DNA from: Thiothrix sp.
Lineage (GTDB): Bacteria > Pseudomonadota > Gammaproteobacteria > Poriferisulfidales > GCA-002705445
NCBI GenBank assembly: GCA_038141665.1
Contig: JAYQIN010000002.1
Coordinates: 3,604-67,603, forward strand
Direction of reading: 5' to 3'
DNA: 64,000 bases
In this document: positions 1 to 64,000 of the stretch, piece by piece
Layout of the letters: each line of letters begins with the position of its first letter
How positions within the stretch are numbered: the first letter of the stretch is position 1
Notes under the pieces: model-generated
The model's input: the letters and a program-made list of their open reading frames with translations, nothing else
What the model was told of the DNA's origin: nothing
The model's database searches: none
Program-made: the position numbers and the translations under genes

Positions 1-742
1 GATTAATTTTCTCAATTATCCATTCATATAAATCTCTATGATCTTCAAATTCTAGTGTACATAAAGAATGTGTAATATTCTCAATAGCATCAGAAATACA
101 ATGAGTAAAATCATACATTGGATAAATGCACCAATTATTTTGTGTTCTATGGTGCTCAATTTTTTTTATTCTATATATCACTGGATCTCTCATATTAATA
201 TTTGGCGAAGACATATCTATTTTTAGTCTTAAAACATATTCCCCATCATTAAATTTCCCTTGTTTCATTTGTTCAAATATTTTTAAACTTTCATCAGGAG
301 GCCTTTCTCTGTCTTTACTTTTTATTCCTGGCTCTGTAAGAGTTCCTCTTTCTTTTTTTATTCTTTCTGATGAAGAAGAATCAACGTAAGCAAAGTTATT
401 CCCAATAAGTTTTTGCGCATAAGCATAGAGTTGTTCAAAATAATCTGATGCATAATGTATTGAATCCCATTTATAACCAAGCCATTCAATATCATTTTTA
501 ATGGAATCAATATATTCAATATTTTCTTTTTCTGGATTTGTGTCATCGAATCTCAGATTACACTTACCGTTATAAGTTTTTGCAATTTCAAAGTTTAAAC
601 AGATAGATTTGGCATGGCCTATATGAAGATAACCGTTAGGTTCGGGCGGAAATCTGGTGTTAACTCGCCCACCAAATTTATTAGTGTTATTATCATTATC
701 AATAATATTAGTGATAAAATTTTTTGCTGTAGGTTTTTCCAT
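1..742 (-). CDS. glnS: glutaminyl-tRNA synthetase, N-terminal part (gene runs off window start)
   Basis: Minus-strand translation from ATG (plus 740-742) gives [15 protein letters not shown]...[23 protein letters not shown]...[38 protein letters not shown], colinear with E. coli GlnRS (HIGH motif). The frame is open to position 1. Confidence 0.8.
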
Positions 743-1559
743 GAAAAATACTGATGATTTACTAAATCCATATTATATACGTGATTCTCTTTCATTAGAA
801 TCAAAAATGCTTGTACCTGTTATTCAGGTATATGAAGAAGTCGATTCTACAAACAATGTTTTAATGCAGAAAAACTGTATATATCCTAATGGACATGCAT
901 GCTTTGCTGAAAACCAATACAAAGGTAGAGGGCTATCAAATAAATCGTGGATTGCTGCACAAAGCAATATTTGCTTTTCCGTAGCATGGAATTATGACAA
1001 AGCTTTAAAAATACCTCATATGCTAAATTATCATGTAGCTGTAAAATTAGTAGAAAATTTATCAAACAACGGATTTTTAGGGATTCAATGCAAATGGCCA
1101 AATGATCTCATTTATAATGGGTCAAAATTAGGGGGAATATTAATTGACATTGTCTATAAAAAAGATTCAACAATATTTTTAGTTGTTGGCATTGGGATAA
1201 ACTTAAAAGTTTCTGAAGACGATAAAAAAAATGTAAGTCAAAACATTGCAGATCTTTTGTCTTTGAAAAATATAGATCATTGCAATAGAAATAAAATTTC
1301 TGCAATTCTTCTAAATGCGGTCATTGAGTCATTGTCTGAATTTCAAAATTGCGATTACCAAAAACTTTCTGAAGACTGGAATAATATAGACTATAATTAC
1401 AATAAATTAAAAAATATTAAAATTGGTAGTAAGAAAATAAAAACAAAACTAATGGGTATAAATAATTTAGGTCAATTATGTTGCTCGCATGATGAAAAAA
1501 TACACCTATATAATTTTAATGAGGTTGAAATAATCAAAGATGAATTTTTGCGCAATTGA
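741..1559 (+). CDS. birA: biotin--[acetyl-CoA carboxylase] ligase (group I, no HTH domain)
   Basis: [25 protein letters not shown] and [20 protein letters not shown] match BirA GRGRRGR.W/KWPND motifs. The likely start is MKNTDD at 741 rather than the ORF-track start at 657. Confidence 0.7.
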
Positions 1560-2277
1560 TTTTGGACACACTAACTATAAATTAGCTCTTTTTCAAGATG
1601 GTAATATTTTTTCAGTTCAAAGAAATAGTTATGAAAATATATCTGAATTAAATAATTTAAGTGCTATTGTTAAAAAATTTAATTGCGAGAAAGTTGTCTG
1701 TTGCAATGTACTTAAAGAAACTGATTTGCAACTAATCACGAATGAGCTACCGAGTGATCTTAAAGAGATAATAAAATTTATTAATTCTGAAGATTGCAAT
1801 AAATATATTTCCTTAGCATATAAAAATAATTTAAATAATTTAGGCGTAGATAGAGCTTTAAACCTAGTAGGAGCATCCGTAAAAACAAACAAAGACATTA
1901 TTGTTATTGATGCAGGAACGGCTACAACAATTGACTATCTTGATTCCAACAAAAATCACATAGGAGGTATTATTCTCCCTAGCAAAGAACTTATTGATAG
2001 TATATTTATGGAAATGTTAGATTTTGATTTTTCAAATGATGAGCTAATCGAAGGAATTTTTTCATCTAACACACGATCTAGCATTGAAAATGGCTCTACA
2101 ATATCTGCATATCATTCGATAAATAATATTTTAGACAAGATGATTGAATGTAGAAATATTACGCCAGATATTTATGTGACTGGAGGAAATTCTAAAAGCA
2201 TTTTAGACAATTGTAACTACCCTGTAATCCATGTAGAATCACTTCTTTTTGAAGGTGTTTTAGTATTTGAAGAGTAG
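1540..2277 (+). CDS. coaX: type III pantothenate kinase (Baf/CoaX family)
   Basis: [19 protein letters not shown]-terminus and IVIDAGTATTIDYLD acetate/sugar-kinase fold motifs. Position downstream of birA is typical. Confidence 0.65.
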   Translation: MNFCAIDFGHTNYKLALFQDGNIFSVQRNSYENISELNNLSAIVKKFNCEKVVCCNVLKETDLQLITNELPSDLKEIIKFINSEDCNKYISLAYKNNLNNLGVDRALNLVGASVKTNKDIIVIDAGTATTIDYLDSNKNHIGGIILPSKELIDSIFMEMLDFDFSNDELIEGIFSSNTRSSIENGSTISAYHSINNILDKMIECRNITPDIYVTGGNSKSILDNCNYPVIHVESLLFEGVLVFEE

Positions 2278-2282
2278 AAATT

Positions 2283-2358
2283 GCCGCCTTAGCTCATTTG
2301 GTAGAGCAGTTGTTTTGTAATCAGCAGGTAGTCAGTTCGATTCTGACAGGCGGCTCCA
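2283..2358 (+). tRNA. thrU: tRNA-Thr (anticodon UGU)
   Basis: 76-nt cloverleaf GCCGCCT..AGGCGGC-U-CCA. D-loop carries GG, T-loop is TTCGATT, anticodon loop is TTTGTAA. Resembles E. coli thrU. Confidence 0.65.
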
Positions 2359-2489
2359 TATACTACTATAGTAATATTAAGACAGTTGTTTTATTACCCA
2401 TAATAGGTTATCTTAATAAGCATAAGTTAATATAGGTAAATAACAATATTTGAGTATTTAAAGAAGCTTAGGAAAAACGTAATGATGCA

Positions 2490-2882
2490 ATGAATGGACA
2501 ACTAATACTTATACCAGGCCGCTCTGCAAAACAAGGAGTGGGGCTGAATAAGGGTAAGCTTAAGGAAGAGTATATTAGAGTCACAACTACGCTTGAAATT
2601 AGTTTCGAAGACGCAGCAGAGCTGGGTCTTGAAACAGCTGATATAGTCAAGATTAGTAATCATATTGGCGAAACTGAAGTCCAATTAAAAGTTCTAAGAG
2701 AAGGTAAAATTCCTGTGGGTTATGCATTCATTCCTTATGGTCCGCCATCAAGTTGCTTATTTGATGGAGAGACTTGTTCTACCGGTATGCCAGCTTCGAA
2801 GGGAATGACTATAGATATAGAGTTTGTTAAAAAAGGTGTAAAGAAGAAGACTGCTTTACCACCAAAAACTGCAGTTGGTTAA
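2490..2882 (+). CDS. fwdD: formylmethanofuran dehydrogenase subunit D-like (molybdopterin dinucleotide-binding domain protein)
   Basis: 130 aa, the size and beta-barrel-like composition of FwdD/FmdD. Sits first in the fwd/fhc-like cluster. Confidence 0.5.
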   Translation: MNGQLILIPGRSAKQGVGLNKGKLKEEYIRVTTTLEISFEDAAELGLETADIVKISNHIGETEVQLKVLREGKIPVGYAFIPYGPPSSCLFDGETCSTGMPASKGMTIDIEFVKKGVKKKTALPPKTAVG

Positions 2883-2909
2883 GGAGAAGATTTAGTTAAA
2901 GGAGATTTT

Positions 2910-4280
2910 ATGAGTGCGGCAACAAAAGATAATAAAATTGTAAATGAAAAAATTGTAGAGAATGCAACTTGTACTTTTTGTGGGTGTTGTTGTGATGATA
3001 TAACTTTGACAGTTGACATGGATAAAAAAGTTATCACAAAAGCTAAAGATGCTTGCATACTCGGAAAGTCTTGGTTTTTAAATCATGTTATAGAAGACAA
3101 ACCTATAGCAAGAATTGATGGAAAAGAGGTTCCTTTAGATGATGCAATTGATGAAGCTGCAAAAGTTTTAATGGATGCAAAGTTTCCAATACTATACGGA
3201 ATGAGTGACACAATATGCGAAGCTCAAAGACAATGCGCGCCAATTATGGATGATTGTGGAGGCACAATTGATACAACAACTTCAGTTTGTCATGGCCCAT
3301 CAGGCATGGCTTTTCAAGGAGTTGGTGAGCCAAGTATGACTTTGGGTGAAGTAAAAAATAGAGCTGATTTTGTAATGTATTGGGGCGGTAATCCAGCTGA
3401 AGCACACCCAAGACATTTTGCAAGATATGCTGTTACACCAGAAGGTATGTTTACTCCTAACGGGAAAGATGATCGTACAGTTGTGATCTGTGATGTAAGA
3501 CATACAAAAACTGCAGGTGTTGCTGATATATTTTTGCAAATAAAACCAGGTAAAGATTTTGAATTTTTGTGGATCTTAAGAGCTGCTTGTAAAGGGGTGG
3601 CTATTCCAGAAAATTGTAAAGAAATTTGTGGTATAGATAAAGAAGTCGCTGAAGACCTTTTTAATAAAATGAAGAATTGTAATTATGGAGTTATATTCTT
3701 TGGAATGGGTTTGACAATGACTAGAGGAAGGCATTTTAATTCTGGAGCATTAATGGCATTAGCAACAGATCTAAATGAATTCACACATTTCGTTGCAAAA
3801 CCAGCAAGAGGGCATGGAAATGTTACTGGTGCGGACAATGTTGTTTCTTGGCAAACTGGTTACCCATTTGGAGTTAACTTTAGTAGAGGCCATCCAAGAT
3901 TTAATCCTGGTGAATTTACAACTGTAGATACTTTGACAAGAAAAGAAGCAGATGCTGCTTTAATTATAGCAAGTGATCCAGTAGCAAATTTCCCAAAGCC
4001 TGCAATTGATCATATAACAAGTGATAAGTGCAAATTAATATCTATAGATACAAAAAACACACCGACAAGTGAAGCTGCACATGTTTCTATTCAAACTAGT
4101 ACTTATGGTATTAATACTGGTGGAACAGTTTATAGAATGGATGATGTTCCGATTAGTTTGAGACCTGCGTTTGATTCACCATTTCCTAGTGATCTAGAGG
4201 TGCTAACAAAACTTAGAAAAAAAGTTAATGAGTTGTCTAAAAAAGCTAATAGGCCATATGCAACTCGTAAATACATGTGA
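2910..4280 (+). CDS. fhcB: formylmethanofuran dehydrogenase subunit B homolog (FwdB/FhcB)
   Basis: 456 aa. N-terminal Cys cluster CTFCGCCCDD resembles the FwdB CxFCGxxCDD Fe-S motif, with the molybdopterin-oxidoreductase-like fold following. Confidence 0.7.
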   Translation: MSAATKDNKIVNEKIVENATCTFCGCCCDDITLTVDMDKKVITKAKDACILGKSWFLNHVIEDKPIARIDGKEVPLDDAIDEAAKVLMDAKFPILYGMSDTICEAQRQCAPIMDDCGGTIDTTTSVCHGPSGMAFQGVGEPSMTLGEVKNRADFVMYWGGNPAEAHPRHFARYAVTPEGMFTPNGKDDRTVVICDVRHTKTAGVADIFLQIKPGKDFEFLWILRAACKGVAIPENCKEICGIDKEVAEDLFNKMKNCNYGVIFFGMGLTMTRGRHFNSGALMALATDLNEFTHFVAKPARGHGNVTGADNVVSWQTGYPFGVNFSRGHPRFNPGEFTTVDTLTRKEADAALIIASDPVANFPKPAIDHITSDKCKLISIDTKNTPTSEAAHVSIQTSTYGINTGGTVYRMDDVPISLRPAFDSPFPSDLEVLTKLRKKVNELSKKANRPYATRKYM

Positions 4281-4326
4281 GTACGTTTAAATAAATATAA
4301 AAAATTAAAAAAGGTTTGAATTAATC

Positions 4327-5994
4327 ATGAGTAATGAAATTCGCATCATAAACGGTATTGTTTTTGATCCTACAAATGAAATCGAAGGAAAAGTTTGCGA
4401 CATTTGTATTAAAGACGGAAAAATTGTTTCTGAAGTTTCAAAAGCAGCAAAAATTATCGACGCAAAAGGAATGGCAGTGATGCCTGGCGGCGTTGACATT
4501 CATTGTCACATCACAGGACCTAAAGTAAATTTAGCTAGAAAATTAATGCCTGAAGATCATAGGTTAGACCCGCATTTTAAAACTCCTTATACACAATCTG
4601 GAACAGGAGGTATTGTTCCTTCAACTTTTGCTACTGGATATAGGTATGCAACATTAGGCTATACAACTGCGATGGAAGCTGCAGTACCGCCATTAACTGC
4701 TAGGCATGCTCTCGAAGAAATGTATGATACTCCGATTATTGACAATGGATTTTATGTTTTACTTGGAAATAATCTTTTTTTACAAAGTTTAATATACGAA
4801 GGTCGTTATGCAGAATTTAAGGAGGCTGTTGCCTGGTGGTTAAATGCTACAAAAGCATACACTGTTAAGTTAGTAAATCCAGGAGGAGACGAGCCATGGA
4901 AAGGGCACAAGAATCTTAACGTTAAAAGTATTGATGAAGATAGTAAAGCTACAGATGTAGCCCCACGAAAAGTTATTGAAGCATTTATTGATGCCGTTCA
5001 TGAGTTAGGATTACCTCATCCTCCGCATATACATTGCAATAATTTAGGACACAGTGGAAACTTTGATACAACTTTAGAAAGCATGAAAACTGCTGGCGAC
5101 AGAAGACTACATGTTGCGCACATTCAGTTTAATAGTTATGCAGGTGAACTAGGCAAACCACCAAAATCAGCTTCAAAAGAAATTACAGACTATGTTAATG
5201 ACCATCAAAATATTACTTGTGATGTTGGGCAAGTAATGTTTGGTAAAGCAATGTTTATGACAGCTGATGCTCCTTTAACCTATTTATTAAGAAGTTATAA
5301 AAAAGAAAAATGGGTAAACGCAGACACAGAGTGCGAAAGTGGTTGCGGTATTTTACCTTTTGATTATCAAGGTATGATTTACACTCATGCATTGCAATGG
5401 GCTATAGGCTTAGAAATATTTTTACTATCTAAAGACCCGTGGAGAATAGTTCTGTCAACTGATCATCCAAATGGCGGATCATTTGCAAATTATCCATTAG
5501 TAATAAAATTATTAATGGATTATGAATTTAGAAAAGTAGCAATGAAAAGTGTAAATCAAAAAGCAATGAACAGTACAATATTAGGTGAGCTAAAAAGAGA
5601 ATATACACTAAATGAAATATGCATTATTACAAGAGCTGGCCCAGCCAAATGTTTGGGTTTGAAAGATAAAGGTCATTTGGGTGTAGGCGCTGATGCTGAT
5701 ATTACTATATACGATATGCTAGAAGATAAAGAAGAAATGTTTAACGCGCCAAGATACGTTATGAAAGCAGGCCAATTGTTAATAGCAGATCATGAATTTG
5801 TTAGCGATTATACGGACAAAAAGGTTCTACGTGTAGCACCTGATTATGATAGAGAAATAGAAAAAGTTATAAAACCATTCTTTGATGATTTTTATTCTGT
5901 TTCTTATAGCAATTACGCAATTCAAGATGATTATTTACATGGCACAGGTAAGGTAATAGAAACAAAAAAGAAAAATAGTATTTATGAAAATTAA
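4327..5994 (+). CDS. fhcA: formylmethanofuran dehydrogenase subunit A homolog / Fhc subunit A (amidohydrolase fold)
   Basis: 555 aa. GVDIHCHITGPKVN metal-binding HxH motif of the FwdA/amidohydrolase superfamily. Length matches FhcA (~548 aa). Confidence 0.75.
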   Translation: MSNEIRIINGIVFDPTNEIEGKVCDICIKDGKIVSEVSKAAKIIDAKGMAVMPGGVDIHCHITGPKVNLARKLMPEDHRLDPHFKTPYTQSGTGGIVPSTFATGYRYATLGYTTAMEAAVPPLTARHALEEMYDTPIIDNGFYVLLGNNLFLQSLIYEGRYAEFKEAVAWWLNATKAYTVKLVNPGGDEPWKGHKNLNVKSIDEDSKATDVAPRKVIEAFIDAVHELGLPHPPHIHCNNLGHSGNFDTTLESMKTAGDRRLHVAHIQFNSYAGELGKPPKSASKEITDYVNDHQNITCDVGQVMFGKAMFMTADAPLTYLLRSYKKEKWVNADTECESGCGILPFDYQGMIYTHALQWAIGLEIFLLSKDPWRIVLSTDHPNGGSFANYPLVIKLLMDYEFRKVAMKSVNQKAMNSTILGELKREYTLNEICIITRAGPAKCLGLKDKGHLGVGADADITIYDMLEDKEEMFNAPRYVMKAGQLLIADHEFVSDYTDKKVLRVAPDYDREIEKVIKPFFDDFYSVSYSNYAIQDDYLHGTGKVIETKKKNSIYEN

Positions 5995-6871
5995 TAATAC
6001 AGAAATAGTTGATACATATGCAGAAGCTTTTTCAATGTGGTCTGCAAAAGTAATTATTACAGCAGAAAATGATTATTGGGCTGAAGGTGCTGCTAGAGCA
6101 ATGACAGGTATGGCAACTTCTGTGATAGGTTGTAAGTGTGAAGCAGGTATAGACATGAAGCTATCTCCAGACGAAACTCCAGATGGGAGACCTGGTTATA
6201 GCATTCTAGTTTTTACAATGGATAAACCTAGTTTAGGGAAAAGATTAATTGAAAGGATAGGACAATGTGTAATGACTTGTCCAACAACAGCATGTTTTAG
6301 TGGGTATGAAACTGAAGATACTGTAAACGTTGGCGGGGCTTTAAGGTATTTTGGAGATGGTCATCAGATAGGAAAAAAAATCCAGAACAAAAGATACTGG
6401 AGAATCCCAGTTTTTGATGGAGAATTTATAATTCATGAAAATTTTGGAGTTAAAGAATCTGTAGGAGGAGGAAACTTTTATATTCTTGGTGATAATGTTA
6501 AAGATTGTTTAGATGCTTGTTACGATGCTGTAAAAGTTATGAAAAGAGTTGAAAATGTTATTATGCCTTTTCCCAAAGGAGTAGTTAGAAGTGGAAGTAA
6601 AGTTGGTTCAAAATATAAAGATCTAGTTGCATCAACAAATCACATCTATTGCCCCACTTTAAAAGGTGTAGTTAAAAATTCAGCCGTACCCGATAATGTA
6701 CATACTTGTTATGAGATTGTAGTTGATGGTTCTGATGAAAAAGCAGTTGCAGAAGCAATGAAAGTAGGAATGCATGCTGCTGCTAAAGACGGAGTCACTC
6801 AGATAACTGCTGGAAATTTTGGTGGTAAACTTGGTAAATATAAATTTCACTTAAAGGATTTGCTAGATTAA
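5984..6871 (+). CDS. fhcD: formylmethanofuran:tetrahydromethanopterin formyltransferase homolog (Ftr/FhcD)
   Basis: 295 aa, Ftr-sized. Lies between the fwdA and fwdC homologs as in methylotroph fhc operons. Confidence 0.65.
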   Translation: MKINNTEIVDTYAEAFSMWSAKVIITAENDYWAEGAARAMTGMATSVIGCKCEAGIDMKLSPDETPDGRPGYSILVFTMDKPSLGKRLIERIGQCVMTCPTTACFSGYETEDTVNVGGALRYFGDGHQIGKKIQNKRYWRIPVFDGEFIIHENFGVKESVGGGNFYILGDNVKDCLDACYDAVKVMKRVENVIMPFPKGVVRSGSKVGSKYKDLVASTNHIYCPTLKGVVKNSAVPDNVHTCYEIVVDGSDEKAVAEAMKVGMHAAAKDGVTQITAGNFGGKLGKYKFHLKDLLD

Positions 6872-6880
6872 AAAAACATA

Positions 6881-7687
6881 ATGAAATTAAAATTACATAC
6901 AAAACCTGATGTTCCTTTAGAAGCTGAAAGCATTACACCTTCAGTAATTAATAAACTAAAGATTAAAGAAATTGAGAAAGTTAAAATTTTTCATGGCAAT
7001 AGAGAAGAAAATATAGCTGATTTTTTTTCTGTTTCTAAAAGTAAAACCGAGGCGCTTGAAGTTGAAGGCGACATGAATCGAATAAAATACTTAGGTGCAA
7101 ATATGCATGATGGAGAGATGTATATTGAGGGTAATGCTGGAGCACATTTAGGTTCGGCAATGTCAGGTGGGTTTATAAGAGTTAATGGTAATACTGGAGA
7201 TTGGGTTGCCCCTGAAATGTCTGGGGGAAGAATTCATATTTCCGGAAATTCTGGACATTGTGTTGCAAGTGCATATAGAGGAGCCTCTAAAGGTGTCTCA
7301 GGTGGTGAGATCGTTATTGAAGGTAATGTTAAAAATGAATTAGGCCACGCAATGGCAGGAGCTACAATGGTTGTAGGTGGAAATTGCGGAGATTTTGCCG
7401 GAGTAAATATGATATCAGGAACTATTTTAACTTTTGGAGAAATGGGTATTAGGACTGGAGCAGGTATGAAAAGAGGCTCTATAATATGTATAGATAATTT
7501 AGAAGTATTGCCAACCTTTTCTTACGATTGTTTATATAATCCAACATATTTAAAATTATTCTTTAAATATATAAATGAAAATACAAAGATTGATATAGAT
7601 GACAAAATTATTAATGGCTCATTTCATAGATGGAGTGGAGATGCAATTGAAATGAATCGTGGAGAACTTTTAGTTTATTCTGCGTAG
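6881..7687 (+). CDS. fhcC: formylmethanofuran dehydrogenase subunit C homolog (FwdC/FhcC, GXGXXG-repeat beta-helix)
   Basis: 268 aa with repeated G-N-x-G / SGG motifs (GNAGAHLGSAMSGGFIRVNGNTGDWVAPEMSGGRIHISGNSGH...), typical of the FwdC/GltB C-terminal domain. Confidence 0.75.
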   Translation: MKLKLHTKPDVPLEAESITPSVINKLKIKEIEKVKIFHGNREENIADFFSVSKSKTEALEVEGDMNRIKYLGANMHDGEMYIEGNAGAHLGSAMSGGFIRVNGNTGDWVAPEMSGGRIHISGNSGHCVASAYRGASKGVSGGEIVIEGNVKNELGHAMAGATMVVGGNCGDFAGVNMISGTILTFGEMGIRTGAGMKRGSIICIDNLEVLPTFSYDCLYNPTYLKLFFKYINENTKIDIDDKIINGSFHRWSGDAIEMNRGELLVYSA

Positions 7688-7723
7688 GTATATAATTTAG
7701 TAAAGTAATTAGGAGCATTTATT

Positions 7724-8029
7724 ATGACAACGGTAGTAACAGATAATTGTAGAGGATGTAGATTTACTGATTGCGTTTCAGTTTGTCCCGTTGAGGCATT
7801 TCATGTTGATGATGAGATGTTATACATCAATCCTGATGTATGCATAGATTGTAGCGCCTGTGTTCCCGAATGTCCTGTAGAAGCAATTTATGAAGAAGAT
7901 GATCTGCCTGATGGACAAGAGCATTGGGTTGATATTAATGAAGAAAGATCACAAGAAACCCCAAACATTACTGAAACTCTAGAGCCGCTTGAAGGCGCAG
8001 AAGATAAAAGAGAAGCATTAGGTTTATAA
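7724..8029 (+). CDS. fdxA: ferredoxin (7Fe/2x[4Fe-4S]-type, FdxA-like)
   Basis: TDNCRGCRFTDCVSVCPVEAF...CIDCSACVPECPVEAIY gives two Cys clusters with the CP motif. 101 aa. Confidence 0.7.
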   Translation: MTTVVTDNCRGCRFTDCVSVCPVEAFHVDDEMLYINPDVCIDCSACVPECPVEAIYEEDDLPDGQEHWVDINEERSQETPNITETLEPLEGAEDKREALGL

Positions 8030-8041
8030 TTTTTATAAAGA

Positions 8042-9472
8042 GTGAAAAAAATGAGCAAATTAGGAAGTTCGGATAACCCTTTGAAAGTTGCAATCGTTGG
8101 AGCCGGTCCAAGTGGATTTTATGCTGCAGATGCTTTAATTAATTCAGATTTAAAAGTCGAAGTAAATCTAATTGAAAAGCTTTGTGCTCCATATGGACTT
8201 GTAAGAACAGGCGTTGCGCCAGACCATGCATTAATCAAAAAAAGTATTGAAAAATTTGCTGTAATGGCAGAGCCAGAAGAATTTAATTACTTTGGAAATG
8301 TAAGTGTTGGAAAAGACATAACTGTAGATGCTCTAAAAGAAACTCACCATGCTGTAATCATTACAATGGGAGCTGAAACTGATAGGAAGCTTGGTATACC
8401 TGGTGAAGATTTAAAAGGTAGTCATACTGCTACAGAGTTTGTTGCATGGTATAATGGACACCCTGAATATAGAGAAAGAGAGTTTGATCTTTCCCATGAA
8501 AATGCAGTCATCATTGGACAAGGCAATGTTGCTGCTGACGTCGCAAGAATACTTTCAAAAACAGTAGATGAGCTAAAACATACAGATATATCTCAACATG
8601 CACTAGACGTTTTAGAAACTAGTAAAGTTAAAAATATCTATATTGTTGGCAGAAGAGGTCCTGCTCAAGGAGCAATGACATCAAAAGAGCTTAAAGAGTT
8701 TGGAGAGTTACAAGAGTGTGATACTTTTGTTGATCCAAGTGAAGCAATTCTGAATAATTCTAGTGAGGAAGAGCTCGCTGATCGAAACGGAAGAGCGGCA
8801 AAAAAAATATATGAATTATTTGCTGGTTATGCCGAGCCAAAAAGTCCTCATAAAGCAAGAAGCTTCCCATGGACCAAGCCTTATATAAAACCAAGAAAAT
8901 GCCATATACAATTTTTAAGAAGTCCAGTGGAATTGAAAGGCAAAAATAAATTAGAGACAGTTGTATTTGAAAAAAATGCACTTTCAGGAGAACCATTTAA
9001 ACAATCTGCCAGAGGAACTGGTGAATTAGAAGAGCTTAAAGCTGGAATTTTATTTAGAAGTATTGGATACAGAGGGGTACCTTTGGATGGAGTGCCATTT
9101 CATGATGCTTGGGGCGTTATTCCAAATGTGAAAGGAAAAGTTACTGAAGATAATGAAAATAAAATAATTGTCCCACAACTATATACAGCTGGATGGATTA
9201 AAAGAGGTCCAAGTGGAATTATTGGCACAAACAAAGCTTGCGCTAATGAGACCATCGAAGAGCTTATGTTAGATTTAGAAAAGTTAGATGATAAAAAAGA
9301 AAAGCTTGGAAATAAAAAAATTCGTGAAATCTTAGATGCAAAAAAAGTAAGATATATTAATTTTATTGAATGGGAAGTTATAGATAAGCATGAAGTTGAA
9401 AATGGCAAGCCAAAAGGAAAACCAAGAGAAAAATTTACATACACCGAAGAGATGTTAGGACTACTAACCTAA
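8042..9472 (+). CDS. fprA: NADPH:ferredoxin (adrenodoxin-type) reductase, FprA family
   Basis: VAIVGAGPSGFYAA FAD Rossmann motif, VIIGQGNVAADVARIL NADP Rossmann motif, YTAGWIKRGPSGIIGTNK. Colinear with M. tuberculosis FprA (~456 aa). Confidence 0.7.
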   Translation: MKKMSKLGSSDNPLKVAIVGAGPSGFYAADALINSDLKVEVNLIEKLCAPYGLVRTGVAPDHALIKKSIEKFAVMAEPEEFNYFGNVSVGKDITVDALKETHHAVIITMGAETDRKLGIPGEDLKGSHTATEFVAWYNGHPEYREREFDLSHENAVIIGQGNVAADVARILSKTVDELKHTDISQHALDVLETSKVKNIYIVGRRGPAQGAMTSKELKEFGELQECDTFVDPSEAILNNSSEEELADRNGRAAKKIYELFAGYAEPKSPHKARSFPWTKPYIKPRKCHIQFLRSPVELKGKNKLETVVFEKNALSGEPFKQSARGTGELEELKAGILFRSIGYRGVPLDGVPFHDAWGVIPNVKGKVTEDNENKIIVPQLYTAGWIKRGPSGIIGTNKACANETIEELMLDLEKLDDKKEKLGNKKIREILDAKKVRYINFIEWEVIDKHEVENGKPKGKPREKFTYTEEMLGLLT

Positions 9473-9562
9473 AACTATCTTAAAATTTAAAAAAATTTTT
9501 ATAAAAATATTTTCTAGTTAATACAACAAATTAAAACGTGTAAATAATGAAAGAGAAGTGCG

Positions 9563-10033
9563 ATGATAAATAATAAAGATATGGATGAAGCACGTAATGC
9601 CTGGGGCGATGGCATAATTTCGATTTCAAAAACCTATGAAGAAAAAGGTATCGAAGAAGCCATAATAGTAGCAAGGAAAATTTTACAAGATTTGTATGCT
9701 TTCGAACTCGGACCTATATTATTTAAGCCAACTTTGAGTGGAAGTGATCAGACATTTCGTTCAAATTTAGAAGGCGCTCTGTCTTATTTTGTTGGTGATA
9801 ATCCAAAATACCCTATGGATAACGGCTTTGTAATAAATTCATGGTGCAAATTTGAGTCCAAAACCTCAGATGTTTTTATAGATGAAAATATTGCAATCTG
9901 GATGGGGTGGGTAACTTTTACCAATAAAAATGGTGATACTATGAAAGTTGATAAAAGCTGGGCATATAAAAAAATGCCAAATGGTAACTTAAATATCGTT
10001 TTACACCACTCGTCGTTACCGCATAAAAATTAA
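9563..10033 (+). CDS. hypothetical cytoplasmic protein (possibly NTF2/SnoaL-like fold)
   Basis: 156-aa ORF with no signal peptide and Trp-rich C-terminal half. No family recognised with confidence. Confidence 0.3.
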   Translation: MINNKDMDEARNAWGDGIISISKTYEEKGIEEAIIVARKILQDLYAFELGPILFKPTLSGSDQTFRSNLEGALSYFVGDNPKYPMDNGFVINSWCKFESKTSDVFIDENIAIWMGWVTFTNKNGDTMKVDKSWAYKKMPNGNLNIVLHHSSLPHKN

Positions 10034-10125
10034 TTTTATCTTTATAATTTTTTCTTAAAACCCTATAAAAAATAAAGACTTTATCACCCCTTGAAAATTA
10101 TATAAATTTCATCAATAATATTATT

Positions 10126-11016
10126 ATGTTGAAGGTTCTTTTAATATTTTTTATTACTATTACAGCATACGCGGGAAGTGATGGTGTAGATGATGTTGTA
10201 GATGATGTTGTAAAAAAAAATATTGGAAAAATTAATAATTTCGCTGCAGATTCTATATCAGACTTCTTGAGTGGCCCTGGTACGACAGAAGTTAAAGTTA
10301 AAGGTTTAGAAAATAAAAAACCTGAATACTCTATAATGTTACTTAGACCATTCTCATTATCAGAAGATCACTCATTTTTCTCTCAAATGCAGTTAAATCA
10401 TTATTACATAAGAAACGATGGAAGAGTTGCTGTTAATATTGGTTTAGGGTATCGAAAAATTTTCAATGACAACTATATTTTAGGTGTAAATTTATTTTTA
10501 GATGCCGATGACGAAGATAACACAAGGTCAAGCATAGGTTTAGAATTAAAAACAAATGCTTTTGAGGCTTACGCAAATTATTATTCAGCCATCTCTAGCT
10601 CAACAAAGGTTGGTGTAAACACTGAAAGAGTTTTAGATGGATATGATTTTCATGCTCTTGGTCAAGTACCATTTTTACCTTGGGCAAAAATTCATTACAC
10701 ATATTTTGATTGGGATGCAGATAAACTATCAACAGACACTGATGGAAGTGATTTATCATTAGAAATGCTTATTACGCAAAATATTTTAGTTGAAGTTGGT
10801 TATTCAGATAATAATTTTAGATCAGCAGATGGTTTCGGTTCGGTTAGATTCATATACCCTGGCAGAGAAGGAATCTCAGCTTTCGATGAATTTATAAGTG
10901 AAGAAGCCTTTGCTTCCGGCACAGTAAATCATTTACTTCTTACAAAAGTTGAAAGAGATAATAAAATGAAAATTGAAACAGAAAGCGAAGGTGTTGTTAT
11001 TGGGAGACTTGACTAA
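10126..11016 (+). CDS. putative outer-membrane beta-barrel protein (signal peptide; intimin/inverse-autotransporter-like beta domain?)
   Basis: N-terminal signal peptide MLKVLLIFFITITAYAG, alternating amphipathic strands, aromatic-rich C-terminus. DDVVDDVV tandem repeat at the N-terminus. Confidence 0.4.
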   Translation: MLKVLLIFFITITAYAGSDGVDDVVDDVVKKNIGKINNFAADSISDFLSGPGTTEVKVKGLENKKPEYSIMLLRPFSLSEDHSFFSQMQLNHYYIRNDGRVAVNIGLGYRKIFNDNYILGVNLFLDADDEDNTRSSIGLELKTNAFEAYANYYSAISSSTKVGVNTERVLDGYDFHALGQVPFLPWAKIHYTYFDWDADKLSTDTDGSDLSLEMLITQNILVEVGYSDNNFRSADGFGSVRFIYPGREGISAFDEFISEEAFASGTVNHLLLTKVERDNKMKIETESEGVVIGRLD

Positions 11017-11729
11017 TGAAAAATTTATTATTTGCTATTTTAATTTTCTTTTTTAACGTAATTATCCATGCAGATACTACTGAGTATGCAGATGCAGAAC
11101 AATATAGTGTAACAATTGAGTCTGTAAAATTATGTCAAAATGCAACAATTAACAGCGAAGAATCATTTTCTGTGTCAGGGTGTGTCACATTAGGAAATAC
11201 CTCTTTAACCGTTGATATAACTTCTGCAGAAGTAAATGGAACTCTAGGTAAGTACGCTGATACCAATGCTTTGCAAGCTGGCACAACTTATAGATATTTT
11301 GTTCCTACCATCAATAGAAATTTTTCTGTAAAGGGTAGCGCGCTTTTAGATTCTCAAATTAGTGGAACTTTTACATGCAACACTGATGAAAATGCAACTC
11401 AAGGCAGCAATGCAAAAAATGTTACCCAAATAGCAGGAAATGTTAATGGGGTTGCGTCCACTACTGCAACTTTTTCAACCTCAACCACAAATTCTGGAAT
11501 TGTTTGTTTGAATACTGAATGCAGCAATACGCAAACGGGTTTAAATTTTGATAACAATATGCCAAATGATACAACTTTATACGGTAATTCAATGAATGTC
11601 CCGTCAGATACTACACCGACAATGGAGATGTTTATACACTTCCTCTCCATTCACTATGGGAAATATTCCTCCAGTTATAAATATGAGTTTTGGAACCAAG
11701 TCCTCTATTCAGATGGAATCCACAAGTAG
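11016..11729 (+). CDS. secreted Thr/Ser/Asn-rich protein with conserved Cys pairs, translationally coupled to the upstream OMP (TAATG overlap)
   Basis: Signal peptide MKNLLFAILIFFFNVIIHA, 237 aa, 6 Cys. The C-terminal end may be affected by a frameshift (an alternative frame continues). Confidence 0.35.
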   Translation: MKNLLFAILIFFFNVIIHADTTEYADAEQYSVTIESVKLCQNATINSEESFSVSGCVTLGNTSLTVDITSAEVNGTLGKYADTNALQAGTTYRYFVPTINRNFSVKGSALLDSQISGTFTCNTDENATQGSNAKNVTQIAGNVNGVASTTATFSTSTTNSGIVCLNTECSNTQTGLNFDNNMPNDTTLYGNSMNVPSDTTPTMEMFIHFLSIHYGKYSSSYKYEFWNQVLYSDGIHK

Positions 11730-11804
11730 ATGCTGGCTCGGATAGTTGTAGAGTCTCAGCATATTTTCCAAAATTTAGAGTTACTCTAAGTTTGCCTGAT
11801 TAAT

Positions 11805-12182
11805 TTAATTAGGTCTAAAGAAGTTATTTTTTCTAGCTCTTAATGCAAGAATAGCCAGAGCAAGAATCAAAATAGCTCCAGATTCATAAATTAAAATCAT
11901 CGGATCAAAATCCTTTCGTTGTAAAATTATTAAACGCGCCAAAGCTGTAATTGCAATAAAGATAGGATGTGAAATCGCTATTCTATTTGTTACATAGTAT
12001 TCTTTAATCATTCCTATAACTTCAAGAAAAATAAATAATAATAGAATGTCTGCAAGACTTACTGACCCTAGAATTATGACTTTCGAAATTTCTTGACCAA
12101 TAGCTGTGAGTGTTGCGATTAATAATATGATTAATATTATTTTTTCAATAACATCAAAGTATTTTGAAGTGTTCATATTCAA
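11805..12182 (-). CDS. psiE: phosphate-starvation-inducible protein PsiE family membrane protein
   Basis: 125 aa, four TM segments. Sequence and size fit the PsiE family. Confidence 0.5.
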   Translation of the reverse strand: MNMNTSKYFDVIEKIILIILLIATLTAIGQEISKVIILGSVSLADILLLFIFLEVIGMIKEYYVTNRIAISHPIFIAITALARLIILQRKDFDPMILIYESGAILILALAILALRARKNNFFRPN

Positions 12183-12281
12183 TTATCCTAGCATAATCAC
12201 TATTTGCTAACAATAATAAGTAATATTAGTAGATGTTATTTGATTTACGATTAATTTTTGATGATATGGCTAATATTTTTG

Positions 12282-12310
12282 TTGACTAGTATCATCCTGT
12301 ACTTCAAAAT
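12282..12310 (+). promoter_or_regulatory. candidate sigma70 promoter for the tRNA-tuf operon (TTGACT-N17-CAAAAT)
   Basis: -35 TTGACT at 12282-12287, 17-nt spacer, -10 CAAAAT at 12305-12310. About 14 nt upstream of tRNA-Tyr. Confidence 0.35.
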
Positions 12311-12323
12311 TCTTGCCTTAATC

Positions 12324-12408
12324 GGAGGGGTACTCAAGCGGTCAACGAGGGCAGACTGTAAATCTGCTGGCTATGCCTTCGGAGGTTCGAATCCTCCCCC
12401 CTCCACCA
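12324..12408 (+). tRNA. tyrU: tRNA-Tyr (GUA), long variable arm
   Basis: GGAGGGG...ACTGTAAATC...GGTTCGAATCCTCCCCCCTCCACCA, near-identical architecture to E. coli tRNA-Tyr. Confidence 0.9.
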
Positions 12409-12517
12409 TTAATTACTATATTTTACTATGTCTGTTAGAATATAAAAATTAAGAGGTATTTGGGTTTATTTTGCTGATTTAATAGGGTTTTGCGTGATTT
12501 TTTAGATAATTTTTATT

Positions 12518-12591
<74 letters not shown>

Positions 12592-12643
12592 ATAAAATTA
12601 GCAAAAATTTAGAGCAATCCTGTTAAAAACAGTATACAATCAC

Positions 12644-12719
<76 letters not shown>

Positions 12720-12756
12720 TGAATAAAAATACTATAGGCCGCGGAGGGCGATAGAG

Positions 12757-13947
12757 ATGTCAAAAGCAAAATTTGAAAGAAATAAACCACATATGAATGT
12801 GGGAACTATTGGTCACGTTGACCATGGAAAAACTACATTAACAGCTGCGATCACAAAAGTTATGGCAGAAAAAATGGGTGGTGAATTTAAAGATTATGGT
12901 GATATTGATAATGCTCCTGAGGAAAGAGAGAGAGGTATCACTATCGCTACGGCTCACGTCGAATATGAGTCTGATAGTCGTCATTATGCTCACGTAGATT
13001 GCCCAGGCCATGCTGATTATGTAAAAAATATGATAACAGGTGCTGCACAAATGGATGGAGCAATATTGGTTGTAAGTGCGGCCGATGGTGCAATGCCACA
13101 AACTAAAGAACATATTCTTTTAGCACGTCAGGTTGGGGTTCCAAATATTGTTGTTTATTTAAATAAGGCTGACCAAGTTGATGATGCTGAGTTAACAGAA
13201 TTAGTCGAGATGGAAATTAGAGAGTTGTTAACTTCATATGAATTTGATGGAGATAATATTCCATTTGTAAGTGGTTCAGCTCTAAAAGCACTTGAAGGTG
13301 ACACATCAGATATCGGCGCTCCATCAATCGAAAAAATTGTTGCAGCGATGGATGAATTTTTCCCGCAGCCAGAAAGAGCAACAGATGGTGATTTCCTAAT
13401 GCCTGTTGAAGATGTTTTTTCAATATCAGGAAGAGGTACCGTTGTTACAGGTAGAGTCGAAAGAGGCGTAATTAATGTTAACGATGAAATTGAAATTTGT
13501 GGAATCAAGGATACACAAAAATCAGTTTGTACTGGTGTTGAAATGTTTAGAAAACTTTTAGACCAAGGTCAAGCTGGAGACAATGTTGGAGTTCTTCTTA
13601 GAGGTACTAAAAGAGAAGAAGTTGAACGCGGCCAAGTTTTATGCAAACCTGGTTCTATAAAACCTCATACTAAATATGAATGTGAAGTATATATTTTATC
13701 TAAAGACGAAGGTGGAAGACATACTCCATTCTTTAATGGATATAGACCTCAATTTTATTTTAGAACAACTGATGTTACAGGTGCTGCAACACTTCCTTCT
13801 GGAACAGAAATGGTAATGCCAGGTGATAATGTAAGCATGACAGTTGAGTTGATTGCACCAGTTGCAATGGAGCAAGGATTAAAATTTGCTATTCGTGAGG
13901 GTGGAAGAACAGTTGGTGCTGGAGTTGTTTCAAAAATTATTGAATAA
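12757..13947 (+). CDS. tuf: elongation factor Tu
   Basis: 396 aa, [22 protein letters not shown] motifs. Intact. Confidence 0.95.
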
Positions 13948-13971
13948 TATTTTTGATAATATAATAAAATA

Positions 13972-14000
13972 AGCGGGTTGTTTATCTACCCGCTTTTTTG
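13972..14000 (+). terminator. rho-independent terminator after tuf
   Basis: AGCGGGT-loop-ACCCGCT followed by TTTTTT. Confidence 0.7.
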
Positions 14001-14013
14001 GTTTTTTAAATAT

Positions 14014-14089
14014 AGGCCAGTGGCTCAATTGGTAGAGCATCGGTCTCCAAAACCGGAGGTTGGGGGTTCGAGTCCCTCCTGGCCTGCCA
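14014..14089 (+). tRNA. trpT: tRNA-Trp (CCA)
   Basis: AGGCCAGTGGCTCAATTGGTAGAGCATCGGTCTCCAAAACCGG...GGCCTGCCA. Confidence 0.9.
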
Positions 14090-14099
14090 GAATAGAATT

Positions 14100-14471
14100 A
14101 TGGTTGCGAACAAATTGGATATTGAGACAAACAAAAATGATTTAATAAAGTGGGTGCTATCGCTCATAATATTTGTTGCTGCGTTATTTGCATTTTATTA
14201 TTTCGACCAATATCCTTTAATATATAGAGTTTTAGGATTATTAGGGGTAGTACTTTTAGATTTCTTAATTTTATTTAATACTGAAAAAGTTAAATCATTA
14301 AGAGTTTTTGCCTATGATGCTAGAGTAGAGTTAAAAAAAGTTATCTGGTCAACAAAAACTGAGGTAATACAAACAACAATCATAGTCTTTGTAGTTGTTA
14401 TAATAATGTCTATACTTTTATGGTTGCTGGATAAGCTTCTTGGAGCTGGAATTAAATTATTGTTAGCATAA
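14100..14471 (+). CDS. secE: preprotein translocase subunit SecE
   Basis: 123 aa, three TM segments. Position between tRNA-Trp and nusG. Confidence 0.8.
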   Translation: MVANKLDIETNKNDLIKWVLSLIIFVAALFAFYYFDQYPLIYRVLGLLGVVLLDFLILFNTEKVKSLRVFAYDARVELKKVIWSTKTEVIQTTIIVFVVVIIMSILLWLLDKLLGAGIKLLLA

Positions 14472-14488
14472 ATTTGTGCTAACTTACG

Positions 14489-15034
14489 GTGGTTAGGAAT
14501 ATGTCTTTAAAATGGTTTGTGATACATGCTTATTCTGGATATGAAAACCAGGTTAAAAAATCTTTATTAGAAAGAATAGAGATGCATGGTATGAGCGATA
14601 AGTTCGGAAAAATACTTGTTCCTACAGAAGAGGTTGTAGAAATGAAAGATGGACAAAAGCATAAAAGTGAAAGAAAGTTCTTTCCGGGTTATGTTTTGGT
14701 TCAGATGGAAATGAATGATGAAACTTGGCATTTGGTAAAAAAATCACCAAAGGTTATGGGTTTTATTGGAGGATCTTCAGATAAACCAGCACCAATAAGT
14801 GATGATGAGGCTCACAATATAATGAATAGGATCCAAGAAGGTGTTGAAAAACCTAAACATAAAGTATTATTTGAGCCTGGCGAAGTAGTTAGAGTAATAG
14901 ATGGTCCTTTTAATGACTTTAATGGTGTTGTCGAAGAAGTAGATTATGAAAAGAGTAGGATGCAAGTCGCAGTTCAAATATTTGGCAGATCTACTCCAGT
15001 TGAGTTAGAATTCGGTCAGGTTGAAAAAGGATAA
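14489..15034 (+). CDS. nusG: transcription antiterminator NusG
   Basis: 181 aa. NGN domain ([15 protein letters not shown]) and C-terminal KOW ([22 protein letters not shown]). Confidence 0.9.
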
Positions 15035-15038
15035 AAAA

Positions 15039-15479
15039 ATGGCAAAAAAAGGAAAAAAAGAGATAGAAGCATATATAAAACTTCAGATTCCAGCTGGTGA
15101 AGCAAACCCTAGCCCGCCCGTAGGTCCTGCTTTAGGTCAGCATGGTTTAAATATTCAAGAATTTTGTAAATCATTTAATGGAAAAACAGAAAAAATTGAG
15201 AAAGGCTTAAAGGTTCCTGTTATTATTTCTGTTTATTCTGATAAAAGTTTTGATTTTGTGATTAAAACAACCCCAGCAGCAATTTTATTAAGAAAAGCAG
15301 CTGGCGTAGAAAAAGGAAGTGGTACCCCAAACTCTGTTAAAGTCGGGTCTGTCACAATCCAGCAAGTTGAAGAAATTGCTAAGGCAAAAATGGAAGATTT
15401 AAATGCCACTACTTTAGAAGCCGCTGTTAAGATAATTTCAGGAAGCGCTAGAAGTATGGGCATTACTGTAGAGAATTAA
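15039..15479 (+). CDS. rplK: 50S ribosomal protein L11
   Basis: [36 protein letters not shown]. Confidence 0.9.
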
Positions 15480-15497
15480 TATTTGGTATATATTAAA

Positions 15498-16193
15498 ATG
15501 AATCAATTAAAATCAAAAAGAATGAAAGAGTGCTACAAAGATTTAGATAAATCTAAAGTTTATCAAGATTTAGAAGCTATAAAAATACTTAAAAATAAAT
15601 CTTCAGTAAAATTTGTAGAATCTTTAGATGTAAGTATAAATTTAGGTATTGATGCAAAAAAATCAGATCAAAATATCAGGGGCTCATTAGTTTTACCAAA
15701 TGGTACCGGCAAAACAGTTAAAGTCGCTGTATTTTGTGATGGCGATGATGCAAAAAAAGCAAAGGATGCTGGAGCAGATATGGTTGGCATGGAAGATTTA
15801 GTTGACTTAGCTAAAAAAGGCGACTTTGATTTTGATGTTGTGATCGCAACTCCAGATACAATGAGGGTGGTTAGTCCATTAGGACAAATATTAGGCCCAA
15901 AAGGACTTATGCCAAACCCAAAAGTTGGAACAGTTTCAAAAGATGTTGAAAAAGCAGTTAGAAATGCAAAATCTGGACAAGTTCAGTACAGAACTGATAA
16001 AGGTGGTATTGTACATTGCTCGATAGGCAAGGTAGAATTCACAGAAGACATGTTAGCAGAGAATTTGAGAGCTTTGATTGCAGAGATTATTAAAGCAAAA
16101 CCATCTTCTGCTAAAGGAAAATATTTAAAGAAGATTTCATTATCTTCTTCTATGGGACCTAGTTTAGAATTAGATCAGGCTTCCTTTACATAG
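15498..16193 (+). CDS. rplA: 50S ribosomal protein L1
   Basis: L1 homolog. Start taken at [11 protein letters not shown]. Confidence 0.85.
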
Positions 16194-16308
16194 GCTTTGT
16201 GAAGTTGTTTTAGTTAAACAACTATCAAAGACCGTAGGTGTATGAAGATACTTAATTTCCTACGCAGATAATTATACTGAAAGGTATACACAAGTTTGGA
16301 GTAATAAA
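16194..16308 (+). promoter_or_regulatory. rplJ (L10) leader region with stem-loop (AGTTGTTT...AAACAACT at 16210-16233)
   Basis: 115-nt untranslated region between rplA and rplJ containing a perfect 8-bp hairpin. This is the position of the L10(L12)4 autoregulatory leader in other bacteria. Confidence 0.4.
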
Positions 16309-16837
16309 GTGGCGTTAAATATTGGTGAAAAAAAAGATGTAGTAAAAGAGATTTCTGATATTGCATCGTCTGCTCAGTCTGCAGGTAGCAGCAGAGTACA
16401 GAGGTTTAACTGTTCAAGAGCTTTCTACATTAAGAGATAATGCTAGGAATCTTGGTGTTTATGTTAAAGTTATTAAAAATAGTTTAGCTAAGATTGCTAT
16501 CAAAGATACTAGCTTGGAATGTATGGACTCCTCTTTAAAGGGTCCCTTGATTTTTGCTTTTTCTAAAGAAGATCTTGGATCAGCAGCAAAACTAGTTAAT
16601 GACTTTAAAAAAGAGAATCAGTTATTAAAGCCAGTAGTTGTTGCTGTAAATGGAGAATTAGTAGATGTCGACAAATTAAGTCAGATAGCTGCATTACCAA
16701 ATAAAGATCAGGCAATAAGTATGCTCATGTCTGTTATGAAAGCACCAATAGAAAAACTTACACGAACATTGGCAGCGCCAAATGTAAAATTAGTTCAAAC
16801 ACTTTCAGCATATAAAATAAAACTAGAGCAAAATTAA
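16309..16837 (+). CDS. rplJ: 50S ribosomal protein L10, apparent +1 frameshift (extra G near 16384) in this sequence
   Basis: GTG start with GGAG Shine-Dalgarno gives VALNIGEKKDVVKEISDIASSAQSA in frame 1. It continues as VAAEYRGLTVQELSTLRDNARNLGVYVKVIKNSL in frame 2. Both halves are colinear with E. coli L10. Confidence 0.8.
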
Positions 16838-16872
16838 CAAAATTTATTTAAGTTTATACTTAGGAGAGTAAA

Positions 16873-17256
16873 ATGGCAGTATCAAAAGAAGATATTTTAG
16901 AATCAATTTCTAATATGAGCGTCATGGATGTTGTGGAGCTTGTAGAAGCTATGGAAGAAAAGTTTGGAGTTTCAGCAGCGTCTGTCGCAGCCGCTCCAGC
17001 AGCAGCTCCAGGTGGAGCAGCACCCGCTGAAGCAGCAGAAGAACAATCAGAGTTTACAATTAAAATGAGTAGCTTTGGATCAAATAAAGTTGCAGTAATT
17101 AAAGTTGTAAGAGCCATCACCGGACTTGGTTTGAAAGATGCTAAAGATATGGTTGAGGGAGCACCAGTAACTGTAAAAGAAGGTGTTTCTAAGCAAGAGG
17201 CTGATGAAGCAAAAAAACAATTAGAGGAAGCTGGAGCAACTGTTGAGCTCAGTTAA
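16873..17256 (+). CDS. rplL: 50S ribosomal protein L7/L12
   Basis: 127 aa, Ala/Pro hinge [20 protein letters not shown]-terminal [25 protein letters not shown]. Confidence 0.95.
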
Positions 17257-17287
17257 ATTTTTTTATAAAATTTGTATAGAAGATGCT

Positions 17288-17330
17288 AGTAACTTTTTTG
17301 TTACTGGCATATTTTTGTTTTTTTAATATT
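17288..17330 (+). terminator. rplL-rpoB intergenic attenuator/terminator hairpin
   Basis: AGTAAC-TTTTTT-GTTACT hairpin followed by a T-rich tract. Classic attenuator position. Confidence 0.55.
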
Positions 17331-17347
17331 AATACTTAAGGGTCATT

Positions 17348-20300
17348 ATGGAATATACATATACAGAAAAGAAAAGAATCAGAAAAAATTTTGGTAAAAG
17401 GAAGCAGGTTATCGATATACCTCCTATGCTAGACATACAAACCGATTCTTATTCTGACTTTTTGAGCACAAGTGCAAATATTGAGACAAGATCTATTTCA
17501 GGGCTGCATAAGGCTTTTCATTCTGTTTTTCCAATAATTAGTCATTCAGGCCATGTAAGACTAGAGTATATTGACTACTCTGTTGGTACACCAATATTTA
17601 ATGTCCAAGAATGCCAATTGAGAGGACTTACCTACGCTGCCCCGTTAAAAGTTTTGATGAGACTAGTTATATGCGAAAGAGATAATCCTGAAAAAGTAAA
17701 AGACATTAAAGAACAAGAAGTTTTTATGGGCGATATACCATTAATGACTAATAAAGGTTCGTTTGTTATAAATGGTACTGAAAGGGTTGTTGTTTCTCAA
17801 CTTCATAGATCACCAGGAGTTTTCTTTGATCATGATAAAGGTAAAACTCATTCTTCTGGTAAATTATTATATTCAGCTAGAATAATTCCTTATCGTGGCT
17901 CATGGTTGGACTTTGAGTTTGACCCTAAAGATGCATTATTTGCAAGAATTGATAGGAAAAGAAAATTACCTGCAACTATATTGTTAAGGGCCTTGGGTTA
18001 TGAAACTAATGAAATAATAGACTTATTCTTTGAAAAAGATGAAATAAAAATTGAAAAAGATTTATTCAAACTTAAGTTGATTCCTGAAAGATTGAAAGGA
18101 ACAATTGCCAGCGACGAACTAAAAATTAAAAATAAGGTATTAATTGAAAAAGGAAAAATATTTAATGCAAGACATGTAAAGATGTTGCAAGATGCAAAAA
18201 TCGAGTATCTTCCAATAAGCGAAGAGTATTTATATGGAAAAATTATTGGTCAAGATATTTTAGATGAAGAGACCGGCGAAATAATTGTTTCTCTAAACAC
18301 AACAATAGATCATGAGAATATCGATTTAATAAAAAAATTAAACTTAAATGGCTTTGAAATTTTATTTACAAACGAAATTGATAATGGTCCTTACATATAT
18401 AACACATTATTAATAGATCCATCTACAAATCAATTAGAAGCACAAGTTGAAATATACAAGATGATGAGACCTGGTGAACCTCCAACTAAAGATGCGGCTC
18501 AAAATCTTTTTACAAACCTTTTCTTCGTCGAAGAAAGATATGATCTCTCTGAAGTAGGTAGAATGAAGTTCAATGCTCGCTTAGATAAAAATAATAGTTC
18601 AGAGGGAGTTCTAAATAAAAATGATATTGTTGACGTCATTAAAGAATTGGTAAATATAAGAAATGGCAATGGAACTGTTGATGACATAGATCATCTTGGA
18701 AATAGAAGAGTTCGTTCTGTTGGAGAAATGATTGAAAATGTTTACCGAGTTGGATTAGTTAGAGTTGAAAGAGCAGTTAAGGAAAGATTAACCATCGCAG
18801 AATCCGAAGGTTTAATGCCGCAAGAGTTAATTAATGCAAAACCAGTAATGGCAGCAATTAAAGAATTTTTTGGATCTAGCCAGCTTTCTCAGTTTATGGA
18901 TCAAAATAATCCTTTGTCAGAAATAACACATAAAAGAAGAATATCTGCTTTAGGCCCAGGTGGTTTAACTAGAGAAAGAGCAGGCTTTGAAGTTAGAGAT
19001 GTTCACCCTACACATTATGGAAGAGTTTGTCCGATAGAAACTCCTGAAGGTCCAAACATCGGTTTAATTAACTCATTGGCTGTATTTTCTAGAACTAATA
19101 AGTATGGATTCCTTGAAACACCTTATAGAAAAGTAATTAATTCAAAAGTAACTTCTGAAATAGAATATTTATCTGCTATAGATGAATCAAAATATGTTAT
19201 TGCTCAAGCTAACGCTGAATTAGATAAAAAAGGAAAATTTACTGATGATTTTGTTTCTTGCAGACATTTAAATGAATTTATGATGTCAACTCCAGAAAAG
19301 ATTGATTATATTGATGTTTCTCCAATGCAAATTGTCTCCGTAGCATCATCTGTAATTCCATTTTTAGAGCATGACGATGCCAACAGAGCTCTTATGGGAT
19401 CAAATATGCAAAGACAAGCTGTACCAACATTAATTGCCGAAAAACCGCTAGTTGGAACTGGAATGGAAAGAGCAATCGCAAGGGATTCTCATGCTGCACT
19501 TATAGCTAATAGGGGTGGAAAAGTTGATAGCGTAGATGCAGGCAGAATAGTTGTAAGAGTTAATGATTCAGAAACTACATCTGAAGAAGCTGGTGTAGAT
19601 ATATATAACTTAACTAAATATACAAGATCAAATCAGAATACTTGTATAAATCAAAGACCTCTTGTTAAAGTTGGTGATATTATTGCTAAAAATGATGTTC
19701 TTGCGGACGGACCATCTACTGATCTTGGCGAACTTGCACTTGGCCAAAATATGTTAATAGCTTTTATGCCATGGAATGGATATAACTTTGAAGATTCTAT
19801 TTTAATATCAGATAGAGTTGTAGAGGAAGATAGATTCACAACAATCCATATAGAAGAATTAACATGCATTACTAGAGATACAAAGTTAGGAGCAGAAGAA
19901 ATTACTGCTGATATTCCAAATGTAAGCGAGAGTTTACTGGGTAAGTTAGATGAGTCAGGAATCGTTTACGTCGGAGCTGAAATAAGTCCTAACGATATAT
20001 TGGTTGGAAAAGTAACACCGAAAGGTGAAACGCAACTTTCTCCTGAAGAAAAATTGTTGAGAGCAATATTTGGAGAAAAAGCCTCTGATGTAAAGGACAC
20101 TTCTCTAAGAGTACCTTCGGGAATTGAAGGAACGGTTATAGATGTGAGAGTGTATACTCGCGATGGAATAGATAAAGATGATAGATCTCTTGATATTGAA
20201 AAAGAACAAGTTGAATTAGCTAAAAAAGATATCGCAGATCAATTAAGAATTTATGAAGATGATATTTTATTTAGAGTAAAAAACTTAATTTTAAATAAAG

Positions 20301-21424
20301 TTTCTGAAGGAGGTCCTAATAATCTTAAAAAAGGAGATAAAGTTACGGAAGTTTATTTAGATAATCTTGATAAAACTAATTGGTTAGATATTAGAATAAG
20401 AGATGAGAAAATAAATGTGCAGTTAGAAAAATTGGCAAAACAATTAGCAAAACAAAAAGTTAATTTAAAAGAAACTCTTGAAAGACAAGAAGCAAAAATA
20501 ACTGCAGGCGGCGACCTTTTGCCTGGAGTTTTGAAGATAATCAAAGTTTATTTAGCTGTGAAAAGAAGACTTCAGCCTGGTGACAAAATGGCTGGACGTC
20601 ATGGAAACAAAGGAGTTATTTCTATGATTGTTCCAGTTGAAGATATGCCGCATATGGAGGATGGCACACCTGTAGATGTTGTTTTAAATCCTTTAGGTGT
20701 TCCCTCAAGAATGAATGTTGGTCAGGTTTTAGAAACTCATTTAGGTTGGGCTGCAAAAGGTTTGGGAATAAAAATTGGAAAAATGTTAGACAAAGATACA
20801 CCTATAAAAACTATTAGATCTTTCTTAGAAACTGTATATAGCGTTGGTGCAAATGAAAAAACTAGTCTAAAAGATTTTACAGATGAAGAAATTAAAAGCC
20901 TTGCGAATAATTTAAGAAATGGTGTCCCAATGGCAACCCCTGTTTTTGATGGCGCACATGAAAATGAAATTAAGGAGATGTTAAAATTAGCTGATCTCCC
21001 AGAGTCAGGTCAAGCAAAACTTATTGACGGAAGAACTGGGGAGTATTTTGATCGTGAAACCACAGTTGGATATATGAATGTTCTGAAATTAAATCATTTG
21101 GTTGATGATAAAATGCATGCTAGGTCGACTGGGCCATACAGTCTTGTAACTCAGCAACCTTTGGGCGGTAAAGCTCAATTTGGCGGGCAAAGATTTGGAG
21201 AAATGGAAGTTTGGGCATTAGAAGCATATGGCGCCGGGTATACTCTTCAAGAAATGCTGACAGTCAAGTCTGATGATGTGAGCGGAAGAAATAAAATGTA
21301 TAAAAATATTGTTGATGATTCTCAAAGTATTGATGCTGGAATGCCAGAATCTTTTAATGTATTGATGAAAGAGATTAAATCTTTAGGAATAAATATTGAA
21401 CTTGAAAAGGATGAAAGCAAATGA
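17348..21424 (+). CDS. rpoB: DNA-directed RNA polymerase beta subunit
   Basis: 1358 aa, single intact ORF. Confidence 0.97.
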
Positions 21425-24400
21425 AAGATCTAATTAGTTTTTTTAAACAACAAACAGATACCGACGACTTTGATGCAATTAAAGTCGGACTTGCATCACC
21501 TGAAATGATTCGATCTTGGTCTTATGGAGAAGTTAAAAAACCTGAGACTATAAATTATAGAACTTTCAAACCTGAAAGAGATGGTCTATTTTGTGCGAAA
21601 ACTTTTGGCCCTATAAAAGACTATGAGTGTCTATGTGGAAAATATAAAAGGCTTAAGCACAGAGGTGTTGTTTGTGAAAAATGTGGCGTTGAAGTAACGC
21701 TTACAAAAGTAAGAAGAGAAAGGATGGGCCATATAGAGTTAGCATGTCCTGTTGCTCATATATGGTTCTTAAAATCACTTCCATCAAGAATAGGCTTATT
21801 GCTTGATATGACTCTTAGAGATATTGAAAGAATTTTATATTTTGAAGCTTTTGTAGTTATTGATCCAGGTTTTACTGAATTAGATAAATGTCAATTGCTT
21901 TCTGATGAAACTTATTATGAAGCTATTGAACAATATGGAGACGAGTTTGTAGCAAAAATGGGAGCTGAAGCAATTCTAGATATGCTTGATGATCTTGATT
22001 TAAATCAAGAAACAGAGAAGCTTAGAGAAGAATTATCCTCGACCAAGTCTGAAGCAAAAATAAAAAGACTTACAAAAAGATTAAAATTAGTTGAGTACTT
22101 TATTAGCTCTGGAAATAAACCTCAATGGATGATTTTAAGAGCACTTCCAGTTTTACCACCTGATCTAAGACCTCTCGTTCCTCTTGATGGAGGAAGATTT
22201 GCAACATCTGATTTAAATGATCTATATAGAAGAGTTATAAATAGAAATAATAGACTTAGAAGGTTATTAGAGCTTAACGCTCCTGATATCATCGTAAGAA
22301 ATGAAAAAAGAATGCTTCAAGAAGCAGTTGATGCTTTACTAGATAATGGCAGAAGAGGAAGAGCTATAACAGGAAGTAACAAGAGACCTCTAAAATCTTT
22401 AGCAGAACTTATTAAAGGAAAACAAGGTAGATTTAGACAAAACCTGCTTGGAAAACGAGTAGATTATTCTGGCAGATCTGTAATTGTTACTGGCCCAACA
22501 TTGATGCTTCATCAATGTGGAATACCAAAAAAAATGGCACTAGAGCTTTTCAAGCCTTTTATATTTAGTAAGCTTCATACAAGAGGTTTGGCTACTACTA
22601 TTAAAGCCGCTAAAAAACTTGTTGAAAAAGAAGGTGCTGAAGTTTGGGATATTCTTGATGAGGTTATAAGAGAACATCCTGTTTTATTAAACAGAGCACC
22701 AACTCTTCATAGGTTAGGTATACAGGCATTTGAACCAATGTTAATTGAAGGAAAAGCTATACAATTACACCCGCTTGTATGTGCTGCATTTAATGCTGAT
22801 TTTGACGGAGACCAGATGGCCGTTCATGTTCCTTTATCAGTTGAGGCTCAGTTAGAAGCTAGATCTTTAATGATGTCTACAAATAATATTTTATCGCCTG
22901 CAAATGGTGAGCCAATTATTGTTCCATCACAGGATATAGTTTTAGGAATTTATTACTTAACAAGAGAAGATATAAATGTCCAAGGTGAAGGCATGATTTT
23001 CTCTGATATAGACGAAGTATCTCGTGCATATTACTCTGGTAATGTTCATATACATGCAAAGGTTACAGTACGAATGAATATTGTAGAGTCTGATTCAAAG
23101 GAAAGTGTAAACAAGAGAGTAGAAACAACTGTCGGAAGAGCGCTTTTTTCAAAAATACTTCCAAAGGGTTTGCCGTTTGAGCTTGTTAATAAAACCATGG
23201 ATAAGAAGTCTATATCCAGCGCTATAGACACTTGCTATAGGGTTCTTGGTTTAAAAGCAACTGTAATATTTGCAGACCAATTAATGTATATGGGATATGA
23301 GTATGCTACGAAATCAGGAGTATCATTTTGTTTAGATGACATGATTATACCAGAATCAAAAAGTAAAATTCTTTCTGAAGCTGAAACAGAAGTCAAAGAA
23401 ATTGAAATGCAATATCAGTCAGGCTTAGTAACTCGAGGAGAAAGATATAATAAAGTTGTAGACATTTGGTCAAAAACAAATGACCAAGTTGCAAAAGCCA
23501 TGATGAGCAAATTAGGAAAAGATGTAAAAAATAATTCTGAAGGAAAAGAGATAGAACAACCATCATTCAATTCAATATTTATGATGGCTGATTCTGGAGC
23601 AAGAGGTTCGGCTGCTCAAATAAGACAATTGGCCGGAATGCGTGGATTAATGGCTAAGCCTGACGGGTCAATAATAGAGACACCAATAACAGCTAACTTC
23701 AGAGAGGGCTTAAATGTGCTGCAGTACTTTATATCGACTCATGGAGCAAGAAAGGGTTTAGCTGATACAGCTTTAAAAACAGCTAACTCAGGTTACTTAA
23801 CAAGAAGGCTGGTTGATGTTGCTCAAGATTTAGTTGTTTCGGAAGTAGATTGCGGAACAAAAGAAGGAGTTGTGATTAAGCCTATAATTGAGGGTGGAGA
23901 TATAACTGTCCAGTTATCCGAAAGAGTTCTGGGAAGAGTAATTGTAGAAGATGCAGTTTCACCAATTAATAAAGATTATATTTTAAAGTCCGGAACACTT
24001 ATAGACGAAAAAATAGCACAAGAACTAGATATTAATGGTATAGATGAAATTAAAGTTAGAACAGCTATTACTTGTGAACTAAAATATGGTGTTTGTTCGA
24101 TGTGCTACGGAAGAGATCTAGCACGAGGACATTTGGTAAATATTGGAGAATCAGTTGGTGTAATGGCAGCACAATCTATTGGTGAGCCTGGAACGCAATT
24201 AACTATGAGAACATTTCACATTGGTGGAGCGGCAAGTGGGTCCGTAGCTACAAATAGTATTATGGTTAAATCAAATGGAATAATAAAATTTAAAAAAATT
24301 AAAACAATTCAAAAAAAAGACAAAACAAATGTAACTATAACAAGATCTGCAGAACTAGCTGTTGTTGATGAAGACGGAAGGCAGAAAGAATTTTATAAAG

Positions 24401-25611
24401 TCCCGTATGGTTCAACTTTAAGTGTAAACGAAGGAGATAAAGTTGAGCCTGGTCAAACTATTGCAACTTGGGATCCACATACTAGACCAATAGTTACAGA
24501 GCAAGCTGGTAAAGCAAAGCTTATTGATTTTGAAGATGGCGTTACAGTAAATAAAAAGACTGACGAAATCACTGGTTTATCGTCAACAATTGTAATAGAT
24601 TCAAAAAATAGAACAGGTGCAAAAGATATTAAGCCAATAATTCAGCTTTCTAATTCAAAAGGAAATGTTGATTACAATTTGCCTGATGGGGCAATTATAA
24701 CATTATCTGATGGAGACAAAGTTGAAGCAGGTGATATTATTGCCAGAATTCCTCAAGCCGTAACAAAAACAAAAGATATAACAGGTGGTTTGCCAAGAGT
24801 TGCTGATTTATTTGAAGCTAGAAAACCAAAAGAACCAGCTATATTAGCGGAATCTTCAGGCGTTGTTAGTTTTGGTAAAGAAACCAAAGGAAAACTAAGA
24901 CTTGTAATCACAAATGATTTAGGAGAAAGCACTGAAACATTAATCCCTAAATATAGGAACATAAATATATATGAAGGTGAAAGTATAGAAAAAGGTGAGA
25001 TAGTGGTGGATGGAGAACTTACCCCACATGATATATTAAGATTACTTGGAATTCCTGCACTCGCAGATTATTTAGTGACAGAAGTTCAAAATGTATATAG
25101 GTTGCAAGGAGTTAAAATTAATGACAAACACATTGAAGTTATAGTTAGACAGATGTTAAGAAAAGTCGAAATTTTAAAACCAGGAGATTCAAGTTATTTG
25201 GCAGGAGAGCAAGCTGAAAGAGCAAATGTTTTAGAAGAAAATAAGAAATTATTAGCTGAAAATAAAGAACCAATTATATTTGATCCTGTTTTATTAGGAA
25301 TAACAAAAGCATCTTTAGTTACTGAATCATTTATTTCGGCAGCATCTTTCCAAGAAACAACTAGAGTGTTAACTGAAGCAGCTGTTAAAGGAGCAAGTGA
25401 TAGCTTAAAAGGGTTGAAAGAAAATGTTGTAGTTGGAAGACTTATTCCAGCAGGCACAGGATTAGATTTTCATAAAGAAAGAAAATTATCTAGAGCAGCA
25501 ATTTCAAGTGAGGTTTCTTTAGAGGATTCGGTCACAGAATCTAGCGAAGATATTATGCAAAAAGAAATGTCAGAAGTTGTGGCAGATGAAAAAGGGGTTA
25601 TTTCAGAATAA
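21421..25611 (+). CDS. rpoC: DNA-directed RNA polymerase beta' subunit
   Basis: 1396 aa, NADFDGD catalytic motif, intact. Confidence 0.97.
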
Positions 25612-25624
25612 TCCTTGACAGTAG

Positions 25625-25653
25625 GCTCTGCTATTCCTACAATCCGCAAGCAA
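25625..25653 (+). promoter_or_regulatory. consensus sigma70 promoter (TTGACA-N17-TACAAT) upstream of rpsL
   Basis: TTGACA at 25625-30, 17-nt spacer, TACAAT at 25648-53. 27 nt upstream of the rpsL ATG. Confidence 0.6.
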
Positions 25654-25680
25654 ATGAATTTTGGAAGAAAAGTATAAATT

Positions 25681-26063
25681 ATGACAACAATTAATCAGTT
25701 AGTTAGAAAACCTAGAAAAACAAAGAAGGCAAAAAGTACTGTGCCTGCCTTAGAGTCATGCCCTCAAAAAAGAGGAGTATGTGTACTAGGGTTTATACAA
25801 CAACTCCAAAAAAACCAAACTCGGCATTAAGAAAGGTTGCTAGAGTTAAATTAACTAATGGTTTTGAAGTCACAAGTTATATAGGTGGTGAGGGCCATAA
25901 TCTTCAGGAACACTCCGTTGTACTTTTAAGAGGAGGACGTGTTAAAGATTTACCCGGAGTAAGATATCACATTGTTAGAGGAAGTTTAGATACACAAGGC
26001 GTTGAAAATAGAAAACAAGGAAGATCAAAGTACGGCGCTAAGAAAGCAAAAACAAAAAAATAA
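25681..26063 (+). CDS. rpsL: 30S ribosomal protein S12, apparent frameshift (2-bp GT insertion near 25781-25784)
   Basis: [34 protein letters not shown] in frame 1 then [21 protein letters not shown] in frame 0. Junction reads gtatgtGTactagg versus expected gtatgtactagg. Confidence 0.8.
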
Positions 26064-26069
26064 AAAATT

Positions 26070-26543
26070 ATGTCTAGAAGAAGAGAAGTACCAAAAAGAG
26101 AAATATTGCCTGACCCAAAGTTTGGCGATGTTCAGTTAGCTAAGTTTATAAATGCTTTAATGATGCATGGTAAAAAATCAGTTGCTGAAAATATAATCTA
26201 CGACGCTCTTGATGAACTAGCTAAAAAAACAAATTCAAAAGATGGTTTGCAAGTTTTAAATAAAGCTTTGGAAAATGTTCGTCCACAGGTTGAAGTAAAA
26301 TCAAGAAGAGTTGGTGGTGCAACATACCAGGTTCCTGTAGAAGTAAAATCGTCAAGGCAAAATACATTAGCAATGAGATGGCTAATTGATTCAGCAAGAA
26401 AGAGAAATGAAAAATCAATGATGCGTAAACTTGCTGCTGAAATTTTAGATGCATCTGAAAATAAAGGTGCAGCAATGAAAAAACGCGAAGATACATTGAA
26501 AATGGCAGAAGCTAACAAAGCATTTTCACATTTTAGGTGGTAG
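26070..26543 (+). CDS. rpsG: 30S ribosomal protein S7
   Basis: 157 aa S7 homolog. Confidence 0.9.
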
Positions 26544-26556
26544 CCAAGGAAAAAAA

Positions 26557-28653
26557 ATGTCAAGAGAAACACCCTTAGAAAGATATCGTAATATTGGAAT
26601 AATGGCTCATATTGATGCTGGAAAAACTACCACATCAGAGAGAGTTTTATTTTATACCGGTCTTTCACACAAAATTGGTGAGGTTCACGATGGAGCAGCA
26701 ACAATGGATTGGATGGAACAAGAGCAAGAACGTGGAATTACTATAACGTCTGCAGCAACAACTTGCTTTTGGCAGGGTATGGATAAAAATTTTGATCAGC
26801 ATAGAATTAATATTATAGACACACCCGGACATGTCGACTTTACAATTGAAGTCGAAAGATCACTAAAGGTTTTAGATGGAGCTTGTGCAGTTTTTTGTGC
26901 AGTAGGTGGAGTAGAGCCTCAATCTGAAACCGTTTGGAGACAAGCCTCAAAATACAATGTTCCAAGAATGGCTTTCGTTAACAAAATGGATAGATCAGGA
27001 GCTGATTTTCTAAGAGTTGTAAATCAAATCAAAGAAAGATTAGGATCAAATGCAATCCCGATTCAAATACCCATCGGCGCCGAAGATAATTTTAAAGGAG
27101 TTGTAGACCTAATTAAAATGAAAGCCATTTACTGGAATGAAGATGACATGGACACAACTTATGAGGAAAAAGATATTCCAGAAGATCTTCAAGAAGTTTG
27201 TAATAAGTACAGAGAGGAAATGGTTGAAGCTGCTGCAGAAGCAAATGAAGAATTAATGGAAAAATACTTAAATGAAGGAGATTTAACTTCTGAAGATATT
27301 CACAACGGCCTAAGAATTAGAACATTGTCAAATGAAATTGTTCCAGCATTATGTGGTTCTGCTTTTAAGAATAAGGGTGTTCAAGCTATGTTAGATGGTG
27401 TTATAAGATATCTTCCGTCACCATTAGATATTCCTGCAATTAAAGGTATAAACGAAAGTGAAGAAGAAATAGAAAAAAAGGCGTCAGATGACGAAGGATT
27501 TTCTGCATTAGCTTTCAAGATTGCTACTGATCCTTTTGTTGGAACTTTAACTTTTTTTAGAGTTTATTCAGGAGTTTTGTCAGCCGGTTCAGCAGTTACA
27601 AACTCTACAAAAGGAAAAAAAGAAAGAGTTGGTAGAATCTTACAGATGCACTCTAATTCAAGAGAAGAAATTAAAGAAGTGAGAGCTGGAGACATTGCTG
27701 CCGCAGTTGGGTTAAAAGATGTTACTACTGGTGACACACTTTGCGATCCATCAAAATTAGTTACACTAGAAAGAATGGAATTTCCAGAGCCAGTTATTGC
27801 TGTTGCTGTAGAGCCTAAGACTAAGGCTGACCAAGAAAAAATGGGAATAGCTTTACAAAAATTAGCTCAAGAAGATCCATCTTTTAGGGTAAAAACTGAT
27901 GAAGAATCTGGGCAAACAATTATTTCAGGAATGGGTGAATTACACCTAGAAATTATTGTAGACAGAATGAAAAGAGAATTTAGTGTTGAAGCAAATGTTG
28001 GAGCACCTCAAGTAGCTTACAGAGAGTGTATAAGAAAACCTGTTGAACAAGAAAGTAAATTTGTTAGGCAAAGTGGTGGAAGAGGGCAATATGGCCATGT
28101 GTATTTAAAAATTGAACCTCAGGAAGCCGGCAAAGGATATGAATTTATAAATGAAATTGTAGGTGGAGCAATACCAAGAGAATATATACCAGCTGTTGAC
28201 AAAGGAATACAAGAGCAAATGTTAAACGGAGTAATAGCCGGATACCCTGTAGAAGATGTCAAGGTAACTCTATATGATGGCACATTTCACGATGTTGATT
28301 CCTCAGAAATGGCATTTAAAATCGCTGGCTCAATGGGTTTTAAAGAAGGCGCACAAAAAGCTGACCCAGCTTTACTTGAGCCTGTAATGAAAGTAGAGGT
28401 TGTAACGCCAGAAGATTACATGGGTGATGTTGTTGGTGATTTAAATAGAAGAAGGGGTATAATTGGTGCTATGGAGGACAGCCCTGCTGGTAAAGTAATA
28501 AGAGGAGAAATACCTCTTAAAGAAATGTTTGGTTATGCGACTGATTTAAGATCAGCAACACAAGGAAGAGCTACCTATTCAATGGAGTTTTCTAAATACA
28601 TGGAAGCACCTAGAAATATTGCAGATGAAATAATAAATAAACACTCAGGATAA
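26557..28653 (+). CDS. fusA: elongation factor G
   Basis: 698 aa, [10 protein letters not shown], intact. Confidence 0.95.
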
Positions 28654-28658
28654 AAAAA

Positions 28659-28990
28659 TTGGCTAAGAAATCTGAAAACACAGCAAATCAAAATATTCGA
28701 ATTAAACTTAAGGCATTCGATCACAAGTTAATTGATCAGTCTGCAGTTGAAATCGTAGAGACTGCGAAAAGAACAGGGCAAGAGTTAAAGGCCCAATACC
28801 ATTACCAACAAAAATGGAAAGATTTACAATTTTGGTCTCGCCGCATGTAGATAAGGATGCAAGAGACCAGTATGAAATTAGGACGCATAAGAGAATTATG
28901 GATATATTGGATCCTACAGATAAGACTGTAGATGCTCTTATGAAGTTAGATTTAGCAGCTGGTGTTGACGTACAAATCAAGCTAAATTAA
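28659..28990 (+). CDS. rpsJ: 30S ribosomal protein S10, apparent frameshift (1 G missing from GGG run near 28790)
   Basis: [44 protein letters not shown] then, in the next frame, [66 protein letters not shown]. Confidence 0.8.
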
Positions 28991-29038
28991 GCTTTTATCC
29001 CTTAATTATTAGTGTATAATCAGCAAACTTACTTAGAT

Positions 29039-29081
29039 AGTCTAGGTTTTGGATTTTATTACCTAGACTTTTTTATTTTTA
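29039..29081 (+). terminator. intrinsic terminator/attenuator-like hairpin in the rpsJ-rplC intergenic region
   Basis: AGTCTAGG-loop(15 nt)-CCTAGACT followed by TTTTTATTTTT. A TATAAT hexamer sits 18 nt upstream at 29016-29021. Confidence 0.55.
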
Positions 29082-29099
29082 CATTTAGAAGAGAATTAA

Positions 29100-29747
29100 A
29101 TGAGTATAGGCTTATTAGGAAAAAAAATTGGCATGACAAGGGTATTCAATGAGAATGGCCAATCTATACCTGTAACAGTTTTAAAAATTGAAACAAATAT
29201 TGTTTCAATGATTAAAAATATTGATGTGCATGGATGTAACGCAATTCAAATATCGTCTTCAGAGCAAAAAGATACAAAAGTAAACAAGCCTCATCTAGGG
29301 CATTTCAAAAAAAACAATATTCCCCCACAAAAAAATATTAAAGAATTTAGAGTTGAAGATACGTCAGAAATTGAAATTGGAAAAAAGTATGAGGCTTCAC
29401 ATTTTGAAGAAGGGGCTTATGTGAATGTTCGCTCAAGATCAAAAGGAAAAGGTTTTGCAGGAACAATTAAAAGACATAATTTCAAAGGTAAAGATGCTAC
29501 TCACGGTAATTCAATATCACATAGAACACCAGGCTCAACAGGTCAATGCCAATTTCCTGGAAGAGTTTTCAAAGGTAAGAAGATGGCTGGTCAAATGGGA
29601 GATGAAATGGTTACTAGAAAGAATCTACAAATTGTGAAAGTAGATGCTGATAAAAAGTTAATTCTAGTAAAAGGTGCTGTTCCAGGATTTAAAGGAAGGT
29701 TAGTCGAAGTAACGCAATCAGCAAAAAGAAAAAAAGGTAAGAGCTAA
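29100..29747 (+). CDS. rplC: 50S ribosomal protein L3
   Basis: 215 aa. KGKGFAGTIKRHNFKGKDATHGNSISHRTPGSTGQ. Confidence 0.9.
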   Translation: MSIGLLGKKIGMTRVFNENGQSIPVTVLKIETNIVSMIKNIDVHGCNAIQISSSEQKDTKVNKPHLGHFKKNNIPPQKNIKEFRVEDTSEIEIGKKYEASHFEEGAYVNVRSRSKGKGFAGTIKRHNFKGKDATHGNSISHRTPGSTGQCQFPGRVFKGKKMAGQMGDEMVTRKNLQIVKVDADKKLILVKGAVPGFKGRLVEVTQSAKRKKGKS

Positions 29748-30355
29748 TGGAAATAAATATTTTGCCAAATAACGTAATAATGCAATTGCCAGATAATTGC
29801 TTCGACGTTGAATACAAAAAAACTTTAGTTCATCAAGTAATAACTTCATATTTTTCAAATGGCAGAGAAAACTATAGCTCTCAAAAAAATAGGTCAGAAG
29901 TAAGAGGTGGCGGTAAAAAGCCATGGAGACAAAAAGGAACAGGTAGAGCTAGGGCAGGAACAACACGTGGCCCTATTTGGAGAGGCGGTGGTGTAACCTT
30001 TGCTTCAGGGAAAAGAAATTTTTCAGAAAAAATAAATAAAAAAATGTTCAACGTTGCAATGAAATCAATAATGTCAGAACTCATAAGGTCAAATAGAGTT
30101 ATAGCAATAGACAAAATTGATTTAAAGGAGATAAAAACAAAAGAGGTTAATAATATCTTAAAAAAATATGACCTCAACTCTGTATTAATAATAACAAGCG
30201 ACATCGATGAGAAATTATTTTTATCTGCAAGAAATATTAAAGACGTTGGAATAGCAACTGTAGATTATTTAGATCCACCACTAATGTTATCTTACAAAAA
30301 AATCTTAATTGTAAAAGATGCGCTTTTAGGTTTTGAAAAAAGGTTCGGAGTATAA
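29747..30355 (+). CDS. rplD: 50S ribosomal protein L4
   Basis: 202 aa L4 homolog. Confidence 0.9.
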   Translation: MEINILPNNVIMQLPDNCFDVEYKKTLVHQVITSYFSNGRENYSSQKNRSEVRGGGKKPWRQKGTGRARAGTTRGPIWRGGGVTFASGKRNFSEKINKKMFNVAMKSIMSELIRSNRVIAIDKIDLKEIKTKEVNNILKKYDLNSVLIITSDIDEKLFLSARNIKDVGIATVDYLDPPLMLSYKKILIVKDALLGFEKRFGV

Positions 30356-30357
30356 AT

Positions 30358-30653
30358 ATGGATACAAATAGTTTGTCAAAAGTTATTTTAATGCCTCATG
30401 TTTCAGAAAAATCAGTAATGATAGCTGATAATGTAAAACAACAAACATTTAAAGTGGCATCATATGCAACTAAGAATGACGTAAAAGAAGCAATTGAAAA
30501 ATTATTTGATGTTGAGGTTGTTAATGTAAATATATTAACTGTCACTGGAAAAAATAAAGTTTTTGGAAGAACAAAAGGCAAAAGAAAAAATTATAAAAAA
30601 GCTTATGTGACCTAAAAGAAGGACAAGATATAGATCTTGGAGGGAATAGTTAA
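30358..30653 (+). CDS. rplW: 50S ribosomal protein L23, apparent frameshift (T missing near 30613) creating a premature TAA
   Basis: ORF stops at ...KKAYVT*. Shifting one base restores [13 protein letters not shown], matching the E. coli L23 C-terminus VTLKEGQNLDFVGG. Confidence 0.7.
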
Positions 30654-30655
30654 TT

Positions 30656-31492
30656 ATGGCTACAATATTACAGAAACCAACTTCTCCAGGAAAAAGATTT
30701 ACAGTAACTGTTAAGACAGAAGGTCTTCACAAAGGTAAACCATATTCAAAACTTCTTCAAAAAAAATCTAAAACAGGCGGAAGAAATAATAGCGGAAAAA
30801 TTACAACTAGACATGTCGGCGGAGGCCATAAACAAAAATATAGAGTTATTGACTTCAAAAGAAATAAACATGACGTGCCAGGTAAAATAGAAAGGCTTGA
30901 GTATGATCCAAATAGATCAGCGCATATAATGCTAGTTCTTTATAACGATGGTGAAAGACGGTATATAATAGCGCCGAACAAATTAAAAGTTGGAGATGAA
31001 ATTCAGTCTGGGAATAACGTGCCAATTAAAGTTGGTAATTGTATGCCATTAAGCCAAATTCCATTGGGTACTAGTATTCACTGTGTAGAAATGAAGCCAA
31101 ATAAAGGCGCACAAATTGCAAGAAGTGCTGGGTCTTCAGTTCAATTAGTTGCAAAGGACGGACCATATGCATTGATTAGACTTCGCTCAGGTCAAATGAG
31201 AAAAATTCCACAAGAGTGCGTCGCAACAATTGGTGAAGTTTCAAATCCAGAGCATAATTTAGCAAAACTTGGAAAAGCTGGTGCTAAGAGATGGAGAGGA
31301 GTAAGGCCGACTGTAAGGGGTGTTGCTATGAACCCGGTAGATCATCCTCATGGAGGAGGTGAAGGTAAAACATCTGGGGGAAGACATCCTGTTTCACCTT
31401 GGGGAACTCCAACAAAAGGTTTTAAAACTAGATCAAATAAAAGAACTGATCATTTAATTATTAAGAAGAAAAAAATAAGCAGAGAAATATAA
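30656..31492 (+). CDS. rplB: 50S ribosomal protein L2
   Basis: 278 aa, intact. Confidence 0.95.
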
Positions 31493-31493
31493 A

Positions 31494-31766
31494 ATGTCAA
31501 GATCATTAAAAAAAGGACCATTTATAGACCATCATCTCATGAAGAAAGTTGATGATGCTGTAAAAAATAATAATAAAAAACCAATAAAAACATGGTCGAG
31601 AAGGTCTATGGTTGTTCCGGAAATGGTTGGTTTAACAATTGCGATTCATAATGGAAGGCAACATATACCTGTACTAATATCAGAAAATATGGTTGGACAT
31701 AAATTGGGAGAGTTTTCAATGACTAGGACATTTAAAGGACACTCAGGAGATAGGAAGGCGAAATAA
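31494..31766 (+). CDS. rpsS: 30S ribosomal protein S19
   Basis: 90 aa. Confidence 0.9.
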
Positions 31767-32098
31767 TGGAAGTTAAAGCAAACTTAAAATATATAAGAGT
31801 TTCTCCTCAGAAGTGTAGATTAATAGTCGATACCATTAGGGGCAAGAGAGTTTCAGATGCTCTTGATATATTAAATTATAGTAAACAGAAAAGTTCGGAT
31901 ATTGTTAAAAAAGTTTTAGAGTCTGCTATAGCAAATGCCGAACATAATAATGGTGCTGATATTGACGCGCTGAAAATTAAGACAGTTTTTGTAAACGTTG
32001 GACCTACGCTAAAAAGATTTAGAGCAAGAGCAAAAGGTAGTGCCAACAGAATTTTAAAAAGATCAAGTCATATAACAATAGGTTTATCAGACGAGTAA
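31766..32098 (+). CDS. rplV: 50S ribosomal protein L22
   Basis: 110 aa. Confidence 0.9.
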
Positions 32099-32102
32099 AA
32101 TT

Positions 32103-32765
32103 ATGGGACAAAAAGTTCATCCAATAGGTTTTAGATTAGGAGTATCAACGGAGCATACATCTAAATGGTATGCAGAGGGTAAAGAGTATCCAGATTTTTT
32201 ATTAAAAGATCTTATGGTAAAAGATTTTTTAAAGAAAAAACTCTCACAAGCTTCTGTTAGTAAAATTACTATAGAAAGACCAACAAAGGCTGCTGAAATA
32301 ACAATTCATACAGCAAGGCCTGGAATAGTAATTGGAAAAAAAGGCGAGGACGTTGAGGTGCTAAGAAAAAAAGTTGCCTCAATGATGGATATAAATTTAA
32401 ATAATGTAAAAATAAATATTGAAGAAATTAGAAAGCCAGAAATTGATGCTCAGTTAGTGGCTGAGGGGATTGCTTCTCAATTAGAAAGAAGAATTATGTA
32501 TAGAAGAGCAATGAAAAGAGCTGTTCAAAATTCCATGAGATTAGGTGTTCTAGGAATAAAAGTAAATATTGCTGGACGTTTAAATGGCGCTGAGATTGCG
32601 AGATCTGAGTGGTATAGAGAAGGAAGAGTTCCATTACATACTCTTAAAGCAAAAATCGATTATGGTTTTGCTGAAGCTATGACTACTTATGGAATCATTG
32701 GTATAAAAACTTGGATATACAGTGGTGAATCAGAAGAAGAATTGACACAGGACAAAGGGAAATAA
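32103..32765 (+). CDS. rpsC: 30S ribosomal protein S3
   Basis: 220 aa, KH domain. Confidence 0.9.
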
Positions 32766-32770
32766 AAGAA

Positions 32771-33186
32771 ATGTTGCAGCCAAAAAAAACAAAATACCGT
32801 AAGCAACAGAAAGGTAAAAATAGAGGTTTAGCTTTAAGAGGCTCAAAAGGTTAGCTTTGGTGAGTATGGCTTAAAAGCAATAAGCAGAGGAAGGCTAACT
32901 GCAAGACAAATAGAGTCTGCAAGAAGAGCTATGACAAGACATATTAAGAGAGGTGGAAAAGTTTGGATACGAGTATTTCCTGATGTTCCAATAACTAAGA
33001 AACCTTTAGAAGTTAGACAAGGAAAGGGAAAAGGAAATGTGGAGTATTGGGTTGCAAAAATTCAACCAGGAAAAGTACTTTATGAAATGGAGGGTGTTGA
33101 CGAGAGTGTTGCAAGGCAAGCCTTTCAAACTTGCAGCTGCAAAACTTCCATTTCAGACGCAATTTGTTATTAGAACAATAATGTAG
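32771..33186 (+). CDS. rplP: 50S ribosomal protein L16, two apparent 1-bp insertions (near 32849 and near 33126)
   Basis: [26 protein letters not shown], then [45 protein letters not shown]...ARQAF, then [19 protein letters not shown]. All three pieces are colinear with E. coli L16 but sit in three frames. Confidence 0.75.
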
Positions 33187-33191
33187 GATAA

Positions 33192-33398
33192 ATGATGTTA
33201 GCAAAAGAAATAAGAGGAAAATCAGTAAAAGAGCTTATTAAATTATTAGATGAAACAAGCTTAGAATACTTTAGGTTAAAAATGCAGTTAACAACTGGCC
33301 AGTTGCCTACACATAGAATGGTTAGACAGTCTAAGAAAAATATTGCATTGATAAAAACTATCATTAATGAAAAAAGGTTGAGTGATGGAACAGAATAA
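33192..33398 (+). CDS. rpmC: 50S ribosomal protein L29
   Basis: 68 aa. [21 protein letters not shown]... Confidence 0.8.
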
Positions 33399-33645
33399 AA
33401 AAATTAGAACACTTACTGGAACAGTTATAAGTAATAAAATGGATAAAACTGCTGTTGTGCTTTTTGAAAGAAAAGTTAAACATCCAAAGTATGGAAAATA
33501 TGTGAAAAAATCAACAAAATATAAAATTCATGATGAAAATAATAAATGTAAAATGGGAGATACAGTTACAATAGCTGAAGTAAGGCCTATATCAAAAAAC
33601 AAATCATGGAAATTAATAGATATTTTAGGAACTGGGGAGAAATAA
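33385..33645 (+). CDS. rpsQ: 30S ribosomal protein S17
   Basis: [25 protein letters not shown]...[13 protein letters not shown]. Confidence 0.85.
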
Positions 33646-34014
33646 GTGATTCAGGTTCAAACAGTTTTAACAGCAGCAGACAACAGTGGAGCAAAAAAGA
33701 TCCAATGTATCAAAGTGCTTGGTGGATCTAAAAGAAGATATGCAAAAATAGGAGACATAATTAAAATTAGTGTTCAAAGTGCAATACCAAGAGGAAAAGT
33801 TAAAAAAGGTGAAGTTTTAAATGCAGTTGTAGTCAGAACATCAAAAGGTGTAAGAAGAGATGATGGATCATTGATAAAATTTGATACGAATGCCGCAGTT
33901 TTATTAAATGCTCAGCTGCAGCCAATTGGAACAAGAATATTTGGCCCAGTAACTAGAGAATTAAGAAATGAAAAATTTATGAAAATTATTTCGTTAGCAC
34001 CAGAAGTATTATAG
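33646..34014 (+). CDS. rplN: 50S ribosomal protein L14 (GTG start)
   Basis: 122 aa, near-identical C-terminus to E. coli L14. Confidence 0.9.
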
Positions 34015-34024
34015 GAAGTAAGTT

Positions 34025-34342
34025 ATGAATAGATTAAAAAAAGGTGACCAGGTTTATATTATTTCTGGCAAAGACAAGGGAAAACTAGGAACAATTTCTC
34101 AAGTTGTAAATGAAGAGCGAATTTTAGTGGATGGTATTAACATGGCAAAAAAACATGTTAAGCCAAATCCAAATAAAAATGAAACTGGTGGAGTTGTAGA
34201 AAAAGAAATGCCAATACATATATCAAATGCAATGATATATAACGTAAAGACAAAAAAGCCAGACAGAGTTGGGATTTTAAAATTAAAAAATGATAAGAAG
34301 GTTAGGGTTTACAAATCAACAGGGGAACAGATTGATTTATGA
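34025..34342 (+). CDS. rplX: 50S ribosomal protein L24
   Basis: 105 aa KOW. Confidence 0.9.
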
Positions 34343-34881
34343 GTAGCAGACTAAAAAAAATTTATAACGAGGAAATAAAAAATTCATTACAAGAAAAAAT
34401 GAAATACAAATCCTCTATGGAAATACCTTCTATAAGAAAGATCACAATAAATGTTGGGCTTGGGCAAGCTGTAAAAGAAAAAAAAGTAATTGAACAGGCT
34501 GTAGGTGATATTGAAAAAATTACTGGGCAGAAGCCAATAGTAACAAAAGCAAAAAAATCTATTGCAGCGTTTAGTTTAAGAGAAGGAATGCCAATTGGGT
34601 GCAAAGTTACTTTAAGAAAAGACAGAATGTATGAATTTTTGGATCGTTTAATAACTATAGCTATTCCAAGAATTAGAGATTTTAGAGGTTTTTCTAAAAA
34701 ATCATTCGATGGAAGAGGTAATTATACTTTAGGAATTAAAGAACAAATTATTTTCCCTGAAATTGATTATGAAAAGATAGACAGTATTAGAGGCCTAGAT
34801 ATTGCAATTACAACATCTGCAAAAAACGACGATGAGGCCAGATTATTACTTGAAGAATTTAACTTTCCTTTTAGGAGATAA
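34339..34881 (+). CDS. rplE: 50S ribosomal protein L5
   Basis: 180 aa. Confidence 0.9.
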
Positions 34882-34883
34882 AT

Positions 34884-35189
34884 ATGGCTAAAGCATCCAT
34901 GATAGAAAGAGAAAAGAAAAGAATAAAGTTAAGTAAAAAACTTTTTGAAAAAAGAAGAGTATTAAAAGAAATATTGAATAGCCAAGATGCTTCAATAGAT
35001 GAAAAACTTGAGGCATCAATGAAATTACAAAAGCTTCCAAGAGATTCAAGTTTAAGCAGAGTAACAAACAGATGCGCAATAACAGGAAGACCAAAAGGAT
35101 TTTATAGAAAGTTTGGATTAGGAAGAATTAAAGTGAGAGAGGCTGCAATGAGAGGAGATATTCCGGGACTAGTTAAAGCTAGTTGGTAA
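34884..35189 (+). CDS. rpsN: 30S ribosomal protein S14
   Basis: 101 aa. Confidence 0.9.
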
Positions 35190-35202
35190 TGGAGAAAATA
35201 TT

Positions 35203-35601
35203 ATGAGCATGAGTGATCCAATAGCAGGAATGCTAACAATAATAAGAAATGGACAAATGGTGAATAAAACCTTTGTTTGTACTGATATGTCCAAAACAAA
35301 AGAATCAATATTGTCAGTGCTAAAAGATGAGGGTTACATACTTGACTATGAGGTCAAAGATACAGAAAACAACAAGAAAAGATTAAAAATTAAACTAAAA
35401 TATTTTCAAGGAAAGCCAGTAATTAGTAATATAAAAAGAATAAGTAAGCCAAGTTTAAGAATATATAAAAGTAAAAACGACCTGCCTAAGGTGTTGAATG
35501 GCCTAGGAGTAGCAATAGTTTCAACTTCAAAGGGAGTTATGACTGCGGATGCTGCTAGGAAAGAAAATTCTGGCGGTGAAATTTTATGTACAGTGGAGTA
35601 A
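35203..35601 (+). CDS. rpsH: 30S ribosomal protein S8
   Basis: 132 aa. [17 protein letters not shown]. Confidence 0.9.
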
Positions 35602-35605
35602 TAAA

Positions 35606-36130
35606 TTGTCAAGAGTAGCGAAAAAACCTGTTCAAATTCCAAATGGTGTTGATATAACCATTAAAGATAATTTGATTTCATTTAAGGGCCCAAAAGGCGA
35701 AATGTCGATGGGTTTACATGACAGCGTTCAGATAAAAAAAGATGATAGTGTTATTACCGTAGAGATTAATGAAAAAAATAGCGCTATGGCTGGAACCATG
35801 AGATCACTTATAAACAACAATATTGTAGGTGTTAGTGAAGGATATGAAAAGAAATTAAACCTTGTTGGCGTGGGGTACAAAGCAGAAGTGAAAGATAAGA
35901 AATTGCATTTAGCTTTAGGCTTTTCTCACCCAGTAGTTTATGAATATGAAAGTGAGATTGAAATAACAACACCTTCGCCTACAGAAATTGTAGTTAAAGG
36001 TATAAATAAACAAAGAGTAGGACAGATTTCAGCAGAAATAAGAGCTTTTAGACCACCAGAGCCTTATAAAGGCAAAGGTGTGAAATATAGTGACGAAAAT
36101 ATAATTAGAAAAGAGGCTAAAAAGAAATAG
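35606..36130 (+). CDS. rplF: 50S ribosomal protein L6 (TTG start, GGAG Shine-Dalgarno)
   Basis: (M)SRVAKKPVQIPNGVDITIKDN... The ORF-track start at 35549 is upstream read-through inside rpsH. Confidence 0.85.
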   Translation: MSRVAKKPVQIPNGVDITIKDNLISFKGPKGEMSMGLHDSVQIKKDDSVITVEINEKNSAMAGTMRSLINNNIVGVSEGYEKKLNLVGVGYKAEVKDKKLHLALGFSHPVVYEYESEIEITTPSPTEIVVKGINKQRVGQISAEIRAFRPPEPYKGKGVKYSDENIIRKEAKKK

Positions 36131-36132
36131 AA

Positions 36133-36483
36133 ATGAAAAATAAGCATGCAAGACTAAAGTCAGCAAAAAAAATAAGATCTAAAATTTTGCCAAGTGAAAA
36201 GCACAGATTGACTGTATTCAAGACAGCTATGCATACGTATGCTCAACTATATTCTCCTGCAGGGGAAATCGTAGTTTCAGCCTGTACTTTAGAAAAAAGT
36301 ATAATAAGCAAAAAAGAACATACTGGAAATATTGAAACAGCAAAAATTATAGGAAAAGTAATAGCTGAAAGAGCTATTAAAAAAAATGTAACAGAGGTTG
36401 CATTTGATAGAAGTGGTTTTAATTATCATGGAAGGATTAAAGCGCTAGCTGAGTCTGCTAGAGAAAGTGGATTAAAATTTTAA
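36133..36483 (+). CDS. rplR: 50S ribosomal protein L18
   Basis: 116 aa. Confidence 0.9.
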   Translation: MKNKHARLKSAKKIRSKILPSEKHRLTVFKTAMHTYAQLYSPAGEIVVSACTLEKSIISKKEHTGNIETAKIIGKVIAERAIKKNVTEVAFDRSGFNYHGRIKALAESARESGLKF

Positions 36484-36495
36484 CAGAGAAAAAAA

Positions 36496-37023
36496 ATGTC
36501 AACAAATATAGATAAATACCAAGGCAGTGAAGAATTATTAGAAAAGCTAGTAAAGGTTAATCGTGTTGCTAAAGTTGTTAAAGGTGGAAGGCAATTTGGT
36601 TTTACTGCATTAACTGTTGTGGGCGATGGAAATGGAAGAATTGGTTTTGGTTATGGCAAGGCTAAAGAAGTACCATTGGCAATACAAAAAGCTATGGAAA
36701 AAGCGAGAAGAGATATGACAAAAGTATCAATTATAAATAGTACTCTACATTATCCCTTAGTAGGCAAACATGGTGCAGCAAGAGTTTATATGCAGCCAGC
36801 ATCTGATGGTACTGGAATTATTGCTGGTGGAGCAATGAGAGCAGTGTTTGAAGTTGTCGGTATAAATAATGTTTTGGCAAAATGCATCGGAACAACAAAC
36901 CCAATAAATATAGTTAAAGCAACTATTAATGGTTTAAGATCTGTTCAATCTCCGCAATATGTTTCAAACAAACGTGGAAAAACAATAGAACATATTTTAG
37001 GTATAGAAGATGACAAAGATTAA
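36496..37023 (+). CDS. rpsE: 30S ribosomal protein S5
   Basis: 175 aa. Confidence 0.9.
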
Positions 37024-37186
37024 AATAACATTAGTAAAAAGCTTGTCCGGAAGATTAAAAGCTCATCAAGCTTGCGCGAAAGGTCTTGGAATAAAAAAAA
37101 TACATAAGACCATAGAGGTAAATGATACGCCTGAAAATATGGGGATGATAAATAAAATTAATTACTTATTAAAAATTGAGAAATAA
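37010..37186 (+). CDS. rpmD: 50S ribosomal protein L30 (below the ORF-track size cutoff)
   Basis: [58 protein letters not shown], 58 aa. Overlaps the rpsE stop by 14 nt. Confidence 0.8.
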
Positions 37187-37188
37187 CA

Positions 37189-37615
37189 ATGGAACTTAAT
37201 ACAATAGCACCTGAAGTTAAAAAGAAAAATGCCAAAAGAGTTGGAAGGGGAATCGGTTCTGGGAATGGAAAAACCTCAGGAAGAGGCCATAAGGGGCAAA
37301 AATCAAGAGCTGGTGGTTATCATAAAACCGGATTTGAAGGTGGGCAAATGCCCTTGCAAAGAAGATTGCCAAAAGTTGGTTTTCACCTCTAGAAAAGATG
37401 ATACTGCTAGGGTAAGACTTGGCGAACTAGAATTTAATGGAAATGAAAATATTACGATCGATGTTCTTAAAGAAAAGAAAATAATTTCTCACAAAGTAAA
37501 AAATGTAAAAGTTTTTTTATCAGGAGAGATAAAAAATAAAATCAATCTCAAAGGAATTAACGTAACTAGAGGCGCAAGAAAAGTTATAGAAGATTTAGGT
37601 GGAAAAATAACATAA
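37189..37615 (+). CDS. rplO: 50S ribosomal protein L15, apparent 1-bp T insertion in the T-run at 37380-37383
   Basis: [43 protein letters not shown]...[13 protein letters not shown] then, in the next frame, [12 protein letters not shown]...[14 protein letters not shown]. The two ORF-track entries (37189-37392 and 37229-37615) are one gene. Confidence 0.8.
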
Positions 37616-37620
37616 TAATT

Positions 37621-38896
37621 ATGGAAGAATTACGAAAAAGATTATTTTTTGTTTTTGGTGCAATTCTAGTTTATAGAATCGGCACATACATACCAGTACC
37701 TGGAATAAATCCAGCTGCACTAGCTTCTTTTTTTGAGCAACAAAGTGGAACAATAATCGATATGTTTAATATGTTTTCTGGCGGTGCATTAGAGCGTTTC
37801 AGTATTCTTGCTTTAGGAATTATGCCTTACATATCAGCTTCAATTATTATGCAACTAATGTCAGCAACAATGCCAACTCTCAAAGAGATTAAAAAACAAG
37901 GAGAATCAGGAAGAAAGAAAATAACTCAATATACTCGTTTTGGAACATTGGGTTTAGCAACACTTCAGGCTGGAGGAGTTGCAGTTGCTCTTCAATCTCA
38001 AGGTATAGCTTTGTATAGTGGCTCTGGTTTTGTTTTTTCAACAATTGTAACTCTCGTAACTGGAACTATGTTTTTAATGTGGTTGGGCGAGCAAATTTCA
38101 GAAAAAGGCATTGGAAATGGGATATCAATAATTATATTTATAAGTATAGTGTCAGGATTACCAACTGCAGTAGGAGGCACACTAGAGTTAGCAAGCACCG
38201 GAGAGTTAAATTCAGCGCTAGTAGTTATGATTTTAGTATTAGCAATTGCAGTTACAGCATTTGTTGTATTTATAGAGCGAGGACAAAGAAAAATTACTGT
38301 GAATTATGCAAGAAGGCAGCAAGGAAGAAAAATGGTTCAAGCACAGTCCAGTTACTTACCATTAAAACTTAATATGGCAGGAGTTATCCCACCAATCTTT
38401 GCATCAAGTATTATATTATTTCCATCAACATTGGGTCAGTGGGCAGGCTCTGCTGAAAGTATGAGTTGGTTAAAAGACTTATCTTCAACATTAGCTCCAG
38501 GGCAGCCCTTATATGTAACTTTTTATGCTGCGGCAATTATATTTTTCTGTTTTTTCTACACAGCTCTAGTTTATGATTCTCGAGAAACCTCAGATAACTT
38601 AAAGAAATCTGGCGCCTCTATTCCAGGTGTGAGACCAGGAGAACAAACATCTAAATATATAGATAGCGTATTAACAAGGCTTACAGCTGTTGGAGCAATA
38701 TATATAACTTTGGTCTGTCTACTTCCTGAATTTTTAATTATAGGGCCTTAATGTTCCGTTTTACTTTGGGGGAACTTCACTATTGATTATCGTTGTAGTT
38801 ATAATGGATTTTATAGGCCAACTTCAATCGCATATGATGAATTATCAATATGGAAGTTTAATGAAAAAATCTAATTTACAGGGTTATAAAAGATGA
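37621..38896 (+). CDS. secY: preprotein translocase SecY, apparent 1-bp insertion in the GGGCC run near 38743-38747
   Basis: 376-aa ORF ends ...LPEFLIIGP*. The next frame reads (L)[48 protein letters not shown], matching the E. coli SecY C-terminus [20 protein letters not shown]. Confidence 0.8.
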
Positions 38897-39006
38897 AAGT
38901 AAGAGCGTCAGTTAAAAAAATATGTAGAAATTGCAAGATCATAAGAAGAAATAGAGTGATCAGAGTAATATGTGTAAATCCAAGGCACAAACAAAGGCAA
39001 GGATAA
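38893..39006 (+). CDS. rpmJ: 50S ribosomal protein L36
   Basis: [37 protein letters not shown] (37 aa). ATGA overlap with the secY stop. Confidence 0.85.
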
Positions 39007-39064
39007 TAATGATTGAAGAAATCAACCATATTGTTAGAATACAGGACATTTTTTAGGAAAAATT

Positions 39065-39421
39065 ATGGCTAGAATAGCAGGAATAAACGTTTCAGATAAT
39101 AAGCATGCTGTTATTGCTTTACAAGCAATATATGGAATAGGCCCCACTAGAGCGCAAGATATTTGCGAAATATCTAAAATAAAGCCATCTACAAAAATTA
39201 AAGAGTTAACTGAAGCTGAATTAGAAATTTTAAGAACAGAGGTTGCAAAATATAATATTGAAGGTGATCTTAGAAGAGAGGTTACCCTTAACATTAAAAG
39301 ACTAATGGACCTTGGAACTTATAGAGGAATTAGACATAGAAAAGGCCTGCCTTTAAGAGGCCAAAAAACAAAAAATAACTCTAGAACAAGAAAAGGCCCG
39401 AGAAAGGCTATAAGAAAATAA
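39065..39421 (+). CDS. rpsM: 30S ribosomal protein S13
   Basis: 118 aa. Confidence 0.9.
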
Positions 39422-39434
39422 ACAGGATTTTTTA

Positions 39435-39825
39435 ATGGCAAAAACAAACTTAAAAACTAAAAAGAAAAGTAAAAAAGTAGTAAATGACGGCATAGCAGTT
39501 ATTAATTCAACTTTTAACAATACTATTAGTAACCATTACTGATAGACAGGGAAATACACTTTGTTGGGCTACAGCAGGTGGGTCCGGTTTTAGAGGCTCT
39601 AGAAAAAGCACCCCTTTTGCTGCGCAAGTTGCAGCAGAAAAAGCTGGAAATTTAGCAAAAGAATATGGTTTGAAAAATTTAGTAGTTCTAGTTAAAGGGC
39701 CTGGACCAGGAAGAGAGTCAGCTGTTAGAGCATTGAATAATATAGGTTACAAAATTTCAGATATAAACGATGTTACTCCGATTCCACATAATGGTTGTAG
39801 ACCACCTAAAAAAAGGAGAGTATAA
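39435..39825 (+). CDS. rpsK: 30S ribosomal protein S11, apparent 1-bp C insertion at CC 39533-39534
   Basis: [33 protein letters not shown] then, in the next frame, [38 protein letters not shown]...[12 protein letters not shown]. Confidence 0.8.
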
Positions 39826-39827
39826 GA

Positions 39828-40451
39828 GTGGCTAGATATATTGGACCAAAATGTAAGTTAATGAGAAGGGAAGGTACTGATCTCTTGCTAAAAAGCAAAA
39901 GCAGAGCTCTTGACTCTAAATGTAAAATAGACACGCAGCCTGGACACCATGCTGATAAAAAGCCGCGTCTTTCTGATTATGGATTACAGTTAAGAGAAAA
40001 ACAAAAGCTTAAAAGAATATATGGGGTTCTAGAAAAACAATTTAGACTATATTACAAAAGAGCAGCTAGGCAAAATGGTTCAACAGGCGAGAATCTACTT
40101 AAAATACTTGAAAGAAGATTGGATAACGTTGTTTATAGAATGGGATTTGGTAGCACAAGAGCAGAGTCAAGACAGCTTGTAAGTCACAAGTCGATATTAG
40201 TGAATGGTATTACTGTAAACATTGCATCATATCAAGTTTCAGTTGATGACGTTATATCTATTAAAGAGAAGTCTAAGAATCAAATAAGAATTAAGGATTC
40301 TTTAGCTATGAGTGATCAGTTGGGAGCAGTCTCATCATGGATTACTGTAGATAGTAAAAAAATGGAAGGAATTTTTAAATCTATACCTGAAAGAATGGAT
40401 TTACCTTCAGATATAAATGAATCATTAGTAGTTGAATTATATTCTAAATAA
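39828..40451 (+). CDS. rpsD: 30S ribosomal protein S4 (GTG start)
   Basis: 207 aa. Confidence 0.9.
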
Positions 40452-40466
40452 AAGAGGTGTTTTATC

Positions 40467-41468
40467 GTGTCAAATTTTAATAATTTATTAAAACCAAGAA
40501 TAGTGAATATCGAAGATATAGCATTAAACACAACAAAAGTTACACTTGAGCCTTTAGAGAGAGGATTCGGTCATACTTTAGGAAGTGCTTTGAGAAGAAT
40601 AATGTTATCTTCAATAGTTGGTTCTTCTGTTTCAGAAGTATCAATAGAAGGTGTGCAACACGAGTACAGTACAATTGAAGGCATTCAAGAAGATGTTATC
40701 GATATAATGTTAAATTTAAAAGATGTATCTTTTAAGATGAATGGAAATTCCTCAGCTACTCTTACTTTATCTAAAAATGAAGTCGGGGCAGTTACGGCAG
40801 CTGATATAGAGTTAAAAAATGATATTGAAGTTGTAAACCCAGATCATGTTATAGCAAATATTACAACACCAGGCTCAAAATTAAATATGGAAATTGAAGT
40901 AAATGAAGGCATAGGATATTCATCTGCAGCGCAAAGGTTGCATGATTCAGATAGAAAAGTAGGATCTTTGTTGGTTGACGCAAGTTACAGCCCAATAAAA
41001 AAAGTTTCTTACAAGGTTGATTCCGCGAGAGTTGAACAAAGGACTGATTTAGATAAATTAATAATCGAGTTAGAAACTGATGGCACAATTGAGCCAGAGG
41101 CTTGCATTAGAGAGGCTGCAACAATTTTGCATGACCAAGTTTCAGTATTCGTAGATTTGAAAGCAATTGAAGAAACTGAACAAAAAGAAGTTGAAGCTGA
41201 AATAGATCCGAATTTACTTAGACCAGTTGATGACTTAGAATTGACAGTAAGATCAGCAAATTGTCTAAAAGCCGAAAACGTTTATTATATTGGAGATCTT
41301 ATTCAGAGAAGTGAAAATGAGTTATTAAAAACTCCTAATTTAGGAAAGAAATCTCTTACTGAAATTAAAGATATTCTTGGAACATATGGATTAAGTTTAG
41401 GAATGAAATTAGATAACTGGCCGCCAACAAATCTTAATGATCAAGATAAACAAGTTAAGAAGTTTTAG
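40467..41468 (+). CDS. rpoA: DNA-directed RNA polymerase alpha subunit
   Basis: 333 aa. [48 protein letters not shown]. Confidence 0.95.
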
Positions 41469-41476
41469 GAGAAAAA

Positions 41477-41857
41477 GTGAGACACAAGTATTCTGGAAGA
41501 AAATTAAATAGAACATCATCGCACAGGGCTGCAATGTTTAAAAATATGATGGCTTCATTAATTGAACATGAAGAAATTAAAACAACAGTTCCTAAGGCAA
41601 AAGAATTAAGAGGTTTTGTTGAACGTTTAATTACAATTTCTAAAGTTGATACTATTGCAAAAAGAAGAATAGTTTTTTCTCGAATAAGGTCAAAAGAAGC
41701 TGTTGCAAAACTTTTTAATGAACTTGGGCCAAGATTTAAAGAGAGACCTGGAGGCTACACAAGAGTTTTAAAATGTGGTTTTAGAGCAGGCGATAAAGCC
41801 CCTATGGCTATAATTCAATTAGTAGACAAGAAAGAAGAAGCTATAGAAGAATCATAG
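41477..41857 (+). CDS. rplQ: 50S ribosomal protein L17
   Basis: 126 aa. Confidence 0.9.
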
Positions 41858-44661
41858 AATTTTCTTTAAGTACCTGCCTGTAAATGATTTTTTGTTCTTG
41901 GCGACTAATTCAGGCGATCCTTCAGCAATAATATTTCCACCTTTCATGCCTCCTTCTGGACCCATGTCTATAATCCAATCAGCTGTCTTTATAACATCTA
42001 AATTGTGTTCAATTACAATTATTGTGTTTCCTTTATCTCTTAGTTTATAAATAATTTTCAGCAGCTGGTCAACATCATGTATATGAAGACCAGTAGTTGG
42101 CTCATCAAATATATATACAGTTTTTCCAGTATCTTTTTTTGAAAGCTCTTTAGCTAATTTTACTCTTTGTGCTTCACCACCAGAGAGAGTAGTAGCATTT
42201 TGCCCAACCTTAATATATGACAGACCAACATCTACTAGTGTTTTTAATTTTCTCTTGATAGTAGGAACACTATCAAAAAATTGGTACGCATCTTCTACCG
42301 TCATGTCTAGCACCTCTGAAATATTTTTATTTTTATATAAAATTTCTAAAGTGGAATTATTATACCTTTTACCTTTGCAAATATCACATTGTACATATAT
42401 ATCTGGTAAAAAATGCATTTCAACTTTTATGACTCCATCCCCATGACAAGATTCGCATCTTCCTCCTTTAACATTAAAACTAAATCTCCCAGGATTGTAA
42501 CCTCTTGATCTAGATTCTTGTGTTGCTGCGAATAAATCTCTTATTAAGGTGAAAAGGCCTGTATATGTTGCAGGGTTAGACCTGGGCGTTCTTCCTATTG
42601 GGCTTTGATTTATTTCTATTATTTTATCAAAGTTCTCCCAGCCCTCTATATTTTTTACATCACCATGATTGTTACTATTTTTATTAATTTTATTACTTAG
42701 ATATTTAAAAAGTGTTTCATTTATTAGAGTTGATTTACCTGAGCCTGATACACCTGTTATACAGGTTAATAATCCAATTGGTATTTTAACATCTAAATTT
42801 TTTAAATTATTCGAAGATGCATTTAAAATTTTTAAATTTCTTGAGTTTGGCTTTAGTCTTTCAGTCGGAATTGATATATTTTTTTACCTGACAAATATAA
42901 TCCAGTAATGGAATTACTATTTTTTTCTACTTCTTTAGGAGAACCTTCCGCTACTACTTCTCCGCCATAGGCGCCAGCTCGTGGACCTATATCTATTACA
43001 TAATCAGCAGCTCTAATAGTACACTCATCATGCTCAACAACAATCACAGTGTTACCTAAATCTCTTAATTTATATAAGGTTTCAATTAATTTATCGTTAT
43101 CCCGTTGATGAAGCCCTATAGAAGGCTCATCTAATATATAAGTTACGCCAACTAGACCTGCTCCAATTTGACTAGCAAGCCTAATTCTCTGATTTTCACC
43201 TCCTGATAAAGTCTCAGCACTTCTTTCAAGACTTAAATAATTTAGCCCCACGTTATTTAAAAAGCTTAATCTTGAGAATATTTCTGTAATTAGTTTGTCA
43301 GCAATTTTTTTTCTTTTGCCGGACAAAGAGATATTTTTAAAAAAAAGCAAACATTCATCGATGGGCATTGAGGAAATATCAGTAATATTTTTATCGTTTA
43401 TAAAAACATTTCTAGCATCTTCACTCAATCTAGTACCGTTGCATTCCCCACAAATTTGTTTAGAAAGATATTTATTTAATTCTTCTCTTACGAAATTTGA
43501 CTCTGTGTTATTATATCTTCTTTCAAAATTACTTATTACGCCTTCAAAGCTTTGCATTTTAGTAACTTTTTTTCCGTTATTATTGTAATAAATAAATTTT
43601 ATTTCCTCATTTCCTGTGCCGTATAAAATAGTTTTTTGTACTTTTTTACTTAAAGAGCAAAATGGAACTTCTATATTAAATTTAAAATGTTCTGAAAGCG
43701 ATTTGATAATTTGAAAATAAAATTCGTTCCTTTTATCCCAGCCTTTTATAGATCCAGAGGCCAAACTAAGATCTTCGTTTACAATTTTTTTTTCATCAAA
43801 AAACTGATTTACACCAAGTCCATCGCATGCTTTACATGCTCCCACTGGACTATTAAATGAAAAAAGTCTTGGCTCTAATTCTTGTATACTATAACCGCAT
43901 TTTGGACATGCAAATTTCGATGAATAGCTTTCATCTTTTTTTTTGTCATGCGAGTGAATAATAACTGTATCGTTTTTAAAATTTAACGCTGTCTCTATTG
44001 ATTCTGTAAGTCTTATTTTTGAATTTTTGTTAATTTTTAATCGATCTAACACAAGCTCTATCGTGTTATTTTTTTTTGGATCTATTTTTGGAAGTTCTGA
44101 AATATTATATATTGTTTTATTTATTCTAAGCCTTACGTAACCTCTTATTTTAATATCTTCTATAATATTTTTATGCTCACCTTTTCTGTTATTAATTAAG
44201 GGTGTAAGTATTATTAATGACTCATTTTCTTCATATTTTTCATATAGGTCTTCAACAATTTCTGAGGCAGATTTTCCTTCTAAACTATTTCCATGAGTTG
44301 GACACTTTGGCGCTCCTGCCCTTGCAAAAAGTAATCTTAAATAATCGTGAATTTCTGTAATTGTCCCAACAGTTGATCTAGGATTATGCGAAGTTGTTTT
44401 TTGCTCAATTGATATAGCTGGAGACAGACCTTCTATGTGATCTACTTCTGGTCTTTCCATTCTTGTTAGAAATTGTCGTGCATATGCAGACAAGGATTCA
44501 ACATATCTTCTTTGACCCTCCGCGAAAATAGTATCAAAAGCTAGTGAGGACTTACCGGATCCTGATAGGCCAGTAATAACGATTAACTTATCTCTTGGAA
44601 TAGTTACATCTATATTCTTTAAATTATGGCTTCGTGCGCCCTTAATTACTATATTATGCAT
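41852..44661 (-). CDS. uvrA: excinuclease ABC subunit UvrA, apparent 1-bp deletion in the T7/A7 homopolymer at 42879-42885
   Basis: The 602-aa N-terminal ORF ends ...[16 protein letters not shown]. The next frame continues ...[51 protein letters not shown]...[25 protein letters not shown] into the 188-aa C-terminal ORF. An 8-A run would restore [15 protein letters not shown], colinear with E. coli UvrA. Confidence 0.85.
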
Positions 44662-44770
44662 TTACATATGATATTATTGAATTAACTAACTAGAATATAT
44701 CTACTCTATTAAAAGGTATAGTAATAATTACAAATATATGAATAATATATAATAAAATAGGAGATTTTAA

Positions 44771-45214
44771 ATGGCTGGTGTAAATAAAGTTATAATTTTA
44801 GGAAACTTAGGTGCGGATCCAGAATTAAGATCTTCCCCATCAGGCGTTACAACTTGCAGATTAAGTATAGCTACATCATTGAACTGGACAGATAAGGGGT
44901 CTGGGGAGAAAAAAGAAAAAACAGAGTGGCATAGGGTAGTATTTTTTGGAAGAAGCGCTGAAGTAATAGATCAGTACTTAAAAAAAGGTCAACAACTTTA
45001 TGTTGAAGGAAGACTGCAGACGAGCAAATATGAGAAAGATGGTATTGAAAGATACTCAACAGATATTATAGGAGAATCTTTTAATTTTATTAGCGGCTCT
45101 AATTCATCTGGTCAAAATAACAATCAATTTTCAGATGATATGAATCAAGACAAAAAAAATAGTAATCAACAAAACTCAAGCTCTGATGATTTTGATGATG
45201 ACATACCATTTTAA
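44771..45214 (+). CDS. ssb: single-stranded DNA-binding protein
   Basis: 147 aa, OB fold, acidic tail DDFDDDIPF. Confidence 0.9.
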   Translation: MAGVNKVIILGNLGADPELRSSPSGVTTCRLSIATSLNWTDKGSGEKKEKTEWHRVVFFGRSAEVIDQYLKKGQQLYVEGRLQTSKYEKDGIERYSTDIIGESFNFISGSNSSGQNNNQFSDDMNQDKKNSNQQNSSSDDFDDDIPF

Positions 45215-45239
45215 TAATATAATTATATTTTAAATATAA

Positions 45240-46259
45240 ATGCTTCTAACCATATTATTAATAATAACTTTAATATCTTATGTCTTAACTGTAACTTTAG
45301 AGAAAATATTCATAAGGTATGGAAAATTTATTGACAACCCTGAGGAGAGGAGTTGTCATATTAACCCAACACCCACTGCTGGCGGATTAGCAATATTATT
45401 TTCATATTATATTTTTATATACACATCGATATTTTATCAAGGTGCAAATGCAAATATTTTTTTAATTTTGCTAATTGCTATAATACCTGTAGCTTTCATT
45501 GGGTTAATAGATGATTTTAAGGATGTTAATATTTATATTAGATTATTTGTCCAGTTCTTCTCAGCAACATTAATTATCTATTATTTTCAAATAAGAAATG
45601 AAATATATTTTGACATCAATCAGGCATCGATATTAATTATTATATTGTCTATAATTCTATCGATGTGGCTAATGAATTTATATAACTTTATGGATGGAAT
45701 TGATGGATATGCATCTACTGAATGTATTTTTATTGCCTTTGTCGCTTCTATGCTAACGTATTTGAATAATCCGGAAAGTTTAATTTATGTTTATTTAGCT
45801 GGGTTAGGGGCAGCAAATATAGGTTTTCTTTTTAGAAACTGGTACCCAGCTAAAATTTTTATGGGCGATACAGGAAGTATTTCCATTGGATGCATTCTAG
45901 CTTTTTTTATATTTTATAGCGCCTCTGAGTCTATTTTGAGCATATATACTTGGCTTATCTTACTCTCAGTTTTTGTAGCTGACTCAAGTTATACTCTATT
46001 AGTAAGAGTTGTAACAAAAAAAAATATTTTTAAAGCACATTTGACGCATGCATTTCACAAAATTACAATTAAAGAGAATTCTCACCTTTTTACGGTTAAG
46101 AAGATGATTTTGATAAACTTATCTTGGGTTTTGCCAATGTCATTTTTATCTAACATTTATAGTGAGTATCATATAGTGGTAGCAATTATTGCTTATTTAC
46201 CACTATTATTTATTTTAATAAAAATTGGCGCGGGTTTGGAGACAGCTGAAAATTCATGA
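45240..46259 (+). CDS. glycosyltransferase family 4 polyprenol-phosphate sugar-1-phosphate transferase (WecA/WbpL/MraY-like)
   Basis: 339 aa polytopic protein with DD..D and MGDTGS motifs. Confidence 0.6.
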   Translation: MLLTILLIITLISYVLTVTLEKIFIRYGKFIDNPEERSCHINPTPTAGGLAILFSYYIFIYTSIFYQGANANIFLILLIAIIPVAFIGLIDDFKDVNIYIRLFVQFFSATLIIYYFQIRNEIYFDINQASILIIILSIILSMWLMNLYNFMDGIDGYASTECIFIAFVASMLTYLNNPESLIYVYLAGLGAANIGFLFRNWYPAKIFMGDTGSISIGCILAFFIFYSASESILSIYTWLILLSVFVADSSYTLLVRVVTKKNIFKAHLTHAFHKITIKENSHLFTVKKMILINLSWVLPMSFLSNIYSEYHIVVAIIAYLPLLFILIKIGAGLETAENS

Positions 46260-47584
46260 AAAAAAAATATTATATCGAAACCCAAGGCTGTCAAATGAAT
46301 GAATATGATAGCGACAAAATGTCAGATCTCCTCTCAGATCAAATGAATTTTGAAATTACAAATATTAAAGAAGATGCTGATTTATTAATTGTAAATACAT
46401 GTTCAATTAGAGAAAAAGCTCAAGAGAAAGTATTTTCTTTGCTTGGCAAATGGAGAAAATTAAAAAATAATAAACCAAATATTGTTATTGGAGTAGCTGG
46501 TTGTGTTGCATCACAGGAAAGTGATTCTATTGCGTCAAGGGCACCATATGTGGATATGGTAATTGGTCCCCAAACTATTCATAGGTTGCCCAAATTATAT
46601 GAAGAATCTTTGAAATCAAAAAAAACTTTAGTTGATGTAGATTTTCCATTAATAGAAAAATTTGACAATTTACCGGTTTCTACACAATCTAAATTTTCTG
46701 AATATGTAACTATAATGGAAGGGTGTAGCAAATATTGCTCTTATTGTGTAGTACCTTATACTAGAGGAACAGAAGTTAGTCGACCACTAGACGATATTTT
46801 AAAGGAAGTAAATAATCTTGTTGCAAATGGAACAAAAGAGATTACTTTACTTGGGCAAAACGTTAATGCATATTTTTATAAAGATAATAAAGGTAACATA
46901 ATTAATTTTGGCTTATTGCTATTTTATATAGCACGAAATAAAGGGATTAAAAGAATTAGATACACAACGTCTCACCCAAATAATTTTGATGAACAAACAT
47001 ATTTAGCTTACAAAAAAATCCCACAATTAGTTAGTCATCTTCATTTGCCAATTCAAAGTGGATCTGACAAAGTTTTGGCAGCAATGAAAAGGGGTTATAC
47101 GGTTTTAGAATATAAGTCAGTAATAAGAAAATTAAAAGAAGCAAGATCTGATATTACATTTTCATCAGATTTTATTGTCGGGTTTCCAGGAGAAACAGAA
47201 GAAGATTTTCTAAAAACAATTGAAATAATAAAAGAAGTAGACTTTGATCAATCATATAGCTTCATATACAGTAAAAGGCCTGGAACACCTGCGTCTGCAC
47301 TACAAGATAATGTAACCTTAGAAGAAAAGAAAGAAAGATTAAATCATTTGCAAGATACAATTAATATTTTGTCAAGAAAAAAATCAAAAAGCATTCTTGG
47401 AAAAACAGAAGAAATTCTAGTTGAAGGATTATCGTCCAAGCATAATAATATGGTAACAGGAAGGACAAAAAATAATAAAATAATAATGGTTCCTGGAAAT
47501 AAAAACTTAATAGGGAAAATTTTAGATGTTCAAATAACAGAACTTAACAATAGATCCCTTAAAGGAGAAATATTAAACATATAG
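46256..47584 (+). CDS. miaB: tRNA-2-methylthio-N6-dimethylallyladenosine synthase (radical SAM)
   Basis: YYIETQGCQMNEYDS, CSKYCSYCVVPYTRG, TRAM C-terminus. Confidence 0.85.
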   Translation: MKKKYYIETQGCQMNEYDSDKMSDLLSDQMNFEITNIKEDADLLIVNTCSIREKAQEKVFSLLGKWRKLKNNKPNIVIGVAGCVASQESDSIASRAPYVDMVIGPQTIHRLPKLYEESLKSKKTLVDVDFPLIEKFDNLPVSTQSKFSEYVTIMEGCSKYCSYCVVPYTRGTEVSRPLDDILKEVNNLVANGTKEITLLGQNVNAYFYKDNKGNIINFGLLLFYIARNKGIKRIRYTTSHPNNFDEQTYLAYKKIPQLVSHLHLPIQSGSDKVLAAMKRGYTVLEYKSVIRKLKEARSDITFSSDFIVGFPGETEEDFLKTIEIIKEVDFDQSYSFIYSKRPGTPASALQDNVTLEEKKERLNHLQDTINILSRKKSKSILGKTEEILVEGLSSKHNNMVTGRTKNNKIIMVPGNKNLIGKILDVQITELNNRSLKGEILNI

Positions 47585-47591
47585 ATAAAAT

Positions 47592-48551
47592 ATGGAAAAA
47601 ATTCAAATTACATTAGAACCAGTAGATAATAAAAGACTACTAAATTTATGCGGTCCGTTAGATGCAAACTTAAAAGAAATTGAGCTCAGATTCGACGTTG
47701 AAATTAATCAAAGAGGAAATTTGTTTAATTTTTTTGGTTTAAAAAAAAATATTAATCTTGCATCAAATTTTATCAAAGAACTTTATTTAAAAACAGAAGA
47801 AAAAAATATATCATTGTCTGAATTAAGAAATTATTTACAACAACCTAGCATTTTAGAAATTCTAAATATCCCAAGCGATAATAAAAAAGATAATACCGCC
47901 TTTTTTAAATTTAAAAATTACAAAATAAATATTGAAAACCCAAATCAATTAAATTTTTATAATTCTATTTTAAAGAATGATTTAGTGTTTTCAGTTGGAT
48001 CTGCCGGATCAGGAAAAACATTTTTAGCTATTGGCGCTGCATTGCATTGCTATGAGCTTGGATTTATAAAAAAAATAATTTTAGTTAGGCCTGCCGTTGA
48101 AGCTGGCGAAAATCTGGGTTTTTTGCCAGGTGATCTTTCTCAGAAGATAGACCCTTATTTAAGGCCAATGTATGACGCGCTTAACTCAATAATGGGTTCA
48201 AATCTTTTAAATAAGTTAATTGAAAAAAATATTATCGAAGTTGCTCCCCTTGCTTACATGAGAGGAAGAACACTGAATAATTCTTTTATAATTTTAGATG
48301 AGGCTCAGAATAGCACGAAAGAACAAATGAAAATGTTCCTGACTCGCCTTGGACAAAACTCTAAAGCAGTAATTACCGGTGATATTACCCAAATAGATCT
48401 TCCAAATGCATTTTCAGGACTTGTTCATGTTTTACCAATATTAAGTGACATTAAGGGCATTAGTATTTGTAAATTTACAGATAAAGATGTAATGAGACAC
48501 CCGCTCGTAAAAAAAATAATCAAAGCTTATGAAAAAAAAAATTATGATTGA
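47592..48551 (+). CDS. ybeZ: PhoH-like ATPase
   Basis: Walker A GSAGSGKTFLAIGAA. miaB-ybeZ-ybeY-corC-lnt synteny. Confidence 0.8.
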   Translation: MEKIQITLEPVDNKRLLNLCGPLDANLKEIELRFDVEINQRGNLFNFFGLKKNINLASNFIKELYLKTEEKNISLSELRNYLQQPSILEILNIPSDNKKDNTAFFKFKNYKINIENPNQLNFYNSILKNDLVFSVGSAGSGKTFLAIGAALHCYELGFIKKIILVRPAVEAGENLGFLPGDLSQKIDPYLRPMYDALNSIMGSNLLNKLIEKNIIEVAPLAYMRGRTLNNSFIILDEAQNSTKEQMKMFLTRLGQNSKAVITGDITQIDLPNAFSGLVHVLPILSDIKGISICKFTDKDVMRHPLVKKIIKAYEKKNYD

Positions 48552-48987
48552 GTGTATACTTATAAACAATATAAAAGATCAATTTGTACCTGAAGAAAAA
48601 TACTTTAAGGATTGGATTAATGCAATTAATTATAATGGTAAAGGAGAAATTACAATTAAAATAACAACAACTGAAGAAATGCGAAAATTTAATAAACTTT
48701 ATAAAAATACAGATAAAGTTTCAGACACTTTAGCTTTTCCTTCTGAAAATTTAATATGTGATGAAAAAATTATTTTAGGTGACATAGCAATGTGCGCAAA
48801 GAAAATTAACGAAGAATCTATCATGTACAATAAAAGAGAAATTGAAAGGTGGGCGCATTTAACAATACATAGTATGCTTCATATATTAGGATATAATCAT
48901 GATAGTGATTCAAAAAGAAAAGAGATGGAAAATATTGAAATTAATATTTTAAAAGAATTTAATATTTTTAACCCATATGAAATATAG
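48529..48987 (+). CDS. ybeY: rRNA maturation endoribonuclease YbeY
   Basis: HSMLHILGYNHDSD metal-binding motif. Confidence 0.85.
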   Translation: MKKKIMIECILINNIKDQFVPEEKYFKDWINAINYNGKGEITIKITTTEEMRKFNKLYKNTDKVSDTLAFPSENLICDEKIILGDIAMCAKKINEESIMYNKREIERWAHLTIHSMLHILGYNHDSDSKRKEMENIEINILKEFNIFNPYEI

Positions 48988-48990
48988 ACT

Positions 48991-49797
48991 ATGAAGCTAA
49001 TAAAAAAATTATTTATAAAATTTTACGAAAATAATTTAGATAGAAAAAAAATTATTTCTCAACTTCGCAGATATCACGAGAAAAAATATATTAATATGGA
49101 GCTTCTTTCTATGTTACTTGGAGTTTTTAAAGTTCAAGAAACTCGAGTAAAAGATATAATGATACCAAGATCAAATATGGTAATTATCAAAAAAAATTCA
49201 ACTATAGATGAAATTTTGCCTCTAATAATAAATTCATCTCACTCAAGATTTCCTGTTATTTTAGAAAATAAAGACGAAATAGTAGGAATTCTTTTAGCAA
49301 AAGATCTATTAAAATATATCAAGAAGGACAATAAAAATTTTAATATAGAAGAAATTATTCGCCCTAGCGTAATTATTCCTGAAACGAAAAAATTAAACGT
49401 CTTACTTAGCGAATTTAAATCTGGAAGAAATCATCTTGCTGTAGTAGTAGATGAATATGGAGGAGTCTCTGGATTAATTACTATTGAAGATGTATTAGAG
49501 CAAATTGTTGGAGATATTATTGATGAACATGATACCGTAATAACAAATAATAATATTAAAAAGGTAAAAAAATCGACTTATACAGTTTCTGGATCTACTA
49601 CATTGTCAGAGTTTAATGAATTTTTCAAATGTAATTATAAAAGCAATAAATTTGATACCATTAGCGGACTTCTAATTAATAGCTTTAAAAGACTTCCAAA
49701 AACCCATGACGAAATAGCATTTGATAACTTTAAATTTCAGATAAAAATTTCAGACCAAAGAAGAATCCATAGCATTCAGGTTGAAATCAAAGAATAA
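48991..49797 (+). CDS. corC: CBS-pair/CorC_HlyC domain magnesium/cobalt efflux-associated protein
   Basis: 268 aa, CBS domains plus C-terminal transporter-associated domain. Position after ybeY. Confidence 0.7.
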   Translation: MKLIKKLFIKFYENNLDRKKIISQLRRYHEKKYINMELLSMLLGVFKVQETRVKDIMIPRSNMVIIKKNSTIDEILPLIINSSHSRFPVILENKDEIVGILLAKDLLKYIKKDNKNFNIEEIIRPSVIIPETKKLNVLLSEFKSGRNHLAVVVDEYGGVSGLITIEDVLEQIVGDIIDEHDTVITNNNIKKVKKSTYTVSGSTTLSEFNEFFKCNYKSNKFDTISGLLINSFKRLPKTHDEIAFDNFKFQIKISDQRRIHSIQVEIKE

Positions 49798-49808
49798 AGG
49801 CCTATTTA

Positions 49809-51290
49809 ATGAATTATTTATTGTGTTTTATTTTTGGTGGGTTATATACTTTATCATTTTCACCTTACAGTATTAGTATATTTTCAATATTCAGTATTCT
49901 GTTTTTTCTATTACTTATAGATTTTGATGATTTTAAACATTCAGTATTAAAATCATTGTTCTTTTCTCTGGGATATTTTTTAATTGGGACGTATTGGCTT
50001 GATAATGTAATAAGAAATTTTTCAGAAATAAATTTTACTTTATCAATTTTTTTAGTTTTATTATTTACACTTTACTTGTCATTATTTTTTATTTTTCCTT
50101 TTATAATAACTTATATAATAAATAAGAATTTAAATATAAGAAAAAACTTTTTATTTATAATTTTAGCTATTTTAATAACATTATTTGAGGTCATAAGGTC
50201 AAATATTTTTACAGGATATTCTTGGTTTAATTTTGGTCAAGCTGCCATCAACACACCACTAGATAATTTTTTTCCATGTTTTGGTGTTCACGGACTAACA
50301 TTTATAATTTTCTTAATAGCAATAGTTTTTTTAAATATTCTCAAAAATAAAGACTTGTTTTTTTTTTCAATATTAGGTATTTGTATAATTTCAACAAACT
50401 TATTGGTTTATAATAAAAATTGGACTTATAAGATTGGTAAAGATATTAAAATATCTGTTATACAACCAAATATACAAAATAAAACTAGTTATAGTGATGA
50501 TGATGTTATTATTAGAATGAAAATTCTTAAAAAACTAACTATTGCTTCTGTAAAATACTCGCCTGATATTATTCTTTGGCCTGAATCTCCTTTACCAATT
50601 GTGTATAATGATTTGAAGAATAATTTTTATAAAAATATTCTTTTAGAATTACCTAGCTCAACTTCTTTAATTTCTGGTTCTTTTTTTAATAATGATAAGT
50701 CAATATATAATTCAATTATTAATATTACAGATCCATCTAATAATATCTATAATAAAAAACACTTAGTTCCTTTTGGAGAGTTTTTGCCTTTAAGGAAATT
50801 ATTCAGTAATTTTTATAATTATTTTAATTTAAATGTTTATGATATTGAAAGAGGTAATAAATCCAACTCCTTATCAATTAATAACTTAGTAGCTCATTCA
50901 CTAATTTGCTATGAAAGTATATTTTCTTTTGAATCATTAGTTAGAGATAAAAATGCTGATTTTATTATAAATGTTTCAAATGATGGTTGGTTTGGTGATT
51001 CATTAGCACCATATCAGCATTTAGATGCATTAATTATGAGATCTTTAGAAAATCAAAGATACTCTATAAGGTCAACTAATACAGGAATTTCTGCAGTTAT
51101 TAAACCTGATGGAACATTAGTCGAATATATTAATTTAAATAACAGGGGAATAATAAATACAAAAATTCATTCTATGAACGGTCAAACTCCATTATCAATT
51201 TATGGGCATGACATTTTATATTATTTACTTTTTATAGTATTTTTGTATAGCAGCGTATATTTTAATTTTAAGTTATTCAGGCGCTCATAG
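49809..51290 (+). CDS. lnt: apolipoprotein N-acyltransferase
   Basis: N-terminal TM bundle plus C-N hydrolase domain (CYESIF...NDGWFG). Confidence 0.8.
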   Translation: MNYLLCFIFGGLYTLSFSPYSISIFSIFSILFFLLLIDFDDFKHSVLKSLFFSLGYFLIGTYWLDNVIRNFSEINFTLSIFLVLLFTLYLSLFFIFPFIITYIINKNLNIRKNFLFIILAILITLFEVIRSNIFTGYSWFNFGQAAINTPLDNFFPCFGVHGLTFIIFLIAIVFLNILKNKDLFFFSILGICIISTNLLVYNKNWTYKIGKDIKISVIQPNIQNKTSYSDDDVIIRMKILKKLTIASVKYSPDIILWPESPLPIVYNDLKNNFYKNILLELPSSTSLISGSFFNNDKSIYNSIINITDPSNNIYNKKHLVPFGEFLPLRKLFSNFYNYFNLNVYDIERGNKSNSLSINNLVAHSLICYESIFSFESLVRDKNADFIINVSNDGWFGDSLAPYQHLDALIMRSLENQRYSIRSTNTGISAVIKPDGTLVEYINLNNRGIINTKIHSMNGQTPLSIYGHDILYYLLFIVFLYSSVYFNFKLFRRS

Positions 51291-51299
51291 AAATTTTTT

Positions 51300-51968
51300 T
51301 CAATGCTTTAAACTCTTGCACAATATTTTCAACATTATTTGCTGATATTTTCGAGCTTCTTGATAATTTATTTTCGCAAAGAGCACCTCTGAAACCCATA
51401 TAGTTTGGATAAGTTTTAGAATTTGATCTATATGTGATTTATTAATTGATCCAGCAACACCAGTTAAAAGATTGAGTTTTTTTGAATTTAAAATAAAATT
51501 ATTTAAATCAGAATAAGTTAAATGATTAAAGAGATTCCCAGATTTTTTATTAGATGTATCTAACATTACTCCACTATAGCCAGATTTTTTTAGTACCAAC
51601 AAATCGTTAGTGTTGGGTAAAAATAAATCAGCAAAGAAAACAGCAATTAATTTTTTAATAGATTTTATTTCAGACAATGTATTAATATAATCATTCTCGT
51701 ATACGCCTATTTTAATAAAATCGATGTTTGTTTTGCTTAGCTCGTCGACAATTTTTTCTATCAAAACTTTATTATTAGGCAGATCCCCAACTGTAGAGCT
51801 TGTGAGCTTTTTTTTATTAATAAAATTTATGATATTTTTTATGTCACTAGTTTTAAGTTTTCCTAGCGCTCCTTTTTCTGGATCCTTGAGATCAATAATA
51901 TCAATTTCTGAATTAATTATTATCTTTGCTTCCGACATATTTTGTATGCTAGCTAGTATTTTTGACAT
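51300..51968 (-). CDS. mfnB: (5-formylfuran-3-yl)methyl phosphate synthase-like (MfnB/DUF556), methanofuran biosynthesis
   Basis: IDIIDLKDPEKGALGKL, FIKIGVY, SGVMLDTSNKKSGNLF parallel the MfnB IDVKNP..GSLGA / KVGLY / AMLDTA..G..LF pattern. Confidence 0.55.
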   Translation of the reverse strand: MSKILASIQNMSEAKIIINSEIDIIDLKDPEKGALGKLKTSDIKNIINFINKKKLTSSTVGDLPNNKVLIEKIVDELSKTNIDFIKIGVYENDYINTLSEIKSIKKLIAVFFADLFLPNTNDLLVLKKSGYSGVMLDTSNKKSGNLFNHLTYSDLNNFILNSKKLNLLTGVAGSINKSHIDQILKLIQTIWVSEVLFAKINYQEARKYQQIMLKILCKSLKH

Positions 51969-52536
51969 TTTTTATATTTTCCCTATATTTATTTATATAA
52001 TCTATTAACCAAATCCATGCTTCTAATTCATTATCTCCAGCAGTTTTATTTATTGCAATTTGCAAGTATTTAATTTCATTCTGAATTTTCTTATCTTCAA
52101 TTATTCCTAATCTTGAGGCTAGTATGCAAAGTTCTAAAACTGCAGATTTTGCTCTATTCATTCCATAATACATTTTATGAGTTTCTTCATTTACAGGCTT
52201 GCATATAATAGTTGGTCTTAAATTATCATCTTCAATATGTTCTACAGTAAATTCTGTATGAGAAATTGCTTCCTTAATACTAGAACAATCAATATGCTTA
52301 GTTTTTAAGAAGTTAATTTTAATATTTTTTTTTACTATGCATGAAGCAAATATTCTTACATCATCTATATAGTTTATCACACCAGATCCATTTCTTAATA
52401 TATTTTCTAATGAAATTGATGGTTTAAAAGGTCTTATTTTCAGTATGTTATTTTCTATATATATGCCTAATGGAGATACTTTTATTGTATCATCAATATT
52501 TTTTGTAGTAACAATAGTTTCTCTAACATAGGTCAT
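51949..52536 (-). CDS. conserved hypothetical protein, probably associated with the H4MPT/methanofuran cofactor cluster (DUF447-like?)
   Basis: 195 aa, operonic (20-nt overlap) with the mfnB-like and DHPS-like genes. Family assignment is from memory only. Confidence 0.3.
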   Translation of the reverse strand: MTYVRETIVTTKNIDDTIKVSPLGIYIENNILKIRPFKPSISLENILRNGSGVINYIDDVRIFASCIVKKNIKINFLKTKHIDCSSIKEAISHTEFTVEHIEDDNLRPTIICKPVNEETHKMYYGMNRAKSAVLELCILASRLGIIEDKKIQNEIKYLQIAINKTAGDNELEAWIWLIDYINKYRENIKNVKNTS

Positions 52537-52542
52537 ATTTTT

Positions 52543-53956
52543 TTAATCCACATTTTTATTTTTAATTTTTCTCATAGTATGACCAGCAGTCTTAAATTTC
52601 ATTATATCATCTTCTGATATTTTAACCGAGCAACCCCACTTTAATATTTCATCCTGATCATACCTTTTGCCTAATTGAAAAGCTATTTCAGCTCTTGCCA
52701 ATTCCATACCAATGTAATATGCATGTCCATCATCATTTTTAATATCGAGATATTGATAAAACTCAGCCGCATCATTTTCAGTATAGAAATCTTTATTATT
52801 AAAAACATGGATACCATCATGATTAACATAAATTCTATAGTTTTTGTCTTTAACATTACTCCACATTTCCTTTAGTTCTTCTGTCGAATAAGGAAAAGGT
52901 TTTCTTTCATGAAGATTAAGTAATTTATTAGAAATATCCTTAGGAGGCATGCTATATGCCTTTGTTGTATGCATTATCCTTCTAGCAAAATTACCTTCTA
53001 TAATTGCCTTATTACAGTGCTCACTTACTTGTGTACATAAAGCATAATTTATCTCTAGTTCTGATGCTATTCCGAAAAGCAAAGCATTCATACCAGCTGT
53101 GTCAGCATGCGTAAGTTCTGTTAAGTTTCCAATTCCCATCATTATTTCAACATCAGAAAACTCCTTTCTGAAATTATGATATCTAACTATTGAATCTGGT
53201 AAAACCAAAATTAATTGGTTCTAGAATTGAATCAGCTATAAAGTTTTTTTTATTTTTTAATAGTTTTTCGATAAGTTTATAAAATTTTCTCTCTTCATTA
53301 GGAAAATTTGGAATAATAACTGGAATTGCTTCAACTTCATCCATTATCCAAATTGAATTTCTCTGAAGACTTAATAAAAAATCAGCGCCAGCTTTTGCCC
53401 CAGTAAGTAAATTTTTTTCGTCAAGTGAATCTATGCTTACCATGAAACCTTTTCTTTTTAGCTCCTGAATTGTTTCAACCAAGTGCGGAAATTTTGTACT
53501 TGGTAAGCATCCAATATCAATAACATCTGCACCGTCATCTTTATACATATTTGCTTGTGTAATAATTTGATCTATTGACATATTTGGAGCTTCTGTAATT
53601 TCTCCAATAATTTTTGTATCATATTTGCTTAGATCTAAATCTTTTCCTTGTAAACCTAAAAATCTTGGTATATCTTTTAATTCTTCGGGTCCTCGAATAC
53701 ATTTTTTCTTAAAATGTTGTTCTAAGTCTTTTATCTCTCCTCTGCACCTACCAGGAATAATGATTTTTGTAGCCTTTGAAATGTGTTCTATTTTGATTTT
53801 TTTTATAATAATATTAACTGTTGCCAATGCAGCTACGTTAACGCCTATATCTATGATCTCATAGGTGAATTGATTTTTAGAGCTAACATCAGACAGAACC
53901 TTTTCTAATGAAATTTTTGCTAATTTGCCAGTTAAAAATACTAAATGTTCTTTCAT
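52543..53956 (-). CDS. dihydropteroate synthase-like pterin-binding protein (probable H4MPT biosynthesis), read as two overlapping ORFs (53183-53956 and 52543-53208) in different frames
   Basis: The N-terminal ORF has a DHPS-like segment ...DVIDIGCLPS.... The combined length (~470 aa) fits the MJ0107/MptH-like family. A 26-nt out-of-frame overlap suggests a frameshift or genuine overlapping genes. Confidence 0.4.
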
Positions 53957-54040
53957 AATTTCCTACTGTTTTGAATTGTATATTTTATTTTGTTTTAGCA
54001 TAATGTACACTAATAAAAATAATTTTTTAAATTAGTCTAT

Positions 54041-54681
54041 ATGATAGGAGTTCTAGGTGGTAGTTTTGATCCAATACATTTTGGACACATTAACCCTCTA
54101 ATTGAGGTTGCAAAGCAATTCAATTTCTCTGAAATTAAGCTTATTCCAACATATTGTTCACCAGCAGGCAAAAAATTTCATGCCAATTTTGAGCATAGAA
54201 TGAATATGGCATCAATAATATGCTCTTCATCTACAAATAATTTTTCAGCAGATGATATTGAGATTAAAAGAAAAGGAATATCTTACACATATGATACAAT
54301 AAGAATTCTTAAGGATCAAAATAGTAAAGATGATTTTTGTCTTATAATGGGTTTAGATGTATTTCTTAAAATTGAAACTTGGTTTAAGTATGAAAATATT
54401 CTAAATGAAGTAAATATTTTAGTTATAAATAGACCTGGACGCAATATAGACGAGATCAAAAATATGGGTAGCTTTGTAAATCAAAAGATTTCGAAAAACA
54501 AAAAAGATTTTTTAGACAATAAAAATTGTATGATTTATTTTTATGATATTTTGCCCATTGATATATCATCAAGTGATATAAGAAATATAATTAAAAAGGC
54601 AATAATCCAACCAAGAAAATTCCAGGTTCAATTATGTCATATATTGAAAGAAATAAACTTTACAGAAAAGAATATGAGTAA
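54041..54681 (+). CDS. nadD: nicotinate-nucleotide adenylyltransferase, apparent 1-bp deletion in the GG run at 54598-54599 causes read-through fusion with rsfS in the ORF track
   Basis: GGSFDPIHFGHINP (T/HxGH). The shifted frame restores ...NNPTKKIPGSIMSYIERNKLYRKEYE*, matching the E. coli NadD C-terminus LPPAVLAYIQQHHLYR. Confidence 0.75.
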
Positions 54682-55036
54682 AACCGAACATAAAAAAATT
54701 AATAGTATCGTTATGGAATCATTAAAAAGTTTAAAAACTTTAGATATAATTTCAATTGACATGAAAAAAAAATCCAGTTTTACAGACAAATTATTAATAG
54801 GAACTGGAACATCTTCAACTCATATTAAAGCTATATCTAATGAAATTATTGAAAATGTAAAAAAAAATGGTTTTGGTGAAAATATCAGAGGAGTTGAGAT
54901 TGATAATGAATGGGTTCTTATAGATTTATATGATATCGTAATAAATATTATGCTGCATGAAACAAGAGAATTTTATAGCTTAGAAAAACTTTGGTCTGAT
55001 GATACAAATTTGAAATCCGAAATAACTTCAATTTAA
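54674..55036 (+). CDS. rsfS: ribosomal silencing factor RsfS (Iojap)
   Basis: MSKTEHKKINSIVMESLKSLKTLDIISIDMKKKSSFTDKLLIGTGTSSTHIKAISNEIIE...REFYSLEKLW. ATG overlaps the nadD stop. Confidence 0.75.
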   Translation: MSKTEHKKINSIVMESLKSLKTLDIISIDMKKKSSFTDKLLIGTGTSSTHIKAISNEIIENVKKNGFGENIRGVEIDNEWVLIDLYDIVINIMLHETREFYSLEKLWSDDTNLKSEITSI

Positions 55037-55040
55037 TTAA

Positions 55041-55503
55041 ATGAAAATTTTTATTATTACAATAAGTAATAAAAATGAAAATTATGAAAAAATTATTGTT
55101 GAAAAATTTGAAAAATTAATTGGTATTTTCTATGAAATTGAACTTATTAATATAAATTTTAAAACTGAAAAAAGTAAAAAAAAATACTTATAAAAAAGAA
55201 TATAAAAAAGCTATTTCATTAATAAAACCAAATTCAACGATAGTTGCTTTAGATGCAGCAGGAAAATCTTATAGCTCTCTTGAGTTTTCAAGAAAAATGA
55301 TACTATGGGAAGAAAGTTGTATGAATTTGTATTTCTTTATTGGAGGGCCAGATGGTCTTTCAAAAGAGATTATTGAAATGTCAGATCATATATTATCGAT
55401 GTCAAATTTTACATTCCCACATATCCTAGCAAAGGTTATACTTATGGAGCAAATATATAGATCAAAATGCATTATGAATAATCATCCATATCATAGGTCG
55501 TAA
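55041..55503 (+). CDS. rlmH: 23S rRNA (pseudouridine1915-N3)-methyltransferase RlmH, apparent frameshift in the A9 homopolymer at 55176-55184
   Basis: MKIFIITISNKNENYEKIIVEKFEKLIGIFYEIELINI...KSKKK then, in the next frame, NTYKKEYKKAISLIKPNSTIVALDAAGKSYSSLEFSRKMILWEESCMNLYFFIGGPDGLS...NNHPYHRS. Confidence 0.8.
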
Positions 55504-55504
55504 T

Positions 55505-58500
55505 ATGAGAGTTTTAAAGTATTTAATAATAACTTTAATGGCTTATTTGTTAATAAGCTTAAGTATAGCTAGATTTGTTGTATTCTATATTGATAAAATA
55601 ATTAGTATTTTACAAAACCTAATAGATAAAGCAAATTTAAATAGTGTAAAAGTTACAAATGTTGATACTAATTGGAAAGGAATATATCCATCTTTAAAAT
55701 AAATATTACTAAAAATAACGAAAATCAAAATATAAAATACCCAACAAATTTGGAATTACATCTAAATATATATAAAACAATAGTATATTTTAAACCAGTA
55801 ATAAAATCATTATATATTGAAAATGTTAGCTATGAAGGAAACTTAGCTGATTTAGAAAACATAATGAACAAAAATAAAAATTCAAAAAAAATCTTGATAG
55901 AAAATATATTAATAGGTGAATCAAATTTTAATTTTAAACATAATGATAAAATATATAAATTTAGTAAAGCAAATATTTTAATTAGAAAAAACAGTATAAA
56001 TTTATCATCTAATATAGATAAAGATAAAAAACTTAATTTAAAATAAGTAACATATTAACAGATGGCAATAATAATTTAGAAAAAATAGATTATAAAATAG
56101 ATATTTTAGGAAAACTTAATTATAAATTTAATAAAATTTTAAAAATAAAAAACCTTGAGATAAATAATTCTGAATTATCAGTAAAACTTCATGGAAAATA
56201 CAAAGAGGTTATTTTAAAATAATTTTTTATCTATAAAAACATTAAAAAATTCAAATTTTCAGATACATGAAAGCACAATAAAAAAATTAATTTCAAAGTA
56301 TTATTATCTGGTGATATTAAAAATATAATAAATTTTGAAATTATTAATTATTCATCAGAATCAAAGAATAATTATCTTTATGAATTCAAAAATATATCAG
56401 GATCATATAATTATAAAAATGAAACTTTTCATTATATGCTAATAATATTAATGTTAATACTGAAGAATTGTTTGAAGATTATGATTTTATGAAAATAAAT
56501 GATTTCAAATTTATAGGTAGTGCAGAAAAACTCAAGATTAAATTCTCAAGAAAAAAAAATTTAAATAATTTTTTTTTAGAAGGAAATTTTAATAATTCTT
56601 CTATCCAGTATAAAAAAAATTATATAAATAATTTTACAGGTTTTATAAATTTTAAAGATAATACAGCTAATGTTTATTTAAATTCTAAAAATATAGAAAT
56701 ATATAATAATTCTATATTGAATAAAAAAATAAAATTTAATTTTATACGTGGAAAATTATCTGTTATAAATTTTAATAATTTAAACATCTCTTTTGATGAA
56801 GTTCAATTGTCAAACAATGATATTGATTTCACTGTTTCTGGAAATATAAATAAAGCTCTTGATACTGTAAATATTTTTACACACCTGAAATATATTGATA
56901 TGAGGCATATAACGAATTATTTGCCAAAAGAATTCATGAGTAAAAAAACCTCTAGTTATTTTAGTAAGCCTTTGTAGAAGGTGAAACAAAAAATGGTTAT
57001 ATATCTATAAATGGGAGTCTGTCTGGTTATCCATTTTATGATGATTTTTCAGGCATTTCATATGCTATTTTTCCTATAAATAACTTGTTTGTAGACTATA
57101 AAAAAATTGGATTCCTTTTGAAAATATTAAATGGTATTGCTTATTTTAAAAACAGAAAAGCATATTTTGATATCTGATGATTTTGAAGTTTTGAATACAA
57201 AAGTTGAAAACTCAAATTTATATATTAATGATGTTAAAAACACTGTACTTGAAATTTCTGGAGATTTAAATGGTCCATTAAATGATTTAATAATTTACTC
57301 AAATAAAGCAAAATTATCTGATATAAAAAAAAATAATATAGATAAATTATCAGGAAGCGCAAATACAAGTTTTAATATGAGTCTCGCTTTTAATGGAAAC
57401 AAAAATTCTTACAAAAGTGCTATAGACTTAAATAATGTAAATTACAAATATAATAACAATAATAAATTTAAGAATATAAATGGGATTATAAAATTCGAGA
57501 ATAATAAATTTTTTACAGATAGAAATAATTATTTAGAAGGTTTTTACAATGATTCTAAAATTAAATTTGAATTAAAGACAAATAGCGATAGAAATTTCAT
57601 TGTCTCTGGAACACAGGAAGTTCAACCTAAAAAATATATAAAAATTGATAGTATAAATAATATTATTTCGGGAAGCTCAAAATGGAATTATCAAATATAC
57701 TTTCCTGGATTTAACAGCAAAAAAAATAACATTGAGATTTTTGCAGAATTCTAATTTATACGGTACATTAGTATATCTTCCTCATCCTCTAGAAAAATTA
57801 AGTGATTCAAAAGTAAAAACAAAAATATCTTTATCATTTAGCCAAGACAATTTTAGCAATATATCGATATCATATAATAATATTTATTCCGAAATAAAAA
57901 ATTTTAATTCTTTAAATGGTTATGTAGACTTTTCTGGAAAAAAACATAATATACCAAACGAAAAATTGGACTTGTACGGAACAATTAGTTTTCTTGATTT
58001 AGATATGTGGAAAAATTTTAGTAATAAGAAAAATGATGTAAATTATATCTCTTATTTAAATAAGATTAATATTAAAATTAATAAACTTTCAAAAGATAAA
58101 ATTATATTAAACAATTTTACTATAATTGGATCTTCTTCAAATAATGGTTTTAATTTTGATGAAATAACTTCTTTTTCGGATATAGCAGACGTTACAGCAA
58201 ACGGTTTTATTGAGAAAAATAACATTAGCACCTTTAGAATAAATTTAAAGAGTAAAAATTTGCAAAATCTTCTGGATTATTGGGATTTTGATCATAGTCT
58301 GAGAAATTCAACAATTGATAGTAATTTTGATATTTCATGGAAAGGTAGTTTGTTTGATTTCAATTTAAAAAATGTTTATGGTGAATTTTCTACAAGTATG
58401 AATGACGGAAGAATTAAAAAAGTAGGTAATAGGGTAACAAGAATATTCGGATTATTTAATATTGATCTTTTAGCAAAAAGACTGTCATTAGATTTTGACG

Positions 58501-58892
58501 ATGTGACTAAAAATGGATTTTATTTTAGTTCGTTAAATGGTGACTTTAGAATTGATAATGGTAATATTTTCACTACAAATTTATTTATAAAAGGGCCGTC
58601 TGCTGAAATGCTTGCAGTAGGAACTACTGATATTATTAACGAAACATATGATATGCATGTAGTTGCCAGCCCAGAATTTGGAGAGACGCTTCCGGCAATT
58701 GCGCTAATAGGTGGTCCAATAACCGCTGCTGCCACATTTGCAGCTGAAAAATTAGCAAAAGCTTTTGGAAAAGATATTAATGATCTTATTAAAATAAAAT
58801 ATAAAGTCTCTGGGTCATGGGATAATCCTGAGATTAAAATTATGAGTAAAAAAGCCAATGCTTTAGATAATGTAGAGGAATTATTTGAATGA
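55505..58892 (+). CDS. yhdP: YhdP/AsmA-family large envelope protein, fragmented into at least 5 ORF pieces by multiple frameshifts
   Basis: N-terminus MRVLKYLIITLMAYLLISLSIARF (signal anchor). C-terminal block NGFYFSSLNGDFRIDNGNIFTTNLFIKGPSAEMLAVGTT...GETLPAIALIGGPITAAATFAAEKLAKAFGKDINDLIKIKYKVSGSWDNPEI matches the conserved YhdP C-terminus. The pieces are at 55505-55702, 55672-56046, 56468-56977, 57131-57754 and 57732-58892. Confidence 0.65.
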
Positions 58893-59704
58893 GTGATTTT
58901 AAAGTTTCATGCATCCAGATTGCTTCTGGACCTAATATTGATGCTAATTTGTTGGAAGCAGGAAAGTACATTGAAGAATCAAAAAAGCTTGGAGCAAGTA
59001 TTGTAATTTTACCAGAAAATTTTGCAATGATGGCTGCAAGTGATACAGACTACTTAGACATAATGGAAGATTTTGGAAGCGGCAAAATTCAGGACTTTAT
59101 AAGTAAAGCAGCAAAAAATAACGATATATGGATAATTGCTGGAACCATCCCAATAAAATCAAAAAACGAAAAAAAAGTTTTTTCAACTTGCTTAGTGTTT
59201 AATGAAAAAGGGGAAATTGTTTCATCATATAATAAAATTCACTTATTTGATGTAAATTTAATTGAAACAAATGAAAAATATAATGAATCAGATATTTATC
59301 TCAACGGTGATTCAATAGTTTCTTTTGAAACACCATTTTGCAAAATTGGTTTGGCTATTTGCTATGATTTAAGATTCCCTGAATTATTTAGGGAGCTATC
59401 AAATAAGAATGTTGATTTAATATGTATGCCAGCTGCATTTACAGCAGTTACAGGAAAAGCACACTGGGAGCACTTAATAAAATCTAGGGCGATTGAAAAT
59501 TTAGTTTACTTTGCAGCTAGTGCGCAGGGAGGGTACCACGTAAGCGGAAGAGAAACTTATGGTCACTCAATGATTGTAAGCCCATGGGGAGAAACTTTAG
59601 ATATAATAAAAAATAAATCTGGAATTATAATTTCATCAATTAATCTAAAGTCTCAAAATAAACTCAGGGAAAATTTTCCATGTTTAAATCATAGAAGATG
59701 CTAA
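58889..59704 (+). CDS. carbon-nitrogen hydrolase family protein (nitrilase superfamily)
   Basis: 271 aa. E-K-C triad context (IVILPENF...; AICYDLRFPE). Commonly found downstream of yhdP in gammaproteobacteria. Confidence 0.65.
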   Translation: MSDFKVSCIQIASGPNIDANLLEAGKYIEESKKLGASIVILPENFAMMAASDTDYLDIMEDFGSGKIQDFISKAAKNNDIWIIAGTIPIKSKNEKKVFSTCLVFNEKGEIVSSYNKIHLFDVNLIETNEKYNESDIYLNGDSIVSFETPFCKIGLAICYDLRFPELFRELSNKNVDLICMPAAFTAVTGKAHWEHLIKSRAIENLVYFAASAQGGYHVSGRETYGHSMIVSPWGETLDIIKNKSGIIISSINLKSQNKLRENFPCLNHRRC

Positions 59705-60336
59705 CTGAATAATATAGGCTGGTTCAAAATTTTATCGTCTAGTAAAATTTCATTATTATTTAAACGAATTCTTTTTTCCTCAATCATTTTTAAAGTTTTA
59801 TAATATAACTTATGCTCAAATGGTAAAAGTTTCCGCGCTATTGAATTTGCATCATCTTTGTCGCTAACATGAATACTATATTGCGCAATTATAGGACCAT
59901 CATCAATATTACTTGTTACAAAATGAGTCGAACATCCATGAAATTTTTCATTATTACTAATGACTTTTTCATGAGTATTTAAACCTTTATATTTAGGTAG
60001 AAGTGAAGGGTGAATATTTATTATATTTCCATTGTAAGATTTTATTATATGATCTGGCACTTTGCTCATATAGCCACATAGTATTAGCAACTCATTTCCT
60101 TGAGGATCTAAATTTTTTTCCAAATCTAAATTATATTTTTTTGTATTATTATAAGATTTCATATCAAGAACTTTAGTCTTGAAATTATATTTCTTAAGCA
60201 TTTCTATTCCCAAAGCATCTTTATTATTACATATAATAATCTTTACTTCGAAATTTAGTTTTTTACTATTAATATGATTTATTATTGATTCTGCGTTAGA
60301 TCCTCTTCCTGATAATAGTATACTTACAGTTTTCAT
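59701..60336 (-). CDS. purN: phosphoribosylglycinamide formyltransferase
   Basis: MKTVSILLSGRGSNAESI. 211 aa. Confidence 0.85.
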   Translation of the reverse strand: MKTVSILLSGRGSNAESIINHINSKKLNFEVKIIICNNKDALGIEMLKKYNFKTKVLDMKSYNNTKKYNLDLEKNLDPQGNELLILCGYMSKVPDHIIKSYNGNIINIHPSLLPKYKGLNTHEKVISNNEKFHGCSTHFVTSNIDDGPIIAQYSIHVSDKDDANSIARKLLPFEHKLYYKTLKMIEEKRIRLNNNEILLDDKILNQPILFS

Positions 60337-60338
60337 AA

Positions 60339-61394
60339 TTAAATATTTAAATAAGAAACTTTTGGATTACCTTTTTTAGAAATTATGTTTCCTATTACTT
60401 TAGAATTAATTTTTAGATTTTTTAGTTCATTAATAATTAACTTAGCATCATTTTTGTTGCTTACTAATGTCATTCCTATACCACAATTAAAGACTCTCAA
60501 CATTTCTTTTGTGTCAATATTTCCTTTTTTTTGTATATAGGAAAAAATTTTATTTAATTTAATTTTTTTATAATCAAGTTGCGCAGATTTATTTTTAGGA
60601 AGGACCCTTGGTATATTTTCTGTGAGCCCGCCTCCTGTAATATTTGCTATAGCTTTAATCTTATAAAATGATTTAATCCTTAGAATATCTGTATATATTT
60701 TTGTTGGCTTAATTAATTGCTCACCAAGTTTTACTTTTCCAATCATATCATTTAGTTTTATTTTATTTTTATCTAGCATATTATTTATTAAAGAATATCC
60801 ATTAGAGTGAAATCCACTTGATTTAATACCAATAATAACATCGTCTTCTGTGATATTTATTTTAGGCAGCAAATCTTCTTTTTCTATTATACCTACGCAG
60901 AATCCTGCAATATCAAAATCATCTTTTTGATAAACCTTAGGCATCTCAGCTGTCTCACCCCCAATTAGTGATGTGTTACTTATTTCACAACCTTTTGCTA
61001 TTCCTTTAATAACTTCGAAACTTTTATCTTTATTTAAATTACTTGTAGAATAATAATCTAGAAAAAATAAAGGCTTAGCTCCTTGAGAAATAATATCATT
61101 TACGCACATCGCTACTAAGTCAATTCCTATCCAATTAAGTTTCTTTAGTCTTAAGGCAATTTTCAATTTGGTGCCAACGCCATCTGTTCCTGAAACTAAA
61201 ACTGGTTTTTTATAATTTAACCGAGATATATCATATAAGGCTCCAAATCCACCAATACTGCCAATAACGTTTTTATCACATGTTTTCTTGGCCAAAGGTT
61301 TTATCTTGCTGATTAATTTATCGGCATTCTCAATAGAAACTCCTGAGTTTTTATAAGTAACTTTTTGATTCTTTTGGTTATTTTTTTTTGGCAT
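60339..61394 (-). CDS. purM: phosphoribosylformylglycinamidine cyclo-ligase (AIR synthetase)
   Basis: 351 aa PurM fold. purM-purN operon order. Confidence 0.85.
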   Translation of the reverse strand: MPKKNNQKNQKVTYKNSGVSIENADKLISKIKPLAKKTCDKNVIGSIGGFGALYDISRLNYKKPVLVSGTDGVGTKLKIALRLKKLNWIGIDLVAMCVNDIISQGAKPLFFLDYYSTSNLNKDKSFEVIKGIAKGCEISNTSLIGGETAEMPKVYQKDDFDIAGFCVGIIEKEDLLPKINITEDDVIIGIKSSGFHSNGYSLINNMLDKNKIKLNDMIGKVKLGEQLIKPTKIYTDILRIKSFYKIKAIANITGGGLTENIPRVLPKNKSAQLDYKKIKLNKIFSYIQKKGNIDTKEMLRVFNCGIGMTLVSNKNDAKLIINELKNLKINSKVIGNIISKKGNPKVSYLNI

Positions 61395-61445
61395 TATATT
61401 CTCAATATCAGTTAATTTATTTTATTTTTATGTCAAAATATATAG

Positions 61446-62003
61446 ATGAATTATATACCAAATATTATAAGTGGATTAAGAATTTTATTAATACCATTTT
61501 TTGCCTTATACGTGACTTAACGAAGATTAAGACCTCGCTTTATATTTGTTTATATTTATGGGTGTATCTGATTGCATAGATGGTATATTAGCAAGATATC
61601 TAAATTGTGTGTCATTATTTGGAGCATATTTAGATGCAATTGCAGATAAAATCATGATAAATACTGCTTTTTATATTTTATGTATTACATATATACTGCC
61701 ATATTATCTTTTTGTATTAGTTATTTGTAGAGATTTAATAATTTTTGCAGGTATTATAGTAAATAATAGATTAACAAGAGTAAAGAAATGTCCCCAATAT
61801 TTTTAAGCAAGATGAATACTTTCTTTCAAATTATATTAGTGATTCATTGTATGTTATTTTTAAATAATATTTTAAGTATAGAATATATTCAGGATATTAT
61901 TAATGTGGTAATACTTACTACAATTGCAAGCACTCTTGAATATATTTTCAACTATAAGAGAAATATCATAATTAAAAATATTAAATTAACATCTGATTTA
62001 TGA
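61446..62003 (+). CDS. pgsA: CDP-alcohol phosphatidyltransferase (PgsA-like), fragmented by at least 3 frameshifts
   Basis: MNYIPNIISGLRILLIPFFALYVT, then ...TKIKTSLYICLYLWV..., then SDCIDGILARYLNCVSLFGAYLDAIADK (D-G-x2-A-R...G-x3-D-x3-D motif) lie in different frames. Confidence 0.55.
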
Positions 62004-62691
62004 ATCAATTAATACTAAAGTACCAAAAGAATGTTAAGCAAACATTTAATAATTATTATTCAGAAAACCCTGAGAATGAATTAATTTAGATAGTGTTAAA
62101 AAAATATTTAAAAATCAAAACAATCAGATTTTTATATGGGGTAATGAGTGTTCCGGAAAATCGCATATTTTATATTCAGCATGTAATTATTTTGATGAGG
62201 TTAAAATAAGATGTGTTTACTTGCCTATGAAAAATTTTATTAAATTTAATAAAGATGTTTTAGTAGGTGTAGACGAATATGATTTAGTTTGTATAGATGA
62301 TATTGATTTGATATTTGGAATCGAGGAATGGGAAAAAAGCTTTTTCTTTTTAATTAATAAAATTATTGATAATTCAAAAAAAATTATATATACATCATCG
62401 ATGAATAATACTTCAAAAAATATTAAGCTTAAAGATTTGCAGTCCAGATTAAAATGGGGATTAAATTTAAAAATTAACAATGAAAACGATCTTATTAAAG
62501 AAAAAATTTTAAAAAAAATTATTCATGAGGAGGAATACAATATTTCACCAAATGTAAGTAGCTTTCTTTTAAATAGGAAAGATAGAGATCTTTGCTCTCT
62601 AATTAAAAAAATTCATAAGTTAGGTCATCACTCGTTTTCTACTAACAAAAAAGTCAGCCTAAAAGATGTTAATAATATATTAGGTTTGTAA
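62000..62691 (+). CDS. hda: DnaA regulatory inactivator Hda, apparent frameshift around 62060-62085
   Basis: MNQLILKYQKNVKQTFNNYYSENPENELI* then, in the next frame, LDSVKKIFKNQNNQIFIWGNECSGKSHILYSACNYF...DLVCIDDIDLIFGIEEWEKSFF...RLKWGLNLKI. Colinear with E. coli Hda, which also neighbours purMN. Confidence 0.7.
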
Positions 62692-63030
62692 TCTATTTTT
62701 TTCCCTTACATATAATATACAGCTTACAAATATTGCAAAGCTTAATGATGATAATATCAAGCCCAATATTAAGGTATTTTCAGTTGCAGTGTTTCCGACT
62801 CCTATAACAAAGTATAGTAACATTACATATGATGTCATTATATAAGTGCTGAATTTATTCTTTTTGAGTTTCACCATTAGGATTAACAATGGTAGGTTGT
62901 ATAAAAATGTTGGTATTATTCTAGGAACTGTATCTGATGGACTTATTAATGAATTCCAAATAGCAATTGTAATTATTAATGCCACTAAGGATAGATAAAT
63001 GAAATATTCGAGAATGTAAATTTTCTTCAT
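62680..63030 (-). CDS. DUF2069-like small membrane protein
   Basis: Four predicted TM helices, immediately downstream of wrbA as in many proteobacteria. Start taken at the internal Met to avoid a 49-nt overlap. Confidence 0.4.
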   Translation of the reverse strand: MKKIYILEYFIYLSLVALIITIAIWNSLISPSDTVPRIIPTFLYNLPLLILMVKLKKNKFSTYIMTSYVMLLYFVIGVGNTATENTLILGLILSSLSFAIFVSCILYVREKNRLQT

Positions 63031-63605
63031 AATTTTTTTGCTAAATCCCCAATTCTCTTGCCAAAAACCATACATAATTTACTCTCTTCCTCTGATAATT
63101 TATCGTTGCCCGAAGAAAGATGGGTTGGTCCATATGGGCTACCACCTGTTTTTGTAGAATGCAGTTCTTTTTCACTATATGGTAAACCAGTAACAACCAT
63201 TCCATGATGCAATAGAGGAATCATCATAGTTATTAATGTTGTCTCTTGGCCGCCATGCATGCTTGATGTAGAAGTAAAAACCCCCGCTGGTTTTCCACTA
63301 AGACTATTATTAAACCACTCGTTTGAAGTACCATCTAAAAATATTTTCATCGATGCAGCCATATTACCAAAATGCGTTGGGGAGCCCAAAATTAAACCAT
63401 CACAATTAACCAAGTCTTCATTAGTTGCAAATAAAATATGATCACTATTTGATATTTTATTAGAATTAACATCCTCAATTTTAGGTAATGTCCTTAAAAT
63501 AGGCTCTACACCATCTATCATTTTTACACCCATAGATATCTTTTCCGCCATTTTTTTTGTTGAACCATTTTTACTATAATAAATTATTAAAACTTTTTTC
63601 ATCAT
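63027..63605 (-). CDS. wrbA: NAD(P)H:quinone oxidoreductase, WrbA-type flavodoxin-like
   Basis: MMKKVLIIYYSKNGSTKKMAEKI..., 192 aa. Confidence 0.75.
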   Translation of the reverse strand: MMKKVLIIYYSKNGSTKKMAEKISMGVKMIDGVEPILRTLPKIEDVNSNKISNSDHILFATNEDLVNCDGLILGSPTHFGNMAASMKIFLDGTSNEWFNNSLSGKPAGVFTSTSSMHGGQETTLITMMIPLLHHGMVVTGLPYSEKELHSTKTGGSPYGPTHLSSGNDKLSEEESKLCMVFGKRIGDLAKKL

Positions 63606-64000
63606 TAAAATCCTATAGGTAAGAATATTGTTGTAACAATTTTTTTTGCTGCTTTTTGAACTACTCTGCCTTCTTGAGAAGAAATTATCCTAGACATATT
63701 TTCTTGATTATTTATTAATTTTCCAAATAACCTCTCAAAACTCAAATTTATTTTGTTATCTCTAATATTATTAGTTTTTATAATCAACTCTCCATTTATT
63801 TTTGTATTACTAAGTCTCCAAACAAAAGTCTCAATATTTATGGCTGTGTTCATTAGTTTTTGAGCATCTAATTTTTTGTCTGTTAGGTAGAAATTTTTTT
63901 TATAATTATATGAGGCATTTATCATACCGTACAAACCCTTACAAATGAAATATATTCTATCTCCTGTAAAATCTTTTTGAAATCCTTTTAGTATTAAATC
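63605..64000 (-). CDS. hypothetical protein, 5' end beyond window (frame open to position 64000)
   Basis: Minus-strand frame ...DLILKGFQKDFTGDRIYFICKGLYGMINASYNYKK... is continuous to the window edge. No family recognised. Confidence 0.3.
   Translation of the reverse strand, partial: DLILKGFQKDFTGDRIYFICKGLYGMINASYNYKKNFYLTDKKLDAQKLMNTAINIETFVWRLSNTKINGELIIKTNNIRDNKINLSFERLFGKLINNQENMSRIISSQEGRVVQKAAKKIVTTIFLPIGF

Follow-up and report, generated by a model that had tools for sequence, protein, structure and literature searches.

Seven genes in a 64-kb window (the whole stretch of DNA that was analysed) probably encode an aerobic bacterial dehydrogenase for formyl-methanofuran (methylofuran) that includes a formyltransferase and would pass its electrons to NADP+ by way of its own ferredoxin and reductase, as judged from sequence comparisons. 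The system is best read as a hybrid, with the chemistry of archaeal Fwd and the architecture of Fhc. All seven genes lie tightly packed on the + strand at 2490-9472, in the order fwdD, fwdB, fwdA, ftr, fwdC, fdx, fprA, and HMM and PDB searches assigned their families, in agreement with an earlier note on this DNA that had described a five-gene Fwd/Fhc-like cluster with a ferredoxin and FprA. The features, with reading frames taken from the ORF list, are as follows:

2343..2404, + strand: candidate operon promoter, two overlapping sigma-70-like matches (10/12 and 9/12), weak
2490..2882, + strand: fwdD, molybdopterin-dinucleotide-binding 'fourth domain' subunit, predicted to cap the FwdB pterin site
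2910..4280, + strand: fwdB, predicted Mo/W-bis-pterin catalytic subunit with N-terminal [4Fe-4S], proposed to carry out the formate/CO2 redox step
4327..5994, + strand: fwdA, binuclear-metal amidohydrolase, putative formyl-methanofuran <-> formate + methanofuran
5984..6871, + strand: ftr (fhcD-like), formylmethanofuran:H4MPT formyltransferase, 11 bp overlap with fwdA
6881..7687, + strand: fwdC, beta-helix scaffold with Fhc-like C-terminal helix-loop-helix, presumed Ftr docking platform
7724..8029, + strand: fdx, 7Fe ([3Fe-4S][4Fe-4S]) FdxA-type soluble ferredoxin, proposed FwdB electron acceptor
8042..9472, + strand: fprA, FAD-containing NADPH:ferredoxin oxidoreductase of the FprA/adrenodoxin-reductase family, likely start ATG 8051
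51300..53956, - strand: MfnB (4-HFC-P synthase, methanofuran biosynthesis), DUF447, PterinBD-DUF4346 and DUF6513 genes, predicted to serve cofactor supply or associated with the H4MPT pathway

Judging from their packing, the seven genes are best read as one operon. Spacing within the module ranges from -11 to 46 bp, and no terminator-like sites were found between its genes. The gaps amount to 36 bp between fwdC and fdx and 12-21 bp between fdx and fprA, fdx is preceded by an AGGAG ribosome-binding site, and neither promoter-like nor terminator-like sites were found between fwdC, fdx and fprA, so that fdx-fprA appear joined to the cluster, as had been claimed. In sister contigs, fprA is called from ATG 8051 (473 aa), not from GTG 8042. 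The promoter-like matches upstream fall in the 131 bp that separate tRNA-Thr(UGU) from fwdD; across the region such sites were no more frequent than in shuffles, and 2343..2404 is thus given as a candidate. The GC content of the window is 31.2%, matching the approximately 30% reported before, and the GC3 of the module (0.17-0.26) matches the genome background, indicating a resident module with no recent import. The host genome is that of a 1.1-Mb surface-ocean gammaproteobacterium.

The catalytic subunit sides clearly with the archaeal enzyme. FwdB matched TIGR03129 with 492 bits in HMM searches and archaeal FwdB of Methanothermobacter wolfeii (5t5i_B) with 377 bits (1e-111, 44% identical), compared with 45 bits (4e-11) for M. 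extorquens FhcB (6s6y_B). In the alignment, C21/C24/C28/C49 correspond to M. wolfeii C9/C12/C16/C35, the four Cys ligands of the [4Fe-4S] cluster, while C127/H128/R300, located in the motifs SVCHGPS and PARGHGNVTG, correspond to C118/H119/R288, the Mo/W-ligating Cys, the His and the catalytic Arg that mark the Fwd catalytic core (Hemmann et al. 2019, PMC6926001). None of the seven varies in any of the 80 relatives, a comparison set of species-level gammaproteobacterial loci with 31-65% GC. FwdB thus retains its [4Fe-4S] cysteines and its Mo/W-ligating Cys, the residues that the earlier note had named for checking, together with the His and Arg partners, and a role of FwdB as an Fhc scaffold was rejected on these residues and the bit scores.

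In an Fhc-type B subunit, the pterin ligands and the catalytic Cys/His/Arg are missing, and in 25/25 neighbouring Fhc-type B paralogues all three catalytic residues are replaced. The N-terminal cluster CTFCGCCCDD (residues 21-30), which the earlier note had treated as distinguishing, is present, but gammaproteobacterial Fhc-type B subunits retain these Fe-S cysteines without a catalytic site, so that the cluster alone does not discriminate Fwd from Fhc. At the sequence level, the discriminating features are FwdB Cys127/His128/Arg300 and the presence of FwdD.

The identity of the D-like ORF as FwdD, proposed earlier, holds in two kinds of search. HMM searches returned PF01568 (3e-10) and NF042908 (1.8e-16), and the PDB FwdD chains 2ki8, 8rja_D, 9sfi_S and 5t5i_D matched at 1.7e-14 (2ki8) to 4e-8. 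FwdD, which Fhc complexes lack, is thus encoded as a separate subunit directly upstream of fwdB. It represents the fourth domain of the DMSO reductase fold, which is critical for capping the pterin (Hemmann et al., PMC6926001); a 2016 review gives fwdD as absent from Proteobacteria. Among the relatives, 74 of 76 loci have an FwdD homologue ahead of the Fwd-type B gene, and every tblastn match to FwdD precedes a Fwd-type B gene.

The remaining subunits combine features of both systems. FwdA (TIGR03121, 685 bits in the HMM search) is closer to 5t5i_A than to FhcA 6s6y_A (467 versus 337 bits), and alignment with 5t5i_A places H59, H61, K181, H236, H265 and D379 at the conserved positions of the binuclear metal site (four His, Asp, carboxy-Lys). 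Ftr (PF01913 and PF02741, each about 6e-60; TIGR03119, 415 bits), encoded between A and C as in Fhc, scores 306 bits against FhcD 6s6y_D and 286 bits against archaeal Ftr 1ftr. For FwdC (TIGR03122, 244 bits), the AF2 model (pLDDT 94.8) contains helices at 222-234 and 241-244. In Foldseek comparisons it fits FhcC 6s6y_C (TM 0.89, rmsd 2.5) better than FwdC structures (TM 0.82-0.85, rmsd 3.5-4.1). The model suggests that Ftr docks on FwdC through this C-terminal helix-loop-helix.

The two downstream genes also carry the identities first assigned to them, a 7Fe ferredoxin and an FprA-type reductase. Fdx aligns with A. vinelandii 7Fe FdI 2fd2 over residues 4-94 (5e-29) and with M. smegmatis FdxA 2v2k (7e-15), compared with only 1e-5 for FwdG 5t5i_G, and is hence FdI-like, not FwdG-like. 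Its cysteines (C9, C12, C17, C21 and C40, C43, C46, C50) form the pattern CxxCxxxxCxxxCP ... CxxCxxCxxxCP, the spacing of Azotobacter FdI, which is found here together with the C-terminal extension of the 7Fe FdxA type; the NF045490 score of 117 bits is slightly under the cut-off of 135. FprA aligns with M. tuberculosis FprA 1lqt over residues 13-472 (2e-102) and with adrenodoxin reductase 1cjc (5.5e-92), including the family stretches VGAGPSG (FAD-binding GxGxxG) and VGRRGP (NADP-binding GRRGP).

Across the relatives, fdx and fprA directly follow fwdC in 60 of 61 loci, spanning 31-65% GC and 53-94% protein identity; locus L066 is without fdx-fprA. The larger genomes carry the module within a classical H4MPT island of fae-mch-mtdB type. 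In other loci it lies between coaX and tuf, and the fdx-fprA linkage holds there too. Chance does not account for an adjacency of this extent in such different genomic surroundings. The seven-gene set is widespread in Gammaproteobacteria and not peculiar to this genome, which qualifies the unusual bacterial wiring put forward earlier.

These results bear on whether the module could be an Fhc-like hydrolase with vestigial cofactor sites, followed by unrelated housekeeping genes. The B-A-Ftr-C order, the Fhc-like FwdC C-terminus and the Fe-S cysteines kept by catalytically incomplete Fhc-type B subunits would fit such a case, yet it is very improbable given the invariant ligands, the retained FwdD, the loss of catalytic residues in Fhc paralogues of the same genomes and the non-random adjacency of fdx-fprA. 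Conserved residues, FwdD and synteny instead support the earlier proposal of a redox-coupled, ferredoxin/NADPH-linked dehydrogenase that would not be purely hydrolytic.

A classical Fhc-type BADC cluster, its B subunit without catalytic residues, directly follows fprA in 24 of 57 loci and could supply free formate. FwdBD might then act mainly as a ferredoxin/NADP+-linked formate dehydrogenase, with FwdA, Ftr and FwdC as scaffold, in keeping with the formate/CO2 interconversion chemistry of FwdB (PMC7331816). We consider this quite unlikely. The module has retained an FwdA whose metal ligands are intact and an Ftr of its own, both strongly conserved, no Fhc cluster was found near the module in the streamlined clade, and the formate site of archaeal Fwd is reached by an internal tunnel (PMC6926001).

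In the dehydrogenase that we favour, Ftr would take the formyl group off formyl-H4MPT and load it onto the furan carrier, and the binuclear metal site of FwdA would hydrolyse the formylated carrier to formate. Through the interior of the complex, formate would then reach the FwdD-capped Mo- or W-pterin site of FwdB and be oxidised to CO2, while the two electrons would leave by the [4Fe-4S] cluster of FwdB and reach the 7Fe ferredoxin, which FprA (FAD) would oxidise to reduce NADP+. The net reaction would be formyl-H4MPT + NADP+ + H2O -> CO2 + NADPH + H+ + H4MPT. No FwdF/FwdG polyferredoxin genes were found in the operon or its flanks (ORF list, HMM searches), so that the soluble ferredoxin would need to dock directly on FwdB, a mode of docking that is not known for any Fwd.

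The E0' of NADP+ is -320 mV, and that of CO2+MFR/formyl-MFR is about -530 mV (PMC11656701). From these values the net reaction is strongly downhill, by about -40 kJ/mol, and would thus pull C1 oxidation and replace the usual pair of Fhc and formate dehydrogenase. Operation in the archaeal direction, with NADPH reducing ferredoxin and Fwd attaching CO2 to the furan carrier to assimilate C1 units, is suggested by the homology of the catalytic core to the CO2-fixing enzyme. It is extremely improbable, being uphill by about 200 mV (-320 to -530 mV, PMC11656701) with an FprA that has no bifurcating partner, and relatives carry the module in the setting of the oxidative fae-mch-mtdB pathway.

Synteny demonstrates linkage and gives no direction of electron flow, and FprA-type enzymes are reversible in vitro. 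An active dehydrogenase could therefore use the 7Fe ferredoxin as acceptor with NADP+ not as its main sink: reduced Fdx might donate its electrons to the respiratory chain or to other low-potential consumers, and FprA might only balance the Fdx pool or run from NADPH to Fdx, keeping the enzyme reduced and active in air. Such a protective or reactivating supply of reductant is conceivable in an oxygen-exposed habitat. We nevertheless regard it as unlikely, as thermodynamics favour Fdx -> NADP+ and a reductase next to the ferredoxin in 60/61 loci is most simply the second half of one electron path. In sister strains, alternative oxidase and photolyase genes a few kb upstream of the module point to a habitat with oxygen and sunlight. 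The oxygen sensitivity of archaeal Fwd enzymes counts against the aerobic reading.

The module was compared with the systems closest to it. With the tungsten/molybdenum FwdABCDFG of M. wolfeii (5T5I) it shares homologous A, B, C and D subunits including the separate FwdD, the FwdB [4Fe-4S] cysteines and Cys118/His119/Arg288, and the FwdA metal ligands. In contrast, the bacterial operon lacks FwdF/FwdG and FwdE genes and encodes Ftr internally, its FwdC has the Fhc-like C-terminus, its partners are a soluble 7Fe ferredoxin and an NADPH reductase, and its presumed direction in an aerobic host is oxidative. Methylorubrum extorquens FhcABCD (6S6Y) shares the H4MPT-linked C1 oxidation context, the slightly closer Ftr, and FhcC, the best fit of the FwdC model, with the helix-loop-helix that binds FhcD. 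It also shares the B-A-D(Ftr)-C order: the M. extorquens operon, cited earlier as "fhcCDAB", is fhcBADC (Hemmann et al. 2019, PMC6926001), which makes B-A-Ftr-C canonical and leaves the extra fwdD as the deviation. In M. extorquens FhcB the Fe-S domain and Cys118/His119/Arg288 are absent, there is no FwdD, and the complex releases formate; the module retains all three features, and its expected product is CO2 plus electrons.

In M. tuberculosis FprA/FdxA and mitochondrial adrenodoxin reductase, electrons flow from NADPH to P450s and similar acceptors. Module FprA aligns end to end with 1LQT and 1CJC, and mycobacterial FdxA (M. smegmatis 2V2K) is a related 7Fe partner, but the pair is fixed here beside a low-potential dehydrogenase and the expected flow is reversed. 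A precedent for downhill coupling to a mid-potential acceptor is the F420-reducing Fmd of Candidatus Ethanoperedens thermophilum (8RJA; PMC11493965), whose B, A, C and D chains rank high among the PDB matches of the module proteins. Both would share an oxidative direction, a dedicated reductase and thermodynamic pull; in that anaerobic archaeon the acceptor is F420 via an electronically connected reductase, whereas in the aerobic bacterium a soluble ferredoxin and an FAD reductase would hand the electrons to NADP+. An operon of the same order, fwdDBA-ftr-fwdC, occurs in Hakuba actinobacterial single-cell genomes (Merino et al. 2020, PMC7325909), with an Fe-S domain and Cys118 in FwdB and no fwdEFG. 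Its context is anaerobic Wood-Ljungdahl metabolism without H4MPT biosynthesis genes, its proposed function is linked to CO2 reduction or CO, and no FdxA-FprA pair is reported (PMC7325909).

The open-access literature searched yielded no description of an Fwd coupled to ferredoxin-FprA/NADP+. Tentatively, the module may represent an undescribed class, an oxygen-tolerant NADP+-linked formyl-methanofuran dehydrogenase-formyltransferase supercomplex and a surviving intermediate from archaeal CO2-fixing Fwd to bacterial Fhc hydrolase, in which the dehydrogenase was kept and Ftr already recruited. An abundant surface-ocean gammaproteobacterium with a 1.1-Mb genome might then convert formyl-H4MPT to CO2 by this system alone, without free formate or a separate formate dehydrogenase.

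No genes for Moco/Wco biosynthesis or Mo/W uptake were seen in the 64-kb window or the flanks of relatives, a point against the favoured reading. MfnB and H4MPT-associated genes share the window with the module, a point counted toward the favoured reading; their domain matches at 51300..53956 are PF04476 (4e-43), PF04289/PF20766, PF14251 and PF20123.

The region between tRNA-Thr(UGU) and tRNA-Tyr carries a module of seven plus-strand open reading frames, separated by -11 to 46 bp. The earlier note had described a cluster resembling both the archaeal formyl-methanofuran dehydrogenase (Fwd) and the formyltransferase/hydrolase (Fhc) of M. extorquens, followed by a ferredoxin and an FprA-type reductase, and this observation was confirmed in every particular, down to the exact coordinates of all seven genes. 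The features of the module region and of a carrier biosynthesis cluster elsewhere in the window are as follows.

2283-2358, tRNA-Thr(UGU), 5' bound of the module region
2490-2882, plus strand, fwdD: PF01568; NF042908 at 1.8e-16; FwdD chains in the PDB down to 1.7e-14
2910-4280, plus strand, fwdB: TIGR03129, 492 bits
4327-5994, plus strand, fwdA: TIGR03121, 685 bits
5984-6871, plus strand, ftr: TIGR03119, 415 bits
6881-7687, plus strand, fwdC: TIGR03122, 244 bits
7724-8029, plus strand, fdx: homologue of the Azotobacter 7Fe FdI (5e-29) with the same cysteine spacing
8042-9472, plus strand, fprA: M. tuberculosis FprA at 2e-102 and adrenodoxin reductase at 5.5e-92, aligned end to end including GRRGP
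12324-12408, tRNA-Tyr, 3' bound of the module region
51300-53956, minus strand, furan and pterin carrier biosynthesis cluster: MfnB/4-HFC-P synthase, DUF447, PterinBD-DUF4346 and DUF6513

The fwdC-fdx gap measures 36 bp and includes an AGGAG ribosome-binding site, while the fdx-fprA gap measures 12 bp, or 21 bp when counted from the ATG used in sister contigs; neither gap in the window contains a terminator-like hairpin or a promoter-like match. An Rfam scan of the whole window returned five tRNAs only, and no riboswitch, of the Moco class or otherwise, precedes fwdD. Automatic annotation labels these proteins 'formylmethanofuran dehydrogenase subunit B/C/D'.

To place the module between the two enzyme types, we compared it with the structurally characterized references. 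In M. extorquens, FhcB lacks the N-terminal [4Fe-4S] domain, Cys118 (M. wolfeii FwdB numbering) is replaced by Ser, His119 and Arg288 are lost, the pterin pocket is filled by loops, FwdD is absent from the complex, and a helix-loop-helix at the FhcC C-terminus is the docking site of Ftr (FhcD) (Hemmann et al. 2019, PMC6926001). M. wolfeii FwdB matches the FwdB of the window with 377 bits, FhcB with only 45 bits. It is 44% identical to archaeal FwdB, with indels of only 1-3 residues, and in the alignment to the M. wolfeii protein C21, C24, C28 and C49 match the ligands of the [4Fe-4S] cluster, while C127, H128 and R300 are the equivalents of Cys118, His119 and Arg288. The six metal ligands of FwdA are likewise kept. 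By the dehydrogenase criteria, as far as sequence can tell, the module is a Fwd.

In its architecture, the module resembles an Fhc. Its order B-A-Ftr-C equals the fhcBADC order of Hemmann et al. (PMC6926001); the earlier note had set the module beside an operon written 'fhcCDAB', which has the same adjacency. Its Ftr scores slightly higher with FhcD (306 bits) than with archaeal Ftr (286 bits). An AlphaFold model of FwdC (pLDDT 94.8) contains helices 222-234 and 241-244 at the site of the FhcC helix-loop-helix and superposes best on FhcC (TM 0.89, rmsd 2.5 Å), whereas archaeal FwdC fits less well (TM 0.82-0.85, rmsd 3.5-4.1 Å). From this combination of Fwd-type dehydrogenase and Fhc-like architecture, we infer the make-up of the intermediate postulated by Hemmann et al., in which the formyltransferase has been recruited and the dehydrogenase not lost. 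The module very likely encodes a cofactor-competent Fwd-type dehydrogenase, not an Fhc. The proposal that the complex is redox-coupled rather than purely hydrolytic was supported by every computational test suggested alongside it.

When one genome per GTDB species was scanned, at least 584 loci encoding a relative emerged, and the best 80 of these (FwdB identity 65-94%, locus GC 31-65%) were examined. Among these best 80, the seven cofactor and catalytic residues of FwdB are invariant (80/80), FwdD lies directly upstream of the Fwd-type B gene in 74 of 76, and Fdx and FprA lie directly 3' of FwdC in 60 of the 61 loci with enough downstream sequence. The sole exception, the related locus L066, carries a zeta-toxin-type insertion that separates fwdB from fwdA, lacks fdx-fprA and looks like a disturbed locus; the insertion (L066 11414-12279) comprises a zeta-toxin/AAA_33 ORF and a small upstream ORF. 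The fdx-fprA adjacency is found in two quite different genomic settings. In genomes of 1.4-2.4 Mb, the module lies between a second cluster and an H4MPT island with fae, mch, mtdB-type Mpt_N, ATP-grasp, RimK and CitG-type cofactor genes. In the streamlined marine clade, its neighbours are coaX/tRNA-Thr on one side and the tuf tRNA array on the other.

An Fhc-type B-A-D-C cluster directly follows fprA in 24 of 57 loci among the best 80. We examined 25 Fhc-type B genes, located about 6.5-7 kb downstream of the Fwd-type B gene (loci L008, L011-L015, L017, L022-L024, L027, L029, L033, L037, L047, L049, L051, L054, L056-L059, L062, L064 and L072). The B subunit of this second cluster is only about 25% identical. 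All 25 have lost Cys118, His119 and Arg288, and all 25 keep the four Fe-S cysteines, unlike M. extorquens FhcB, which is devoid of the whole Fe-S domain (PMC6926001). The N-terminal Cys cluster was therefore rejected as a discriminator between Fwd and Fhc, as the Fhc-type paralogues keep it. Two paralogous systems thus coexist, and it is precisely in the catalytic residues that they diverge, which speaks for functional and not vestigial sites in the Fwd type. Where both systems occur, one may speculate that Fhc supplies formate for assimilation and Fwd burns the surplus.

As a whole, the operon-like unit holds all subunits and ligands for formyl transfer, hydrolysis and formate oxidation, together with a 7Fe ferredoxin and an NADPH:ferredoxin reductase. 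In the proposed mechanism, Ftr would transfer the formyl group from formyl-H4MPT to the furan carrier, FwdA would hydrolyze formyl-furan to formate, and FwdBD would oxidize formate to CO2, with electrons passing from the FwdB [4Fe-4S] cluster through Fdx and the FAD of FprA to NADP+. The E0' of NADP+ is -320 mV. That of CO2/formyl-MFR is about -530 mV (PMC11656701), so that oxidation would release roughly 40 kJ/mol; reversal is implausible unless bifurcation is involved. The nearest precedent in function is found in Ca. Ethanoperedens, whose F420-reducing Fmd has a dedicated reductase and a similar thermodynamic pull (PMC11493965). We regard the full path from formyl-H4MPT to CO2, with electrons delivered to NADP+, as reasonably probable.

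MfnB and three H4MPT-associated genes are present in the window, 42 kb from the fwd operon, indicating that the H4MPT/methanofuran genes are scattered in this small genome, unlike in the related loci L084 and L085, where they form one island. Sister strains carry alternative oxidase and photolyase genes a few kb upstream. These carrier, oxidase and photolyase genes agree with an oxidative, aerobic role.

The slot directly 3' of fprA varies by strain. It holds a metal-independent (iota-type) carbonic-anhydrase-like ORF in the window (9563-10033) and in L004 (16629-17096), with an NF047901 score of 177 bits, below the cut-off of 350. A 404-aa SulP-family transporter lacking the STAS domain is found in L001 (7674-8864), L002 (15745-16938), L086 (16599-17813), L087 and L088, and the slot is empty in L005 and L081. 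Both alternatives are inorganic-carbon-type genes adjoining the predicted CO2-releasing enzyme. Further downstream (window 10126-11729), a 296-aa ORF hits intimin/invasin N-terminal models (8e-13) and so looks like the beta-barrel portion of inverse autotransporters; the 237-aa ORF behind it matches no family. Both occur in L001, L002 and L004, and not in L005, L081 or L086.

The window has a GC content of 31% and derives from a 1,105,664-bp contig of a marine gammaproteobacterium (NCBI). The nearest genomes were assembled from single cells and metagenomes and carry the labels 'uncultured Thiothrix sp.', 'Thiotrichaceae bacterium' or 'Gammaproteobacteria bacterium', and the taxon stays 'Gammaproteobacteria' (NCBI labels Thiotrichaceae or uncultured Thiothrix). 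TMED127/Methylaequorales was rejected as host, being an alphaproteobacterial group with genomes of about 1.5 Mb and a described tungsten formate dehydrogenase (PMC12542740). The 90% sequence cluster contains 688 sequences, Tara samples among them, and the lineage is streamlined, marine and very abundant. A conserved tRNA-Thr/tRNA-Tyr-Gly-Thr/tuf array (2283-2358, 12324-12719), which comes after birA-coaX, is interrupted by the fwd operon together with the variable genes that follow the operon. Recent horizontal transfer of the module was rejected, as GC3 (0.17-0.26) equals the background and the insertion point is shared with relatives, namely those at 78-94% FwdB identity; the higher total GC of the module matches that of other conserved genes, e.g. 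tuf and rpoBC.

Hemmann et al. (PMC6926001) describe Fhc as the only known bacterial methylofuran enzyme. A survey listed 149 bacterial FwdB-type hits (PMC10100899), and anaerobic Actinobacteria are known to have a fwdDBA-ftr-fwdC operon (PMC7325909). fwdD is said to be absent from Proteobacteria (PMC5020050), and our search for fwdD in Gammaproteobacteria found nothing beyond that statement. Likewise, no paper linking Fwd with an FdxA/FprA pair was found in a literature search that did not cover Adam et al. 2019 (Nat Microbiol), perhaps on bacterial fwd clusters. The parts are known, and the conserved seven-gene combination in aerobic Gammaproteobacteria, with the implied NADP+ coupling, appears undescribed. 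A conserved, cofactor-competent Fwd in these bacteria would change the map of bacterial C1 oxidation, as formyl groups could be oxidized directly to CO2, giving NADPH without a detour through formate. The module would also allow the three-step evolutionary route from Fwd to Fhc that structures had suggested to be tested in a living system, and would offer possibly an air-stable, NADPH-coupled relative of the 'all-in-one' CO2-capturing enzyme, of interest for biocatalysis. Because the lineage that carries it is marine, streamlined and very abundant, the module is relevant to the way in which bacteria of the surface ocean oxidize methanol or formaldehyde-derived carbon.

Elsewhere in the window, UvrA is apparently broken (41852-44661, minus strand). 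An ORF at 42853-44661 matches the 943-position UvrA model from residue 4 to residue 600, and a separate ORF with an ABC-ATPase tail (41852-42418) lies about 430 bp away; a pseudogene, a frameshift and an assembly error are all conceivable explanations. A YhdP-family protein is spread over three consecutive ORFs (56468-56977, 57131-57754 and 57732-58892) in a stretch of 20-29% GC, the gene being either decaying or frameshifted in the assembly. Finally, a 331-aa ORF (54041-55036) combines a cytidylyltransferase-like (NadD-type) domain with the ribosome silencing factor RsfS; the two genes, usually neighbours, appear to be fused here.

Follow-up and report, generated by a model that had tools for sequence, protein, structure and literature searches.

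Frameshifts in ribosomal-protein genes and secY of a gammaproteobacterial metagenome contig: probable consensus errors of mixed-strain assembly

The DNA analysed here, hereafter the window, is a stretch of 64,000 nucleotides of contig JAYQIN010000002.1 (assembly GCA_038141665.1), in which several ribosomal-protein genes and secY are split between reading frames, whereas rpoB, rpoC, fusA and tuf are open throughout. The question raised by this locus is whether the organism really carries such lesions in genes of this kind, or whether they arose on the way from the cells to the deposited sequence.

Frame switches in the ribosomal-protein region

A preliminary description made from the sequence alone had reported nine frame switches between positions 16,309 and 39,825, one each in rplJ, rpsL, rpsJ, rplW, rplO, secY and rpsK and two in rplP. 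Three-frame translation confirmed all nine. Alignment to intact relatives placed each of them within 0-14 nt of the position first given, although the lesion of rpsJ is at 28776-79 and not 28790, and that of rpsK at 39526-29 and not 39533-34. The same interval contains a tenth event, absent from that description, which is an extra A at 31469 in rplB. Nor did that description mention that an intergenic T run is shortened at 17258 or that many frameshifts follow beyond 39.8 kb. The events between 16 and 40 kb are as follows.

rplJ (L10), 16309..16837, plus strand: one extra base at 16383/4, where the window reads GC[A][G]GTA
Intergenic T run directly after the rplL stop codon, 17258..17264, no strand: T7 in the window, T8 in 5 close contigs
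rpsL (S12), 25681..26063, plus strand: 2-bp TG/GT insertion at 25780-25783
rpsJ (S10), 28659..28990, plus strand: one G lost from a G4 run at 28776-28779 (G4 to G3)
rplW (L23), 30358..30653, plus strand: one base lost at 30612/13, where the window reads ACC-TA
rplB (L2), 30656..31492, plus strand: extra A at 31469 (A6 to A7)
rplP (L16), 32771..33186, plus strand: two +1 insertions, at 32849 (AAA[A][G]GTT) and 33126 (TT[T][C]AAA)
rplO (L15), 37189..37615, plus strand: one extra base at 37381-37384, where the window reads GGTTTT[C]ACC
secY, 37621..38896, plus strand: one extra base at 38743-38746, where the window reads GG[G][C]CTT
rpsK (S11), 39435..39825, plus strand: one extra base at 39526-39529, where the window reads ATT[A][G]TA

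We compared these sites with metagenome contigs of the same population, which come from different samples and sources (ENA, JGI and NCBI) and have 94-99% nucleotide identity. At each of the ten sites in genes, the indel is missing from all of the 7-13 independent contigs available, and no lesion is common to any relative, including one at 98-99% identity. When species-representative genomes were scanned with fusA, the closest among the matches listed had 78% amino-acid identity. Exact matches to the window's own products of fusA, tuf, purM and ssb and of a 271-aa open reading frame (58889-59704) were sought, and none is on record. A literature search on the accession numbers of the related contigs returned nothing relevant.

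One edit per site restored full-length proteins in all ten cases, with no internal stops and no additional indels. The repaired proteins are 98-100% identical to intact orthologues, although the DNA of the contigs differs by about 5% (about 95% identity): L10 has 175 aa and is 100% identical to the orthologue in contig L088, and the corresponding values are 126 aa and 99.2% for S12, 110 aa and 98.2% for S10, 98 aa and 98% for L23, 137 aa and 100% for L16, 141 aa and 98.6% for L15, and 129 aa and 98.4% for S11. Repaired SecY (424 aa) is 100% identical to protein P0001, which 7 contigs carry intact. In rplB, the extra A abolishes the stop codon and adds 5 codons (278 aa against 273 aa); 8 contigs have A6, and the repaired protein has 273 aa, as in the relatives. 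The only exception to the absence of secondary lesions is an in-frame TAA near 61531 in a pgsA-like gene, where the errors of the window are densest. Thus, the earlier preference for sequencing or assembly error over pseudogenes or recoding is strongly supported, since every indel is private and the one-edit repairs give nearly identical proteins. The window sequence does contain these broken genes for ribosomal proteins and SecY, but, judged by these comparisons, none of the breaks is biological.

Damage of the same kind is found at other places in other long contigs of the population, namely the "..._pilon" contigs L081, L083 and L098 and the NCBI metagenome-assembled genome (MAG) GCA_038143975.1 (JAYQMX01). 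In these, rpoB, fusA, rplC, rplE, rpsC, secY, rpoA and other genes are frameshifted.

Strain polymorphism and run length at the error sites

The preliminary description had placed the errors mostly at short runs of one base. This was not borne out; most of them are merged or dropped alleles at sites that are polymorphic between strains. We scored an insertion as carrying both alleles when the window shows, side by side, the base of one haplotype and that of another (xy for x and y). Among the seven single-base insertions, five (both sites in rplP, and those in rplO, secY and rpsK) combine in this way the two alleles of a SNP by which two known haplotypes of the population differ, and rplJ is a sixth if a more distant lineage is used. 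A random insertion would give this pattern 4.0% of the time, because 7.9% of the sites are polymorphic; the excess has a probability of P = 2e-6 for five of seven and P = 3e-8 for six of seven.

In rplP, the haplotypes are AAAAG and AAAGG at 32849 and TTT and TTC at 33126, and the window carries both alleles at each site. In rplO, JAYQMX reads TTT-ACC and the others TTC-ACC, and the window holds both T and C. Among 13 contigs, the haplotypes at the secY site are GGG, GGC and GGT, and at the rpsK site, also covered by 13 contigs, ATT-ATA is found in JAYQMX and ATT-GTA or ATA-GTA in the others. Seven contigs lack the extra base of rplJ; four of them read GCGGTA, and three, from the more distant lineage (82-86% identity) in which alone the alternative allele was seen, read GCAGTG. 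The rplW deletion and the 2-bp rpsL insertion likewise fall on SNPs that separate haplotypes. At the rplW site, the relatives have ACT-CTA, ACC-TTA or ACT-TTA where the window has ACC-TA, and thus the deletion lies on an adjacent CT/TC double SNP. In rpsL, the window sequence is GGAGTATGT+GTACTAGG, of which the left part fits haplotype GGAGTATGTACA and the right part fits GGTGTGTGTACT; therefore, the +2 insertion, which is missing from 8 contigs, falls on a GTA/GTG SNP in a (GT)n context.

The first suggestion, that these are plain homopolymer-length miscalls (from 454, Ion Torrent or unpolished Nanopore reads) with no mixture of strains, is improbable in the light of these sites. Classic run-length errors, in runs of 4-8 nt, account only for the coding events in rpsJ (G4 to G3, with GGGG in 10 contigs), rplB (A6 to A7) and uvrA (T8 to T7), and for the intergenic change from T8 to T7 at 17258. 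Several other sites in the window resemble GG, CC or TT runs, but they do so because the two alleles adjoin an identical base. The long A/T runs should be the main targets of such miscalls, yet only 3 of the 272 A/T runs of at least 5 nt between 16 and 49 kb are wrong (about 99% correct), apart from one lineage-specific difference, and none of the nine sites first described falls in such a run. Furthermore, the rpsK insertion (A between T and G) does not extend a run in comparison with the nearest haplotypes, nor does an insertion at 61514 in the pgsA-like gene (G between T and A) in comparison with contig L100, its sole reference. The 2-bp rpsL insertion is not homopolymeric, and the coincidence with SNP sites would be left unexplained. 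Flow-space averaging of the 454 type, in which the flow order is TACG, was also considered for the insertions with both alleles. It fits several sites, but the G before A at 61514 is against the flow order.

Intact genes and the distribution of errors

The following genes had been named as free of indels, and rpoB, rpoC and fusA served as controls.

rpoB, 17348-21424, plus strand: single intact open reading frame of 1358 aa, of the same length in contigs L088 and L090
rpoC, 21421-25611, plus strand: single intact open reading frame of 1396 aa, of the same length in L088 and L090
fusA, 26557..28653, plus strand: intact, 698 aa, the same in L088-L094
tuf, 12757-13947: intact single open reading frame of 396 aa

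All four were found intact, with lengths as in the relatives, and tuf lies outside the interval in which it had been counted. The only paired indel in rpoBC, at 20824/20827, has a net change of 0, and since it is identical in contig L090, it represents a real haplotype. The expectation of about 5 events in rpoBC was too high, because the rate had been taken over affected genes only; with the regional rate, 2-3 events are expected, and the clean rpoBC is weakly surprising (P = 0.03-0.13). About 430 sites in rpoBC separate the two reference haplotypes, and yet no artefact is found there. For this, our model offers only chance, at the above probability, or differences in strain mix, coverage or polishing that may exist locally.

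Nor is the damage limited to ribosomal-protein genes and secY, as had been thought. Downstream of 40 kb, the following genes are affected.

uvrA, 41852..44661, minus strand: one T lost from a T8 run at 42879 (T8 to T7)
DUF6513/DUF4346 pterin-binding gene, 52543..53956, minus strand: split into open reading frames of 257 aa and 221 aa that overlap at 53183-53208
nadD, rlmH and yhdP cluster, 54041..58892, plus strand: indels in comparison with JAYQMX, and frame changes in tblastn of JAYQMX proteins
pgsA-like CDP-alcohol phosphatidyltransferase gene, 61446..62003 (end approximate), plus strand: compared with contig L100
hda, 62000..62691, plus strand: one base lost at 62085

The uvrA site was compared in 4 contigs, and the repaired protein (936 aa) is 98.3% identical to the orthologue in L082. 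Between 49 and 58 kb there is a single reference, JAYQMX, which is itself error-prone, and an error was attributed to whichever copy does not keep the open frame. The split of the pterin-binding gene, where position 53196 is a C that JAYQMX lacks, is attributed to the window only tentatively, as this reference is itself fragmented. The nadD, rlmH and yhdP proteins are intact in JAYQMX. In tblastn, the frame of nadD changes from 2 to 1 at 54593 (A6 to A5) and that of rlmH from 3 to 1 at 55174. For yhdP, the N part runs through frames 2, 1, 3 and 2 and the C part through 1, 2 and 3, with at least 9 uncompensated indels within 55.7-57.75 kb. L100 was the only close contig (88.6% nucleotide identity) in a metagenome scan with purM. 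The pgsA-like gene has the insertion at 61514 (GT[G][A]CTT) and a deletion at 61770; L100 reads TAT in place of the in-frame TAA and has an intact reading frame of 185 aa. Adding the C of L100 to hda gives an open reading frame of 230 aa with an ATG start at 62000. Two further candidates were rejected as errors of the window: an extra C at 12396 in tRNA-Tyr, where the error belongs to JAYQMX, and an AA difference at 48532, which is a state shared by the lineage.

In total, the window contains at least 27 events. Their density ranges from zero in 1-16 kb to about 4 per kb in the yhdP stretch, which is the densest cluster and has 20-25% GC. The unevenness noticed earlier is thus real at the scale of the window (chi-square p = 1e-5); it sets regions apart, however, and not classes of gene.

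The idea of a mosaic region, in which contigs or reads of different strains were joined and the indels mark the joins, has very little probability. Identity to the nearest relative does range from 96 to 99.8% along the window, and the bases to the left and right of the rpsL insertion match different haplotypes. However, when the window was painted with JAYQMX-type (J) and ctg146332-type (H) alleles, no block switched at an indel, and the switch rate per informative site (0.25) was no faster than in the intact contigs L089, L090 and L092 over the same stretches (0.14-0.47).

Origin of the frameshifts and comparison with known systems

Very probably, the window is a draft metagenome consensus, and its frameshifts are consensus errors of mixed-strain assembly and not biology, because the indels are private, their repair gives perfect proteins and they coincide with polymorphic sites. 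Its contig would result from the collapse of several closely related strains, all of one streamlined marine gammaproteobacterium. The sequencing technology and the step at which the consensus or its polishing went wrong are inferred; most likely, the reads were indel-prone and short-read polishing was incomplete. At a SNP between the collapsed strains, the consensus would sometimes keep both alleles, giving a +1 insertion, and elsewhere it would keep neither allele or mis-register them, giving -1 or +2. A minority of the errors would be ordinary run-length miscalls (G4, A6 and T8). Each error would break a reading frame that living cells have intact.

Genuine mutations of the cells are about as improbable as a mosaic. 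The frameshifts are present in the sequence as given, and they could be real pseudogenes in a degenerating lineage or be tolerated through ribosomal frameshifting or transcriptional slippage. Frameshifts rescued by slippage at long poly(A) tracts are reportedly known in insect endosymbionts, from work said to be that of Tamas et al. in 2008. Against this stand at least 27 lesions in essential genes, nine ribosomal-protein genes and secY among them, none of which is shared with relatives; the amino-acid sequences that follow the lesions show no decay in any case, and most sites are without a long homopolymer. The inserted base is repeatedly the alternative allele of the population, which no mutational or recoding process predicts. 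Least credible of all is that a living lineage of this bacterium, which is very abundant, truly carries the indels; it would then express secY and nine ribosomal-protein genes by means of a frameshift tolerance that is pervasive and not tied to particular sites.

The frameshifts have no biological significance under a consensus-error origin, and their relevance is practical only. The window and, among public MAGs of the population, at least GCA_038143975.1 would give truncated or split calls of universal marker genes, including ribosomal proteins, secY, rpoB and fusA, and such calls can bias estimates of completeness, phylogenies built on marker genes and counts of pseudogenes. Wherever sister assemblies exist, a consensus artefact can be told from a real frameshift by a simple test that needs no reads, namely whether the inserted base is the other allele of a SNP in the population.

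In programmed +1/-1 frameshifting of the prfB or dnaX type, as in the window, a single-base change of frame occurs inside a gene of which both parts are conserved. Sites of programmed frameshifting persist from species to species, and each combines a defined slippery sequence with stimulators. In contrast, a search for a shared slippery motif in the window found none (the contexts are GCA-G-GTA, AAA-G-GTT, TTT-C-AAA, TTT-C-ACC, ATA-G-GGC and ATT-A-GTA), the directions of shift are mixed (+1, +2 and -1), and none of the sites was found in the orthologues of the relatives. The window also resembles the endosymbionts with poly(A) slippage in that its genome is AT-rich and small and its deposited essential genes are frameshifted. 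Slippage can rescue a gene only where the lesion falls in a long A/T tract, and lesions of that type are conserved, or vary, within real populations; in the window, however, only rplB (A7), uvrA (T7) and a few downstream sites are in runs, and no relative shares the lesions.

The closest likeness is to the indel errors of long-read and hybrid MAGs. A preprint on proovframe (10.1101/2021.08.23.457338) is said to describe residual indels and frameshifts in long-read or hybrid MAGs, with stress on homopolymers. Residual indels in the consensus of long-read assemblies lead to frameshifted gene calls, and metagenome bins of low coverage need short-read polishing (PMC9262707). As in those assemblies, isolated indels of 1-2 bp split otherwise perfect genes of the window; they are private to one assembly, their density varies along the contig, and the sister contigs are hit elsewhere. 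However, while both papers stress homopolymers, the long A/T runs of the window are largely correct, and most events in its ribosomal operons lie on polymorphic sites, where the consensus has both alleles or neither.

Frameshifts in the window

The frame switches were located by three-frame translation, and every switch that the preliminary description had listed in ribosomal-protein and secY genes was borne out at positions that were mostly accurate, although two were displaced by 5-14 nt. Haplotypes of the relatives were aligned at each indel site.

Indels at 16-40 kb of the window, with net change and, at six insertions, alleles
rplJ, 16383/4, +1; at 16383, relatives GCG (a more distant lineage, GCA), window GCAG
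intergenic run, 17258, T8 to T7
rpsL, 25780-83, +2
rpsJ, 28776-79, -1 (G4 to G3)
rplW, 30612/13, -1
rplB, 31469, extra A (A6 to A7), stop codon lost; a tenth site, newly found
rplP, 32849, +1; relatives AAAAG or AAAGG, window AAAAGG
rplP, 33126, +1; relatives TTT or TTC, window TTTC
rplO, 37381-84, +1; at 37381, relatives TTT-ACC or TTC-ACC, window TTTTC-ACC
secY, 38743-46, +1; at 38743, relatives GGG, GGC or GGT, window GGGC
rpsK, 39526-29, +1; at 39528, relatives ATT-ATA or ATT-GTA, window ATT-AGTA

As had been described, rpoB, rpoC, fusA and tuf are unbroken, each being a single ORF of the expected length, although tuf, at 12.8-13.9 kb, falls outside the interval (16309-39825) to which it had been assigned. 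At rpoB 20824-20827, the window has TCTTT-CTTAGAAAC and most relatives have TCTTTTCTT-GAAAC, a paired indel with a net change of zero; since contig L090 shares the window's state, this is a real haplotype. The same site reads TCTTTTCTTAGAAAC (+1) in JAYQMX010000001.1 (hereafter JAYQMX), whose rpoB is split exactly there.

The damage is not restricted to ribosomal-protein genes, as had been thought; the window has at least 27 lesions, nine of which were in the earlier list.

Lesions beyond the ribosomal-protein genes
uvrA, 42879, broken
pterin-binding gene (DUF6513/DUF4346), 53196, probably split
nadD, 54593, broken
rlmH, 55174, broken
yhdP, 55.7-57.75 kb, at least six frame changes and three further deletions
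pgsA-like gene, two indels and an in-frame TAA
hda, one deletion

The indel density is highest at 54000-58900, mostly as deletions of an isolated G or C in A/T context. Across the large yhdP-like gene of this stretch GC drops to 20-23%, and the JAYQMX call consists of 479-aa and 652-aa ORFs with a 4-nt overlap. The TAA of the pgsA-like gene (about 61531-61533) is TAT in contig L100; this only substitution-type lesion seen suggests that base-substitution errors also occur at the right-hand end of the window.

The source population and its intact genes

The window belongs to a low-GC gammaproteobacterium (about 33% overall, down to 20-29% beyond 50 kb) and has the usual operon order tuf-secE-nusG-rplKAJL-rpoBC, rpsL-rpsG-fusA and S10-spc-alpha. 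At 12324-14089, the single tuf gene has tRNA-Tyr, tRNA-Gly and tRNA-Thr on its upstream side and tRNA-Trp on its downstream side; at 25681-28990, no tuf copy is present in the str operon, and rpsJ directly follows fusA. SecY, repaired by removing one base and used as a search query, was 100% identical to a 424-aa SecY, with hundreds more matches at 96-99% in ENA, JGI, NCBI and Tara metagenomes. Contigs carrying these matches reach 1.06-1.11 Mb in some cases; thus, the window comes from a marine or estuarine population that is abundant and whose genome measures roughly 1.1 Mb.

Thirty relatives, taken from contigs around secY, rpsG, a ferredoxin gene, rpsM, corC and a DUF447 gene, covered window 1-62.5 kb. 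Most have 94-95% DNA identity to the window; for JAYQMX (NCBI MAG GCA_038143975.1), the figure is 97.9-99.2%. All genes are intact on the 270-kb ENA contig ctg146332 (loci L082 and L088), and likewise on relatives' contigs with short-read-assembly-like names. A strain-variable island (9563-11729) lies between a ferredoxin-NADP-reductase-like gene and psiE. In the window and JAYQMX it holds three genes (a MICAH-domain gene, an intimin/invasin-type IAT_beta gene and a 237-aa ORF), which a sulfate-transporter-family gene replaces in a sister lineage (L095, L097 and L099). The relatives of a four-gene cluster at 2490-7687 match Molydop_binding, Amidohydro_3, FTR/FTR_C (formylmethanofuran-tetrahydromethanopterin formyltransferase) and GXGXG, and 4HFCP_synth (methanofuran biosynthesis), DUF447 and the DUF6513/DUF4346 gene lie at 51300-53956. 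These C1-carrier genes suggest that this streamlined marine gammaproteobacterium, with its genome of roughly 1.1 Mb, has a formaldehyde or formate module linked to tetrahydromethanopterin.

The ten sites between 16 and 40 kb are each covered by 7-13 contigs, none of which has the indel. One edit per gene (two in rplP), as suggested by the relatives, yields proteins exactly as long as their orthologues and 98.0-100% identical to those of ctg146332. Since this identity holds despite a DNA divergence of about 5%, full purifying selection still acts on both halves of each gene.

Population alleles at the indel sites

At the six insertions with alleles in the list, the extra base corresponds to the alternative allele of a SNP dividing the known haplotypes, usually at the third codon position. 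Polymorphic positions make up 7.9% among the references, and a random insertion mimics this both-allele pattern 4.0% of the time; its occurrence in 5 of 7 insertions has P = 2e-6, and in 6 of 7, P = 3e-8. Furthermore, the rplW deletion is located on an adjacent CT/TC double SNP, and the rpsL insertion falls on a GTA/GTG SNP in a (GT)n context, where the left flank is of one haplotype and the right flank of another. Classic run-length errors were found only at rpsJ, rplB, uvrA (T8 to T7) and intergenic 17258, and 269 of 272 A/T runs of at least 5 nt in 16-49 kb have the correct length. The earlier reading as sequencing or assembly error was right, but its attribution to homopolymers was wrong. 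The best reading is that co-occurring strains were collapsed into one consensus in the window and that a consensus or polishing step put out both alleles, or neither, at some SNPs; the software or chemistry responsible is a matter of inference.

Uneven distribution and origin

The lesions are unevenly distributed, as had been proposed: uniformity was rejected for counts binned over 62.5 kb (chi-square p = 1e-5), with a peak in the 20-25% GC yhdP stretch and no coding lesions in 1-16.3 kb. However, the contrast with a clean rpoBC is much weaker than described. The expectation of five came from a rate based only on damaged genes; the 12 attributable events in 16.3-49.4 kb give 3.0 (P(0) = 0.03-0.05), and the 1-49.4 kb rate gives 2.0 (P = 0.13). 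The regional differences may plausibly stem from local short-read depth (e.g., GC bias where GC is 20%) and from local microdiversity. A special mosaic region had also been considered for this unevenness. Marking the window by JAYQMX-type and ctg146332-type alleles, the two best-sampled haplotypes, revealed neither a block structure nor switches at indels, and the allele-switch rate falls among those of the intact relatives L089, L090 and L092, so this idea is without support. Real pseudogenes are ruled out by the purifying selection on both halves and the number of essential genes affected. Programmed frameshifting is ruled out, as the sites are in no relative, have mixed directions (+1, +2 and -1) and share no motif.

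The feature is artefactual and stems from a draft consensus of a metagenome. Relatives including JAYQMX have frameshifts of their own at places other than the window's, in rpoB, fusA, rplC, rplE, rpsC, rpsH, secY, rpsK, rpoA and miaB, and some relatives' contig names end in '_pilon'; these observations suggest that some of the assemblies circulating for this population are error-prone ones built from long reads. JAYQMX itself (L087, L096, L180 and L189; 98-99% identical to the window) is frameshifted, at positions differing from the window's, in rpoB, fusA, rpsJ, rplD, rpsC, rpsH, secY, rpsK, rpoA, miaB, and also in genes for a 4HFCP synthase and a nitrilase-like protein. In practice, consensus error can be diagnosed without reads where an insertion matches an alternative allele of the population. 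Frameshifted gene calls are known to arise from residual indels in long-read consensus, and polishing is needed for low-coverage bins (PMC9262707).

Follow-up and report, generated by a model that had tools for sequence, protein, structure and literature searches.

A probable operon for parts of methanofuran and tetrahydromethanopterin synthesis in a small marine gammaproteobacterial genome

The closest described relative of the locus treated here is the C1 island of methylotrophic bacteria, which has been published with the gene order orf19-orf20-afpA-orf21-orf22 (PMC3615186) and in which Orf22 is a homologue of MfnB (PMC8141765). In Methylorubrum extorquens and Methylosinus trichosporium OB3b this island holds the same three gene families, in the same order and orientation, as the trio of genes which we have analysed in a marine gammaproteobacterium with a very AT-rich genome of about 1.1 Mb. 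We take orf19 to be the gene for a protein resembling dihydropteroate synthase (DHPS) and orf20 to be the DUF447 gene, which is consistent with the gene order observed. The trio differs from the methylotroph island in that afpA and orf21 (mfnE) are not found between its genes, in that nadD and lnt flank it directly in a small AT-rich genome, and in that its partner complex is of the Fwd type rather than the Fhc type. Both the gene set and this kind of locus were known before, and what is new is the lineage.

Each member of the trio can also be compared with proteins outside the methylotrophs. The MfnB of Methanocaldococcus jannaschii (MJ1099; structures 4rc1 and 4u9p) has as its catalytic residues Asp25, Lys27 (the Schiff base), Lys85 and Asp151. 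The DHPS-like protein belongs beside the archaeal TIGR00284 family (MJ0301-type), whose link to methanopterin synthesis reportedly stems from Xu, Aurora, Rose and White in 1999, and its fold can be compared with that of FolP. Four DUF447 proteins have been crystallised, namely MM1853 (2nr4), a protein of A. fulgidus (2iml), MTH_863 (2ptf) and a protein of Rhodopirellula baltica (3b5m); FMN is present in three of the four (2nr4, 2iml and 2ptf), and none of them has an assigned reaction. The organisms from which these four proteins come use tetrahydromethanopterin (H4MPT).

The window, by which we mean the whole 64-kb stretch of DNA that was analysed, carries the trio on its minus strand, from 53956 to 51277, as a probable operon with the order DHPS-like, DUF447, MfnB-type (Table 1). 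The flanking genes lnt (49809-51290) and nadD (from 54041) are both on the plus strand, and co-oriented minus-strand coding sequence fills 51300-53956 between them, as the original prediction had it. Its count of three genes was right for the gene families, all of which are on the minus strand, but it overlooked that two of the genes are interrupted in the deposited sequence by frameshifts of 1 nt, so that the window holds four open reading frames here and not three. With the frame restored the MfnB-type gene stops at 51277, where it overlaps the 3' end of lnt by 14 nt, and the coordinate 51300 is thus the stop of a frameshifted reading frame. The gap from the DHPS-like stop to the DUF447 start is 6 nt, the DUF447 and mfnB genes overlap by 20 nt, and the three genes are probably co-transcribed. 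In the divergent intergenic region a promoter scan gave nothing but a weak match of the sigma-70 type at 54009-53982, which fits in 9 of 12 positions and is equalled in shuffled sequence, and a promoter and terminator scan of the locus gave nothing above chance. No rRNA gene is found within the window.

Table 1. Coordinates of the trio, of its frameshift sites and of the Fwd/Ftr cluster in the window
Feature	Position	Strand	Remark
fwdD	2490-2882	+	
fwdB	2910-4280	+	
fwdA	4327-5994	+	
ftr	5984-6871	+	
fwdC	6881-7687	+	
7Fe ferredoxin	7724-8029	+	
FprA-type NADPH:ferredoxin reductase	8042-9472	+	
MfnB-type 4-HFC-P synthase gene (orf22-type)	51277-51968	-	230 aa after restoring one base after 51409
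Frameshift site, mfnB-like gene	51409-51410	-	one base missing compared with close relatives
DUF447 gene (orf20-type)	51949-52536	-	195 aa, intact; DUF447_N and DUF447_C
DHPS-like pterin-binding enzyme gene (orf19/MJ0301-type)	52543-53956	-	470 aa after removing one extra C at 53197/53198
Frameshift site, DHPS-like gene	53197-53198	-	one extra C compared with close relatives
Divergent intergenic region, operon start/nadD	53957-54040		84 bp; presumed promoter region

The deposited sequence divides the DHPS-like gene between two reading frames, 53183-53956 (257 aa) and 52543-53208 (221 aa), with the break at positions 296/298 of the TIGR00284 profile and inside the conserved motif EPINFGF(T), which aligns with DPGFGF of FolP. 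The deposited MfnB-like reading frame leaves its profile at residue 186 of 222, and the canonical C-terminus (PNYMGFRGALC...) is found in another frame; relatives read cttaGtcc or cttaGAtcc at this site, and the protein P0140 is intact with 230 aa. Two interrupted genes out of three could mean that the locus is decaying, with real frameshifts, with pseudogenes in place of the DHPS-like and MfnB-like genes, and with the H4MPT/methanofuran pathway being lost in genome reduction, and pathway loss in streamlining is documented for OM43-type methylotrophs and planktonic Methylophilaceae (PMC5020050). This is very unlikely. A comparison of the window with another contig of the lineage (L007) gives 15 single-base indels within 9.4 kb, which break nadD, rsfS, rlmH and yhdP too, and uvrA is also split. 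In other contigs of the lineage, of about 1.1 Mb, these genes are interrupted at different sites, and the near-identical long contigs give a P0122 that ends after KKN, a P0123 of 90 aa and a P0141 of 64 aa; in a pilon-polished 1.1-Mb contig (L011) the DHPS-like gene is intact and many other genes are split. Short-read contigs carry intact 470-aa and 230-aa orthologues with 93-95% identity. The restored frames are free of in-frame stops, dN/dS against four relatives is 0.04-0.18 for all three genes, and the parts downstream of the shifts, read in the restored frames, give 0.039 for the DHPS-like gene and 0.020 for MfnB. The Ftr and Fwd genes which need these cofactors are intact as well.

Programmed +1/-1 ribosomal frameshifting, by which the production of the full-length enzymes would be regulated, would agree with shifts that are both of a single nucleotide and both in an A/T-rich context. 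However, none of the relatives shares these sites, and no relative with the same shift at the same codon was found; the short-read orthologues are all in frame, other assemblies shift elsewhere, no slippery heptamer or shared motif is present, and similar indels are scattered over the neighbouring genes. Such regulation has next to no probability. Given the intact short-read orthologues, the different break sites, the broken essential neighbours (nadD) and the low dN/dS, the two frameshifts are almost certainly long-read assembly errors, and the genes are therefore most likely intact in the organism. Two genes of the trio and many of their neighbours look like pseudogenes only through long-read indel errors, and it would be a mistake to infer “gene decay” from this assembly.

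All loci examined have the genes in the order DHPS-like, DUF447, MfnB. This order is found in the own lineage of the window (L001-L007 and L011), in a sister clade with 58% identity and the same nadD context (L081 and L082), and in gammaproteobacterial contigs of 2.4-2.65 Mb (L008-L010) where the trio lies beside recJ. In four further lineages, with GC contents of 25%, 28-29%, 34% and 58%, the trio abuts a complete H4MPT/methanofuran island with the order hydantoinase_A-orfY-orf17-fae-orf7-orf5-mch-mtdB-mptG-fhc.

The MfnB-like gene was recognised correctly from the start. Its deposited reading frame (51300-51968) matches the Pfam family 4HFCP_synth (PF04476) with an E-value of 4e-43 over profile positions 1-198, and the restored protein of 230 aa scores 182.5 bits (cut-off 22.4) over positions 1-227 of 228. 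The furan-phosphate synthase motif IDxKDP..GALG which had been quoted for it is present as IDIIDLKDPEKGALG. When the protein is aligned with MJ1099 (4rc1) its residues D26, K28, K86 and D137 fall on D25, K27, K85 and D151. The aligned features are thus four in number, namely the Schiff-base motif Asp-x-Lys, the second Lys, the Asp in MLD and, at the C-terminus, GxRGAxC. The likeness to MJ1099 extends over the full length of the family profile; the similarity is nevertheless distant (E 1.7e-17), and the scores for the archaeal MfnB equivalogs of NCBIfam are far under the cut-offs (NF002575, 95.6 against 304; NF002573, 93.9 against 341). The best NCBIfam model of the MfnB family is NF002576, a bacterial model still called “hypothetical protein”, with 204.7 against a cut-off of 297. 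Judged from its sequence the protein belongs to a bacterial branch of the family and not to the archaeal equivalog. An enzyme of this type would condense two molecules of glyceraldehyde-3-phosphate to 4-(hydroxymethyl)-2-furancarboxaldehyde phosphate, which would become the furan ring of methanofuran or methylofuran.

The restored DHPS-like protein has the same length as its close homologues, among them intact 470-aa proteins with 94% and 88% identity. Its domains are DUF6513 at residues 3-91, a TIM barrel of the DHPS type at about 115-330 and PterinBD-DUF4346 at about 369-435, and Pfam gives DUF6513, a weak Pterin_bind match and PterinBD-DUF4346 over the gene. The Pterin_bind profile (PF00809) scores 20.3 against a cut-off of 25.5 on the N-terminal reading frame and gives no match on the restored protein; PF14251 scores 31.1 bits on the C-terminal reading frame and 29.2 on the restored protein, with a cut-off of 29.6. 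The NCBIfam model TIGR00284 (“dihydropteroate synthase-like protein”, unrelated to TIGR00144) matches the restored protein with an E-value of 3e-55 over profile positions 153-495, the 187.7 bits being below the curated cut-off of 256.65. What is shared with the archaeal members of this family is the DHPS-type barrel followed by PterinBD-DUF4346; the N-terminus, in contrast, is DUF6513 and leaves roughly the first 150 positions of the profile unmatched. A PDB search gave no solved structure for the TIGR00284 family, and the DHPS-like sequence itself found no significant DHPS match there (best E 0.52).

FolP shares the TIM-barrel fold. A model was built from a 94%-identical protein (P0001; pLDDT 85-97 in the core), and its best 39 Foldseek matches are all dihydropteroate synthases, with TM-scores normalised to the target of 0.6-0.69; besides the motif at the frameshift, GADVIDIG and VSIDS align with GATIIDVGG and ISVDT of FolP. 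Such a DHPS fold in the central domain with three short DHPS motifs aligned, together with the aldolase-type TIM barrel of MfnB, would be expected also if the genes had nothing to do with C1 carriers and were housekeeping paralogues of the ordinary kind, with folP as the DHPS-like gene and a generic class I aldolase as “MfnB”. We regard this as extremely unlikely, since the MfnB-like protein has a full-length PF04476 match and all four catalytic residues, the trio adjoins islands with fae, mch, mtdB and mptG in four other lineages, and the DHPS-like protein has the two extra domains DUF6513 and DUF4346. We reject folP in view of an identity of only 12-17% to solved DHPS, of the PDB search, of an hhalign probability of only 18% against FolP and of TIGR00284, not FolP, as the best curated family; the view that the protein is DHPS-like, of the H4MPT type and not folP, which had been put forward originally, therefore stands. 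Genes of this type keep company with H4MPT/methanofuran genes and not with folate genes, and from this neighbourhood and the family name the predicted arylamine substrate is β-ribofuranosylaminobenzene 5'-phosphate (RFAP) rather than pABA. By homology to MJ0301/TIGR00284 the protein, as a paralogue of dihydropteroate synthase, would join 6-hydroxymethyl-7,8-dihydropterin diphosphate to RFAP and so make the pterin-arylamine core of (dephospho)tetrahydromethanopterin.

The third gene had been described as coding for a protein of about 195 aa of the kind found in H4MPT clusters. It is a DUF447 gene, with matches to DUF447_N (PF04289; E 1.8e-21, 76.7 bits, cut-off 24) and DUF447_C (PF20766; E 5.5e-14, 52.4 bits, cut-off 24.8), and the trio to which it belongs lies beside H4MPT/methanofuran islands in at least four other lineages. 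All three family assignments hold in the profile searches. The protein matches 3b5m in sequence with an E-value of 1.5e-13, and its model (pLDDT 94.6) has TM-scores of 0.85 to 3b5m, 0.78 to the FMN-bound 2nr4 and 0.73 to the FMN-bound 2iml. It shares the Pfam pair and the split-barrel fold with the four crystallised proteins, at identities of 18-24%, and is predicted to be an FMN-binding split-barrel flavoprotein. DUF447 is fused to β-RFAP synthase in many Planctomycetota-type proteins; among at least 12 long representatives, six or more of those tested show this fusion, and in one well-populated cluster (P0366) DUF447 is fused to MfnB. Since both kinds of fusion occur they are ambiguous as to the cofactor served by DUF447. 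It should also be mentioned that the DUF447 gene is always encoded directly after the DHPS-like gene; this is compatible with a place in the RFAP branch, and the same can be said of an FMN protein with β-RFAP synthase fusions which is kept even in a 1.1-Mb genome. The literature reached gave no biochemical data for bacterial members of the DHPS-like or DUF447 families, and a search for DUF447 gave nothing relevant.

The enzymes which would use the two cofactors are encoded on the plus strand about 45 kb from the trio, in a cluster spanning 2490-9472 whose gene order is conserved in four other loci (L012, L013, L014 and L073). Ftr (TIGR03119, 415 bits), FwdA (TIGR03121, 685 bits), FwdB (TIGR03129, 492 bits) and FwdC (TIGR03122, 244 bits) are all above the cut-offs and their genes are intact. 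The A and C subunits and Ftr match both the Fhc of M. extorquens and the Fwd of Methanothermobacter wolfeii. In the B subunit of Fhc the Fe-S domain and the catalytic Cys-His have been lost, and FwdD has been lost too (PMC6926001). The window, unlike Fhc of M. extorquens, keeps a full-length B subunit of the FwdB type and a FwdD homologue; this subunit can be aligned with FwdB from end to end at 377 bits, against only 45 bits for FhcB, and carries an N-terminal Cys motif (Fe-S), SVCHGPS (Cys118-His119) and RGH. With the Fe-S motif, the Cys-His pair and FwdD all present the partner complex is of the Fwd type, and the formyltransferase/hydrolase Fhc is ruled out. Of the “fwd/fhc cluster” first named for this region the Fwd half is hence retained and the Fhc half is not. 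The functional tie which had been drawn between this cluster and the trio is upheld, and the Ftr encoded there, which needs both cofactors, is intact.

Family membership, fold, the catalytic residues of MfnB, gene order, linkage to H4MPT/methanofuran islands and purifying selection argue that the trio is quite probably a three-gene operon making parts of both “archaeal” C1 carriers for the Ftr/Fwd enzymes encoded 45 kb upstream, with the substrates, the co-transcription and the DUF447 reaction as its predicted elements. Of methanofuran synthesis the trio covers a single step, and of H4MPT synthesis one or two; none of mptG, mch, mtdB, fae, mfnC-F and the ATP-grasp genes is found in the 64-kb window, nor in the additional flank of about 20 kb that relatives provide. 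The “complete archaeal-type C1 carrier system” that had been claimed goes beyond this evidence. A scan of metagenome contigs for the Fae motif VGDGNEVAHID, with an AT-biased pattern (Fae sequence verified against 1y5y), gave 66 loci. All of them are from other lineages, with a nucleotide identity of at most 68%, a trio identity of 29-49% and the trio adjacent to the island. The scan passes about half of the AT-rich variants and misses motif variants, so the negative result for this lineage is weak.

These findings, in a genome of only about 1.1 Mb, would agree with a trio that is functional but serves a truncated system, in which the cofactors are made or partly salvaged for the Ftr/Fwd step only, or in which a variant pterin or furan cofactor is used, in place of a full H4MPT route from formaldehyde to CO2. 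This is unlikely: apart from the weakness of the scan, Ftr would be useless without formyl-H4MPT, which needs Mch and Mtd or their equivalent upstream, and the nearest relatives with larger genomes and the same Fwd-ferredoxin-FprA module hold a full island at another place on the chromosome (L012), with the trio distal (L010).

Within the reading of the trio as a cofactor operon, DUF447 would be an FMN flavoprotein of the same pathway as the DHPS-like enzyme, that of H4MPT. Tentatively, it may fill the place of a missing flavin-dependent enzyme in the arylamine (RFAP) branch of tetrahydromethanopterin biosynthesis, a suggestion to which we give a minor share of probability. In that case it would most likely reduce the ribofuranosylamine which MptG and the DHPS-like enzyme make or use; our working guess is that a ring-opened N-aryl-ribosylamine would be turned into the ribityl form, or that another redox step would take place at the RFAP stage. 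If this is true, DUF447 would feed a CO2-releasing archaeal-type formylmethanofuran dehydrogenase wired to NADP+ via ferredoxin and FprA.

For enzymology, the constant pairing of DUF447 with the DHPS-like gene and the DUF447::RFAP-synthase fusions provide a candidate for an unassigned step of methanopterin synthesis. Some free-living marine Gammaproteobacteria whose genomes, at about 1.1 Mb, are among the smallest keep genes for H4MPT/methanofuran C1 metabolism, whereas the streamlined planktonic methylotrophs of the OM43 type have discarded this system. In ecological terms this bears on the question of which ocean organisms oxidise formaldehyde and other C1 units.

The original prediction placed three genes on the minus strand between lnt and nadD, an MfnB-like gene, a conserved hypothetical gene and a DHPS-like gene. 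The locus is real and the family assignments are correct, as judged from matches to 4HFCP_synth, DUF447_N/DUF447_C and TIGR00284 (the NCBIfam "dihydropteroate synthase-like protein"), and the motif quoted for MfnB, IDIIDLKDPEKGALG, is found in the sequence. The number of genes did not stand for the sequence as deposited, which holds four ORFs instead of three because of two assembly frameshifts. The profile matches of the 257-aa and 221-aa ORFs identify them as one gene with a single cut. In the MfnB-like ORF the match is lost 36 residues ahead of the stop, and the canonical C-terminus (PNYMGFRGALCENKL...) lies in a different frame, ending with a TGA at 51277. The genes follow each other closely, one junction being a 6-nt gap and the other a 20-nt overlap. 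Co-transcription is probable, starting from the 84 bp that the trio shares with nadD; a scan of the locus for promoters and terminators gave no convincing candidate.

Features of the window discussed in the text
Feature	Position	Strand	Remarks
fwd cluster	2490-7687	+	2490-9472 with ferredoxin and reductase
Insertion relative to L013	9473-12323		about 2.85 kb, between fprA and tRNA-Tyr
Inverse-autotransporter beta-domain protein	10126-11016		within the insertion
lnt	49809-51290	+	
222-aa ORF	51300-51968	-	4HFCP_synth (MfnB), match ends at residue 186
mfnB indel	after 51409	-	one base short vs L007
195-aa ORF	51949-52536	-	DUF447_N + DUF447_C
221-aa ORF, TTG start	52543-53208	-	TIGR00284 positions 298-495; PterinBD-DUF4346
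257-aa ORF	53183-53956	-	DUF6513; sub-threshold Pterin_bind; TIGR00284 positions 153-296
DHPS-like gene indel	53197/53198	-	one C too many vs L007
nadD	54041-	+	
Stretches with further broken genes	41852-44661, 54041-58892, 61388-62691		

The indels were located by alignment with L007, a short-read metagenome contig 88% identical to the window. Over 9.4 kb there are 18 indels, 15 of them single bases within coding sequence: the two in the trio, two in nadD/rsfS, which produce the fused 331-aa NadD-RsfS ORF of the window, one in rlmH and ten in the 1129-aa yhdP-like gene. Correction of the two trio sites gives a DHPS-like protein of 470 aa and an MfnB-like protein of 230 aa, the lengths of their homologues. 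Both frameshifts are assembly errors, a conclusion which follows from four observations. Marine metagenomes contain many intact 470-aa DHPS-like homologues, with identities of 94% and about 88%. In two other long contigs, which come from near-identical strains, these genes are also fragmentary, with stops at different places (P0122, 244 aa; P0123, 90 aa; the MfnB fragment P0141, 64 aa), and NadD is intact at 213 aa. The DHPS-like gene is intact in L011, a pilon-polished contig of 1,106,562 bp from the same lineage, in which purM, yhdP, lnt, corC, phoH, miaB, ssb and uvrA are split. Finally, the restored frames of all three genes are under purifying selection, with dN/dS of 0.04-0.18 against four relatives and of 0.039 and 0.020 in the segments downstream of the shifts; this signature would not persist if the frameshifts were real and old. 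Programmed frameshifts would be conserved across relatives, and these are not.

Single-base indels disrupt many further genes in three stretches of the window: uvrA is in two pieces (602 + 188 aa), rlmH is cut down to 68 aa, yhdP is broken into at least five ORFs, and the CDP-alcohol phosphatidyltransferase and hda genes are probably likewise broken. This is the pattern expected of long-read assembly error. Upstream, rpoB, rpoC, fusA, tuf and the ribosomal-protein genes are intact. A short-read Tara contig from the sister clade (L082, 162-1139) has one 325-aa gene call with NadD and RsfS domains, so that, in contrast to the error-made fusion in the window, a genuine one may exist in some members.

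Once restored, the MfnB-like protein gives a full-length match to PF04476 (182.5 bits). In an alignment with MJ1099 of M. jannaschii (4rc1; E 1.7e-17) its D26, K28, K86 and D137 fall on D25, K27, K85 and D151, the catalytic residues of that enzyme. It belongs to a bacterial branch. It scores far under the cut-offs of the archaeal MfnB equivalogs in NCBIfam, and the nearest model there is named "hypothetical protein". In methylotrophic Proteobacteria the MfnB homologue Orf22 is assumed to make the furan ring of methylofuran (PMC8141765). The protein described here would form the furan ring.

The restored DHPS-like protein scores 187.7 bits against TIGR00284, below the cut-off of 256.65, and no sequence-level match was found in the PDB. 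A model built from the 94%-identical P0001 (mean pLDDT 70, barrel 85-97) has dihydropteroate synthases as all of its best 39 fold matches, at 12-17% identity. In a weak profile alignment with E. coli FolP, GADVIDIG, VSIDS and EPINFGF correspond to GATIIDVGG, ISVDT and DPGFGF; the frameshift of the window sits within EPINFGF. The protein is thus a paralogue of DHPS that has additional domains at both ends, and folP itself was rejected. The enzyme would join pterin diphosphate with RFAP.

The DUF447 protein was modelled with high confidence (pLDDT 94.6) and superposes on all four solved members, of which M. mazei MM1853, an A. fulgidus protein and MTH_863 contain FMN in the crystals; the fourth is from Rhodopirellula baltica. 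Remoter matches are split-barrel flavin reductases. The literature searched gave no function assignment for the family. A profile search of 1.84 billion representative proteins yielded 1672 matches, and the best 150 include at least 12 proteins, 499-549 aa long, in which DUF447 is N-terminal. All six of these that were tested (P0412, P0405, P0473, P0453, P0423, P0489) have a C-terminal beta-RFAP synthase (MptG) domain; one such fusion is annotated as Planctomycetota. In a separate marine cluster (P0366, 39 members, 423 aa) DUF447 is fused to MfnB. DUF447 may carry out a flavin-dependent step at the stage where pterin and RFAP are joined.

The order DHPS-like, DUF447, MfnB is unchanged in every locus examined, and agrees with orf19 and orf20 presumably being the DHPS-like and DUF447 genes. 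It matches the published Methylosinus trichosporium island, orf19-orf20-afpA-orf21-orf22 (PMC3615186). Throughout the lineage (77-94% identity) the trio is flanked by nadD-rsfS-rlmH-yhdP on one side and lnt-corC-ybeY-phoH on the other, and its position is the same in the sister clade (58%). On gammaproteobacterial contigs of 2.4-2.65 Mb (53%) its neighbour is recJ, while pabB and an AA_kinase gene (orf21/mfnE-like) are found at a distance of 8-9 kb. Among the loci from a metagenome scan for Fae, four further lineages (GC about 25%, 28-29%, 34% and 58%) have it immediately against one end of a complete island with the order hydantoinase_A, ATP-grasp (orfY-like), orf17, fae, orf7 (CitG-like), orf5 (RimK-like), mch, (ATP-grasp), mtdB, mptG, fhcB-A-D-C. 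Of such lineages, at least three are marine and very AT-rich, their all-in-one H4MPT/methanofuran island including the trio and an Fhc-type fhcBADC set, at GC about 25% (L026, L052, L053, L055, L060, L067), 28-29% (L020, L038, L044, L061, L076) and 34% (L040, L074, L079).

For this genome the complete C1 carrier system of the original prediction is at present a hypothesis. Neither the 64-kb window nor the extra flanks of relatives contain mptG, mch, mtd, fae, mfnC-F or ATP-grasp genes, and a metagenome scan with an AT-biased Fae motif returned 66 loci, all from other lineages. Two contigs of about 2.41 Mb, L010 and L012, probably the same species and likely a relative with a larger genome, have the trio distal and the full island elsewhere; by analogy a similar layout is plausible for the genome of the window.

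The trio products would be used by Ftr and Fwd. What had been called a "fwd/fhc cluster" is Fwd-type and not Fhc-type. FwdB (456 aa) can be aligned over its whole length with its M. wolfeii counterpart (377 bits; only 45 bits against FhcB) and retains the N-terminal CxxCxxxC, SVCHGPS (Cys118-His119) and RGH, and a 130-aa FwdD homologue lies immediately ahead of it. Loss of exactly these features, the Fe-S Cys motif, Cys-His and FwdD, marks the conversion of Fwd to Fhc (PMC6926001), and fwdD has been said to be absent from Proteobacteria (PMC5020050). The cluster is archaeal in type, unlike the Fhc hydrolase of M. extorquens. Downstream of it lie genes for a 7Fe ferredoxin of the Azotobacter type (E 5e-29) and an NADPH:ferredoxin reductase of the FprA/adrenodoxin-reductase type (E 2e-102), a gene content which suggests that formyl-methanofuran is oxidised to CO2 with electrons passing via ferredoxin to NADP+. 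The seven-gene order fwdD-B-A-ftr-fwdC-fdx-fprA recurs in L012, L013, L014 and L073, and many gammaproteobacterial MAGs encode FwdB homologues with 70-74% identity. The gammaproteobacterial contig L012 (9615-21350) has two adjacent formyl-MFR enzyme sets beside a full H4MPT island, the Fwd-type fwdD-B-A-ftr-C-fdx-fprA and a second, B-A-D-C, whose B subunit is without the Cys-His motif. The insertion downstream of fprA in the window is strain-specific cargo; besides the beta-domain protein it encodes a 156-aa ORF without Pfam match, a probably secreted protein of 237 aa and, on the minus strand, a membrane ORF of 125 aa.

The source contig is 1,105,664 bp long, and six independent contigs of the lineage measure 1.06-1.11 Mb (this one and 1,106,562, 1,100,129, 1,097,920, 1,109,269 and 1,064,527 bp), which would put the complete genome at about 1.1 Mb and make it one of the smallest of free-living marine Gammaproteobacteria. 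GC in the flanking regions is only 25-28%. The trio was already known, and what is new is its host, a very small marine genome. The partner cluster of Fwd type is more unusual than the trio, as is the fusion of DUF447 to beta-RFAP synthase, a Rosetta-stone link for a functionally unassigned family.
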